Assembly: GCA_036574095.1 (NCBI GenBank)
Contig: JAINCO010000058.1
Span: 1-45,618, forward strand
Origin: Campylobacterales bacterium
Lineage (GTDB): Bacteria > Campylobacterota > Campylobacteria > Campylobacterales > UBA6016
Direction of reading: 5' to 3'
Length of the DNA stretch: 45,618 nt
The position numbers and the translations under genes were made by a program. The stretch's first letter is position 1; every line of letters starts with the position of its first letter. This document shows positions 1-45,618 of the stretch, in pieces. The notes beneath the pieces were generated by a model that had not been told where the DNA came from, did no database searches, and saw only the letters and a list, made by a program, of their open reading frames with translations.

Positions 1-450
1 GCACTTAGCAAAGTCTCTTCGGCTTTAAAGCTTCCAAAGTTCAAGATGATCATCTCATCCCCAGATGTTGCGGCAAAGCAAAAGGTTGACTTGCTCGTTG
101 AAAGTAGTGGCATAAGTGATCAGAAGATGGTAAACTTACTGAAGCTGCTTGTACACAACAAAAAAATTGAGGTCATCCCTGCTATTGCTGCTGAAGGAAG
201 AGATCTTTTGGCACGCCAAAAGAGGGAGTATCATGGCTTTGTCTATGCGCAAGACGCAGTGAGTGAGAGTGTCATCAGTGAGCTAGAGAGAAGGCTTCAT
301 GATCTCTTTAAGGCATCGGTGAAACTGGCATATCAACCAACACAAGAGGCGCAGATCAAGGTCGTCGTCCCCGATATGGGTGTCGAGGCTGAGTTTTCGA
401 AAGAGAAACTCAAGAATCAGCTGGTAGATCATATTCTTAGAGCGATTTAA
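1..450 (+). CDS. atpH: F1F0 ATP synthase delta subunit (5'-partial)
   Basis: Frame is open from position 1; directly precedes atpA; delta-like sequence (NLLKLLVHNKKIEVIPAI). Confidence 0.88.
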   Translation, partial: ALSKVSSALKLPKFKMIISSPDVAAKQKVDLLVESSGISDQKMVNLLKLLVHNKKIEVIPAIAAEGRDLLARQKREYHGFVYAQDAVSESVISELERRLHDLFKASVKLAYQPTQEAQIKVVVPDMGVEAEFSKEKLKNQLVDHILRAI

Positions 451-468
451 CTCAGGAAAGGAGTCGTA

Positions 469-1986
469 GTGGTAGCGAAGATTCAAGCTGATGAGATCAG
501 CTCAATCATTCGTGAGAGGATCGAAAATTTCGACCTTAAGATCGATGTGAATGAAACGGGCAAAGTAGTCTATTTTGGTGACGGCATCGCGAAGGTTTAC
601 GGCCTTGCGAATGTTATGGCAGGCGAGGTTGTCGTCTTTGACAATGGTGAGAAGGGGTTGGTTCAGAACCTTGAAGAGGGAAGTGTTGGTGTCGTTGTCC
701 TTGGCAAAGGGATCGGCATTCGTGAAGGGATGGGTGTTAAGCGCACAGGCTCACTCTTGAAGGTTCCTGTAGGACCAGCGATGATCGGTCGTGTTGTGAA
801 CTCGCTGGGTGAGCCGCTCGATGGGAAGGGCCCAATTGAGACAAGTGAGTATCGTTTCGTTGAGGAGAAGGCTCCTGGAATCATGGCACGTAAATCGGTT
901 CATGAGCCACTCCAGACAGGAATTAAAGCTATCGATGCGCTTGTTCCTATTGGACGCGGTCAGCGCGAGTTGATTATTGGCGATCGCCAAACTGGTAAAA
1001 CAACAGTTGCGATCGACACAATCATCAACCAAAAAGGGCAAAATGTTGTCTGTATCTATGTTGCGATCGGACAGAAACAATCAACGATTGCTCAGGTGAT
1101 TCGTACACTTGAAGAGCATGGTGCGATGGAGTATAGCATCGTTGTTGTGGCAAGCGCATCTGATTCAGCCGCGATGCAGTTCCTTGCTCCTTATGCAGGT
1201 GTGACCATCGGTGAGTGGTTCCGTGACAATAAAGCGCACGCTTTGATTGTCTATGATGATCTTTCTAAACATGCGGTTGCTTACCGTGAAATGTCACTTC
1301 TGTTGCGCCGCCCACCCGGACGCGAGGCATATCCTGGTGATGTCTTCTATCTCCATAGCCGCCTATTAGAGCGCGCTGCGAAGATGAGTGATGAGAGGGG
1401 TGCTGGAAGCCTCACGGCACTGCCAATCATCGAAACACAGGCGGGTGATGTCTCTGCCTACATCCCAACGAACGTTATTTCGATTACCGACGGTCAGATC
1501 TTCCTCGAGACAGATCTCTTTAACGCAGGTATTCGTCCTGCGATCAATGTTGGTATCTCAGTTAGCCGTGTTGGTGGTGCAGCTCAGATTAAGGCAACGA
1601 AGCAGGTTGCCGGAACACTTCGCCTTGATTTGGCTCAGTATCGCGAACTTCAGGCTTTTGCTCAGTTTGCTTCAGACCTCGATGAGGTAACACGCAAGCA
1701 GCTTGAGCGTGGTCAGCGTATGGTTGAGGTTCTTAAACAAAAAGCCAATCAGCCACTGGCGATCGAAAAACAGGTCTGCATCATTTTTGCAGGAAACCAT
1801 GGCTTCTTGGATGACATCAAAGTCTCAGATGTTTCGTCGTTTGAGGAGGGTATGCATACCTTTATCGAGACAAAATACCCACAGATTCTTGAAGCTATCC
1901 GAACCAATAAACAGATCGATAAAGATACAGAAGAGCTATTGAAAAAAGCGCTATCGGAGTATAAAGCGATCTTCGTCGCAAAATAA
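469..1986 (+). CDS. atpA: ATP synthase alpha subunit
   Basis: GDRQTGKT Walker [25 protein letters not shown]; AAGGAG RBS before GTG. Confidence 0.99.
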
Positions 1987-1995
1987 GGTTAAACT

Positions 1996-4327
<2,332 letters not shown>

Positions 4328-4336
4328 GGGCAGGTA

Positions 4337-4720
4337 ATGACAACATTCAAAATGGAGATTGTCACCCCCTCTGGCAAGGTCTATGACAAAGAGGTCAAGT
4401 ATGCTTCGATTCCTGGTAAGCAGGGTGAATTTGGTGTGTTGCCTGGCCACTCGGCGCTGGTTACACTCCTTAGCCCTGGCGTGATTGAGATCGAAGAGGT
4501 TGATGGAAACAAAGAGGGTGTTGCCATCAATTGGGGTTATGTCGAGGTTAATGAAAATAAAGTGACGGTGTTGGCTGATCGTGCTGTGGCTGTTTATGGC
4601 AAAACAGATAGTGATCTGGCCAAAGCACTTGACGAAGCTGAAAAACTCCTCGAAAGCGCCATCGATTCGAATGTCGCACTTGCGAGTGCGAAGGCGCGCA
4701 TTCAACAGTATGGACGGTAA
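4337..4720 (+). CDS. atpC: ATP synthase epsilon subunit
   Basis: EIVTP, GEFGVLPGH motifs; operon position. Confidence 0.97.
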   Translation: MTTFKMEIVTPSGKVYDKEVKYASIPGKQGEFGVLPGHSALVTLLSPGVIEIEEVDGNKEGVAINWGYVEVNENKVTVLADRAVAVYGKTDSDLAKALDEAEKLLESAIDSNVALASAKARIQQYGR

Positions 4721-4728
4721 GGCTCCCG

Positions 4729-5301
4729 ATGCAGGGGCTTGCCGCCTATCTCTCTACTGCTTCTCCGATTACCTGGTTGGTCTTTGGGGTTCTTTCGCTT
4801 TATTTTATTGCGATTCTCTGGATTTTTATCGATCGCTATAGGTATCTATCAAAGTGGCTAGCGCGTGAACAAGCAGCTACTGAGGCTTTTTTGATGGGTT
4901 CAAGGAATATTTCAGAGAGTCCTGCCCTGTCAGGATGTATCAAGCGAGCCGGAAAACTTTCTCGCCCGGTTCTTGATACCTGCCTTCAGGCGAGCGCCAA
5001 AGAGTCTTCTGTTGGATTAACAATTCTCTCGATTGTCTCTTCGACATCACCTTTTGTAGGGCTTTTCGGGACGGTTGTCTCAATCCTTGACTCTTTTGCC
5101 AAGATGGGTGGACAGCATGTGACGATGGCAGTGATGGCGCCAGCGATTAGTGAAGCATTGATCGCGACAGCGATTGGAATTTTTGTCGCGATTTGGGCTT
5201 ATACCTTTCATCTACTTTTAAAGCGGCGTGCTTACGAAGTAATGACCTATATCTCGATGCAAATTAATATGATCTTGGCTCATGAGACTTCCGAACTTTG
5301 A
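4729..5301 (+). CDS. tolQ: TolQ/ExbB/MotA-family proton channel
   Basis: SPFVGLFGTV and ISEALIATAIG motifs; upstream of tolB-pal. Confidence 0.88.
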   Translation: MQGLAAYLSTASPITWLVFGVLSLYFIAILWIFIDRYRYLSKWLAREQAATEAFLMGSRNISESPALSGCIKRAGKLSRPVLDTCLQASAKESSVGLTILSIVSSTSPFVGLFGTVVSILDSFAKMGGQHVTMAVMAPAISEALIATAIGIFVAIWAYTFHLLLKRRAYEVMTYISMQINMILAHETSEL

Positions 5302-5683
5302 ATGGGATGAAGAGCCACAGCTAAATATCACGCCTTTGGTTGATGTGATGCTTGTGTTGTTGGCGATTTTGATGGTGGCTGCGCCAGTTGTCATCTACAC
5401 AGAGGATATTGCCTTGCCTAAGGGATCTGCTCAAGTAAAGTTTGAGCCACTCAAAGAGCTGAGGTTAGCGATGCGCGCCGATGGCTCTGTTCTCATTGAT
5501 GGAGAGATTGTTTCAAATGAGCAACTGGCAACGCGACTGGCACAAGCAGGTGCAGGAGAGGGGCGTAACCGTAGTGTTGTGATTATGGCTGATAAAGGGC
5601 TTCGTTACGAACAGGTGATCGAATTGCTTACACTTGCTAAACGAGCCGGTTTTACGAAAGTCTCTTTGGCAACTGATGGCTAA
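5282..5683 (+). CDS. tolR: TolR/ExbD-family protein
   Basis: LNITPLVDVMLVLL motif. Confidence 0.88.
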   Translation: MRLPNFEWDEEPQLNITPLVDVMLVLLAILMVAAPVVIYTEDIALPKGSAQVKFEPLKELRLAMRADGSVLIDGEIVSNEQLATRLAQAGAGEGRNRSVVIMADKGLRYEQVIELLTLAKRAGFTKVSLATDG

Positions 5684-5685
5684 CG

Positions 5686-6456
5686 ATGGTGTCACGCTTT
5701 TGGTTAAGTGGCTTGATTGCGGTAAGCATCTATCTGCTACTAATCTATCTTCTTTTTTTAGCTTTTCGTGAGCCTCCCCGAATTGAACAACCCCCACAAG
5801 AGGTAATGAAAGTCGATCTAACGCTACTTGAGCCATCTATCAATGGCGCGACTGAGCCAGTGCGCAACGAGAGTCAATCAGAGCCTCAGCCCCCCTTGTC
5901 CCAACAAGTGTCAAAATCTCATTCACCTCAGTTATCACAGCAACGCACGCCTCCTGATTCTGGAGGTATAGCCCCATCACGTGCTGAGCCTGATCTGGGC
6001 GAGCTCTTTTCGCATTTGGCGCCAGTTAAAAGTGAGCCATCAAAGCCACTGAAGAACTACGCTGAAGCCATTAGTGCTTCAGTTAAGAGTCCACTGGAGC
6101 GATCACAGTCTGAGCCTAAAAAGTCATTAAGCGCTATTGCTGACCTAACCCTCCTTCCGCTCGATCGCTCACATCATAGTGATGGTTCAGGTGATCAAGA
6201 ATACTTTTATCGAATTGCTGATATGATTGAGAAGGGTTATCAGCCACAGCCCGATGAGATTGGGTTGGTGGTTGGTGTTGAGTTAAAAATAGCAGCGGAT
6301 GGAAGTTTTACCTACAAAATTGTACGCTCATCAGGGCGTCAAAGTTGTGATGAGCGGGTGACAAGGCTTTTAGAAAAGATGAAGGAGAAAGGATTACCGC
6401 CACCCGAGAAGAGCCTATCGGTGCGATTGAATTTTAAAGCGAAGGGAAGATCATGA
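5686..6456 (+). CDS. TolA/TonB-like energy transducer
   Basis: N-terminal TM helix, Pro/Ser/Glu-rich linker, C-terminal TonB/TolA-like domain (RSSG..CD..V..LP.P); position between tolR and tolB. Confidence 0.8.
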   Translation: MVSRFWLSGLIAVSIYLLLIYLLFLAFREPPRIEQPPQEVMKVDLTLLEPSINGATEPVRNESQSEPQPPLSQQVSKSHSPQLSQQRTPPDSGGIAPSRAEPDLGELFSHLAPVKSEPSKPLKNYAEAISASVKSPLERSQSEPKKSLSAIADLTLLPLDRSHHSDGSGDQEYFYRIADMIEKGYQPQPDEIGLVVGVELKIAADGSFTYKIVRSSGRQSCDERVTRLLEKMKEKGLPPPEKSLSVRLNFKAKGRS

Positions 6457-7610
6457 GAAGATGGTTAATGATGGTTCTGTCGGTGATTACAGTTTGGGCC
6501 GAAGAGCGTGCGATTGATATCGTGAAGCCAGTTAGTGACAAGGTTGAATTAACCTATACGATTATCTCATCAGACGATGGTTTGGCAAAACAGATTGGAG
6601 AACTTGTCGAATTCGACTTTTCGGCACTCTCTACATTTTTGCCTAAACGGGTGTCGGCTAATGAGGCTCTGTTAGTTCTGACGGCAACCAAAGAGAAAGG
6701 GGGTGTTGCTATTGAGGTTTCTTATAAAGGTGCCAAACCCTTTGCAAGAGGCTACAAGACGGATGATGCCAATCGCTACCCATTTCTTGTCCACCGACTG
6801 GCTGCTGAATTAAGCGAACACCTCACCAAAAATCGTCCTATTTGGCTTGAAAAACCTGTTCTTTATGCGCGCTATGCAGGGGCAGGAAAAAGTGATATCT
6901 ATGTGGCTGATTATACCTTTCGCTACCAGCGTCGCGTGATTACAGGTGGGATGAATATCTTTCCCAAATGGGCCGATCAGACAGGTCGATCGATCTACTA
7001 TACGGCTAATGAAGGTCGGCCGATTCTCTATCGAGCCGATCTTTATAGTGGTGAGCGCGAACGGATTCTTTCAAGTGGTGGGATGACGGTTTGCTCAGAT
7101 GTGTCGCCAGATGGTAGTCGCCTGCTTGTGACGATGGCTCCGAAGGGGGAACCTAATATCTACCTTTTTGAGCGTGAGAGGCGTAAGTTGACCCAGCTAA
7201 CGACATTTAGAGGTATTGATGTCTCAGCGCTCTTTGCACCTGGCGAGAAGATTGTGATGGTCAGTGATCGTATGGGCTATCCCAATATCTATACTCAGAA
7301 AATAGGCGAAGAGCGTGTTGAACAGGTTGTTTTTGCTACAAAAAGCAATCTTCAACCAAGAGTTTATGGTACGATGCTCGCTTATCTCTCGCAAGATGAT
7401 GGTCAGTCATCTATCTTCCTTGGAGATCTTGGAGGACATTTGGGTAAGCGGATTGCCACAGGAGGCAGAGTTGAGTGGATCGATTGGTCGCCGGATGGAA
7501 AGCGTCTTTTGGCTCTACGAGAAAGTCATGTCGTCGTAGTCGATCCAGTCAAAGGAGAGTATTGGGCGCTGCCAACTCAATTGAGCGGTATCCAGTCGCT
7601 GCAGTGGTAG
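6453..7610 (+). CDS. tolB: TolB beta-propeller periplasmic protein
   Basis: Signal peptide; IYVADY, FPKW, DVSPDG, SDRMGYPNIY, WSPDG propeller repeats. Confidence 0.9.
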   Translation: MRRWLMMVLSVITVWAEERAIDIVKPVSDKVELTYTIISSDDGLAKQIGELVEFDFSALSTFLPKRVSANEALLVLTATKEKGGVAIEVSYKGAKPFARGYKTDDANRYPFLVHRLAAELSEHLTKNRPIWLEKPVLYARYAGAGKSDIYVADYTFRYQRRVITGGMNIFPKWADQTGRSIYYTANEGRPILYRADLYSGERERILSSGGMTVCSDVSPDGSRLLVTMAPKGEPNIYLFERERRKLTQLTTFRGIDVSALFAPGEKIVMVSDRMGYPNIYTQKIGEERVEQVVFATKSNLQPRVYGTMLAYLSQDDGQSSIFLGDLGGHLGKRIATGGRVEWIDWSPDGKRLLALRESHVVVVDPVKGEYWALPTQLSGIQSLQW

Positions 7611-7646
7611 AGCGAAACAAGATAGCGAAGAAGGAGAGATGTTTGT

Positions 7647-8282
7647 ATGCGTAAACAATTTTTCTATTGGTTGATTGTTGCAGCCATAGTGGTGATGGCT
7701 GGATGTAGTGCGAAAACAGGACCTAAAACTTATCAATTTCCGAGTGATCAAGGAAAAATGGATGGCAATAATAGTAGTAACATAACATTACCGAATGATA
7801 CGAAACTCACACCCTTAGAGGGGATGGTTGATGCGAAAAGTTATCCCGGTGGGGGATTAAGTGGCGTCAAGCCTGATGAGATTATTGTTTTTGGTGGCCC
7901 AAACGATCCAGATATCAACATGACCATTATCGACATCAACCAAAGTGGTGTTAAAAGTATCTATTTTGCCTATGATAGTTATGTGATTGAGCCGGCCATG
8001 CAGTCGGTTCTTAAGAAAAATAGCGAGCTTATTCGCGGGCTCTTCTTGCATGGGGCTAGATTGCGTTTAGAAGGGAATTGCGATAAGCGCGGTAGTGATG
8101 AATATAACTATGCGCTTGGGTTAAAGCGGGCCACAGCTACGAAGGAGTTTCTCGTGATGCAAGGAATTCGTGATGATCTTATTAGCCTGATTAGTTATGG
8201 GGAGAGCAATCCTGAGTGCAAAGAGGAACATGAGGCTTGCTATGCTAAAAATCGTCGTGTCGATTTTAAGCTGGAGAAGTAG
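7647..8282 (+). CDS. pal: Peptidoglycan-associated lipoprotein Pal (OmpA-like domain)
   Basis: Lipobox MAGC; IYFAYD, EGNCDKRGSDEYNYALGLKRA, SYGE, KNRRVD. Confidence 0.93.
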   Translation: MRKQFFYWLIVAAIVVMAGCSAKTGPKTYQFPSDQGKMDGNNSSNITLPNDTKLTPLEGMVDAKSYPGGGLSGVKPDEIIVFGGPNDPDINMTIIDINQSGVKSIYFAYDSYVIEPAMQSVLKKNSELIRGLFLHGARLRLEGNCDKRGSDEYNYALGLKRATATKEFLVMQGIRDDLISLISYGESNPECKEEHEACYAKNRRVDFKLEK

Positions 8283-8285
8283 AGG

Positions 8286-9233
8286 ATGAGGCGGATAGTA
8301 GCAATAGCGTTGATTCTCGTCTCTTTTGGGTATGCCGATGAGCCATCGGCCTTTAAGGCTGGCGATCTGACTTCTCCTTATGCTTATGGTTTGACGCCCG
8401 CTGAAGAGCAGATCGTCAAAAACCGTAAGGAGATTGAGCAGCTTAAGGTTGAGGTGGCGCAGGCCATCCAACAAGGAGCTCGCCTTGCTGAGCAGAGTGA
8501 AGGGCTTAAGAGTGTTGTTGAAGGGCTGACAGAGACGATTGGTAAAATTCGCGAAGAGAGTGCTCGCTTTAAGGATGAGTCTAATATCTCGGTGGCTCTT
8601 GATGAGCTTAACAAGACGATGGTTGGTCGTTTTGAGAAACTTGAAGAGATGATGCGTGCTCAGCAAGAGAATTTAGAGAGAGTCGTTGTGGCGATGCGAG
8701 AATTGGCTGCTTATTTGCAGAGTGAGCGTAATGAGAGCAATCTAAGTTGCGAGAGTCAGATCGATGCATTGGCGATGTCAATTGAGGAACTTCGTGTTGA
8801 TCGGGCGCAGCGCGATTATAAGGATATGATAGCGATGCGTGAGAGCTTCAAAAAAGAGGCACTTACATCTAAAGATCCAGCAACATTGTTTAAAGAGGCC
8901 AAAGAGGCCTTTAATCGTGGTGAAATTTGGGTGGCTGCGCCGGCTTTTGAACAATTAGCAACAAGACCTGAGTATAAAGCCGAGGCAAACTTTTATCTTG
9001 GCGAAACAGCGCTTGCGCAAGAGAAATATCGTGAGGCGCTTGATGCCTACAAAGCCAGTATCGAAGCCAATGATAAAGGAGAGTGGGTTCCTAAGTTGCT
9101 GTTGCATTCGGCCATGTCGCTTGAGAAGCTTGGCGATATGAAGGGGGCGCGCAAGCTCTATGAGACTTTGTCGCTACGGTTTCCTTCAACCAAAGAGGGG
9201 CGCGCGGCACGCGAAGCACTAAAGAGGAAATAA
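8286..9233 (+). CDS. cpoB: CpoB/YbgF-like coiled-coil + TPR periplasmic protein
   Basis: Signal peptide, EPSAFKAG N-terminus, coiled coil, C-terminal TPRs; follows pal. Confidence 0.8.
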   Translation: MRRIVAIALILVSFGYADEPSAFKAGDLTSPYAYGLTPAEEQIVKNRKEIEQLKVEVAQAIQQGARLAEQSEGLKSVVEGLTETIGKIREESARFKDESNISVALDELNKTMVGRFEKLEEMMRAQQENLERVVVAMRELAAYLQSERNESNLSCESQIDALAMSIEELRVDRAQRDYKDMIAMRESFKKEALTSKDPATLFKEAKEAFNRGEIWVAAPAFEQLATRPEYKAEANFYLGETALAQEKYREALDAYKASIEANDKGEWVPKLLLHSAMSLEKLGDMKGARKLYETLSLRFPSTKEGRAAREALKRK

Positions 9234-9263
9234 TACCAAAATAATCTGATTTAAACCAAATTG

Positions 9264-9272
9264 TGTTACAAT
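9264..9272 (+). promoter_or_regulatory. Extended -10 promoter element (TGTTACAAT) for slyD
   Basis: TGn-TACAAT about 30 nt upstream of the slyD start. Confidence 0.5.
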
Positions 9273-9301
9273 CGAGCTTCCATAATTTAAAAGGAGAAAG
9301 A

Positions 9302-9847
9302 GTGGCTATTGAAAGTAATATGGTCGTAGCAATGACCTACGAAGTGCGCAGTAAAGAGGATGGTGAGCTAATTGACAGCAATGTCGGTGGCGCACCATTG
9401 GAGTTTATTACAGGGCGTGGCATGATTATCCCAGGCCTCGAGCAGGCTGTGATGGCGATGAATGTTGGTGAGATGGCCACAATTGAAGTGGCAGCCGCCG
9501 ATGCCTATGGTGAGTGGGATGCCTCTCAGATCGAGCGCCGCCCACGCGAGCAGTTTGCTGGTTTGGATCTGGCACCCGGAATGACCCTCTATGGACAGGA
9601 TGAGCATGGGGGTGTTGTTCAGGTGACAGTTCGATCGTTTGATGATGAGAGTGTTGAGATTGACTTTAACCATCCATTGGCTGGTAAAGATCTGATCTTT
9701 GATGTACGCATCGATAGCGTCCGTGAGCCAACTGTCATGGAGTCGATGACTGGTCAAATTGAGCGTATTGGTGGTGGATGTTGTGGTAGTGACTATGGCC
9801 ACAGCCATGGTGGCGGTGGATGCTGTGGTGGCGGAGGTTGCCATTAA
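9302..9847 (+). CDS. slyD: FKBP-type PPIase / nickel chaperone SlyD
   Basis: IIPGLE, DFNHPLAGKDL; Cys/His/Gly-rich tail; start moved to GTG 9302 after AAGGAG. Confidence 0.95.
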   Translation: MAIESNMVVAMTYEVRSKEDGELIDSNVGGAPLEFITGRGMIIPGLEQAVMAMNVGEMATIEVAAADAYGEWDASQIERRPREQFAGLDLAPGMTLYGQDEHGGVVQVTVRSFDDESVEIDFNHPLAGKDLIFDVRIDSVREPTVMESMTGQIERIGGGCCGSDYGHSHGGGGCCGGGGCH

Positions 9848-9854
9848 AAAAGTG

Positions 9855-9886
9855 CACGATACAGGAGCAAATGCTCCGGTATCGTG
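9855..9886 (+). terminator. Stem-loop after slyD (terminator or stabilising hairpin)
   Basis: CACGATAC-A-GGAGCA-AA-TGCTCC-G-GTATCGTG, 14 bp with one mismatch; no clear U-tract. Confidence 0.55.
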
Positions 9887-9900
9887 AGTTATCGTCGGTT

Positions 9901-9932
9901 GTTGTGACAAAAGCGGGGCGGTTGTGACAAAA
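9901..9932. repeat. 12-bp direct repeat GTTGTGACAAAA x2, 20-bp period
   Basis: Exact copies at 9901-9912 and 9921-9932 upstream of fabD. Confidence 0.8.
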
Positions 9933-9950
9933 ATCGATCGAGGAGTAGTG

Positions 9951-10877
9951 ATGAAGAGAGTTGGCTATCTCTTTCCTGGCCAGGGAAGTCAGGGCGTGGG
10001 TATGGGCAAAGCTTTTGTTGAAGCCTTTCCTTTAGCGCGCGAGATGCTCGAGGCAGCGAGTAGTCGCATGGGTTTTGACATGGGCAAGTTGATGTTTGAG
10101 GCGGATGTGCGATTGGAGCAGACAGCCTATACCCAGCCAGCGATTCTTTTGGTAAGCATGATGGCTCTCAAGCTCTTTGAAAAGGAGGCCAAAATAACCC
10201 CCCTTTTTGCGATGGGTCATTCACTGGGTGAGGTGAGCGCCGTGGCTGCTGTTGGTGGGCTGGATGCGATCGATGCAGTGGCGTTGGTGCATGAGCGGGG
10301 GCGTTTGATGCAGCAGGCGTGCGAGGGGGCAGAGGCTGGGATGATGGTGCTTTTGGGGCTTGATGATGCAAAGGCCGAAGAGATTTGTGCTGAGGGTAGA
10401 GATAACGGTCTCTCTCTTTGGCCAGCCAATTACAATGCTGATGGCCAAATTGTCCTCGCGGGTCTTAAGGAGGATTTGGCGCTGATGGAGCCAAAGTTTA
10501 AAGAGGCGGGTGCGAAACGGGCAATGTTGCTTGCTATGTCGGTGGCGAGCCACTGTCCTCTTCTCGCATCGGCGGTTGAGCCTTTTAAAGCTCTTCTTGA
10601 AGCCAAGCTAAAAGAGACATTTCGCGCGCCCGTGATTAGTAATGTCACGACTGAGCCCTATCGTACAAAAGCTGAGGCTGTTGAACTTCTTTCAGGACAG
10701 CTGGTTAAGCCCGTACGCTACAAACAATCAATTGAGCGAGTAGCGGGCGATGTTGATGTGTTGATAGAGTTTGGTCATGGTAAGGTGTTAGCAGGACTGA
10801 ATAAAAAAATTGCAACACCTACCATTAGTGTTAATGACCCAGCAATCCTTGAAGCTGCCCTGAAGGAGCTTGCGTGA
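9951..10877 (+). CDS. fabD: Malonyl-CoA:ACP transacylase
   Basis: FPGQGSQ, GHSLGE, SVASHC; start at ATG 9951 after AGGAG. Confidence 0.97.
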   Translation: MKRVGYLFPGQGSQGVGMGKAFVEAFPLAREMLEAASSRMGFDMGKLMFEADVRLEQTAYTQPAILLVSMMALKLFEKEAKITPLFAMGHSLGEVSAVAAVGGLDAIDAVALVHERGRLMQQACEGAEAGMMVLLGLDDAKAEEICAEGRDNGLSLWPANYNADGQIVLAGLKEDLALMEPKFKEAGAKRAMLLAMSVASHCPLLASAVEPFKALLEAKLKETFRAPVISNVTTEPYRTKAEAVELLSGQLVKPVRYKQSIERVAGDVDVLIEFGHGKVLAGLNKKIATPTISVNDPAILEAALKELA

Positions 10878-11560
10878 TCATTGGGCTATTAGGGGCGATG
10901 AGAGAGGAGATTGAGCCCTTATTAGAGGCCGTAGGAAGCTATCAGCTAATTGAGTATGCCGGCAATAAGTTCTATTTCGCCAAACGAAATGTGCATGATC
11001 TGGTCATCGCCTATAGTAAAATTGGCAAGGTTAATGCCGCCCTCACAGCTACACTACTTCTTGAAAAATTCGGGGCACAGCTGATTCTTTTTAGCGGCGT
11101 GGCCGGAGGGATTAATCCGTCACTTAATATCGGTGATCTTGTCGTGGCAACCAAGCTTGTGCAACATGATGTTGATCTGACCCCTTTTGGTCATCCCTGG
11201 GGGTTTATACCTGAAAGTGGTGACTTTTATGAGACTGATGTAAGGCTGCGCGATATTGCTGATGATGCGGCCAAAGAGTTGGGATTGACACTACTTAAAG
11301 GCGTGATTGCTACGGGTGATCAATTTGTGGCCGATGAGGCAAAAAAGAGATGGATCGGTGCTACTTATGGGGCTGATGCGCTGGAGATGGAAGGGGCGAG
11401 TGTGGCTGCTGTTTGTACGCTCATGGGGCGACCTTGTTTTGTGCTGCGCTCGATTTCTGATAAGGCTGGTGAGAGTGCGGCAATCGATTTTGATGCCTTC
11501 CTCGTTGATGCCTCTAAGCGTAGTGCTGCTTTGATACTTGCGATGGTTGATCGACTTTGA
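10874..11560 (+). CDS. mtnN: MTA/SAH (aminofutalosine-type) nucleosidase
   Basis: GAMREE, IGKVNAA, TGDQF, EMEGA, RSISD motifs. Confidence 0.95.
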   Translation: MIIGLLGAMREEIEPLLEAVGSYQLIEYAGNKFYFAKRNVHDLVIAYSKIGKVNAALTATLLLEKFGAQLILFSGVAGGINPSLNIGDLVVATKLVQHDVDLTPFGHPWGFIPESGDFYETDVRLRDIADDAAKELGLTLLKGVIATGDQFVADEAKKRWIGATYGADALEMEGASVAAVCTLMGRPCFVLRSISDKAGESAAIDFDAFLVDASKRSAALILAMVDRL

Positions 11561-12318
11561 TGAGAGCTGAGTTATCCAAAAAACTTCTTAAAACCGTTGG
11601 TCGTACGAATGGAGAGTTTGAGCTTATTGGTGAAGGCGACAAAATCTGTTTGGCTCTTTCTGGCGGTAAAGATTCGTTAACCTTAGCCCACATCCTCAAA
11701 GAGATGCAGCGGCGTGCCCCCTTTACATTTGAGTTTATAGCTGTGACGGTGAGTTACGGGATGGGTGAAGATCTTTCGCAGCTTCAAGAACATTGCGCGC
11801 GCTATGAGATTCCCTATAAGATCTATGAGACCCAAATTTTTGAGATTGCCCAAGATCATATCCGAGAGAACTCCTCTTTTTGTAGCTTTTTTTCGCGGAT
11901 GCGTAGAGGGGCACTTTATACAATGGCCAAAGAGCTTGGGTGTAATAAGCTTGCCTTGGGTCATCACCTCGATGATATGGCTGAGAGCTTTTTTATGAAT
12001 ATCCTCTATAATGGTTCGATGCGCGCACTCGCGCCCAAATACAGAGCCGACAATGGCATTATTGTCATTCGCCCCCTGATAAAGGTGCGCGAGCGGGTTT
12101 TGCGCTATCATGCCCAGATCAATAACTTTCCTGTGATTGGCGATGAGGCGTGTCCCTCGATGAAATTTAGCGTCAAAATGCCTTATGCCAGAGCCAAAAC
12201 GAAGGAGTTATTGGCGCGCCTTGAAGCTGAGCATAGCAATCTTTTTAGGATGCTTGCAACAGCCTTTGCCCATATTCACGATGATACCTTTTTTGAGAAA
12301 GAGCGCTTTAAGCTTTGA
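11557..12318 (+). CDS. ttcA: tRNA 2-thiocytidine biosynthesis protein, TtcA family
   Basis: PP-loop SGGKDS, CSFFSRMRRG, GHHLDD, IRPL. Confidence 0.88.
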   Translation: MMRAELSKKLLKTVGRTNGEFELIGEGDKICLALSGGKDSLTLAHILKEMQRRAPFTFEFIAVTVSYGMGEDLSQLQEHCARYEIPYKIYETQIFEIAQDHIRENSSFCSFFSRMRRGALYTMAKELGCNKLALGHHLDDMAESFFMNILYNGSMRALAPKYRADNGIIVIRPLIKVRERVLRYHAQINNFPVIGDEACPSMKFSVKMPYARAKTKELLARLEAEHSNLFRMLATAFAHIHDDTFFEKERFKL

Positions 12319-12352
12319 CTTAAACGCGGGGTTGATCATTGCATGAGGAAGG

Positions 12353-12952
12353 TTGCAATTAGTGCGCAAATCGAAAAAAGAGCTTAAACGCGAAGAGATT
12401 GTTCAGGCAGCTTGTAGGTTGTTTGCGTCGAAAGGGTACTATCTAACGACGATAGCCGATATTGCTGATGATGTGGGAATGAGTGTTGGGAATATGTACA
12501 ACTACTTTACCTCCAAAGAGGAGTTGGCTAAATATATCATCCAGTTTGCATCGCGTTATTTGGGGGAGAGGATGCGTGTGATTAATGAGGCCCCCCTTTC
12601 TGTGCGCGACAAGATCTTTTCCATCGTACGCCTCTATTTGGAGGCGGCGGTTGAGAAGCCCGAGTTGATTGACTACTTTTTGAGAGTGTATCTTGCTAAT
12701 CGGGAGGTCTTTTCCCAGGGGTGTCAGGGGTTGCTGTGTGTTGGAGAGTTCGTTACAGAGGTGATGATCCTCCTTGAAGAGGGGGCGCGCTCTGGAGAGC
12801 TTCGCAACCAAGAGTTTTTTACCGCCTTTTCTATGATGATGGGAACTCTCGCAGGGTTTGTTTTTCTTTCAGGGGAAGAGGTTCTCCCTCGTGACCTCCT
12901 AAGCTACAGTGATGAGATCGCTGACAACATCTGGCGCGCCCTCAAAGCCTAA
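12353..12952 (+). CDS. TetR/AcrR-family regulator, hydrogenase-linked
   Basis: HTH LFASKGY..TTIADIA..VGMSVGNMYNYFTSKEEL; overlaps the start of the hydrogenase small-subunit gene. Confidence 0.93.
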   Translation: MQLVRKSKKELKREEIVQAACRLFASKGYYLTTIADIADDVGMSVGNMYNYFTSKEELAKYIIQFASRYLGERMRVINEAPLSVRDKIFSIVRLYLEAAVEKPELIDYFLRVYLANREVFSQGCQGLLCVGEFVTEVMILLEEGARSGELRNQEFFTAFSMMMGTLAGFVFLSGEEVLPRDLLSYSDEIADNIWRALKA

Positions 12953-13828
12953 AAAGCAGAAGGCCATTTGGCTTCAAGGCATCACCTGTCATGGCAACAC
13001 CCATGCTTTTTTATCGCATGAAAGATCTGAGCGTGAAGCTTTTTTGGCCCTCTATGAACTCATTCATCCCCATCTTGATCCGCCCATATCGTATGTAAGG
13101 CAACAAGAGCCCTTTGATCTGTTGATTATCGAAGGGGCATTGCCAACTGCCACCGGGGTTTATTGGGCCGGAGGAGAGGATCTGCTTTATTTGGCGCAAA
13201 GATTGATTAGATTAGCTCGGGCTATTATCCTTGCGGGAAGCTGCGCAGTCTTTGGGGGAGTTCATCGGCTGGGGCGAGAGGAGGCTACGGGCCTTCTTAG
13301 TGCTGGTGAAGAAGATAAGGGGTGGCTTGAGAGCCAAGGCGTGAGCTCTTTAGCGAAAATCATTGCATTGCCAGGATGTCCAGTCCATCCGGCATGGATT
13401 ATTCAGAGTGGTGTGGCGCTGGCGTTGGGTGTTGAGCTTTTGTGCGATGAAAAGCATCGACCGTTGGCTTACTATGGAATGACTGTGCATGAGGGATGTA
13501 CACGTTGCGAAGCATTTGAGTGGAAGATCGAGGCTGATCGTTTTGGATCTGCTCAAGGTTGTCTTTTTTATCATCAAGGGTGTCGTGGCCCATGACATTA
13601 GGCGGGTGTAATGCAACCCTTTGGAATGGCATCAACTCAAAAACCCGCGCGGGTGTTCCTTGTTTTGGGTGTATGGCCTATGACTTTCCACGACATGGTC
13701 TCTTTGAAACAAAAAAATATATGGGGCTTCCTGATGAGATGCCGCTGGGGGTCTCTAAGCGCGCCTACTTTACGATGGCTGGTGTTGCCAAATCATTTCG
13801 GCATGAAAGACTTGGTTCATGCAAGTAA
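12909..13828 (+). pseudogene. Cytoplasmic group-2d-like [NiFe]-hydrogenase small subunit, frameshifted/split at ~13592
   Basis: WLQGITCHGN, GSCA, PGCP, HEGCTR, CLFYHQGCRGP then TGA (13593-95); continues in the -1 frame as MTLGGCNATLWNG..PCFGC; no Tat signal. May be a sequencing error rather than a true pseudogene. Confidence 0.8.
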
Positions 13829-15006
13829 CCTATGAGGTGTTGGCTCGTATCGAAGGGGAGGCGACATGGTCACTTGGTTGGCAGGATGGTCGGATCGTTT
13901 CGGCACAAATTACATTTCCTAATGTACGTGGTTTTGAGCGAATATTGCAAGGGCGGCCGGCATGGGATGCGCTTGTTATCACACCTCGTGTCTGTGGGAT
14001 TTGTGGGCAGGCACATCAGTTGGCAGCGGCGCGTGCCATTGAGGCAGTTTTTATCCGCGAAGGACGAGAGGTTGAGCTCTCATCAAAAGCCAACGAAGTT
14101 AGACTGATCCTATCAAGAGCTGAGCGGCTGCAAAGCCACCTAAAATGGGCAGCATTGACACTTCTTCCGCTTCTTGGGGGCGATCAAGAAACAAGAGAGG
14201 ATCTGCTTGAAGGGGCATCAAAACTTGCACGTATGATGGCACTTTTGGCTGGCCAGTATCCCCATAGCAGCGCGATGATTCCTGGTGGAACAACCTACCA
14301 TGGAAGTGTTGCTGACTATGTGAGGGGTGTTGTTTTGGCCCGTGAGATTGACCAGTTGATTGCTCGCCCCCTCGCTTTTCTAAACGAGGCTTGTCAAACA
14401 TCGACGATTCTTGCAAGGATACCCGGTGTAGCACATCCACTTTTGGTTCTGGAAGCACGCAAGGGGATCGTGGATGGTCAGGTTATTGATCTTGAGCCTG
14501 AAGATATAAGTATCCACGCCTCCCCTTATGGCAAGGCTCTTCCTGTGCGTATCGGAGGGAGGAGCTGGGAGGTTGGTCCTGTTGCGCGCGCAGCCTTGCG
14601 CTTGCCAGAGTGGCGCGAGCGTTTGGCTTGCGAGGGGATAAGAGCTAAAGATCGGATCGTAGCCCGCTTAGAAGAGATTAGCCTAGATGCAAGTGAACTT
14701 CATCAAAGTTGGCAGCGATTGGCTGTCAGTAGTGGCGTGTGGGATGAGCGGGCCAACGAGAAGATTAGTGGGGAGGGATGGGGGGTGGTAGAGGCGGCGC
14801 GCGGTAGTCTTGCGCACTATGTGCGGCTTGACGATGGGATGATTCAAGAGTATCGCCTTGTTACGCCAACTCAGTGGAATCTTGGCCCCTCACTACCTGA
14901 CTCTCCTTCAGTTGCCGAAGAGGCGCTTATCGGATTGCATTCGCCGGATGAGGCAGAGTTTGTTATCCGAAGTTTTGATCTATGCGCTGTCTGCACGACA
15001 CACTAA
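13819..15006 (+). CDS. Cytoplasmic group-2d-like [NiFe]-hydrogenase large subunit (compact, 395 aa)
   Basis: RIEGE, L1 PRVCGICGQAH, EAARG, PTQWN, L2 RSFDLCAVCTTH ending at the His (no cleavable tail). Confidence 0.88.
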   Translation: MQVTYEVLARIEGEATWSLGWQDGRIVSAQITFPNVRGFERILQGRPAWDALVITPRVCGICGQAHQLAAARAIEAVFIREGREVELSSKANEVRLILSRAERLQSHLKWAALTLLPLLGGDQETREDLLEGASKLARMMALLAGQYPHSSAMIPGGTTYHGSVADYVRGVVLAREIDQLIARPLAFLNEACQTSTILARIPGVAHPLLVLEARKGIVDGQVIDLEPEDISIHASPYGKALPVRIGGRSWEVGPVARAALRLPEWRERLACEGIRAKDRIVARLEEISLDASELHQSWQRLAVSSGVWDERANEKISGEGWGVVEAARGSLAHYVRLDDGMIQEYRLVTPTQWNLGPSLPDSPSVAEEALIGLHSPDEAEFVIRSFDLCAVCTTH

Positions 15007-15012
15007 CTAAGC

Positions 15013-15040
15013 GTAATACTTTTTACATTATTAGTATTAC
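15013..15040. promoter_or_regulatory. Putative NikR operator upstream of hydA
   Basis: Perfect inverted repeat GTAATACT-N12-AGTATTAC (GTAATA-N16-TATTAC), same 6-16-6 geometry as the E. coli NikR site GTATGA-N16-TCATAC. Confidence 0.7.
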
Positions 15041-15079
15041 TGATGATTTCATTTTTATTTAAGCTGCTCCTTGCTACCA

Positions 15080-15099
15080 TAATGAATGAATATTCATTA
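15080..15099. promoter_or_regulatory. Putative TetR-family operator upstream of hydA
   Basis: Perfect palindrome TAATGAAT-GAAT-ATTCATTA; core recurs at 35483-35498. Confidence 0.65.
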
Positions 15100-15112
15100 G
15101 CAAGGAGGAGCT

Positions 15113-16351
15113 ATGCAAGATGGTCGAAAGAGTAAGCTCTTTACGCAGGCACCTGTAGCGATTGAGACCAATCGAGGAAAGGATTTCTATCAGCGGTTCA
15201 GAGAGCAATGTGTTGCTAGGTTGAAGCAACTGCGCGCCCAAGAGCCTGTGGGTGGACGGATGAGCATGATAGACGTTATCCAAAGTGAGGGGATCAATCG
15301 CCGCGATTTCCTTAAGTGGGTGTCGATGACGACAGCAGCCTTGATGCTACCAGCCTCATTTGAGCCACTTGTAGCCGAGGCGGTTGAGGTGATGAACCGT
15401 GTCCCGGTTATTTGGATTGAATTGCAAGATTGTGCGGGCAACTCTGAGGCTATCTTGCGCTCGTCGGCTCCGACGATTGATGAGCTTATTTTTGATGTGA
15501 TTAGCCTTGAGTATCACGAAACGCTGATGGCGGCATCGGGCCATCAGGCCGAGAAGCAACTTGAGGATGCGTTGCACACCTTTAAGGGCAAATACATTCT
15601 CTTTGTTGAGGGGTCAGTGCCGCTAGCAATGAACGGCCAATATGGCACAATTGGTCCTAAAGGTGAAACCTTTGAAGAACACCTCAAGCGGCTAGCAGCA
15701 GATGCTGTTGCGGTTGTGGCGGTGGGAAGCTGCGCAACCTTTGGGGGTGTGCCGGCGGCTTCTCCTAATCCTACAGGAGCGGTTGGCGTGATGGATGTTA
15801 TCAAAGGAAAGCCAATCATTAACATTCCTGCCTGTCCGGCTAATCCGGCCAATATTGTTGGGGTTATTCTTCACTATGTTCTTTCAGGGACAATTCCTGA
15901 GCTTGATGCGCTCTTAAGACCCAAATTTGCGTTTGGCTATCGTATCCATGATAATTGCGAGAGGCGTGCCCATTTTGATGCGGGTGAGTTTGTTGAGGAG
16001 TGGGGTGATCATGGTGCCCAACACAACTGGTGTCTGTATAAGATGGGATGCAAGGGGCCGATGACATTCAACAACTGCTCAATCATCCGTTATAATGATG
16101 GTGTCAATTGGCCTATCGGTGTGGGACGAGGGTGTATTGGGTGTTCTGAGCCCGATTTTTGGGATAAATATGCCTATGAGCGGCCTATGGCTGATGCCGA
16201 TATCAAGGCGCCGGGCGGTGGTGTGGAGATGGCCGTGGATAAGTTTGGCTTGGGACTTTTGAGTGCAACGGCTGTAGGTATTGCCATCCATGCGGCAGCG
16301 AGTGCTATGGCTGGCAAAAAGAGTGATAGTGACAAAGGAGATGAGGCATGA
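15113..16351 (+). CDS. hydA: Membrane-bound group-1 [NiFe]-hydrogenase small subunit
   Basis: Tat motif NRRDFLK, DCAGNSE, PACP, IHDNCERR, CLYKMGCKGP, GCIGC, C-terminal anchor helix. Confidence 0.95.
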   Translation: MQDGRKSKLFTQAPVAIETNRGKDFYQRFREQCVARLKQLRAQEPVGGRMSMIDVIQSEGINRRDFLKWVSMTTAALMLPASFEPLVAEAVEVMNRVPVIWIELQDCAGNSEAILRSSAPTIDELIFDVISLEYHETLMAASGHQAEKQLEDALHTFKGKYILFVEGSVPLAMNGQYGTIGPKGETFEEHLKRLAADAVAVVAVGSCATFGGVPAASPNPTGAVGVMDVIKGKPIINIPACPANPANIVGVILHYVLSGTIPELDALLRPKFAFGYRIHDNCERRAHFDAGEFVEEWGDHGAQHNWCLYKMGCKGPMTFNNCSIIRYNDGVNWPIGVGRGCIGCSEPDFWDKYAYERPMADADIKAPGGGVEMAVDKFGLGLLSATAVGIAIHAAASAMAGKKSDSDKGDEA

Positions 16352-18077
16352 GCAAGCATATTATTATTGATCCCATCACCCGTATTGAAGGGCATCTGCG
16401 TATTGAAGTAAAGCTTGATGAAAACAATGTCGTCCTGATGCCTATAGCTCCTCAACGATGTTTCGTGGGATTGAGACAATTCTTAAGGGGCGCGATCCAC
16501 GTGATGCTGGTTTGTTGGCGATGCGCATTTGTGGTGTGTGTACAGGTACCCACTATGCTCGAAGTATCGAGGCGGTTGAGCATGCCTTTGGTGTGAAGGT
16601 TCCAACGAATGCGAGGCTTGTGCGAAACCTCATTCAGGGGGCTCTTTATCTACATGACCATCCAGTTCACTTCTATCACCTTCATGGACTCGATTTTGTT
16701 GATGTGGTTTCGGCACTTTCGGCTGATCCCAAAAAGGCGGTTGAGGTAGCCCATCGATTTACCGACACACCTTGGAATGCCAGTGAGGCCACCTACACGG
16801 CTGTCAAAGAACGGGTGTCTAAGTTTGTCAAGCAAGGACGCTTAGGGCTTTTTGGGAATGGCTACTGGGGAAATATGAGCTATAAATTTACTCCTGAAGA
16901 GAATCTTGTGGTGCTAAGCCACTATCTTGATGCCCTCGAAATTCAACGCGATTTGGCAAAAATGAGTGCAATTTTTGGCGGTAAGCAGCCTCATCCGCAA
17001 AGTATCGTTGTTGGTGGGGTAACCTGCATCCAGGATATCAAAAATCCTTCCCGCATCGCTTTGTTCAAAGAGCTCTTAGAAAAAGGGCGCCGATTTATCA
17101 AAAACGCGTATATTCCTGATTTGCTTTTAGCAGGAAAGGCTTATGGTGATGAGGCGCTGGCTGGTGTTGGCGCGGGATTGGGAAATTATCTTTCGTATGG
17201 TGATTTTCGTCTTGATGATAATGACTTTTACAAAGCAAGTCTTCTTTTCCCATCGGGTGTTGTCTATCATAAAGATTTGACAAAAGTCTTTGATCTTGAC
17301 CAGAGCAAGATTAAAGAGGATGTGACCCACAGTTGGTATAAGGGTTCTAAGAGCCTCCATCCTTTTGAGGGACAAACTGAGCCTGAGTATACGGGGTTGC
17401 AGAAAAAAGAGGATGGTTTTGCCTATCTTAAGACAGAAGAGAAGTATAGCTGGATCAAATCACCAACCTATGATGATCAGCGCGTCGAGGTTGGGCCACT
17501 GGCGCGGATGGTGGTTGGCTATGCGAGAGGTGACCGACGAATTCAGGGGTATGTTAATGATTTTCTTAAGCGTGGTAATCTTCCAGCCTCTGTTCTTTTC
17601 TCCACAATTGGTCGCACGGCAGCGCGCGGCATCGAAACAGAGTTAATGGCCGATGCGATGGTTGAATGGGTCGATCAGTTGGCTAAGAATGTTGCCTCTG
17701 GTAACCTTGAGACATGGACAAAGTTCGATTTTGATCATGTGAGCCAAGAGGCAGAGGGGTATGGCATGGCTGAGGCACCTCGCGGAGCCTTGGGGCATTG
17801 GGTGCGTATCAAAAATGGCAAGATCGAAAACTACCAAGCGGTTGTTCCAAGTACATGGAATGCTGCACCTCGCGATGGTAAGGGGCGCATGGGGGCCTAT
17901 GAAGCAAGTCTTATAGGCACAAAGCTTGCTAATCCCGAGCAGCCTCTTGAGATCTTACGCACGATTCATAGCTTCGATCCTTGCATTGCTTGTGCGGTCC
18001 ATGTGATCGATGCGAAGGGTAAAAACCTCGGTGAATTCAAACTTAATCCCCTTTCAGGAGCTTCCTGTGGCCTCTGA
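16348..18077 (+). CDS. hydB: Membrane-bound [NiFe]-hydrogenase large subunit, with apparent 1-nt frameshift at ~16435
   Basis: N-terminus IDPITRIEGHLRIEV in one frame; DAYSSSTMFRGIE, RICGVC ... HSFDPCIACAVH plus tail in the next frame. Confidence 0.9.
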
Positions 18078-18768
18078 GGTGCGCGTTCCCGTCAAGCGAA
18101 TGACCCGAACGGGACGCATCATTCACTGGGTCAATGCTCTTTCTATCGTTGCGGCTGTAGTAACAGGTTTGTATATCGGCCATCCATATTACCAGACCCT
18201 CATCAGTGATCCAGCCGTCGATAAATATGTGATGGCGTGGAATCGATTGATCCATTTTATTGGGGCGATTGTATTGGATGTCACCTCGGTTATCATTGTT
18301 TATCTCTACTTTTTTAGTCGCTTTGAAAAGGCCTATAAAAAGTTAATCCCCAACGCTCAAAACATTCTGGAGTTTAAAGAGGTTGTGATTAACCTTGTTA
18401 CGTTAAATCGACATAAACGTTTCGATAGTCGCCATGCTGACAGTTTTAATACGGTATACTTTACGATACTCCACCTCTTGCTCTTGTGGATGCTTGTAAC
18501 TGGGCTTCAGATGTATGTTCATGGCCTGTCGAGTGGCGAGAGTGCGATTGGTGCTTGGTGGCCTTGGTTGCTTCATGCTATGACTGATTGGACTTTGTGG
18601 GTGTGTGGTGGCATGATGGGGGTACGTGAGAGCCATCATGAAACAATGTACTGGATTTTGGCATGGACTATGTTTCATATCTATTATCAAATCTGGCGTA
18701 CGATCTATTGGCGTGAAGGGGATATAGCGATTGTCTTTGGCGGAGAAAAATTTGTCTTTAAATCCTAA
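18067..18768 (+). CDS. hydC: Hydrogenase cytochrome b subunit
   Basis: RIIHWVNA, TGLYI, RLIHF, HH..W...HIY heme ligands; GTG 18067 follows AGGAG. Confidence 0.92.
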   Translation: MASEVRVPVKRMTRTGRIIHWVNALSIVAAVVTGLYIGHPYYQTLISDPAVDKYVMAWNRLIHFIGAIVLDVTSVIIVYLYFFSRFEKAYKKLIPNAQNILEFKEVVINLVTLNRHKRFDSRHADSFNTVYFTILHLLLLWMLVTGLQMYVHGLSSGESAIGAWWPWLLHAMTDWTLWVCGGMMGVRESHHETMYWILAWTMFHIYYQIWRTIYWREGDIAIVFGGEKFVFKS

Positions 18769-19342
18769 GATCGTCGTTGTAGGCGTTGGCAATGTTCTTT
18801 TTAGGGATGAAGGGGTAGGGGTCTTTGCGGCAAAGTTTCTTGAAGCCAACTACACCTTTACTCCTCCTATTGAGATCGTTGATGGAGGAACCCTTGGCTT
18901 TGGTCTCATGGGTTATTTTCACGAGTATGAGCGCGTTGTGATCGTTGATACAGTTTCGGTGGAAGATGAGCCGGGGGCGCTTTATCGACTTCCTTCTGAT
19001 GTATTGATGGGTATGGGAAGTTACCGAAAAACAGCCCATGAGGTTGAGGTTCTGGAGATGCTTGAGATCTGTTCACTGTTAGAGAAGATAGCAGATGTAG
19101 TTGTGATCGGTATCGTCCCTGAGGATATCCAAACGGTTCAGATTGGCCTCTCTAAGCCGATTGAAGAGGCTTTTAGTGCGTTGATAGCCGCTATCGTGCG
19201 TGAGGTGGAGAGTTATGGCGTGCAGGTGGCACACAAGTTAGAACAGGTGCCTCTTAAAGAGGTTGTTGTAAGTTTCTTGGGTTCTTACCAAGGAACAGCA
19301 GTACAATCGGAGGCGGCATGGATCAGATCATCGATGCCCTAA
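18752..19342 (+). CDS. hydD: Hydrogenase maturation endopeptidase (HyaD/HybD family)
   Basis: GVGNVLFRDEGVG, DGGT, AHE motifs; TTG start after GGAG. Confidence 0.93.
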   Translation: MSLNPKIVVVGVGNVLFRDEGVGVFAAKFLEANYTFTPPIEIVDGGTLGFGLMGYFHEYERVVIVDTVSVEDEPGALYRLPSDVLMGMGSYRKTAHEVEVLEMLEICSLLEKIADVVVIGIVPEDIQTVQIGLSKPIEEAFSALIAAIVREVESYGVQVAHKLEQVPLKEVVVSFLGSYQGTAVQSEAAWIRSSMP

Positions 19343-20013
19343 AAGAGCATGATCTAACCCAAGAGCGCGTGTTGTGTGTTTGGTGGTCGATGAGAGAGGG
19401 TGGTAGTGGTCTATATGCCTATGCGCCTGGGCGCGAACCAGCACGGTTATCGGGTTTTTTGCCACTTCCTAAGCAAGGGGCTTTGGTGTGGGATGCGATC
19501 GAGGTGCTTGATGAGAGTGCATCACGCCTTCTTCCTCGTTTTTATGAGCGCTTTCCTGAATGCTACGAGGTGTTGCAAAGCTTGGATGTAGGTGAGCTGG
19601 CTACCGATGCACCATTGTGGATGTTAGCGTGTGCTGGGGCAATCATGGGGCTTAGTGATGAAGAGGTGGTAGAGGCTCTCAAGATGGAGCGTGGTAGTCT
19701 TCAGGTTGAGATGAAGAATCGATTGGATGGAGGGATTGCCAGGCTTGATACATTAAGAGCACTTCGTTCGCTTATAAGCTATAAAGTCGCGGGTGTTGCT
19801 AATGCGCAACTTGCCTTTTCGCTCTTTGAATCATTGGCCGACTATCTCTTAGCGACACTAAATGATGCAGCGCACCATTTCCCCGTTCTTCGCGTCCTCA
19901 CCGTGGGTGACTTGATCGCAGGCAATATAATTCTCAGGCGCCGTCTAAGCCATCGAGGTGGGAGCTACCAGTGGTTTGGACTGGATGCCCCCAAAGAAGA
20001 TCACTCGATATAG
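19318..20013 (+). CDS. Short HydE-like hydrogenase accessory protein
   Basis: Position after hydD; C-terminal LRSLISYKVAGV..LAFSLFESLADYL resembles the HydE C-terminal region (recognition from memory, not a search). Confidence 0.55.
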   Translation: MDQIIDALKEHDLTQERVLCVWWSMREGGSGLYAYAPGREPARLSGFLPLPKQGALVWDAIEVLDESASRLLPRFYERFPECYEVLQSLDVGELATDAPLWMLACAGAIMGLSDEEVVEALKMERGSLQVEMKNRLDGGIARLDTLRALRSLISYKVAGVANAQLAFSLFESLADYLLATLNDAAHHFPVLRVLTVGDLIAGNIILRRRLSHRGGSYQWFGLDAPKEDHSI

Positions 20014-20510
20014 CGCATCTTCTCTTCGAAAAGGATTTTATCCAGGCTTGCAAAGAAGGCGCGGTACCAGTTGCTGTTTTCGATGTTACCCATGCCAACA
20101 ACCGCGTATTTGCCTGTCAAAGGAACGGGAATAGGAAGCGTAATACCTGCGGCGCCAATGGTGCCGATCTCTGATTTTTTCTTGAAGGTATTGTAGCTAG
20201 CAATAACAGCGATGTGGGTTAAGCTATTGACCTCGATAGGTCGCAGCGAGATCGAAACAGTGATCTCTGTTGTCGTGCTATCGTTATATTGATTACCCTT
20301 GGCAGTGATAACACCATCTTGTTTGGTGACTGTGACGATGTTGAGGTTTGATTGCATGAGGAGTTTTTTGACTCCTTCAAAAAGCTCATCCACACCAACA
20401 GGCATATCTCGTGTCTTATAACACGCCTCGTTCTGGGATAGTTCGCTAACTGGTTCGCCAGCCCATCCTATGACAAAAAGAAGAGGAAGAGTTAGAAGTA
20501 GTCGTTTCAT
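20001..20510 (-). CDS. Hypothetical exported protein
   Basis: Signal peptide MKRLLL..WA; translationally coupled to the upstream lipoprotein. Confidence 0.8.
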   Translation of the reverse strand: MKRLLLTLPLLFVIGWAGEPVSELSQNEACYKTRDMPVGVDELFEGVKKLLMQSNLNIVTVTKQDGVITAKGNQYNDSTTTEITVSISLRPIEVNSLTHIAVIASYNTFKKKSEIGTIGAAGITLPIPVPLTGKYAVVGMGNIENSNWYRAFFASLDKILFEEKMRYIE

Positions 20511-20839
20511 TATTTCTCCTCAGGAACTTTGCAGCTGAAGGTGCCGACATTGCTAACTTTGCCATCGCGGAATTTCAGTGTCAGATTATGGTAAGTTATC
20601 TGATCGCCGATGCGCTGGTTACCCTCGTATTTCCAGAGCTCGTCATTATTGACACGCTGCATTGTCGTTGGCTCGAGTTCGAGTAAAGTGCTAACAACCT
20701 CTTTGCTCATCCCTTTTTCGATTTTATAGGAGCGTTTGATGATGTCTGAAAGGGTGATTTTGGGCTGGTCTGCACCGCAACCACTTAGAAGAAAAGCGAT
20801 AGCCGCCAATGATCCTGCTACAACAATACGATGCTTCAT
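20510..20839 (-). CDS. Lipoprotein with SmpA/OmlA(BamE)-like domain
   Basis: Lipobox LSGC; IEKGMSKEVV..LL..P....W.Y....L.F.DGKV pattern; AAGGAG RBS. Confidence 0.75.
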   Translation of the reverse strand: MKHRIVVAGSLAAIAFLLSGCGADQPKITLSDIIKRSYKIEKGMSKEVVSTLLELEPTTMQRVNNDELWKYEGNQRIGDQITYHNLTLKFRDGKVSNVGTFSCKVPEEK

Positions 20840-20908
20840 TACAACTCCTTCTTATGATATAATGACTTATTATAGCGTATTTTTTCAAGAATGGTGTAGG
20901 GATTGTAG

Positions 20909-23152
20909 ATGAATATGAGACAAAGGCGCCGTTATCTGCTTCGTGGCATCGTTCAAGGGGTTGGGTTTAGGCCCTTTGTTTGGCGAATTGCCAATGAGGC
21001 TGGTCTTACTGGTTTTGTTCGCAATGGATTGGCAGGTGTTGAGATCGAAGCTGAAGGAAGCAAGGAGGCGTTAGAAAGATTTGAGGCCTCTCTCTTTGGC
21101 ACGTTTCCGCCACTTGCACGGATTGATCACTGGCAAAAAATTGAGATTGAAGCGCGTGGGGATGAGGCGTTTGTGATCCTCTCAAGCGAGGCGAAGGAGG
21201 GGGGATATAGCATGGTGCCACCCGATATTGCTCTTTGTCCAGCTTGCCTAAGCGAAATGAATGATCCCTCTAATCGCCGCTACCGCTACCCCTTTATCAA
21301 CTGTACCGATTGTGGACCTCGCTATACGATTATTCGACGCTTGCCTTATGATCGCTCCAATACCTCCATGGCTGACTTTCCCATGTGTGCGGCATGCGCT
21401 GAGGAGTATGCCAACCCCTTGAGCCGTCGCTATCATGCTGAACCTATTAGCTGTCCTGATTGTGGTCCTACTCTCTCGCTTCTTTATCCTTCAGGTGAGT
21501 CGATGGGAATTGGTGGGGATGAGGCAATCGAAGCGACAGTGTCGATGCTTAAAGAAGGTGCTATTGTGGCTGTGAAGGGGATTGGTGGGTTTCATCTTGT
21601 TTGTGATGCGACGAATGAAAAGGCGCTTAGGCGACTACGAGAGCGAAAGCGTCGCCCCCGCAAGCCATTTGCCTTGATGGTAGCGTCGTTGGCTGCTGCA
21701 AAAGAGATCGTTGAGCTTGATGAGGCCCAGAGTCAGATGCTAACCTCTTGGCAGCGCCCAATTCTCCTGGCAAGACGGCGCGAGGGAGCTTGCGTTGCCC
21801 CATCTGTAGCCTTTGAGTTGCGATTTCTTGGTGTGATGCTACCTTATGCCCCCTTGCAGCAGCTGTTGCTTGAGCGCATGGTATCGCCTGTTGTGGCAAC
21901 AAGTGCCAATATCGCTGAAGAGCCGATCATTACGGCAGCAAGTGATGTCGTAGCGAGGTTGGGCGGGGTTGTTGATGCGATTCTTGATCATGATCGTGCT
22001 ATTGTTGCTGGATGTGATGACTCTGTTGTTCGCATGGTAGAGGGGCGTCCTATCTTTATCCGAAGGGCTCGTGGATTTGCTCCCTATAGCCTCACACTTC
22101 CAAGGCCTGTTACTCAACCGTTGCTTGGTGTTGGCGCGCAGCAGAAGTCCACGATTGCACTCGCGTTTGACACAACGCTTGTAATCTCCCCACACATTGG
22201 TGATTTAGAAGGGGTGAGGAGCGAGGCGCACTTTGAGCAGGTGGTGCATCGAATGGAGAGCCTATATAGTGTAACGCCAGCTAAGGCATGTGCCGACCAC
22301 AACCAAGCCTACCGAAGCACTCAATATGCAAGGCGACGATTTAGTGAAGTAGCGACAATTCAGCACCACGAGGCCCATCTGTGGGGGGCGCTTTTGGAGG
22401 CTGGATGGCTTGAGCGGCCTATTCTTGGGGTTATTTGGGATGGGACGGGTTTGGGGGTGAATCATGAGATTTGGGGTGGTGAATTTTTTCTTTATGATCA
22501 AGGAGTGATGGAGAGGATAGGTCATTTGGCGCCGTTGGGGTTATTGGGCGGTGAGGCGGCGATTCGTGAGCCTCGTCGGGTGGCTTTGTGGATGTTTTGG
22601 CAGCTACATGGTGAGGCAGCCTTTTCATCGCGCTTAGCCAACGAGGCCTTTACGACCCAAGAATTGGCTCTTTTAGCCCAGTTGGCGCGAGGGGGTAAGG
22701 CGATCCCAACAACCTCGATTGGTCGTTTGGTTGATGGTGTAGCGGCGTTGTTGGGAGTGGTCTATAAGAGTGGGTTTGAAGGTGAAGCGGGAATTGTCTT
22801 AGAGGGCTTCTATGATCCAGGGCTTGATCTAATCTATCCTATGCGATGGGAAGGCTCATCACTATCATGGCATGAAGCTGTGGCGGCAGTGGTGGCAGAG
22901 GGTGATCTGGTGCGAGGGGCTACCGGGTTTCTTAACGCTCTTGCGGAGGCGATTTTGTCAAAAGCTGCATCACTTTCCCTTCCTGTTGTGTGTAGTGGCG
23001 GTGTTTTTCAGAATGCCGCGCTGGTTGGGCGGCTGCTTAGAGGTGCTGCTGCAAGAGGGATTGAGCTTTTTATCCCTTCAATTCTGCCGCCCAATGATGC
23101 CTCGATCGCTGCAGGGCAGATTATTGGGCAGATTTTTAGTCATAGATCGTAG
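20909..23152 (+). CDS. hypF: Carbamoyltransferase HypF
   Basis: GIVQGVGFRPFV, two zinc fingers (CPAC..CTDCGPR; CAAC..CPDCGP), KGIGGFHL, QHHEAH, DGTG, PPND. Confidence 0.97.
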   Translation: MNMRQRRRYLLRGIVQGVGFRPFVWRIANEAGLTGFVRNGLAGVEIEAEGSKEALERFEASLFGTFPPLARIDHWQKIEIEARGDEAFVILSSEAKEGGYSMVPPDIALCPACLSEMNDPSNRRYRYPFINCTDCGPRYTIIRRLPYDRSNTSMADFPMCAACAEEYANPLSRRYHAEPISCPDCGPTLSLLYPSGESMGIGGDEAIEATVSMLKEGAIVAVKGIGGFHLVCDATNEKALRRLRERKRRPRKPFALMVASLAAAKEIVELDEAQSQMLTSWQRPILLARRREGACVAPSVAFELRFLGVMLPYAPLQQLLLERMVSPVVATSANIAEEPIITAASDVVARLGGVVDAILDHDRAIVAGCDDSVVRMVEGRPIFIRRARGFAPYSLTLPRPVTQPLLGVGAQQKSTIALAFDTTLVISPHIGDLEGVRSEAHFEQVVHRMESLYSVTPAKACADHNQAYRSTQYARRRFSEVATIQHHEAHLWGALLEAGWLERPILGVIWDGTGLGVNHEIWGGEFFLYDQGVMERIGHLAPLGLLGGEAAIREPRRVALWMFWQLHGEAAFSSRLANEAFTTQELALLAQLARGGKAIPTTSIGRLVDGVAALLGVVYKSGFEGEAGIVLEGFYDPGLDLIYPMRWEGSSLSWHEAVAAVVAEGDLVRGATGFLNALAEAILSKAASLSLPVVCSGGVFQNAALVGRLLRGAAARGIELFIPSILPPNDASIAAGQIIGQIFSHRS

Positions 23153-23209
23153 TTTTAACTTATTTTAAGTGTTATTGGGATATAATCCCACTCCCGAAAC
23201 GGAAAATGG

Positions 23210-23284
23210 TCCGGATTAGCTCAGCGGTAGAGTAGGTGACTGTTAATCACTTGGCCGCAGGTTCGAATCCTGCATCCGGAGCCA
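23210..23284 (+). tRNA. tRNA-Asn (GTT)
   Basis: 75 nt; acceptor TCCGGAT/ATCCGGA, D arm AGCTCAGCGGTAGAG, anticodon loop CTGTTAA, GGTTCGAATCC T arm, encoded CCA; TATAAT at 23181-86. Confidence 0.98.
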
Positions 23285-23391
23285 TCCCTCTAATTGCCTC
23301 CTCAACAATCTTCGTTAGCTACCACTTTTAAGTCCTGTTTAATTCACTTTCAGGTATTGTCATTCCTAATAGTTCTTGTTAAAGGGGTACC

Positions 23392-23847
23392 GTGTCGTGG
23401 GAGTATTGGATCATTATCGGTCTTGTGCTGGTTGTGGCCGAGATTGCCCTGCCTGGTTTTCTCTTTTTGGCCTTGGGTAGTGGTTTTGTCCTTACAGGAT
23501 TGATGACAATGGTGGCTACGATGCCACTAACCCTACAGCTTGGCATTGCAACCGTGGCAACAGCTATCTCATTTGCTCTTTATTATCGTTTGTTGGGTAG
23601 GCGAAGCAAAGATGTTGTTGATCAAGGGGTTGGGCAGGCTCAAGAAGAGGCGGTTGGTGTACGAGGTGTGATGCTTAGCCCGTGCGCTCCTCATGATGAG
23701 GGGTGGGCTCGTTTTGAGCGGGCTGTGATCGGGGATAGGCAGTGGCGTGTGCGCTGTGACCTTCCACTTCAAGAGGGTGATGAGATTGAAATTGTCGAAA
23801 TTACCGGAAATAGCGCAATTGTGAAACCTATCGCAAAGGAGAGGTGA
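23392..23847 (+). CDS. NfeD-family (YbbJ-like) membrane protein
   Basis: WIIIGLVLVVAEI N-terminal TMs, C-terminal OB-fold pattern; paired with SPFH gene. Confidence 0.88.
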   Translation: MSWEYWIIIGLVLVVAEIALPGFLFLALGSGFVLTGLMTMVATMPLTLQLGIATVATAISFALYYRLLGRRSKDVVDQGVGQAQEEAVGVRGVMLSPCAPHDEGWARFERAVIGDRQWRVRCDLPLQEGDEIEIVEITGNSAIVKPIAKER

Positions 23848-24695
23848 TGGAGGTTATTGTTGTACTCTTGCTCTTTGTTGTTGCTATTATCGTCACGGGG
23901 GCAAAGGTTGTGCCGCAGGGTGAGGAGTGGATCGTGGAGCGTTTGGGTAAATATCATGCTACCCTTAAACCTGGATTGAATGTAATCATCCCTTTGATCG
24001 ATCGGGTGGCCTATCAGGTTCCAACCAAAGAGCTTATCCTCGATACCCCCAGGCAAGAGGTGATTACGCGTGATAATGCTGTTGTTGTTACGAATGCGAT
24101 TGTCTTTTTTAAGGTGACCGATCCAGCACGCGCAAGCTATTCGATCATGAACTTTACCGAGGCGGTGCGTAATCTGACGATGACAACACTTCGTAGTATT
24201 ATCGGCGAGATGCAGCTAAATGAAGCATTGGGATCGCGTGAACAGATCAAGGCTAATGCCAAAGAACGGATCAAGGATGAATTTGAGGCGTGGGGATTGA
24301 CATTAGGAACAGTTGAGATTCAAGAGATCAATCCCTCGGCCAATCTTCAGATGGCGATGGAGAAACAGGCAGCAGCCGAGCGCGAAAAACAGGCGTTGAT
24401 CATGCGTGCTGAGGGAGAGAAGCAGGCGATGATCCTTGAGGCTGAAGGAAAGTTGCAAGCAGCCAAGCTTGAAGCTGAAGCACAAGTGGCCTTGGCCGAA
24501 GGGTCAAAAAAGGCGCTTGAAGAGGTTGCGCAGGCTCTTTCACATAGTGGTGAGATTGCTCCTAACTTTCTTATTGCACAAAAATATGTTGAGAGCCTTC
24601 AGAAGATAGCCTCTTCTGATAGTGCCAAAACCATTCTCTATCCCGCCGACTTGCAAGAGGCGGTTCGGGTGATGTTGGGGCGGCTTAGAGGATAG
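23847..24695 (+). CDS. SPFH/band-7 (QmcA-like) protein
   Basis: VVPQGEEWIVERLGKY, QEVITRDN, AAAEREKQA..AEGEKQA. Confidence 0.92.
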   Translation: MEVIVVLLLFVVAIIVTGAKVVPQGEEWIVERLGKYHATLKPGLNVIIPLIDRVAYQVPTKELILDTPRQEVITRDNAVVVTNAIVFFKVTDPARASYSIMNFTEAVRNLTMTTLRSIIGEMQLNEALGSREQIKANAKERIKDEFEAWGLTLGTVEIQEINPSANLQMAMEKQAAAEREKQALIMRAEGEKQAMILEAEGKLQAAKLEAEAQVALAEGSKKALEEVAQALSHSGEIAPNFLIAQKYVESLQKIASSDSAKTILYPADLQEAVRVMLGRLRG

Positions 24696-24704
24696 GGTAA
24701 GATC

Positions 24705-25223
24705 TTAGGGTTTGATCGTAATTTTTACGATCTTGACTGGTTTGATGGGGCGATCTTGGCTATCGGTTGGGCTCTTTTCGATCGCTCTAACAGTTTCCAT
24801 TCCTTTGGATACACGCCCAAAGATCGTATGGTAGCCATTTAGCCAAGGGGTTGGGACGGTTGTGATAAAAAATTGGCTGCCATTCGTTGCGGGCCCACGG
24901 TTGGCCATGGCAACAATACCAGGTTTATCAAAGAGGGCTTTGGGTGAGAACTCATCCTCAAATGGCTTACCCCATATCGAGGTGCCACCAGCGCCTGTTC
25001 CTGTTGGATCGCCTGTTTGGATCATAAAGTTCTTGATCACACGATGAAAGATAATCCCGTTATAATACCCCTTTTGGGCAAGCTTGACAAAATTTTCCGA
25101 GGCTTTTGGCGCGATGTCGGGGCGCAATTCGATTTCGATCGTACCGGCTGTTGTTTGAATGATGGCACTTTGAGCCCAAAGAAGTGCTTGAGAGAGAAGA
25201 AGTAGAAGAAGCAGTCGTTTCAT
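24705..25223 (-). CDS. Periplasmic cyclophilin-type PPIase
   Basis: Signal peptide; FHRVIKNFMIQTGDP, AMANRG..TNGSQFFI. Confidence 0.95.
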   Translation of the reverse strand: MKRLLLLLLLSQALLWAQSAIIQTTAGTIEIELRPDIAPKASENFVKLAQKGYYNGIIFHRVIKNFMIQTGDPTGTGAGGTSIWGKPFEDEFSPKALFDKPGIVAMANRGPATNGSQFFITTVPTPWLNGYHTIFGRVSKGMETVRAIEKSPTDSQDRPIKPVKIVKITIKP

Positions 25224-25366
25224 AAATTTTCCTTATTATAATAAAATATTGAATAAAGGTGATGATTTAACCTATTGAATTAAACACACGATTATAGCAT
25301 AGCTTTTATCTATAAGGCGTAAAAACGCTTTTTATTATGGAACTCACATGAAAGGGAGTGGTTGTG

Positions 25367-25444
25367 ATGGCTTATGATGTTGATCTTGACGATGATGATT
25401 TAGATAGCGGAAGCTGCGGAGATTGCGATAGGGTATGTCGGTGA
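25367..25444 (+). CDS. Putative 25-aa acidic Cys-rich small protein MAYDVDLDDDDLDSGSCGDCDRVCR
   Basis: AAGGGAG RBS 8 nt before ATG; closed by TGA; strongly biased composition; below ORF-track cutoff. Confidence 0.6.
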   Translation: MAYDVDLDDDDLDSGSCGDCDRVCR

Positions 25445-25454
25445 AGGGGTAGTA

Positions 25455-25463
25455 TGGTATAAT
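25455..25463 (+). promoter_or_regulatory. Extended -10 element (TGGTATAAT) for alr
   Basis: Consensus TGnTATAAT 24 nt upstream of the ATG. Confidence 0.65.
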
Positions 25464-25487
25464 GCCACAAAAAAGAGGGGGGTTTTG

Positions 25488-26510
25488 ATGGCATTGATTA
25501 CCCTCTCGCGTGGGGCATTTTTTCATAATGTTGATGTGATTGCAGCTCGTACTGGGATAGAGCGTATCGCTGCTGTGCTCAAAGACAATGCCTATGGCCA
25601 TGGTCTTGAGCAGATGGCTAATTTGGCAATTGAGGCTGGAATTACAAAAGCTGTTGTTCGCACCGTCCAAGAAGCATCACTTCTTGTGGGAAAATTTGAG
25701 CGGATCTTGGTGCTTGGGCGAGTGACAGGTAGCGTGCCTGAGGGTGTTGAGGTGGCACTGAATGCCCTTGAGGTTATTGAGGCATTAGCGCCCAAGACGC
25801 GCGTCCATCTGAAGATTGATACAGGGATGCATCGTAGTGGTATTGCGCTTGAAGAGTTGGATGAGGCGCTTGGGCGTATTGAGGCGGCTAAGTTAGAGCT
25901 GGTTGGTTTTTTTAGTCACCTGCGTGGCGCTGATGAGCTTTCGACCACCTTTTTCTGGCAGCGTGCCAACTTCCAAAAGGCGCGCCAACAAGTTGAGGCA
26001 TGGTGTCGTGCGCGTGGTTATACGTTGCCAGCATGTCATCTACACAATTCAGCCGGGATCTTTAGGCAAGAGGATTTCTCAGATTATGACTGGGTTCGAC
26101 CAGGGATCGCCCTTTATGGCTACTTGGGGATGGATCCAGCCTTGAGGGAGCCTGCGCTTAGGCCTGTCTTGAAGTTATGGGGTGAGAAGATCGCGACACG
26201 CACAATTCCAAAAGGGGCAAAGGTAGGGTATAATGGTGCCTTTACGGCTCCTTTCAAGATGGAGATTTCAACCTATGATGTTGGGTATGGGGATGGATTC
26301 TTTCGCTTTGATGGATCCGAAGGGCTCGTGACCCCCTCAGGGAAAAAGGTGCTTGGAAAAGTCTCTATGGATATGGTTTCGATTGAGGGGAGTGATGAGA
26401 AGGTTTGCATCATGGATGATGCGGCCTATATTGCAAAGCTTGCATGCACGATTAGCTACGAGGTGACAACGCGCCTATCACCCTCAATTCCCAGAGTCAT
26501 TGTTGACTAA
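25488..26510 (+). CDS. alr: Alanine racemase
   Basis: AVLKDNAYGHG PLP-Lys motif, HLKIDTGMHR, VGYGDG, SMD, TISYE. Confidence 0.96.
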   Translation: MALITLSRGAFFHNVDVIAARTGIERIAAVLKDNAYGHGLEQMANLAIEAGITKAVVRTVQEASLLVGKFERILVLGRVTGSVPEGVEVALNALEVIEALAPKTRVHLKIDTGMHRSGIALEELDEALGRIEAAKLELVGFFSHLRGADELSTTFFWQRANFQKARQQVEAWCRARGYTLPACHLHNSAGIFRQEDFSDYDWVRPGIALYGYLGMDPALREPALRPVLKLWGEKIATRTIPKGAKVGYNGAFTAPFKMEISTYDVGYGDGFFRFDGSEGLVTPSGKKVLGKVSMDMVSIEGSDEKVCIMDDAAYIAKLACTISYEVTTRLSPSIPRVIVD

Positions 26511-26873
26511 CCAAACGCCATCAATCCCCACTGTGGCGAGAGGCTCAATCTCATCGACGGAGGTGATCATGGCAATTACCTTTGTCTCAAATAGGTAGGT
26601 GTCGGCCGCTTTTTGGAGAGTTGGGGCGAGTGTTTTAGAGCAGATGGCCCAGCGTGCGCCTAAGTTGGCGGCATAAAGAAAGTGGCGTAAGCTTTGAACC
26701 TCAAGAGCCAAAGGAATGCCATCATCGATAAGTGCACGGTAGCTTGTCATCTTTTTTTCATCAAAGCTAAGGACGATGATGGCCTGGGGTGGTGTCTGCG
26801 CGATCTCATCATCGTTTTCAGCACGAACAACAGGCGGATGCGAAAGAGCGGGGTCGATATTGATAAGAATCAT
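26484..26873 (-). CDS. Hypothetical protein
   Basis: Last gene of the ribA-rsmG operon; ATGA-type overlap with upstream gene; start uncertain (26873 or 26882). Confidence 0.7.
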   Translation of the reverse strand: MILINIDPALSHPPVVRAENDDEIAQTPPQAIIVLSFDEKKMTSYRALIDDGIPLALEVQSLRHFLYAANLGARWAICSKTLAPTLQKAADTYLFETKVIAMITSVDEIEPLATVGIDGVWLVNNDSGN

Positions 26874-27064
26874 TGAGCACACTCCTTAGAGCAATAAAGA
26901 TGGCCATCCTTATGGATGGCATCGTGCTGGCTAACATAGGTGCCACATCGATGGCATGGATGCATCTGCTCTTCATCGTCTAGTTTGCGGGTTGTGCGGC
27001 TACGACGATAGAGATAATAAAGCAGCGCGAGAGAGAGGAGAAGAATTAGAATTTTAGCTAACAC
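26870..27064 (-). CDS. Small membrane-anchored zinc-finger protein (PP0621-like)
   Basis: N-terminal TM; MHPCHRCGTYV....YCSKEC motif. Confidence 0.82.
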   Translation of the reverse strand: MLAKILILLLSLALLYYLYRRSRTTRKLDDEEQMHPCHRCGTYVSQHDAIHKDGHLYCSKECAQ

Positions 27065-27638
27065 GATCTTCTCCTTCGATGATTAGATATGAGCGCGAAC
27101 CTTGCTTGATGATGCGCGCCCTCTCTTCAAAAGGGGTCTCCTCATCAACAGAGGAGCCTTTATAAAGAAGGATTGTCGTTTCCTTGGTTCGAAAGGGGGC
27201 TGCAAGCTGAAGGATAGTATCAGTTTTTGCAACAGCACGGCTGGTGATAAGATCACATGGAAAGGGGGTAATCTCTTCAATCCTCTTCGCAACAACCCGT
27301 ACATTGGTTAATCCAAGCTCAATGGCGGTGAGCGTGAGGAAGCTTGCTTTTTTGGCGATAGGCTCAACAAGTAGTGCCGATGCCTCTGGGCGGGCGATCG
27401 CTAAAGGGAGGGCAGGAAAGCCTCCGCCTGATCCAATATCCAACAACGAGGTAAATGGAGATAGCCATGAGAGGGGAAGGAGGCTATCGACCACATACTC
27501 CATACACTGCTCATGGGTGCGCACACCGGTGACATTATGGGTTTTGCGCCAAGCTAATAGCAGGGCGCAAAATCTTTGGAGCTGATCGATTTGTGCTTTG
27601 GATAGACCCAAAGCACTCAACTCATCAAGATAGCTCAT
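27054..27638 (-). CDS. rsmG: 16S rRNA m7G527 methyltransferase
   Basis: HNVTG, DSL, DIGSGGGFP, TSRAV, YKG. Confidence 0.95.
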   Translation of the reverse strand: MSYLDELSALGLSKAQIDQLQRFCALLLAWRKTHNVTGVRTHEQCMEYVVDSLLPLSWLSPFTSLLDIGSGGGFPALPLAIARPEASALLVEPIAKKASFLTLTAIELGLTNVRVVAKRIEEITPFPCDLITSRAVAKTDTILQLAAPFRTKETTILLYKGSSVDEETPFEERARIIKQGSRSYLIIEGEDRVS

Positions 27639-28201
27639 AGGATATGGCGCGACTTCTCTTTTTTTGTCGCAAGATAGAAAGCATTATGCTCATTAGGAGG
27701 GATGACTAAAGGAACGCGTTCAACGATCTTAACCCCCTTGATCTTTTCAAGTTTGCTTGGGTTGTTCGTAAGAAGGCGAATTTTTGTTACGCCATAATAG
27801 TGGAGAATATAATCAACGATCTCGTAGCTTCGTAGATCATCGGGAAAGCCTAACTGATGGTTAGCCTCGACGGTATCTAATCCGTTGTCTTGAAGATGGT
27901 AGGCGTTGATCTTGTTGAGTAGGCCAATACCCCGTCCCTCTTGGCGCAAATAGATGACCATTCCACACCCTGTTTGATCGATCATCTTTAATGCTTCGTT
28001 AAGTTGATCGCGACAGTCACACCGAAGGCTTCCAATCGCATCTCCCGTCAGACACTCTGAATGAACCCTAACAAGCGGGATTTCACAAAGGTGGGGTGTG
28101 CGGATGACAAGGTGTTCTTTGTCGCCTTCACGAAAGGCTTGCACCTGAAAATGGCCAAATCGCGTGGGTAATTTGGCCATCTGCGAGGTTGAAATCTTCA
28201 T
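27635..28201 (-). CDS. ribA: GTP cyclohydrolase II
   Basis: RVHSECLTGD..GSLRCDC, QEGRGIGL, TNNP. Confidence 0.97.
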   Translation of the reverse strand: MKISTSQMAKLPTRFGHFQVQAFREGDKEHLVIRTPHLCEIPLVRVHSECLTGDAIGSLRCDCRDQLNEALKMIDQTGCGMVIYLRQEGRGIGLLNKINAYHLQDNGLDTVEANHQLGFPDDLRSYEIVDYILHYYGVTKIRLLTNNPSKLEKIKGVKIVERVPLVIPPNEHNAFYLATKKEKSRHIL

Positions 28202-28286
28202 GTATCGATCCGTTTTTATTTTTATTGTAACTTGTTTTTGCTAAAATCGTCGTTTCTTGAGACCTTACCATGATAAAGATTAAAAG

Positions 28287-29270
28287 ATGAAACGCTTCCG
28301 ACGGCTTCGCCAGACTTCACCTTTGCGCGCAATGGTGCGTGAAACCTCCCTAAGTGTCAACGATCTGATCTACCCCCTCTTTGTCCGTTCAGGTAGCGGT
28401 GTGCGCCGCGCTATTGCATCGATGCCAGGCATCTTTCAGCTTTCGATTGATGAGGCGATCAAAGAGGCGGGTGAGGCGATGGCGCTAGGAATTTCTAGTG
28501 TCATTCTCTTTGGCATTCCTGATATCAAAGATAGCATCGGCTCAGACGCTCTTTGTGAGCATGGTATCATTGCTGAAGCGACCCGCGCGCTCAAAAAAGC
28601 CTACCCCGAGCTCATCGTTGTGACTGATTTATGTTTTTGTGAATATACCGATCATGGTCATTGTGGCATCTTGGATGCGCGCACCCAAAGTGTCGATAAT
28701 GATGCGACACTTGATATCCTTGTACGGCAAGCACTCATTCATGCCAACGCTGGCTCAGATATCATTGCTCCTAGTGGGATGATGGATGGGACGGTTGAGG
28801 CGTTGAGGCGTGGATTGGATGCGGCCGGGTTTAGTCATCTACCAATCATGAGCTACTCAACAAAATTTGCCAGTGCCTACTATGGGCCCTTTCGTGATGC
28901 TGCCGAATCGGCACCCGGTTTTGGCGATCGACGCACCTATCAGATGGATCCAGCCAATCGGCGAGAGGCTATCGCTGAGAGTCTTGAGGATGAGAGGCAA
29001 GGAGCCGATATCTTGATGGTCAAGCCAGGTTTGGCCTATCTTGATATTATTCGTGATATTCGCAATGCCACAACCCTGCCTTTGTGTGTCTATAATGTCT
29101 CGGGTGAATATGCGATGCTTAAACTCGCAGGTCAGGCAGGTGTGATCGATTATGATCGTGTTCTTCTTGAGACAATGATCGCTTTTAAGCGCGCGGGTGC
29201 CGATCTGATCATCACGTATCATGCCAAAGAGGTGGCCACATTGTTGCAACAAGGCCCGTTGCCCTTTTAA
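28287..29270 (+). CDS. hemB: Porphobilinogen synthase
   Basis: [36 protein letters not shown]. Confidence 0.98.
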
Positions 29271-29315
29271 GCGAAATATGTTACAATGATCTTTTAGTGC
29301 CAAAAGGATGGGTTC

Positions 29316-30242
29316 GTGAGACATTTTTTGACAATCCGGGATTTTAGCAAAACTGAGCTTTTAGAGATGCTACGCCTTTCGCATGCCATCAAGGCTGAAA
29401 CGAAGCGCGGTGAGCAGGTCAGCTACCTGGAAGGGCAGACGCTGGGGATGATCTTTGAAAAGAGTAGTACGCGCACGCGTGTCAGTTTTGAGGTGGGGAT
29501 GTATCAGTTGGGTGGTTATGCCCTCTTTCTCTCAAACCGAGACCTTCAGCTTGGGCGCGGTGAGCCGATCAAAGATAGTGCACGCGTTATTAGCCGCATG
29601 GTCGATATGGTGATGATTCGTACCTTTGAGCAAGCAAGAATCGAGGAGTTTGCCGCCTATTCGCGCGTTCCTGTGATTAATGGCTTAACAGATCAATACC
29701 ATCCGGTTCAGGTGATGACCGATTATATGACGATGCAAGAGTATGGCAAAGGCGATCATCCAGTTGTGGCATGGGTAGGTGATGGAAACAATATGGCCCA
29801 TAGCTGGCTGATGTTGGCCTCGAAACTTGGCTTTGAGCTTCGCTTGGCAACACCTGCTGGGTATGATCCCGATCCCAAAATCCTTGCTCAAGCGCAAGAA
29901 TTTGCTGCTGATAGTGGGGCAAAGATTCTATTAACGCACGATCCCAAAGAGGCGGTAAAGGGTGCTGATGTTGTTACAACTGATGTTTGGACGAGCATGG
30001 GGCAAGAGGAGGAGAGTGCCAAAAGGCTCAAGGATTTTGCCGGCTTTACTATTGATGAGGCGTTGATGCGTTTGGCTGATCCTGAGGCGATCTTTCTTCA
30101 CTGTCTTCCCGCGCATCGAGGTGAAGAGGTCAGCGAAGAGGTCTTTGAAGGCAGACAGAGTGTTGTCTTTGATGAGGCAGAAAACCGCCTCCATTTCCAA
30201 AAAGGTCTGATGGTTTGGCTTGATCGTGAGCGCCATCGTTAA
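29316..30242 (+). CDS. argF: Ornithine carbamoyltransferase
   Basis: SSTRTR, HPVQ, SMG, HCLP, AENR. Confidence 0.97.
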
Positions 30243-30355
30243 AGTGCAAAGCTAAAGGATCAAGCTTTTAGTCAGATGGCTCAAGGTCTAAAATTTAACG
30301 ATGAATCTGCTATACTACCTTACTTTTTTCGTGATTGAGTCGTAAGGAGAGCAAG

Positions 30356-31438
30356 ATGAGGCGTTACCTATTATTAGTTTCGTTGATGATAGTAAGTGCG
30401 TGGGCTGCGAGTGCGCAAGAGTGCCGTTCTTGCCATCCAGCCATCGTGCAGGAGTGGGAGAGCTCTGCGCATGCGATGGCGCACACATCAAAAAATGAAC
30501 TTTATGCCAAGATGGTGGCTGCTATTGCCTCGGCCAAAGGGGTTTCGCACGAGGCGGCACAAATGCGCTGTAATCTCTGCCATGCCCCATTAGAGGAGGC
30601 CAATATCTCCCATGAAGGGGTGAGCTGTAGCGTATGCCATCAGATTGATACAATCAAGCATCGCGATGCCACGAAGCCACCTGTGGGGCGCAATATGCTT
30701 GTACCCATGAAAGAGTTGGTGATGTCAGGCCCATGGGACGATGCGACATCACCATACCATGGTAGCGTGAAGCGTGATTTTATGCAACCATCAAGTGATC
30801 AGCTCTGTTTGACATGTCATCAGATGATGAAAAATGAGCAAAAGGTTGTTGTTTGTGCCACGGGCGTTGAGCATCAGGCAAGCGGCGAGAAGAAGAGCTG
30901 TATCGAGTGTCACATGGGGGCGGCTATCCAGGGTAAAATCTCGACCCTCTCATCAAAAGAGCGCCCGATGCGAAGCCACCGTTTTTTAAGTGCGCGCAAC
31001 AGTACTCTCTTAGCCGAGGCTATTAAGCTTTCTGCACACCAAGAAGCAAGAGAATTGGCAGTGACGCTTATCAACCGCTCATCGCATAACTTCCCAACAG
31101 GAACAGCAGCTAGGTTTGTGACTGTTGAGGTTGAATTTATCGACGCTCATGGGGTGGTGATCGCATCACAAACAACACCACTTGTTGCGAAGTTTCTTGA
31201 TGCAGAGGGCAAGCTAACGCTTCCTCCTTTAGCTGTTAAAGCAGGTGAGGATAGTCGTTTGCAACCAGCCGAAACGAGAGTGATGCGCTACAGCCTACCA
31301 AAAAAGGCTAAAGAGGCACGCGTAAAAATCATCTATCGCCTCGCTTCACCAACATTAGCCCAAAAGTTGGGGGTTAAGGGTGAGGAGTGGACGAAGCCTC
31401 GTCTTGTGGCTGAGCAAAGAGTTAGCCTAAAGCCTTGA
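30356..31438 (+). CDS. Periplasmic pentaheme c-type cytochrome (c554/c552-like)
   Basis: Signal peptide; five CxxCH (CRSCH, CNLCH, CSVCH, CLTCH, CIECH); HNFPTG; AAGGAG RBS; TGCTATACT at 30308-16. Confidence 0.88.
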
Positions 31439-31745
31439 TCAGATAACATCTCCCATCTGAAGTTGGGATATACCACCAAACAATTGCCCCATGACGTGCC
31501 GCGTTCGAAAGGGGGCGTGGTCGGGGGCAATTGACATTTGGGTAGTCAATTCCTCCCGCAAAAAGTGGATTACAGCGCAAGACTCTTAAGAGTGTATCCC
31601 AAAGAGCTTGAGGCATCGTGCCTTGAGCAATCTGCCAGCGAGCATATTCTGAGCAGGTTGGATAGTAGCGACATGAGCCATAAGAGACAACGGTCAAATA
31701 GCGCTGATAGAACTTCAAAAATCCTAACAAAAGCCTTCTTATCAT
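31422..31745 (-). CDS. yidD: Membrane protein insertion efficiency factor YidD
   Basis: [27 protein letters not shown]; start reassigned to ATG 31745. Confidence 0.92.
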
Positions 31746-31821
31746 ACAATACATTATACCACAAAGCTCTTTTTGAGAAATTGTGTTATAATCAACAATT
31801 CTCATTTTAAGGAGGCGTTAG

Positions 31822-32307
31822 ATGGGAGGATTGTTAGGATCGCTTCATCCTTTTTTTGTCCACTTTGCCGTGGCACTGCCAATTGTCGCCTTTGTTCTTG
31901 ATCTAGGTCATAGGGTGCGTGGTTCAGAGGTTTGGGCACGGTGTGCGATGATCATGATGATCGCGGGTGCTTTGATGGTAGCATTAGCGTTTTTTTCAGG
32001 TCATTTTGCCGAAGAGAGTGTTGAATCATTTTTAAGCCCTGCAGCCAAAGAGCTCTTTGAAACCCATGAGGTGATGGGTAAGGTGGTGATGGGGTTGATG
32101 CTCGTGCTTGCCGTTGCGAGACTCTATCTTGGCACCAAAGAGGCATCCTATATGCGCTCACTTTATTTGGGTGCACTGGCAATTGTGATAGCTTTGATTC
32201 TCTATCAAGGTAAGGTTGGCGGGGAGCTTGTCTATGAGCATGGTGTTGGAACAGTGTTGATGCAACAAAGCACCACTCAGCCTTACATGGAGGAAGAGGA
32301 GAGATAA
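31822..32307 (+). CDS. DUF2231-like membrane protein
   Basis: LHPFFVHF, H in a later helix, GGELVYEHGVG; AAGGAGG RBS; TGTTATAAT at 31784-92. Confidence 0.82.
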   Translation: MGGLLGSLHPFFVHFAVALPIVAFVLDLGHRVRGSEVWARCAMIMMIAGALMVALAFFSGHFAEESVESFLSPAAKELFETHEVMGKVVMGLMLVLAVARLYLGTKEASYMRSLYLGALAIVIALILYQGKVGGELVYEHGVGTVLMQQSTTQPYMEEEER

Positions 32308-32338
32308 AGCGTTGTGTGAGAAACGATGAAAGGCAAAG

Positions 32339-32869
32339 ATGAAGCGTAATAATATCGTATTAATCGGATTTATGGGGGTTGGCAAAGGGACAACAGCGCG
32401 TCTGGTGGCAAAAAAGAGTGGGATGATGGCGGTCGATACCGATGATTTGATTGAGAGCTTGACCAAAAAGCCGATCAGAAAGATTTTTGAAAAGCGAGGT
32501 GAGGCCTATTTTAGAGCCTTAGAGCAGCGTGTTGCCGATTGGCTTGCAACAAGTGTGGAGAATACGATCATTTCAACCGGGGGTGGCTTTTATAAAGTTG
32601 AGCGCCTGGGCGAGATTGGAACGATCATCTATCTAAGAGCAAGTTTTGAGTGGATCTATAATCGAATCGCTCTTCATCCTAACGCCAAAGCCAAATTTGC
32701 CAAGCGCCCTTTGTTTAAAGAAAAAAAACGGGCTCGCGAACTCTATGAATCCCGTAAAACTGCCTATGATGCGGCTGCTGATGTGATTATTGATGTTGAA
32801 AATAAAAGCAACGAGGAGCTTTTAGAGGAGATCTTTAGACTGGAGTGCTTTAGCCTAAAGCATCGTTAA
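32339..32869 (+). CDS. aroK: Shikimate kinase
   Basis: IGFMGVGKGT, DTD, GEAYFR, STGGG, RPL. Confidence 0.9.
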   Translation: MKRNNIVLIGFMGVGKGTTARLVAKKSGMMAVDTDDLIESLTKKPIRKIFEKRGEAYFRALEQRVADWLATSVENTIISTGGGFYKVERLGEIGTIIYLRASFEWIYNRIALHPNAKAKFAKRPLFKEKKRARELYESRKTAYDAAADVIIDVENKSNEELLEEIFRLECFSLKHR

Positions 32870-33285
32870 TGGGCTAACGCTCCTGTTTTGACGAGTTTAG
32901 CAAACTTGACCCCCTCAAGCCCTGCGATTTTGGTGGTGATGGCACGGATATCGGCCGCATCTCCTTGGAGAATGATCGTCTCTAAGCAGTTGTGGTGGTC
33001 AAGGTGAACATGGGTTGAGCAAAGAATGTGAACAGATGCATCATGTTGGATAGCTAGAAGTTGTTGGGTGAGCTCATGCTCGTGGTGATCATAGATCATT
33101 GTCAAAACACCCACTACCTCACCCTCATTCTCTTCCCACCGTCTCTCAAGGATCTGTTCGCGGATTAAATCTCGTATGAATTCACTACGCGAGACATATC
33201 CTTGATAAACGATTTCGCCATCAAGAGCCTTCAAAAGAGGCTCGGGCAAAGAGACTGAAAAGCGGATAAACTTATCTTGTTCCAT
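32866..33285 (-). CDS. nikR: Nickel-responsive regulator NikR
   Basis: RHH N-terminus RFSVSL..SRSEFIRDLIR; YDHH, QH, HVHLDHHNCLE. Confidence 0.96.
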   Translation of the reverse strand: MEQDKFIRFSVSLPEPLLKALDGEIVYQGYVSRSEFIRDLIREQILERRWEENEGEVVGVLTMIYDHHEHELTQQLLAIQHDASVHILCSTHVHLDHHNCLETIILQGDAADIRAITTKIAGLEGVKFAKLVKTGALAH

Positions 33286-33308
33286 CTTTTGAGTTTAGCA
33301 TAGAAGGA

Positions 33309-34277
33309 CTAAAAGATCGTTGAAAATGTGACGATGAGACGATAGCGCTCCTTTCCTTCCGCACCCTGCTGCTGATCCTCTTCATTTAAGTTTGTCCAGA
33401 ACGGTTTTTTAAGCCCAAGGGCAAAACTTGAGCTATCCTTAAACAAACGAACGCCAAGGAGTCCATAGAGAATCTGACCCCCGGTAGCTACGGCTGGTGT
33501 ACCATTTTCAATATCTCGCTCAAGCTTCAGATAATTGGCCTCACCCACAAGGTCAAGGCGAAACTTCTTTTCAGGCCATGTGATGGCGCGCCACGAGAGA
33601 GCCTCGGATAGGCGCTGTTCACTACCATACTCAATGGTTGATTGATCTTCAAAGGTATAGGGAAGAAAGTTGATCAACGAGAACTCAGTAGTACTTGTGA
33701 GTCGTTCACCAATCATTTTTGTTGCTGTAGCACCAACTATCCATGAGGGTTTGCCAAATCCTAAGGCCATATCGGTATTAAGTTGACCATTCTGGTAGAC
33801 ATTGGGCGTGCCTGTTGGTAGGGTGCCTCCTATATAGAGGGTAAAGTGCCAATCGGCCATCTCATCAAGACTTTCGCTTGCAGGGGTAAGCTTGAACCCT
33901 TCATCATATTTGAATCCCAAAACAGCCATGAGGCTTATGTCGGTAAAACCAGCCGTGTTGGCACTATTGCTCTCATCTTTTTTGACCGTATAAGGTAGAA
34001 AACCATAAAGAGAGAGCCATGGTGTTGCGCCATAGCCTAGCCCATACATCCAGTAGGCGTTACTCTTACCCTCCCGATCATCGGCAGGTGTGTAGGTTTC
34101 AAAGCTATTGTAATCAAGTTTCATCAATGCCAGCAAACTCCCCTCAGGAAGGGTCGCTGATGTCGAGGTCTCAACAGGGGCTCCAGGACCCTCTAAAGAG
34201 GCAGGGCCTAATGAGGCGACACCATGATGGGCCCATACGAGTGGGCAAAGAAGAGTAATAAGGGTAACATTACGCAT
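33309..34277 (-). CDS. Putative outer-membrane beta-barrel channel with N-terminal His-His
   Basis: Signal peptide then HHG; GFTD, TLPTG, LGFG pattern; amphipathic strands; terminal Phe; start ATG 34277 after AAGGAG. Confidence 0.7.
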   Translation of the reverse strand: MRNVTLITLLCPLVWAHHGVASLGPASLEGPGAPVETSTSATLPEGSLLALMKLDYNSFETYTPADDREGKSNAYWMYGLGYGATPWLSLYGFLPYTVKKDESNSANTAGFTDISLMAVLGFKYDEGFKLTPASESLDEMADWHFTLYIGGTLPTGTPNVYQNGQLNTDMALGFGKPSWIVGATATKMIGERLTSTTEFSLINFLPYTFEDQSTIEYGSEQRLSEALSWRAITWPEKKFRLDLVGEANYLKLERDIENGTPAVATGGQILYGLLGVRLFKDSSSFALGLKKPFWTNLNEEDQQQGAEGKERYRLIVTFSTIF

Positions 34278-34686
34278 GAAAACTCCTTTTGCGAGATTGA
34301 TAGAGAGCAACTAAGCCAAAAAGAGTACCTATGATCCCAAGGCCTGTGGCGATTTTGGCATAATGGCTCCAAAAATCGTCGGTTTGTGATTGGAGCGTTT
34401 CAGTGACATGAATTGTGACTGTCGCACCATGGCCGTTGGCGCTAAAGGCCTTGATTTTCCAGTTCCCGGGTCGATCAGGAACAAAGGCAAACCGCCCCAG
34501 TTTATCGGTTACCCCCGTTTGAAACGCTACACTCTCTCCTGGTGCATAAATCTCGACTGTCTCATAGGCAAAGGGGGTGTTGTCGGCATAGAAGAAACGA
34601 AGGGCATACGCGCCCTCGACGGGTGCATGAAGCAGCTCATGGGCATGAAGCATGAGGGCAACAAGGGTGATGAAGACGATTTTCAT
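34270..34686 (-). CDS. NikL-like accessory protein of nickel ECF transporter
   Basis: Signal peptide then His; FQTGVTDKLGRFAFVP..G.W.....GH; C-terminal TM. Confidence 0.7.
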   Translation of the reverse strand: MKIVFITLVALMLHAHELLHAPVEGAYALRFFYADNTPFAYETVEIYAPGESVAFQTGVTDKLGRFAFVPDRPGNWKIKAFSANGHGATVTIHVTETLQSQTDDFWSHYAKIATGLGIIGTLFGLVALYQSRKRSFHA

Positions 34687-35354
34687 GGGATGACCTTGAG
34701 GCTAAGGGTTGTGGTGGTGATAGTTGAATCGGCTTCAGGGCCTTGATAGGGGGTTGTGTGGCTTGCGCTAATAAGCACTAATCCTGCCTCGGGGAGAGTG
34801 AGGTTGATGCGCCCTTCTTGATCAGTGACGCCACGAATACGACTATTGACAGCCACGGGGGCATTGGGGATGGGGCGATTGGCTTTGATGAGTTGTAGGC
34901 GAATTCTCTCGCCCTTCTTCCAAGGAGAGGGTTTGGGGTTGGTGATGAGAAATTGTAAAAACTCTCCTAAGGCCTTGGTGCCACCTCGCTCAATCCACTG
35001 GGCAATCTCAAGACTTTTCCAAGAAGCAAGAGGAGTTGGGACCTCAGTTTTAGGAAGATGCTTGGTTCCATAGGGGGATTTTGTCCAAAAACCGCTATCT
35101 TTAACCACCAACAAAGCATTACAGCTTTTTGGAAGGCGCAAAGGTGTGGCCAAGGGACGAGGTAATGATCGGATGATGCCACTCTCATCACACAAAATGG
35201 TCGTGATGGAGCTGCTCTCATAAGGAAGAGTTGGTTCTTCATCGTGTGATTGGTAGTGACCATAAAAGAGGGTTAATTGACCATCTTTGGTATCGATCCA
35301 CAGATCATGGGCGCCAAGTGAAAGGGTGATGATAATGAGCCAAAGATAGCGCAT
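34683..35354 (-). CDS. DUF4198 / NikK-like periplasmic protein
   Basis: Signal peptide then HDLWI; YGH; TDQEG. Confidence 0.75.
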   Translation of the reverse strand: MRYLWLIIITLSLGAHDLWIDTKDGQLTLFYGHYQSHDEEPTLPYESSSITTILCDESGIIRSLPRPLATPLRLPKSCNALLVVKDSGFWTKSPYGTKHLPKTEVPTPLASWKSLEIAQWIERGGTKALGEFLQFLITNPKPSPWKKGERIRLQLIKANRPIPNAPVAVNSRIRGVTDQEGRINLTLPEAGLVLISASHTTPYQGPEADSTITTTTLSLKVIP

Positions 35355-35387
35355 AGCTTCTCCTAACTGCGAATTTTGCCTATTTAA

Positions 35388-35415
35388 GTAATATCAAGAT
35401 ACTTATCGATATTAT
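35388..35415. promoter_or_regulatory. Putative NikR operator in divergent nik promoter region
   Basis: GTAATA-N16-TATTAT (TAATATC..GATATTA symmetric), matching the hydA site. Confidence 0.7.
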
Positions 35416-35419
35416 TTTA

Positions 35420-35498
35420 ACGAATAGTCATTCATTTGTCAATAGATCATTCGTAACAATTTTTAGTTACAATTAATGTAAAATGAATTACAATTCAT
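35420..35498. promoter_or_regulatory. Two putative TetR-family operators
   Basis: ACGAAT-AGTC-ATTCAT (35420-35) and ATGAAT-TACA-ATTCAT (35483-98). Confidence 0.6.
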
Positions 35499-35520
35499 CA
35501 AATCGCACAAATGGTTTGTT

Positions 35521-36186
35521 ATGCATATACCTGATGGTTTTCTTTCTCCTATAACCTACGCAGCAACGACAGTAGCAGCCGCAGCACTGCTTTTTATTGC
35601 GTTTAAAAAGATTAGGGTCGGTGAGGAAGAGGAGCGATTGGGGCAGCTTGCGGCATCGGTATCGTTAGTCTTCTTAGGACAGATGATTGCCATTCCACTA
35701 CCTGGTGGGACGAGTGGTCATGCGGTAGGGGTTGCGATGCTAACATTGCTATTTGGGCCATGGCGAGCGATGGTTGCCATAGGCATCTTATTGGCGATTG
35801 AGGCATTGTTGTTTGGTAATGGCGGGGTAACAACATGGGGGCTTAATACGCTGGCGATGGGATGCGTTGGGAGCGTGGTGACTTGGCTTGTGTGGCAAGC
35901 AACATCAAGATGGCCGATACTATGGCGCTATGCCTTGGCTGGCTACCTCTCAGTCAGCGTAGCCTCGCTGTTGGTAGCCGTGGTACTTGGAGTGCAGCCC
36001 TTGATAGCCCATGATGCCTCTGGTCGGCCACTCTATTTTCCTTTTGGTTTGGAGGTGACCTTGGGGGCGATTACGGGGATGCATCTAGTGTTATTTGGAC
36101 CCCTTGAAGCAATTTTGACAGTGGGGGCGATGAAAGTGCTTACTAACGAACGGTTAGGAATAGGGTATGATCAACGAGAGGCTTAA
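35521..36186 (+). CDS. nikM: Ni/Co ECF transporter S component (NikM/CbiM family)
   Basis: Signature MHIPDG N-terminus, GGTSGHAVG; NikR/hyp context favours nickel. Confidence 0.9.
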   Translation: MHIPDGFLSPITYAATTVAAAALLFIAFKKIRVGEEEERLGQLAASVSLVFLGQMIAIPLPGGTSGHAVGVAMLTLLFGPWRAMVAIGILLAIEALLFGNGGVTTWGLNTLAMGCVGSVVTWLVWQATSRWPILWRYALAGYLSVSVASLLVAVVLGVQPLIAHDASGRPLYFPFGLEVTLGAITGMHLVLFGPLEAILTVGAMKVLTNERLGIGYDQREA

Positions 36187-36709
36187 GTTGACACTCTTGA
36201 TTGTATGGCTTATCTCTCTTTCGCTTGCGATGAATCAATGGTGGATGGTTGCTTCGCTTGTTGCGTCAAGTATCTATGGAGGAGCGAGAGTTGCACGGCG
36301 TGCTGCGCTGATGGGACTTATCTTTGGTCTTTTGCCTGGAGTGTTGGCTTGGGGGGTTATGCTTGTGGGCATTGGAAAAGAGGCCGATATAATCTTGTTG
36401 TGGCTTCGTGTGTGGTCGATGACATCCGTAGCGCTTGTGATAGCCTATAAGATCCACTGGGCTATGCTACTACGCCCCTGGCCGGCAGCAGCAATGGTGG
36501 TAGCGCTCATTGGGGCCCAAGCAGTTTGGCTCTCCCGTGAGCTTGAGAGCTTTTCAGAGGCTTCACGGGCGCGTCTGATGCGTCCGCCCACTCTAAGCGA
36601 GCGGCTATTGATGATACAGACACAACTTCGATTTTTTGCAATCAGAGTAGTCGTGCGCGCCCAAGAGGGGGTAATGGCGATGAAGGCGCGTGGGTATGGT
36701 TCTTTATAA
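36167..36709 (+). CDS. nikQ: ECF transporter T component (NikQ/CbiQ-like, short)
   Basis: Hydrophobic; SRAR and AMKARGY XRX motifs. Confidence 0.8.
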   Translation: MINERLKLTLLIVWLISLSLAMNQWWMVASLVASSIYGGARVARRAALMGLIFGLLPGVLAWGVMLVGIGKEADIILLWLRVWSMTSVALVIAYKIHWAMLLRPWPAAAMVVALIGAQAVWLSRELESFSEASRARLMRPPTLSERLLMIQTQLRFFAIRVVVRAQEGVMAMKARGYGSL

Positions 36710-37466
36710 GGTAGAGGACGCTGGGGTTTGTGTGCGTGGCAAGAGGGTGCTTGAGCCGCTGACCTTTTTATTAAAGGAAGGTTCAAAGACTCTTGTGCTT
36801 GGTGCCAATGGATCGGGCAAAAGTACTCTTTTAAAGTTGCTCGCAGGCATCATAAAGCCCTCAGAGGGGGAGATTTGGTTTAGGAATCGAACCATTTCTC
36901 AATGGCTTAAAGATGATCAGCGCTCGTTTCGTCGCTTGGTTGGTTATCTTTTTCAGCAGGTTGAGGCGATGCTTTTTAATCTTACCGTCTTTGATGAGAT
37001 TGCCTTTGGTCCTAGGCAACTGGGGATGGAGGGGGCGGAAGAGCGCACCTTGCAAATGGCGCGTACCCTGGGGATTGAAGAGCTATTGGATGAGTCGCCT
37101 TGGCGGCTATCGGGGGGTCAACAACAAAAGGTTGCGTTAGCTGCAATTCTGGTCACAGAGCCGCAGGTACTTTTGCTTGATGAGCCCACCAGTGCCCTTG
37201 ATCCTCGTTTTACCGGTTGGTTGATCGATTTTTTGGCTGATTGGAAGGGAACACTCGTGGTTTCAACCCACAACCTCTCCCTTGCAGGTGAGTTTGGTGA
37301 TCAAGCGCTTATCTTAAGCGAGGACCATCGGCTTTTGTTTGCTGGGTTGCTAGAGGAGGCGTTATCGGATGAGGCTTTGCTTAGGACGGCCAATCTTACC
37401 CATCGTCACCGCCACCATCACGGGGGGCTTACTCATTCTCATTACCATTTACATGATTGGAGTTAA
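36690..37466 (+). CDS. nikO: ECF transporter ATPase (NikO/CbiO) with His-rich tail
   Basis: GANGSGKST, EIAFGP, LSGGQ, LLLDEPT; tail HRHRHHHGGLTHSHYHLH. Confidence 0.9.
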   Translation: MGMVLYKVEDAGVCVRGKRVLEPLTFLLKEGSKTLVLGANGSGKSTLLKLLAGIIKPSEGEIWFRNRTISQWLKDDQRSFRRLVGYLFQQVEAMLFNLTVFDEIAFGPRQLGMEGAEERTLQMARTLGIEELLDESPWRLSGGQQQKVALAAILVTEPQVLLLDEPTSALDPRFTGWLIDFLADWKGTLVVSTHNLSLAGEFGDQALILSEDHRLLFAGLLEEALSDEALLRTANLTHRHRHHHGGLTHSHYHLHDWS

Positions 37467-37468
37467 CA

Positions 37469-38251
37469 ATGTGTCAAGAGTGCGGTTGTAGTTTACCAAA
37501 AGAGGGTCATCAGAGGCCAGGGCATCACCATAGCCATCACCATAATCATGATACCCATGCCCATCATGAGACCCTTCATGCTAATCCTCAGCTTAATGAT
37601 CCCAAAACGATCACCCTCATCACAAAAATTTTGGACGCCAATGACCGTGAGGCGGCTCACATTCGAGACCATTTTGATCAAGATGGCATCTTAGCGGTTA
37701 ATCTCATGAGTAGTCCCGGCAGTGGCAAGACGACACTACTTGAGAAGTTAGCAGAGCTTGGACTCTTTCGCTTTGCTGTTGTGGAGGGGGATTTAGAGAC
37801 AAGTCGGGATGCTGAGCGCTTGCAGGCCAAAGGGGTGGCAGCCCACCAGATTACCACAGGAAGTGCGTGTCATCTTGATGCTTTTATGGTCCATGAGGCG
37901 CTTCATCACCTTGATCTTACTGGTGTTGAGATTCTTTTTGTGGAAAATGTGGGGAATCTTGTCTGCCCGGCAAGTTATGATGTAGGGTGTCATCTTAATG
38001 TTGTCTTAGTAAGTGTCCCTGAGGGGGAGGATAAGATTGAGAAGTATCCGGTGATGTTTAAGGTGGCAGACCTTGTGCTTATTACAAAGACCGATTTATT
38101 ACCTTATATCGACTTTGATCCTAAGCGGGCTGTGGCGGAGCTTCGAAAACTTAACCCCCGTGCTGATGTGTTGCATGTGAGTGCCCATGATCAGGCAACA
38201 ATTCGCGCGGTGGCCGACTATTTATTGATGAAAAAACAACTAAGGGGGTAG
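37469..38251 (+). CDS. hypB: Nickel-insertion GTPase HypB
   Basis: MCQECGC, His tract, SSPGSGKT, ACHLDA, ENVGNLVCP, TKTD. Confidence 0.96.
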   Translation: MCQECGCSLPKEGHQRPGHHHSHHHNHDTHAHHETLHANPQLNDPKTITLITKILDANDREAAHIRDHFDQDGILAVNLMSSPGSGKTTLLEKLAELGLFRFAVVEGDLETSRDAERLQAKGVAAHQITTGSACHLDAFMVHEALHHLDLTGVEILFVENVGNLVCPASYDVGCHLNVVLVSVPEGEDKIEKYPVMFKVADLVLITKTDLLPYIDFDPKRAVAELRKLNPRADVLHVSAHDQATIRAVADYLLMKKQLRG

Positions 38252-38253
38252 GG

Positions 38254-38535
38254 ATGTGTCTATCAATTCCATCCAGAGTTGTTCGTCTGGAAGACGATAA
38301 TAGTGCAATAGTAGAGACACTTGGTGTGACGCGGCGTGTTGGTCTTGATTTGATGGCTGAGCCTGTGGCGGTTGGGGATTATGTGTTGATTCATATTGGA
38401 TATGCAATCAATAAAATTGATGAAGCTGATGCGCTTGCTAGTATTGAACTCTTTCGAGAGATTCTTGAGAAGATGGATGAAGAAGAGCGTACCGAAGCGC
38501 TTAATGGAGGCGGTGGTGAGATTAACGACCAATGA
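38254..38535 (+). CDS. hypC: HypC chaperone
   Basis: MCLSIP, GDYVLIHIGYA. Confidence 0.96.
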   Translation: MCLSIPSRVVRLEDDNSAIVETLGVTRRVGLDLMAEPVAVGDYVLIHIGYAINKIDEADALASIELFREILEKMDEEERTEALNGGGGEINDQ

Positions 38536-39631
38536 TCTTTTGGAGGGGTTTAGGCAGGCAGGAGTCATTCGCTACTATGCCCAACAAATCCATACGCTCG
38601 CCCAAAAGTTAACCGAACCGCTTAGGATCATGGAGGTGTGCGGCGGCCATACCCATACGATTATGAAGTATGGGCTGCCGCAACTGATGCCGGAAGCCAT
38701 CCGCTTTATTCATGGGCCAGGGTGTCCTGTCTGTATCATGCCCAAAGAACGAATCGATCATGCGATCACTTTAGCGCGCCAACCTGATGTGATTCTTGTT
38801 ACCCTGGGGGATATGATCAAAGTCCCAGGATCAATGGTGAGTCTTCAAAAGATTCGAGCCGAAGGGGCCGATGTTCGTTTTGTATATTCTCCGCTTGATG
38901 CCTTGAAAATCGCCACAGACCATCCCCAAAAAAGAGTGATCTATTTTGCCATCGGCTTTGAGACAACCACACCGATGACGGCTGCGCTGATTCAGCGAGC
39001 CTTGAGCGCTGGGATCGATAACCTGTTGGTACATGTGAATCATGTTGTGGTTCTTGAGCCAATGATGGCGATCATGGATGAGGGGGATGCGCTTATTGAT
39101 GCCTTTATTGGTCCAAGCCATGTGAGTGTCATTGCCGGAAGTAAGATCTATGAGCCTATAGCGGCGCGCTATCAGACTCCGGTTGTTGTAAGCGGGTTTG
39201 AGCCTGTTGATCTCTTGCAAGGGGTTGAGATGATCCTTCGCCAAAAGCTTGAGGGGCGCGCTGAGGTTGAGATCCAATACACGCGCAGTGTCACAAGGGA
39301 GGGGAATGTCAAAGCGCAAGAGATGATTGATACCTTTTTTGAGCGCGCCGAAAGCTTTCGGTGGCGAGGTATTGGGGATATTCCCCACTCCTCGCTTCGC
39401 CTAAAAGAGGCTTATGCTTTCTTAGATGCTGAACGCATCTATGGTGAGATTCTCCCTGCGCAATCAATCGATGATCATAAGCTGTGTCGTTGTGGTGAGA
39501 TTCTTAAAGGAAAAGTAGGTCCTTTGGAATGTCCCCTTTTTGGTCGCGCCTGCACCCCTGCAAATCCCATTGGTAGCTGCATGGTCTCAAGCGAAGGCGC
39601 GTGCGCGGCCTACTATAAGTATGCCCGCTAA
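38516..39631 (+). CDS. hypD: HypD
   Basis: MEVCGGHTH, GPGCPVC, GFETT, PSHVS, CMVSSEGAC; start moved to GTG after GGAGG. Confidence 0.96.
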   Translation: MRLTTNDLLEGFRQAGVIRYYAQQIHTLAQKLTEPLRIMEVCGGHTHTIMKYGLPQLMPEAIRFIHGPGCPVCIMPKERIDHAITLARQPDVILVTLGDMIKVPGSMVSLQKIRAEGADVRFVYSPLDALKIATDHPQKRVIYFAIGFETTTPMTAALIQRALSAGIDNLLVHVNHVVVLEPMMAIMDEGDALIDAFIGPSHVSVIAGSKIYEPIAARYQTPVVVSGFEPVDLLQGVEMILRQKLEGRAEVEIQYTRSVTREGNVKAQEMIDTFFERAESFRWRGIGDIPHSSLRLKEAYAFLDAERIYGEILPAQSIDDHKLCRCGEILKGKVGPLECPLFGRACTPANPIGSCMVSSEGACAAYYKYAR

Positions 39632-39634
39632 GGG

Positions 39635-40372
39635 TTATTGTTTGGTAAAGATGTTGATAAAGCCAGCTATCGCATCACGATCGAGGATCATATAGCGCGG
39701 TTGTGCCATGGGGTGCTCCTTAGGGGTGGCAGGGCGTCGATCGATCGAAAAGGCCATGATGTAGCCAGCTTTTTTGGCTGCTTCTTGAAGCTCGGTATCA
39801 TAGATACCAAAGGGCCATGCCAAGAGATCGACCGTGCCGCCAAGCTTTGCTTCGATAGCTTTTTTGGAGCCAAGAAGCTGCTTATCGACAAAGACTCGGT
39901 ACGCATCAGGAGTAAGTCGCCTCTTTTCTGTTTTGAAGTTGGGGCTCCAGTAGGTGTGTGACTGAATGTCAAAAAGACCCGATTTTTTCAATTCAGCCAG
40001 CTGCTCCCAGGTCATCGAGTGCTCTGATTTTGAGATGGAGGAGGGATAGATAAAGAGGGTGACGGGGATTTTGAATTTCTTGACGATGGGTGCCATATCA
40101 GAATAGACGGAGCGATGGCCATCATCAGCTGTAATGGCGACAGCTTTGTTAGGAAGCGTACCTCGTCCTAAGAGGGCATCGACAACACGTCGCAGAGGAA
40201 CAATCGTATAGCCATGCTCAAGAAGCCAGGTAAGTTCAGCTTCAAAATGGGCGTTGGTTGTTGTCATCGAGCTATCGACAGTGGGGGCGAAGCGATGGTA
40301 GCAAAGGATAATCGCCTGCTGGCTCCACAACGCTAATGGTAGGAGAATGAGGAATAATAAACTCTTTTTCAT
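39635..40372 (-). CDS. Exported polysaccharide deacetylase (CE4/NodB-like)
   Basis: Signal peptide; ILCYHRF, ITADDG, MTW, QSHT, AWPFG. Confidence 0.88.
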   Translation of the reverse strand: MKKSLLFLILLPLALWSQQAIILCYHRFAPTVDSSMTTTNAHFEAELTWLLEHGYTIVPLRRVVDALLGRGTLPNKAVAITADDGHRSVYSDMAPIVKKFKIPVTLFIYPSSISKSEHSMTWEQLAELKKSGLFDIQSHTYWSPNFKTEKRRLTPDAYRVFVDKQLLGSKKAIEAKLGGTVDLLAWPFGIYDTELQEAAKKAGYIMAFSIDRRPATPKEHPMAQPRYMILDRDAIAGFINIFTKQ

Positions 40373-40461
40373 GAATGCTATTTTATCATACTATCCAAAA
40401 AAGCCTCAGGTTCATAACAGGTAGCTTGAGATAGATTTAAAAACCTGACAATGGATGTGGT

Positions 40462-41475
40462 ATGAAAAAAAGCGGCGGGTCAATTCAACTCTCTCATGGA
40501 GCCGGTGGCAGTGAGAGCAACCAGCTGATCAAGGAGATCTTTTTTTATTATTTCGGTAATAAGACGCTCCTGTCGTATGAGGATAGTGCTCTGCTTACGG
40601 TGTCGGGGCGTATTGCCATGACAACCGATGGCTACACAGTCAAGCCAATTTTTTTTCCGGGTGGGGATATTGGTAAGATTGCTGTGGCGGGTACAACAAA
40701 TGATTTGGCGGTTATGGGCGCAAAACCTCGCTTTCTTTCAGCCTCTTTTATTATTGAAGAGGGGTTGGCGCTTGCTGACTTAGAGCGTATCGTGGCTAGT
40801 ATGGCCAAGGAGCTAACGACAACGGGAGCGATGATTGTTACTGGAGATACGAAGGTTGTGCCGCGTGGGGCAGCTGATGGGGTTTTTATTACCACAACAG
40901 GTATCGGCGAGATTCTTTATGAAGGGCTCTCGGCGTCAGCATTAAGGCCTGGGGATATTGTGCTTGTTAGCCATACAATTGGCGAACATGGGGCGGTGAT
41001 CTTTGCAGCAAGAGAGGGAATTGATCTGGGGGTTGATCTTGAGAGTGACTGTGCCTCACTGTGGCCACTGATTGAGCAGCTGTTGGCAGCCAAGTTACCA
41101 GTGGTTGCGATGCGTGATGCGACACGAGGGGGGTTAGCGGCAGTACTCAATGAATGGGCTGTCCAATCGAATGTTGGGATCGTTTGTGCTGAGGAGGCAA
41201 TTCCAGTGCGTGAGGCGGTTCGGGGGGTATGTGAGCTTTTAGGCTTTGAGGCAACGAGTCTGGCGAATGAAGGAACATTTGTTTTGGCTTTGCGAGATCG
41301 CGTTGCGGCCGATGAGGCACTCTCAATCATGAAAAGCCATCCTTTAGGCAAAGATGCCGCAATTATAGCAGAGGTCGTCGAGGTGCATCCCGGGCGTGTT
41401 GTTCTTTCAAACGGTTGGGGGACAACCCGTTACCTCGATGCTCCCAGTGGTGAGCTACTGCCAAGAATTTGCTAA
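40462..41475 (+). CDS. hypE: HypE carbamoyl dehydratase
   Basis: HGAGG, TNDLA, GDTKVV, RDATRGG, ANEG, terminal LPRIC. Confidence 0.97.
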   Translation: MKKSGGSIQLSHGAGGSESNQLIKEIFFYYFGNKTLLSYEDSALLTVSGRIAMTTDGYTVKPIFFPGGDIGKIAVAGTTNDLAVMGAKPRFLSASFIIEEGLALADLERIVASMAKELTTTGAMIVTGDTKVVPRGAADGVFITTTGIGEILYEGLSASALRPGDIVLVSHTIGEHGAVIFAAREGIDLGVDLESDCASLWPLIEQLLAAKLPVVAMRDATRGGLAAVLNEWAVQSNVGIVCAEEAIPVREAVRGVCELLGFEATSLANEGTFVLALRDRVAADEALSIMKSHPLGKDAAIIAEVVEVHPGRVVLSNGWGTTRYLDAPSGELLPRIC

Positions 41476-41484
41476 AGGGTGTTG

Positions 41485-41733
41485 ATGCATGAATATTCGA
41501 TTGTTCAGGCGCTTTTGGATCAGTGCGAGCTTCATGCAGCAGCCCATCATGCAACGGTGGTGACAAAGGTTGTTGTGCAAATTGGCCGCTATAGTGGCGT
41601 GGAGAGCGAACTATTGATGCGTGCGTTTGAGACCTTTAAAGAAGGAACAATCGCCGCTTCGGCGGCACTTGAAATTGTTACGTCAGATGATAGGGAACTT
41701 TTGTTGCTTTCGCTTGAAGCCGAACAACCATGA
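41485..41733 (+). CDS. hypA: HypA lacking the zinc-finger domain (82 aa)
   Basis: MHEYSI, IGRYSGVE, FETFKEGTI, terminal ELLLLSLE; no CxxC pairs. Confidence 0.88.
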   Translation: MHEYSIVQALLDQCELHAAAHHATVVTKVVVQIGRYSGVESELLMRAFETFKEGTIAASAALEIVTSDDRELLLLSLEAEQP

Positions 41734-41796
41734 GACGAAGTTTGCGTCATGGTTATGGATAGATAATATCATAGAGACTAAAGTGGGGCAGTTTGC

Positions 41797-42756
41797 GTGC
41801 GATATGTGATTCTACTATTCATGGTGTTGGCTCTGAATGGATCGGAGCTAGGGGATCTTTACCGCAAGAGCGGTGTTGGGGCTGTTGCTGCCAAGCTTGA
41901 GAATGAGCTGGCTAGTTATGAGTACTGGAAAAACTACCTTTCCAAAGTTGATACGAGTTTTGGGTTCTATGATAAAGATAAGGATCTTTTGATCGTGGGA
42001 AAAGGGAGGCGTGAAATGCTTCTGTGGCGTTATCGGGGCGGTACGCTCTCTTTTGATTCGCGTTATAGTGTTCGCCTTGGTAAAAACAGTGGGGCAAAGA
42101 TGCGCGAGGGTGATCGCAAGACACCGATTGGCGCTTATCGGCTTGTTAAAAAGCTTGAAAAAGTCGATCAGTTTTATGGTCCGTTGGCGCTGGTGACAGA
42201 GTATCCTAATCTTCTTGATCGACTTGAAGGACGCAATGGGGGAGGTATCTGGGTGCATGGCTTTCCACTTAATTCCAATAAACGAGATGAAGATACGCGT
42301 GGATGCGTTGCCCTTGATAACAATCTCCTCCTTAAACTCAAAAGCCGTATCGACCTACCCAAGAGCCGTATTATCATTTTTGAAGAAGAGATTCGTAAGG
42401 TTCCCAAAGAGGATATCGTTCTAATCATGAGTATGATCTATCAATGGCGCAAAGCATGGGCTGACAATGATCTTCAAAGCTATCTGAGCTTTTATGCAGA
42501 TGAGTTTCGTCGTTACGATGGCATGAAGAAGGAGGCTTTTTCAGCCTATAAAAAGCGCATTTTTGACAAAGGCGAGGAGAAAGAGATTATCTTTCATGAC
42601 TTTGAGGTTGCGCCAAATCCTACACTGTTGCGTGAGCGGGTCTATAAGGTCAATTTTGAAGAAGAGTATCGGGCACCAAGCCATAGTTTTAGTGGCACAA
42701 AAGAGCTTTATATCAAGGTCGCTGATGGTAAAGCGACTATTATAGCGGAGCAGTGA
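41797..42756 (+). CDS. YkuD-domain L,D-carboxypeptidase with NTF2-like C-domain (Pgp2/Csd6 type)
   Basis: EGDRKTPIG, YPN, GIWVHG..TRGCVAL; W..AW....YLSFY. Confidence 0.85.
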   Translation: MRYVILLFMVLALNGSELGDLYRKSGVGAVAAKLENELASYEYWKNYLSKVDTSFGFYDKDKDLLIVGKGRREMLLWRYRGGTLSFDSRYSVRLGKNSGAKMREGDRKTPIGAYRLVKKLEKVDQFYGPLALVTEYPNLLDRLEGRNGGGIWVHGFPLNSNKRDEDTRGCVALDNNLLLKLKSRIDLPKSRIIIFEEEIRKVPKEDIVLIMSMIYQWRKAWADNDLQSYLSFYADEFRRYDGMKKEAFSAYKKRIFDKGEEKEIIFHDFEVAPNPTLLRERVYKVNFEEEYRAPSHSFSGTKELYIKVADGKATIIAEQ

Positions 42757-44033
42757 TGCGGCTATTCTTGGTGTTTATGATGGTTGCCTCACTCTTTGGC
42801 GCGACGCACCACTTTTCATTACATCAATTTGGCAATGGCAAAGGGAATACGCTATTAGTGATTGGGGGTATCCATGGTAATGAGCCAGGAGGCTATTTTG
42901 CCCCCGCGTTTCTTGTGCGTTACTACAAAATTACCGAAGGGAATTTATGGGTTGTTCCTAATCTCAATCGCGATAGCATTATCAAATTTGAACGGGGTAT
43001 CTATAATGATATGAACCGAAAGTTCAATCGAATTGATCCTAAAGACCCCGATTATACAATTATTCAGGATATCAAAAAAATTATCACCGCCAAAGAGGTT
43101 GATATGATTCTTAATCTTCATGATGGCTATGGATTTTATCATCCCGAGTATCGAAGTGGATTGGTTAATCCTAAGGCGTGGGGTCAGTCGACTGTGATCG
43201 ATCAGCCGACGCTCAAAGGGGTGAAGTTTGGTAATCTCGAAGAGATTGCCAAAAAAGTCAATAACGCCACAAAGATTCACATCCAAGAAGATCTCCATGA
43301 ATTTAATGTCAAAAATACCGATACAGCATCAAAAGATAAAGAGATGCAAAAAACGTTAACGTTTTGGGCAATCAGCCAGAATAAGCCCGCTTTTGCTATC
43401 GAAACAAGTAAAAATATCCAAGATCTATCACTTAAAGTTTATTATCAACTTCAGACGATTGAGCGCTTTATGGAGATCATGGGAATCAAATTCGAGCGAA
43501 CATTTGAGCTAACACCTAACAATGTAGCGCAATTACTTAAAGATCATGGAACTCTTTATCTACCTAAAGGGCGCATTGCTCTTCCTTTGCATGATGTTGT
43601 TGGGAAAATTTCTTACCTTCCTGTTGGCGAGCCTCTTTCTTACGAAAGCGATAACCCCCTCATTACCCTTGTACCCAAAGCTGGTGGTTATGACATCTAT
43701 AACGGTCACATTAAAGTTACGACCCTTTTAACAATTCCAGTGCGCTACGAAGAGAAGCTTACTCATGTCACAGTTAGGACCAAAGGAGAAGATAAGCGGG
43801 TTTCTTTAGGTTCAATTCTCAAGGTCAATTCTCCCTTTAGCATCGTGGTTCCTGAAGGATATCGTGTTAATGTTATCGGCTTTATCAAAGAGGGGGTTAA
43901 AAGTGAAGATGCTCTACCTATTAGCCTTGAAGAGATCAATAGACATTATGCACTAGATCTTTCGAGAAAGAGTTTTCGTGTTGAGGTTTATAAAGGTGAT
44001 CTTTTTTGTGGCATGATTGTTGTTACCTTTTGA
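42753..44033 (+). CDS. M99-family D,L-carboxypeptidase (Pgp1/Csd4 type)
   Basis: GGIHGNEPGG, VVPNLN, DMNRKF, LNLHDG, AWGQ, IETSK. Confidence 0.88.
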   Translation: MMRLFLVFMMVASLFGATHHFSLHQFGNGKGNTLLVIGGIHGNEPGGYFAPAFLVRYYKITEGNLWVVPNLNRDSIIKFERGIYNDMNRKFNRIDPKDPDYTIIQDIKKIITAKEVDMILNLHDGYGFYHPEYRSGLVNPKAWGQSTVIDQPTLKGVKFGNLEEIAKKVNNATKIHIQEDLHEFNVKNTDTASKDKEMQKTLTFWAISQNKPAFAIETSKNIQDLSLKVYYQLQTIERFMEIMGIKFERTFELTPNNVAQLLKDHGTLYLPKGRIALPLHDVVGKISYLPVGEPLSYESDNPLITLVPKAGGYDIYNGHIKVTTLLTIPVRYEEKLTHVTVRTKGEDKRVSLGSILKVNSPFSIVVPEGYRVNVIGFIKEGVKSEDALPISLEEINRHYALDLSRKSFRVEVYKGDLFCGMIVVTF

Positions 44034-44132
44034 TCTATTGATTATTGGATTTAATTTTCTTATAAAAATTTGTACAGTATCATACAAAAATTTCAAAAAA
44101 GTCAAATTTTAAAAGTAAGAAGGATAGAGTGT

Positions 44133-44444
44133 ATGAGTATCGAGATTAAAGAGAATCGTACCCCTGAAATGGTTGAAGTTGTTGTCAGTGGAACAATCAA
44201 AAGTGTTGATGATTCGATGAAGATTAAAGAGGCGTTGATTGCAGCTTTGGCAACTGACAAAAGTGTGGCGCTCCGTCTGGTCATTAATGACTCTTTTATT
44301 GTTACATCATCGGTGATTGGCTTCTTGTTAAAACTGATACAAAAAGATCGCATTAATCTTACCGTTGTGGCAAAGAAGAGTGAGTTGTACGAGCTCTTTG
44401 AGAGTCTTCGATTAGTATCACTTCTTAATGTTGTCCGTGAGTGA
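44133..44444 (+). CDS. STAS-like small protein
   Basis: 103 aa; [11 protein letters not shown] resembles STAS FIDSSGLG; ELFESLRL..L terminal pattern; start reassigned. Confidence 0.65.
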
Positions 44445-44455
44445 ATAGGTGCGCG

Positions 44456-45618
44456 ATGTATTCAATTAAGTTCAAATTAATCTTGAATGTTATTGCTTCG
44501 ATGGCAGCACTTGCTGGCAGCGTCGTGATTGCCTATGTTATTGCAGTGGCAGAGATTAAACAGATCATGATCTCTGATATCTCAACAGTCGCACAGACGC
44601 TTGAGCAAAGTTTAAACTATCTGGCATCAAAAGATGCAAAAGGATACCTTGATCCAGAGTTTAAAAAGAGCATCTATGCTATGAAAGTTGGCAAAAGTGG
44701 TTATGTCTATCTTCTCTCAGCAGATGGTCGGTTTGTGGTTCATCATAAGGAAGAGGGCAAGGTGATGGCCGGCCATGACTACATCGATCATATCCGTAAG
44801 GATAAGGGAGGTGGTTATTATGAGTATGTTTCGGCATCCACAGGACAAGAGAAGATTGTTGCCTACCGTTACATCCCTGCATGGGATCTTTGGGTTGTAC
44901 CTGGTGTCAATAAAGCTGACTACTTTCAAGATCTTAAAGAGAACTTTTTAAAATGGCTCGTAACGATCGGGTTGATCCTTATGGCTGGATTGGGGCTACT
45001 TAACTATCTTTTGGGCCGCACGATCTTAAGACCTGTTGGTATGATCGAAGAGGTTTCTAAAGAGCTTTCGAGTGGGGATGGGGATTTGACGAAGCGCCTA
45101 CCGATTGTCTCAAAGGATGAAGTTGGCATCGCAAGTGGCTATATCAACGATTTTATTGGCAAAATCCAAGAGACGGTCAGGATGGTGATTGCCACATCAA
45201 AGCAGACAGAGGAGATTAGCCATGAGATGCGAAGTTATGCCCGTAGCCTTGCGCAAAGCTCAGAGAGACAGACCTTGATGGTTAAAGAGTCAAATGAGCT
45301 TGCTATGACGGTTGAGAAGGAGCTCGATGCCTCGGAAGAGCTAGCGATCCAGACAACTGAAGATGTCGAATCAAGCAATACCGTTCTTACGGCGATGACT
45401 GCTGAACTTGAACGGCTGGTTGGCACCATTCTTCAAGCAAGCGATACTGAAACAGAATTGGCTGAAAAAATTACGACACTCATAGAACAGACGAACCAAA
45501 TCCGTCAAGTTCTGACGATGATTAGTGAAATTGCCGACCAAACGAATCTCCTTGCTCTCAATGCCGCCATTGAAGCGGCACGAGCGGGTGAGCACGGGCG
45601 TGGTTTTGCAGTTGTGGC
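44456..45618 (+). CDS. Methyl-accepting chemotaxis protein with Cache sensor and HAMP (3'-partial; absent from ORF track)
   Basis: Read by hand: TM1, [16 protein letters not shown]2, [42 protein letters not shown]. Confidence 0.95.

Follow-up and report, generated by a model that had tools for sequence, protein, structure and literature searches.

A conserved palindrome as probable TetR operator of hydrogenase and nickel genes in Campylobacterota and Aquificota, with a cytoplasmic NiFe hydrogenase as candidate sensor

The 45.6-kb stretch of Campylobacterales DNA analyzed here (the window) carries a TetR-family repressor gene followed by genes for a group-2d-like cytoplasmic NiFe hydrogenase and then by hydABCD, which by Pfam content encodes a membrane-bound uptake hydrogenase (Table 1). 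Farther along, an operon ending in nikR diverges from nikM, nikQ-like, and nikO, assigned by Pfam to an ECF-type Ni/Co importer, and hypBCD. The nikMQO-hypBCD reading frames overlap or abut, so they probably form one operon. The DUF4198...nikR gene set clusters with nikM, nikO, nikR, hypB, and TetR in Aquificota as well (loci L095, L096, L100, L111, and L166). Both nikR and the putative NikR box before hydA had been overlooked in the first reading of this DNA.

Table 1. Genes and candidate regulatory sites of the window
Feature	Position	Strand	Basis
TetR-family repressor gene, TTG start, 199 aa	12353..12952	+	PF00440, E 4e-15
Group-2d-like NiFe hydrogenase small subunit, N-terminal piece, 227 aa	12912..13595	+	PF01058, PF14720 N-terminal half
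Small subunit, C-terminal piece, 78 aa from ATG 13592	13592..13828	+	PF14720 C-terminal half
Cytoplasmic NiFe hydrogenase large subunit, 395 aa	13819..15006	+	PF00374
Putative NikR box GTAATAC-N14-GTATTAC upstream of hydA	15013..15040		Inferred NikR assignment
Probable TetR operator O-hydA, TAATGAAT-GAAT-ATTCATTA	15082..15097 (extended 15080-15099)		Motif search and comparison
hydABCD: TAT-exported small subunit, large subunit, cytochrome b, maturation protease	15113..19342	+	PF14720/PF01058/PF10518, PF00374, PF01292, PF01750
Divergent operon DUF4198 (34683-35354), orf138, orf333, nikR (32866-33285)	32866..35354	-	Pfam
Weak NikR-like box GTAATAT-N14-ATATTAT (3 mismatches to hydA box)	35389..35416		Tentative
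Probable TetR operator with 1 mismatch, ACGAAT-AGTC-ATTCAT	35420..35435		Motif search
Probable TetR operator O-nikM, ATGAAT-TACA-ATTCAT	35483..35498		Motif search and comparison
nikM, nikQ-like, nikO, then hypB, hypC, hypD	35521..39631	+	PF01891, PF00005, PF02492, PF01455, PF01924

A preliminary description of this DNA had reported a single TetR gene that overlaps the start of the cytoplasmic hydrogenase pair and encodes a Cys pair (GCQGLLCV). The reading frames do overlap, the Cys pair is present, and no second TetR was found among the 39 window ORFs scanned, although the genome encodes another one on contig C99. Orthologs of the window's TetR share 50 to 64% identity in 12 relatives and were also found at 80 public loci. 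The C-x-G-x-x-C motif is invariant in 52/52 aligned orthologs, as are the recognition-helix residues S-x-G-x-x-Y-N-Y-F; the alignment contains only these two conserved Cys residues and no conserved His cluster.

A profile scan of window ORFs gave no match to a TAT signal in the cytoplasmic hydrogenase small-subunit ORF, whose first proximal-cluster motif is CNGN rather than CxxC. The small subunit is a single ORF in 76/76 related loci and is split here by a 1-nt loss, which the first reading had missed. The N-terminal piece starts at ATG 12912, overlapping the TetR stop, and ends in GCRGP followed by TGA; it shares an ATGA stop/start overlap (13592-13595) with the C-terminal piece, which holds the cysteines of the medial cluster and the tail with the predicted TetR docking site. 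An independent contig (depth, 40.7) contains no indel. Family-invariant columns are kept at 48/50 positions over both pieces and at 54/59 in the large subunit. The latter contains RVCGICGQAH, ends in DLCAVCTTH, and has Huc hydrogenase-2 (7utd) as its best solved relative; it lacks a C-terminal extension, since its final residue is a His that is nearly invariant across the family. The hydrogenase is far more diverged than the regulator (31 to 39% identity versus a median of 59% for TetR), and we counted this divergence and the split gene against a sensor role in this genome.

The palindrome ATGAAT-N4-ATTCAT, described earlier for the promoter of hydA and for the divergent region between nikM and DUF4198, was recovered at the same coordinates, as one exact copy at each place plus a one-mismatch copy in the divergent region. 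These three window matches (up to one mismatch) compare with 0.35 expected, none of 100 shuffles reached three, and the relaxed core TGAAT-N4-ATTCA, again with up to one mismatch, added no further site in the 45.6 kb. A genome-wide count, which the preliminary description had proposed, yielded three exact sites in the 1.58-Mb draft genome, two of them in the window and the third adjoining an integrase on contig C45; a reversed control pattern had no match in the same 1.58 Mb. In three other genomes, the bare 10-base core was as frequent genome-wide as its controls, which indicates that position is informative and number is not.

O-hydA starts within a -10-like CATAAT (15078-15083) and ends 4 nt upstream of the Shine-Dalgarno sequence of hydA (ATG, 15113). 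O-nikM overlaps a -10-like TACAAT (35489-35494), with the nikM ATG 22 nt downstream. The one-mismatch copy forms the whole spacer between the -35 TTGACA (35442-35437) and the -10 TAAAAT (35419-35414) of a minus-strand promoter with an 11/12 promoter-like match. The overlap with -10 boxes or promoter spacers counts in favor of the TetR operator reading.

The public sample comprised 80 TetR loci of Campylobacterota and Aquificota (982 kb around TetR orthologs). It contains 48 exact cores, 45 of which precede hydA (34), DUF4198 (4), hypB (3), hypC (2), nikM (1), or TetR (1) genes; the other three are in spacers without annotation, and no annotated gene contains a core. In the public loci, hydA has an exact core in 31/53 cases and one with up to one mismatch in 49/53, while no motif was found within 300 nt of hydA in 4/53. 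The preliminary description had also proposed comparing hydA and nikM orthologs with and without the TetR. Among related genomes, which are non-independent samples, TetR-linked hydA genes (at least 70% identity) carry the exact core in 8/8 cases, 15 to 26 nt upstream of the start and directly 3' of a TAnAAT box, versus 0/14 TetR-less relatives with a close hydA, even with up to two mismatches allowed within 100 nt. The exact core lies directly upstream of nikM in two TetR-bearing genomes (G038 and G040) and the motif also in G000, versus 0/10 TetR-less same-family relatives; it is absent from nikM in TetR-bearing G019, G022, and G032. Sites lie ∼75 nt upstream of TetR paralogs in G019 and G040 and ∼40 nt upstream of 13/77 TetR orthologs, which fits autoregulation.

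Binding of the palindrome by NikR or a Fur-family protein was considered, since the nikR gene neighbors the nik promoter and the extended hydA site resembles what we take to be an AT-rich Fur-type box. Fur-family genes occur in 41/41 relatives, a distribution that does not track the motif. NikR is present in 9/10 TetR-less relatives lacking the motif at hydA, it was not found in 7/8 genomes with the motif at hydA, and the 5-4-5 layout suits a single helix-turn-helix dimer rather than the widely spaced half-sites of NikR. In the window, the palindrome is also the tip of a strong hairpin (-26.5 kcal/mol, z = -5.3) that would cover the ribosome-binding site of hydA, but the other genomes do not show the flanking arm that pairs with this site, and the sequence, not pairing alone, is kept across phyla and different genes. 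A chance repeat is excluded by the shuffles and by the placement of the 48 cores in the 80 loci. Taken as a group, these readings of the palindrome are very improbable. We conclude that it is, with high probability, the operator bound by the window's TetR. The comparisons support its assignment to this TetR subfamily, rather than to NikR or Fur, and a regulon of hydABCD, nik, and hyp genes conserved across two phyla.

Among the 41 relatives, TetR and NikR almost exclude each other: a NikR gene was detected in 9/10 TetR-less relatives of the same family and in only 2/13 TetR genomes, with none found in the other 11. TetR-family metal sensors exist, and with nickel importers in the regulon, this TetR could be a nickel sensor that replaced NikR, its Cys pair binding Ni to adjust nickel uptake and hydrogenase synthesis to the nickel supply. 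This is improbable. NikR and TetR occur together in the window and in several Aquificota loci, and separate NikR-like boxes are also found in window promoters. The one upstream of hydA is the sole exact copy in the genome, and similar boxes precede hydA in NikR-bearing, TetR-less same-family relatives; the weak one overlaps the -10 of the DUF4198 promoter. One repressor-type site on importer and hydrogenase promoters would switch both in the same direction, making for poor homeostasis, and conservation extends to only two Cys residues and to no His cluster. Nickel sensing would also leave the pairing of TetR with the hydrogenase unexplained.

That pairing is strict. The large subunit is encoded in 13/13 TetR-bearing and 0/28 TetR-less relatives, TetR is present in 51/51 Aquificota with the large subunit (101 genomes sampled), and no hydrogenase without TetR was found among 142 genomes. 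The small-subunit gene follows TetR in 78/80 loci, and in G076, G079, and G056, TetR is present with both hydrogenase genes far from it. No operator (up to one mismatch) lies upstream of the unlinked hupSL in G076, so the hydrogenase there does not look like a TetR target. These distributions support TetR and the cytoplasmic hydrogenase as an obligate genomic pair.

A complex of large subunit, small subunit, and TetR was modeled for locus L153. It scored 0.64, versus 0.26 for the best of three controls. This mark was reached by 116/157 solved complexes and 2/215 mismatched pairs, counts that hold roughly, the calibration set being pairs of single chains with other alignments. Runs had at least 73% of contacts in common, with partner pLDDT of at least 83. 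The predicted interface joins small-subunit residues 253-280 to TetR residues 123-126 and 129-156, with the invariant Cys loop, itself of low model confidence (pLDDT 57-67), docked on the small-subunit C-terminal tail; the distal-cluster ligands are not among the listed interface residues. The model thus suggests a physical TetR-hydrogenase complex.

An ordinary local repressor that itself senses a small molecule, oxygen, or general thiol redox state, perhaps by means of its Cys pair, with the hydrogenase as just one target enzyme (such as a source of low-potential reductant) giving no signal, is equally compatible with the operator and regulon evidence. Regulators are often the first gene of their own operon, and a metabolic role has been proposed for group 2d, as a source of reductant for the reverse TCA cycle (PMC5401914; PMC2628731). 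In the available text on Sulfurospirillum multivorans (PMC5357620), hupSL is immediately preceded by a TetR-like gene whose suggested role is simply to repress hupSL, and transcription of the membrane-bound hydrogenase is high in almost every condition, even in prolonged culture with no H2 added, which calls for caution on H2 control and argues against strict H2 control. On the other side stand the pairing that persists where genes are unlinked (51/51 and 13/13), the highly conserved small-subunit tail, the complex model, which clears its controls and puts the invariant Cys loop in the interface, and the operator-free hupSL of G076. The S. multivorans text describes hupL as barely transcribed, and the available text of PMC10052474 describes Aquifex hydrogenase III as hard to detect and group 2d function as unresolved, possibly regulatory; such very weak expression in two organisms is more in keeping with a sensor than with a bulk enzyme. 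We consider the ordinary repressor a serious but less likely reading. Co-occurrence, the model, the missing C-terminal extension, and low published expression each speak indirectly for signaling from the hydrogenase to TetR, a step that we hold at slightly less than even odds.

The best explanation overall, to which we assign a probability of about 50%, is a TetR operator regulon with the hydrogenase as its sensor. TetR would sit on the core promoters of hydABCD, nikMQO-hypBCD, and the divergent DUF4198...nikR operon, so that one repressor on three units would switch all parts for an active uptake hydrogenase together, with nickel acting as an independent input via NikR and the NikR box. The cotranscribed group-2d-like hydrogenase would dock through its small-subunit C-terminal tail on TetR helix 7 and the invariant C-x-G-x-x-C loop. 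H2 oxidation might then alter the state of TetR, through thiol/disulfide exchange or a bound metal or cluster, and the altered TetR would leave DNA, derepressing the regulon when H2 is present. The inferred elements are the identity of the signal (H2), the sign of the response, and the cysteine chemistry. The preliminary description had proposed a shared operator coregulating hydABC, nickel import, and hypBCD; sequence comparison bears this out, and its hydrogenase signaling step stays tentative. Together, the operator and the obligate partner point to an undescribed bacterial way of sensing hydrogen.

Known H2-sensing systems of group 2b, HoxBC-HoxJ-HoxA of Cupriavidus necator and HupUV-HupT-HupR of Rhodobacter capsulatus, likewise use a low-abundance cytoplasmic NiFe hydrogenase whose large subunit lacks a C-terminal extension, and they control uptake-hydrogenase, maturation, and nickel-supply genes. 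HoxB reportedly contacts HoxJ through the small-subunit C-terminal end, as the model predicts here for TetR. In contrast, the proposed transducer is a one-component repressor at the core promoter, and the hydrogenase belongs to a different subgroup, with the group 2a Huc as best solved relative and the CNGN motif. No histidine kinase or NtrC-type activator was found among annotated window ORFs, as noted before, or in the 80 loci annotated by the window's own proteins. AmtR of Corynebacterium glutamicum is a TetR-family regulator controlled by a protein partner, GlnK. Here too a protein, in place of a small ligand, would act as effector on a TetR-fold repressor, but the partner would be a redox enzyme, with the invariant Cys pair at the predicted interface. 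In Helicobacter pylori, NikR acts on hydABC and nickel uptake, according to the available text of PMC6682613; hydrogenase and nickel-uptake promoters share a regulator there as well, and the window also has NikR and a NikR-like box, but the palindrome does not follow NikR. Another related locus is hupSL of S. multivorans, with the same gene order of TetR, hupS, hupL, and hydABC; the available text of that report (PMC5357620) mentions neither an operator nor contact between TetR and the hydrogenase, extends the regulon to no gene other than hupSL, and draws no connection to hydABC, nik, or hyp. Uncultured Sulfurospirillum loci are among our orthologous loci (L152, L159, and L169), and the metagenome-assembled genome with L152 has the operator upstream of hydA.

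The palindrome ATGAAT-N4-ATTCAT, which the preliminary description had placed at the hydA promoter and in the nikM/DUF4198 divergent spacer, was recovered at both places. Its three matches in the window compare with 0.35 expected, and three were reached in 0 of 100 shuffles; the core TGAAT-N4-ATTCA, with up to one mismatch, occurs at the same three sites and at no others in the window. The hydA site begins within a -10-like CATAAT and stops 4 nt upstream of the AAGGAGG ribosome-binding site; a scan for sigma-70-type promoters at hydA gave no match. In the nik spacer, the one-mismatch site exactly fills the spacer of a minus-strand sigma-70-like promoter (TTGACA, 17 nt, TAAAAT; 11/12), and the -10 of a plus-strand promoter candidate, TACAAT, lies within the exact palindrome. 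Judged from the sequence, these placements are those of a repressor.

Genes, candidate operators and related features of the TetR, hydrogenase and nickel region
Feature	Position	Strand	Basis or remark
TetR	12353-12952	plus	Pfam
Cytoplasmic NiFe hydrogenase small subunit, two ORFs	12909/12912-13595 and 13559/13592-13828		Pfam
Proximal-cluster motif of small subunit	12975-13000		C-H-G-N
Stop/start overlap of small-subunit ORFs	13592-13595		ATGA
Cytoplasmic NiFe hydrogenase large subunit	13819-15006		Pfam
GTAATAC-N14-GTATTAC	15013-15040		exact, upstream of hydA; sole exact copy in genome
Hairpin	15062-15112		operator at its tip
-10-like CATAAT	15078-15083		hydA promoter
ATGAAT-N4-ATTCAT	15082-15097		exact; hydA promoter
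hydA (TAT signal), hydB, hydC, hydD	15113-19342		Pfam
hypF	20909-23152		Pfam
nikR	32866-33285	minus	Pfam; last gene of divergent operon
DUF4198	34683-35354		Pfam; first gene of the divergent operon that nikR ends
GTAATAC-N14-GTATTAC-like box	35389-35416		3 mismatches; overlaps -10 of DUF4198 promoter
ATGAAT-N4-ATTCAT copy	35420-35435		1 mismatch; nik spacer
ATGAAT-N4-ATTCAT	35483-35498		exact; nik spacer
nikM, nikQ-like gene, nikO, hypB, hypC, hypD	35521-39631		Pfam
hypE	40462-41475		Pfam

A long hairpin (-26.5 kcal/mol, z -5.3) has the hydA operator at its tip, and its outer arms pair CUCCUUGCUA with the hydA ribosome-binding site. This hairpin could block hydA translation in read-through transcripts from the upstream hydrogenase genes. 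Its outer arms were not seen in other genomes.

The preliminary description had proposed a genome-wide count of the motif. The draft genome of the source organism (G000; 1.58 Mb, 166 contigs, 95% complete, 46.5% G+C) contains three exact sites and no match to a reversed control pattern. The bare core is not enriched over its control in the genomes G041 (3 versus 4), G042 (11 versus 9) and G043 (4 versus 5). Spacings of 0 to 8 between the core halves give 0 to 4 sites each in G000. Because counts of the bare core resemble control counts, the signal is carried by position and not by number. The third exact copy in G000 (contig C45, 11938-11953) is flanked by a phage-type integrase gene and, on the other side of the same spacer, by a small AlpA-like ORF, a setting that is probably a mobile element. 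This copy showed no link to hydrogenase genes and is possibly there by chance.

TetR orthologs (50 to 59% identity, E values below 1e-60) were found in 12 of 40 relatives, all from other families of the same order, and in none of the 10 same-family relatives. The best 30 hydA loci were compared, and the motif followed TetR as anticipated. All eight TetR-linked hydA genes of at least 70% identity (G000, G013, G015, G024, G026, G028, G033 and G038) carry an exact core 15 to 26 nt upstream of the start and 2 to 3 nt past a TAnAAT box, versus 0 of 14 close hydA genes in TetR-less genomes (G001 to G010, G018, G023, G031 and G039) with a match of up to two mismatches within 100 nt. A two-mismatch match ∼200 nt upstream of hydA is common to five of these 14 genomes, all sister species. 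An unlinked second hydA copy in TetR-bearing G036 (n = 1) has no motif, and seven remoter hydA genes (50 to 58% identity) have weaker matches only; two-mismatch matches lie near the hydA start in G019 and G032 and ∼260 nt upstream in G014 and G020. The corresponding expectation for nikM held in part: an exact core precedes nikM in TetR-bearing G000, G038 and G040 and in 0 of 10 TetR-less same-family relatives, but it is missing in TetR-bearing G019, G022 and G032, and nikM of G036 is operon internal.

The TetR alignment was then scanned against one genome per species, which returned at least 554 relatives, and the best 80 loci were used. They come from Aquificota (Persephonella, Hydrogenothermaceae and Sulfurihydrogenibium) and Campylobacterota (Arcobacteraceae, Sulfurimonas, Sulfuricurvum, Sulfurospirillum, Hydrogenimonas and Nitratifractor). 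In 53 loci, a hydA start is included together with 150 nt or more of the sequence that precedes it; within 300 nt, an exact core is present in 31 of these and a core with no more than one mismatch in 49; in four, no such core was found in that range. The 80 loci span 982,141 bases and contain 48 exact cores, all in spacers and none within annotated genes: 34 upstream of hydA, 4 of DUF4198, 3 of hypB, 2 of hypC, 1 of nikM and 1 of TetR, with 3 in unannotated spacers. A site with up to one mismatch lies ∼40 nt upstream of the TetR gene itself in 13 of 77 orthologs.

In Arcobacteraceae (loci L106 to L162), a promoter-proximal variant site, TAAATGAAC/ATTCATTT, lies 23 to 33 nt upstream of hydA and reads as a palindrome with a shorter spacer, and the canonical exact site is often found 160 to 250 nt upstream of hydA, directly past the large-subunit stop codon. 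This arrangement suggests two operators, with DNA looping between them a possibility.

The TetR protein has a TetR-type helix-turn-helix (PF00440, E value of 4e-15, residues 16 to 61), with recognition-helix residues that are invariant in 52 orthologous sequences. A profile of these 52 matches many solved TetR proteins (best E value of 5e-13), the closest of which are all uncharacterized or functionally unrelated. An AlphaFold2 model of the ortholog at locus L153 is all helical, as in TetR proteins, with nine helices, a mean pLDDT of 88.3 and a pTM of 0.82. TetR is the only DNA-binding gene that consistently adjoins palindrome sites, and comparison across genomes makes the association of protein and palindrome a strong one. 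TetR thus very probably binds the palindrome as its operator. The distribution of NikR (PF08753), found in 17 of 41 genomes, contradicts it as the binder: it occurs in 9 of 10 TetR-less same-family relatives, which do not have the motif, and in only 2 of 13 TetR genomes (G000 and G032), so that it was not found in seven of the eight genomes in which hydA carries the palindrome. The Fur family is ruled out by its presence in all 41 genomes.

Two or three additional TetR paralogs (39 to 49% identity) occur in some Campylobacterales (G019, G036 and G040; loci L044, L048, L053, L054 and L055). They have the same recognition helix and lack the second cysteine of the Cys loop. Some of them are preceded by the palindrome and do not adjoin a hydrogenase; an exact palindrome lies ∼75 nt upstream of paralogs in G019 and G040.

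The large subunit of the hydrogenase encoded next to TetR has both nickel-iron ligand motifs, RVCGICGQAH (N terminal) and DLCAVCTTH (C terminal), and it ends at the final His without a C-terminal extension; as the terminal residue, this His hardly varies among 51 aligned relatives. The small-subunit ORFs have no TAT match, as expected of a cytoplasmic enzyme, while hydA has one. The group 2d label is putative and derives from synteny with Sulfurospirillum multivorans hupSL and from the Aquificota and Campylobacterota relatives; the best solved relative of the large subunit is the group 2a enzyme Huc. All 76 related loci encode the small subunit in one ORF; in the window, the gene is split after GCRGP by loss of 1 nt, leaving overlapping stop and start codons. 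An independently assembled contig (depth, 40.7) from a hot-springs metagenome, the one run found to contain DNA of the window and probably its source sample, shows no difference at the split; this is a DNA run, and no RNA run that contains the window was listed. Of 50 family-invariant columns, 48 are retained over the two pieces, and the large subunit retains 54 of its 59; the split gene is therefore probably functional, not decayed, and may work as two polypeptides.

Standard small subunits have CxxC in the proximal iron-sulfur cluster motif. The family described here has C-N-G-N at this position (C-H-G-N in the window; alignment A3 of related loci), which leaves three Cys for the proximal cluster and is a family-wide peculiarity. 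At L091, L092, L105, L130, L147 and L162, the genes of the two subunits are not adjacent but have 0.7 to 3.7 kb of additional DNA between them.

TetR and this hydrogenase are closely tied in gene content. The small-subunit gene directly follows TetR in 78 of 80 loci; one exception is at a contig edge, and the other has hypF instead. Among the 41 genomes, the 13 with the large subunit are precisely the 13 with TetR. Of 101 sampled Aquificota genomes, 56 have TetR, and the 51 that have the large subunit are all among them; two of the five TetR-only genomes have stop codons in the TetR match. The pairing persists where the genes are separated: at least seven genomes have TetR and the large subunit on a single contig at a distance of more than 100 kb. 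Four of these were examined. In G076, G079 and G056, both hydrogenase genes are away from TetR, which sits among motif-bearing hyp, nik or hyd genes. In G069, TetR still adjoins the small subunit and the large subunit alone is displaced by ∼680 kb, to a position directly upstream of hydA with its operator.

The cysteine pair of TetR, C-x-G-x-x-C, is invariant in 52 of 52 orthologs and missing or altered in six aligned paralogs. In the otherwise confident model, it lies in the loop that connects helices 6 and 7, a segment of low confidence. The large subunit, small subunit and TetR of locus L153 were modeled as a complex from custom alignments, which gave a score of 0.64 versus 0.26 for the best of three controls. 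Among solved complexes, 116 of 157 attain this mark, against 2 of 215 mismatched pairs, though these counts apply only roughly here. At least 73% of contacts recur between runs, with partner pLDDT of at least 83. The predicted interface joins small-subunit residues 253 to 280 to TetR residues 123 to 126 (the Cys loop) and 129 to 156. The model supports binding of TetR to the hydrogenase and proposes that the TetR effector is a protein partner rather than a small-molecule ligand. We know of no solved TetR-hydrogenase complex, and the best 60 matches of a solved-chain profile search were TetR-type regulators only.

The putative TetR regulon would hold everything needed to make the uptake hydrogenase, with all members repressed from one type of site. 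Nickel is implausible as the signal because uptake and use would shift in the same direction, while a signal of "H2 present, conditions reducing" fits the regulon and follows the same logic as known regulatory-hydrogenase systems. We propose, with a probability of roughly 40%, that in Campylobacterota and Aquificota the NiFe hydrogenases of group 2d serve not in metabolism but as the H2-detecting half of a two-part switch that acts on TetR through its Cys pair. The hydrogenase would dock the repressor through the small-subunit tail and hand reducing power from H2 directly to the invariant Cys pair, or to a metal or cluster bound at that position, so that molecular hydrogen would control DNA binding without a kinase, second messenger or small ligand. 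A rival with real weight, though somewhat doubtful itself, is that TetR is an ordinary redox- or ligand-sensing repressor and the hydrogenase mere cargo; the conserved pairing and predicted interface speak against it. One report counts against strict H2 control: in the accessible text on S. multivorans the membrane-bound hydrogenase is transcribed under nearly all conditions and hupL barely (PMC5357620).

The proposed H2 switch resembles group 2b sensor hydrogenases in that these also lack the large-subunit C-terminal extension. Group 2b systems control uptake-hydrogenase genes in response to H2, and the apparent content of the TetR regulon would fit such a role. Unlike the window module, group 2b systems signal via a histidine kinase and an NtrC-type regulator. 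No such transducers are present among the 39 window ORFs scanned, in agreement with the preliminary description, and none was recognized beside the module in the 80 loci.

The function of group 2d has been a standing question since its discovery in Aquifex and vent Epsilonproteobacteria. The consulted text of one source calls it unresolved and possibly regulatory and notes that Aquifex hydrogenase III is hard to detect (PMC10052474); roles put forward in the portions available of this and other papers include ferredoxin reduction and sensing (PMC10052474, PMC2628731, PMC5401914), as well as reductant supply and "H2-sensing by phylogeny" (PMC5401914, PMC2628731). A remark in the accessible text on S. 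multivorans that a TetR-like repressor directly upstream of hupSL might repress it (PMC5357620) is the one statement found in the open literature that ties TetR to H2 sensing or group 2d. The word TetR is absent from a review of respiratory regulation in Campylobacterota (PMC6682613), the available portions of which do not cover hydrogen-uptake regulation in these H2-dependent bacteria. In openly accessible full-text literature, no description of the operator, regulon or TetR-hydrogenase sensor was found. The defined operator, its regulon, the obligate pairing of the two proteins and their predicted interface now make the role of group 2d directly testable. If the H2 switch is real, it would be a compact biosensor of two gene products and an ancient H2 sensor common to two deep-branching phyla of chemolithoautotrophs. 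The hydrogenase would then be the first known case of a redox enzyme as effector of a TetR protein, and metagenomic surveys of H2 metabolism would need to correct their counts of group 2d hydrogenases.

The GTAATAC-N14-GTATTAC boxes near hydA and DUF4198 are probably NikR operators, and similar boxes lie upstream of hydA and nikM in NikR-bearing, TetR-less same-family relatives. On this assignment, nickel and TetR would each provide an input to the promoters in the window. Across the 41 genomes, the TetR-hydrogenase module and NikR are almost mutually exclusive (TetR only, 11; NikR only, 15; both, 2), and the window organism is one of the two genomes with both.

Horizontal acquisition of the module from Aquificota was considered. 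The identity of TetR to Aquificales sequences reaches 64%, and the same-family relatives do not have the module; the 29 to 67% identities of the neighboring nik and hyp genes do not decide its origin. Five loci from TetR-less same-family relatives (L063, L064, L066, L069 and L076) have another conserved inverted repeat, GTTAAG...TTTAAC, ∼50 to 70 nt upstream of hydA, where the window has the TetR operator. This repeat suggests that a second kind of hydA regulator acts in these relatives.
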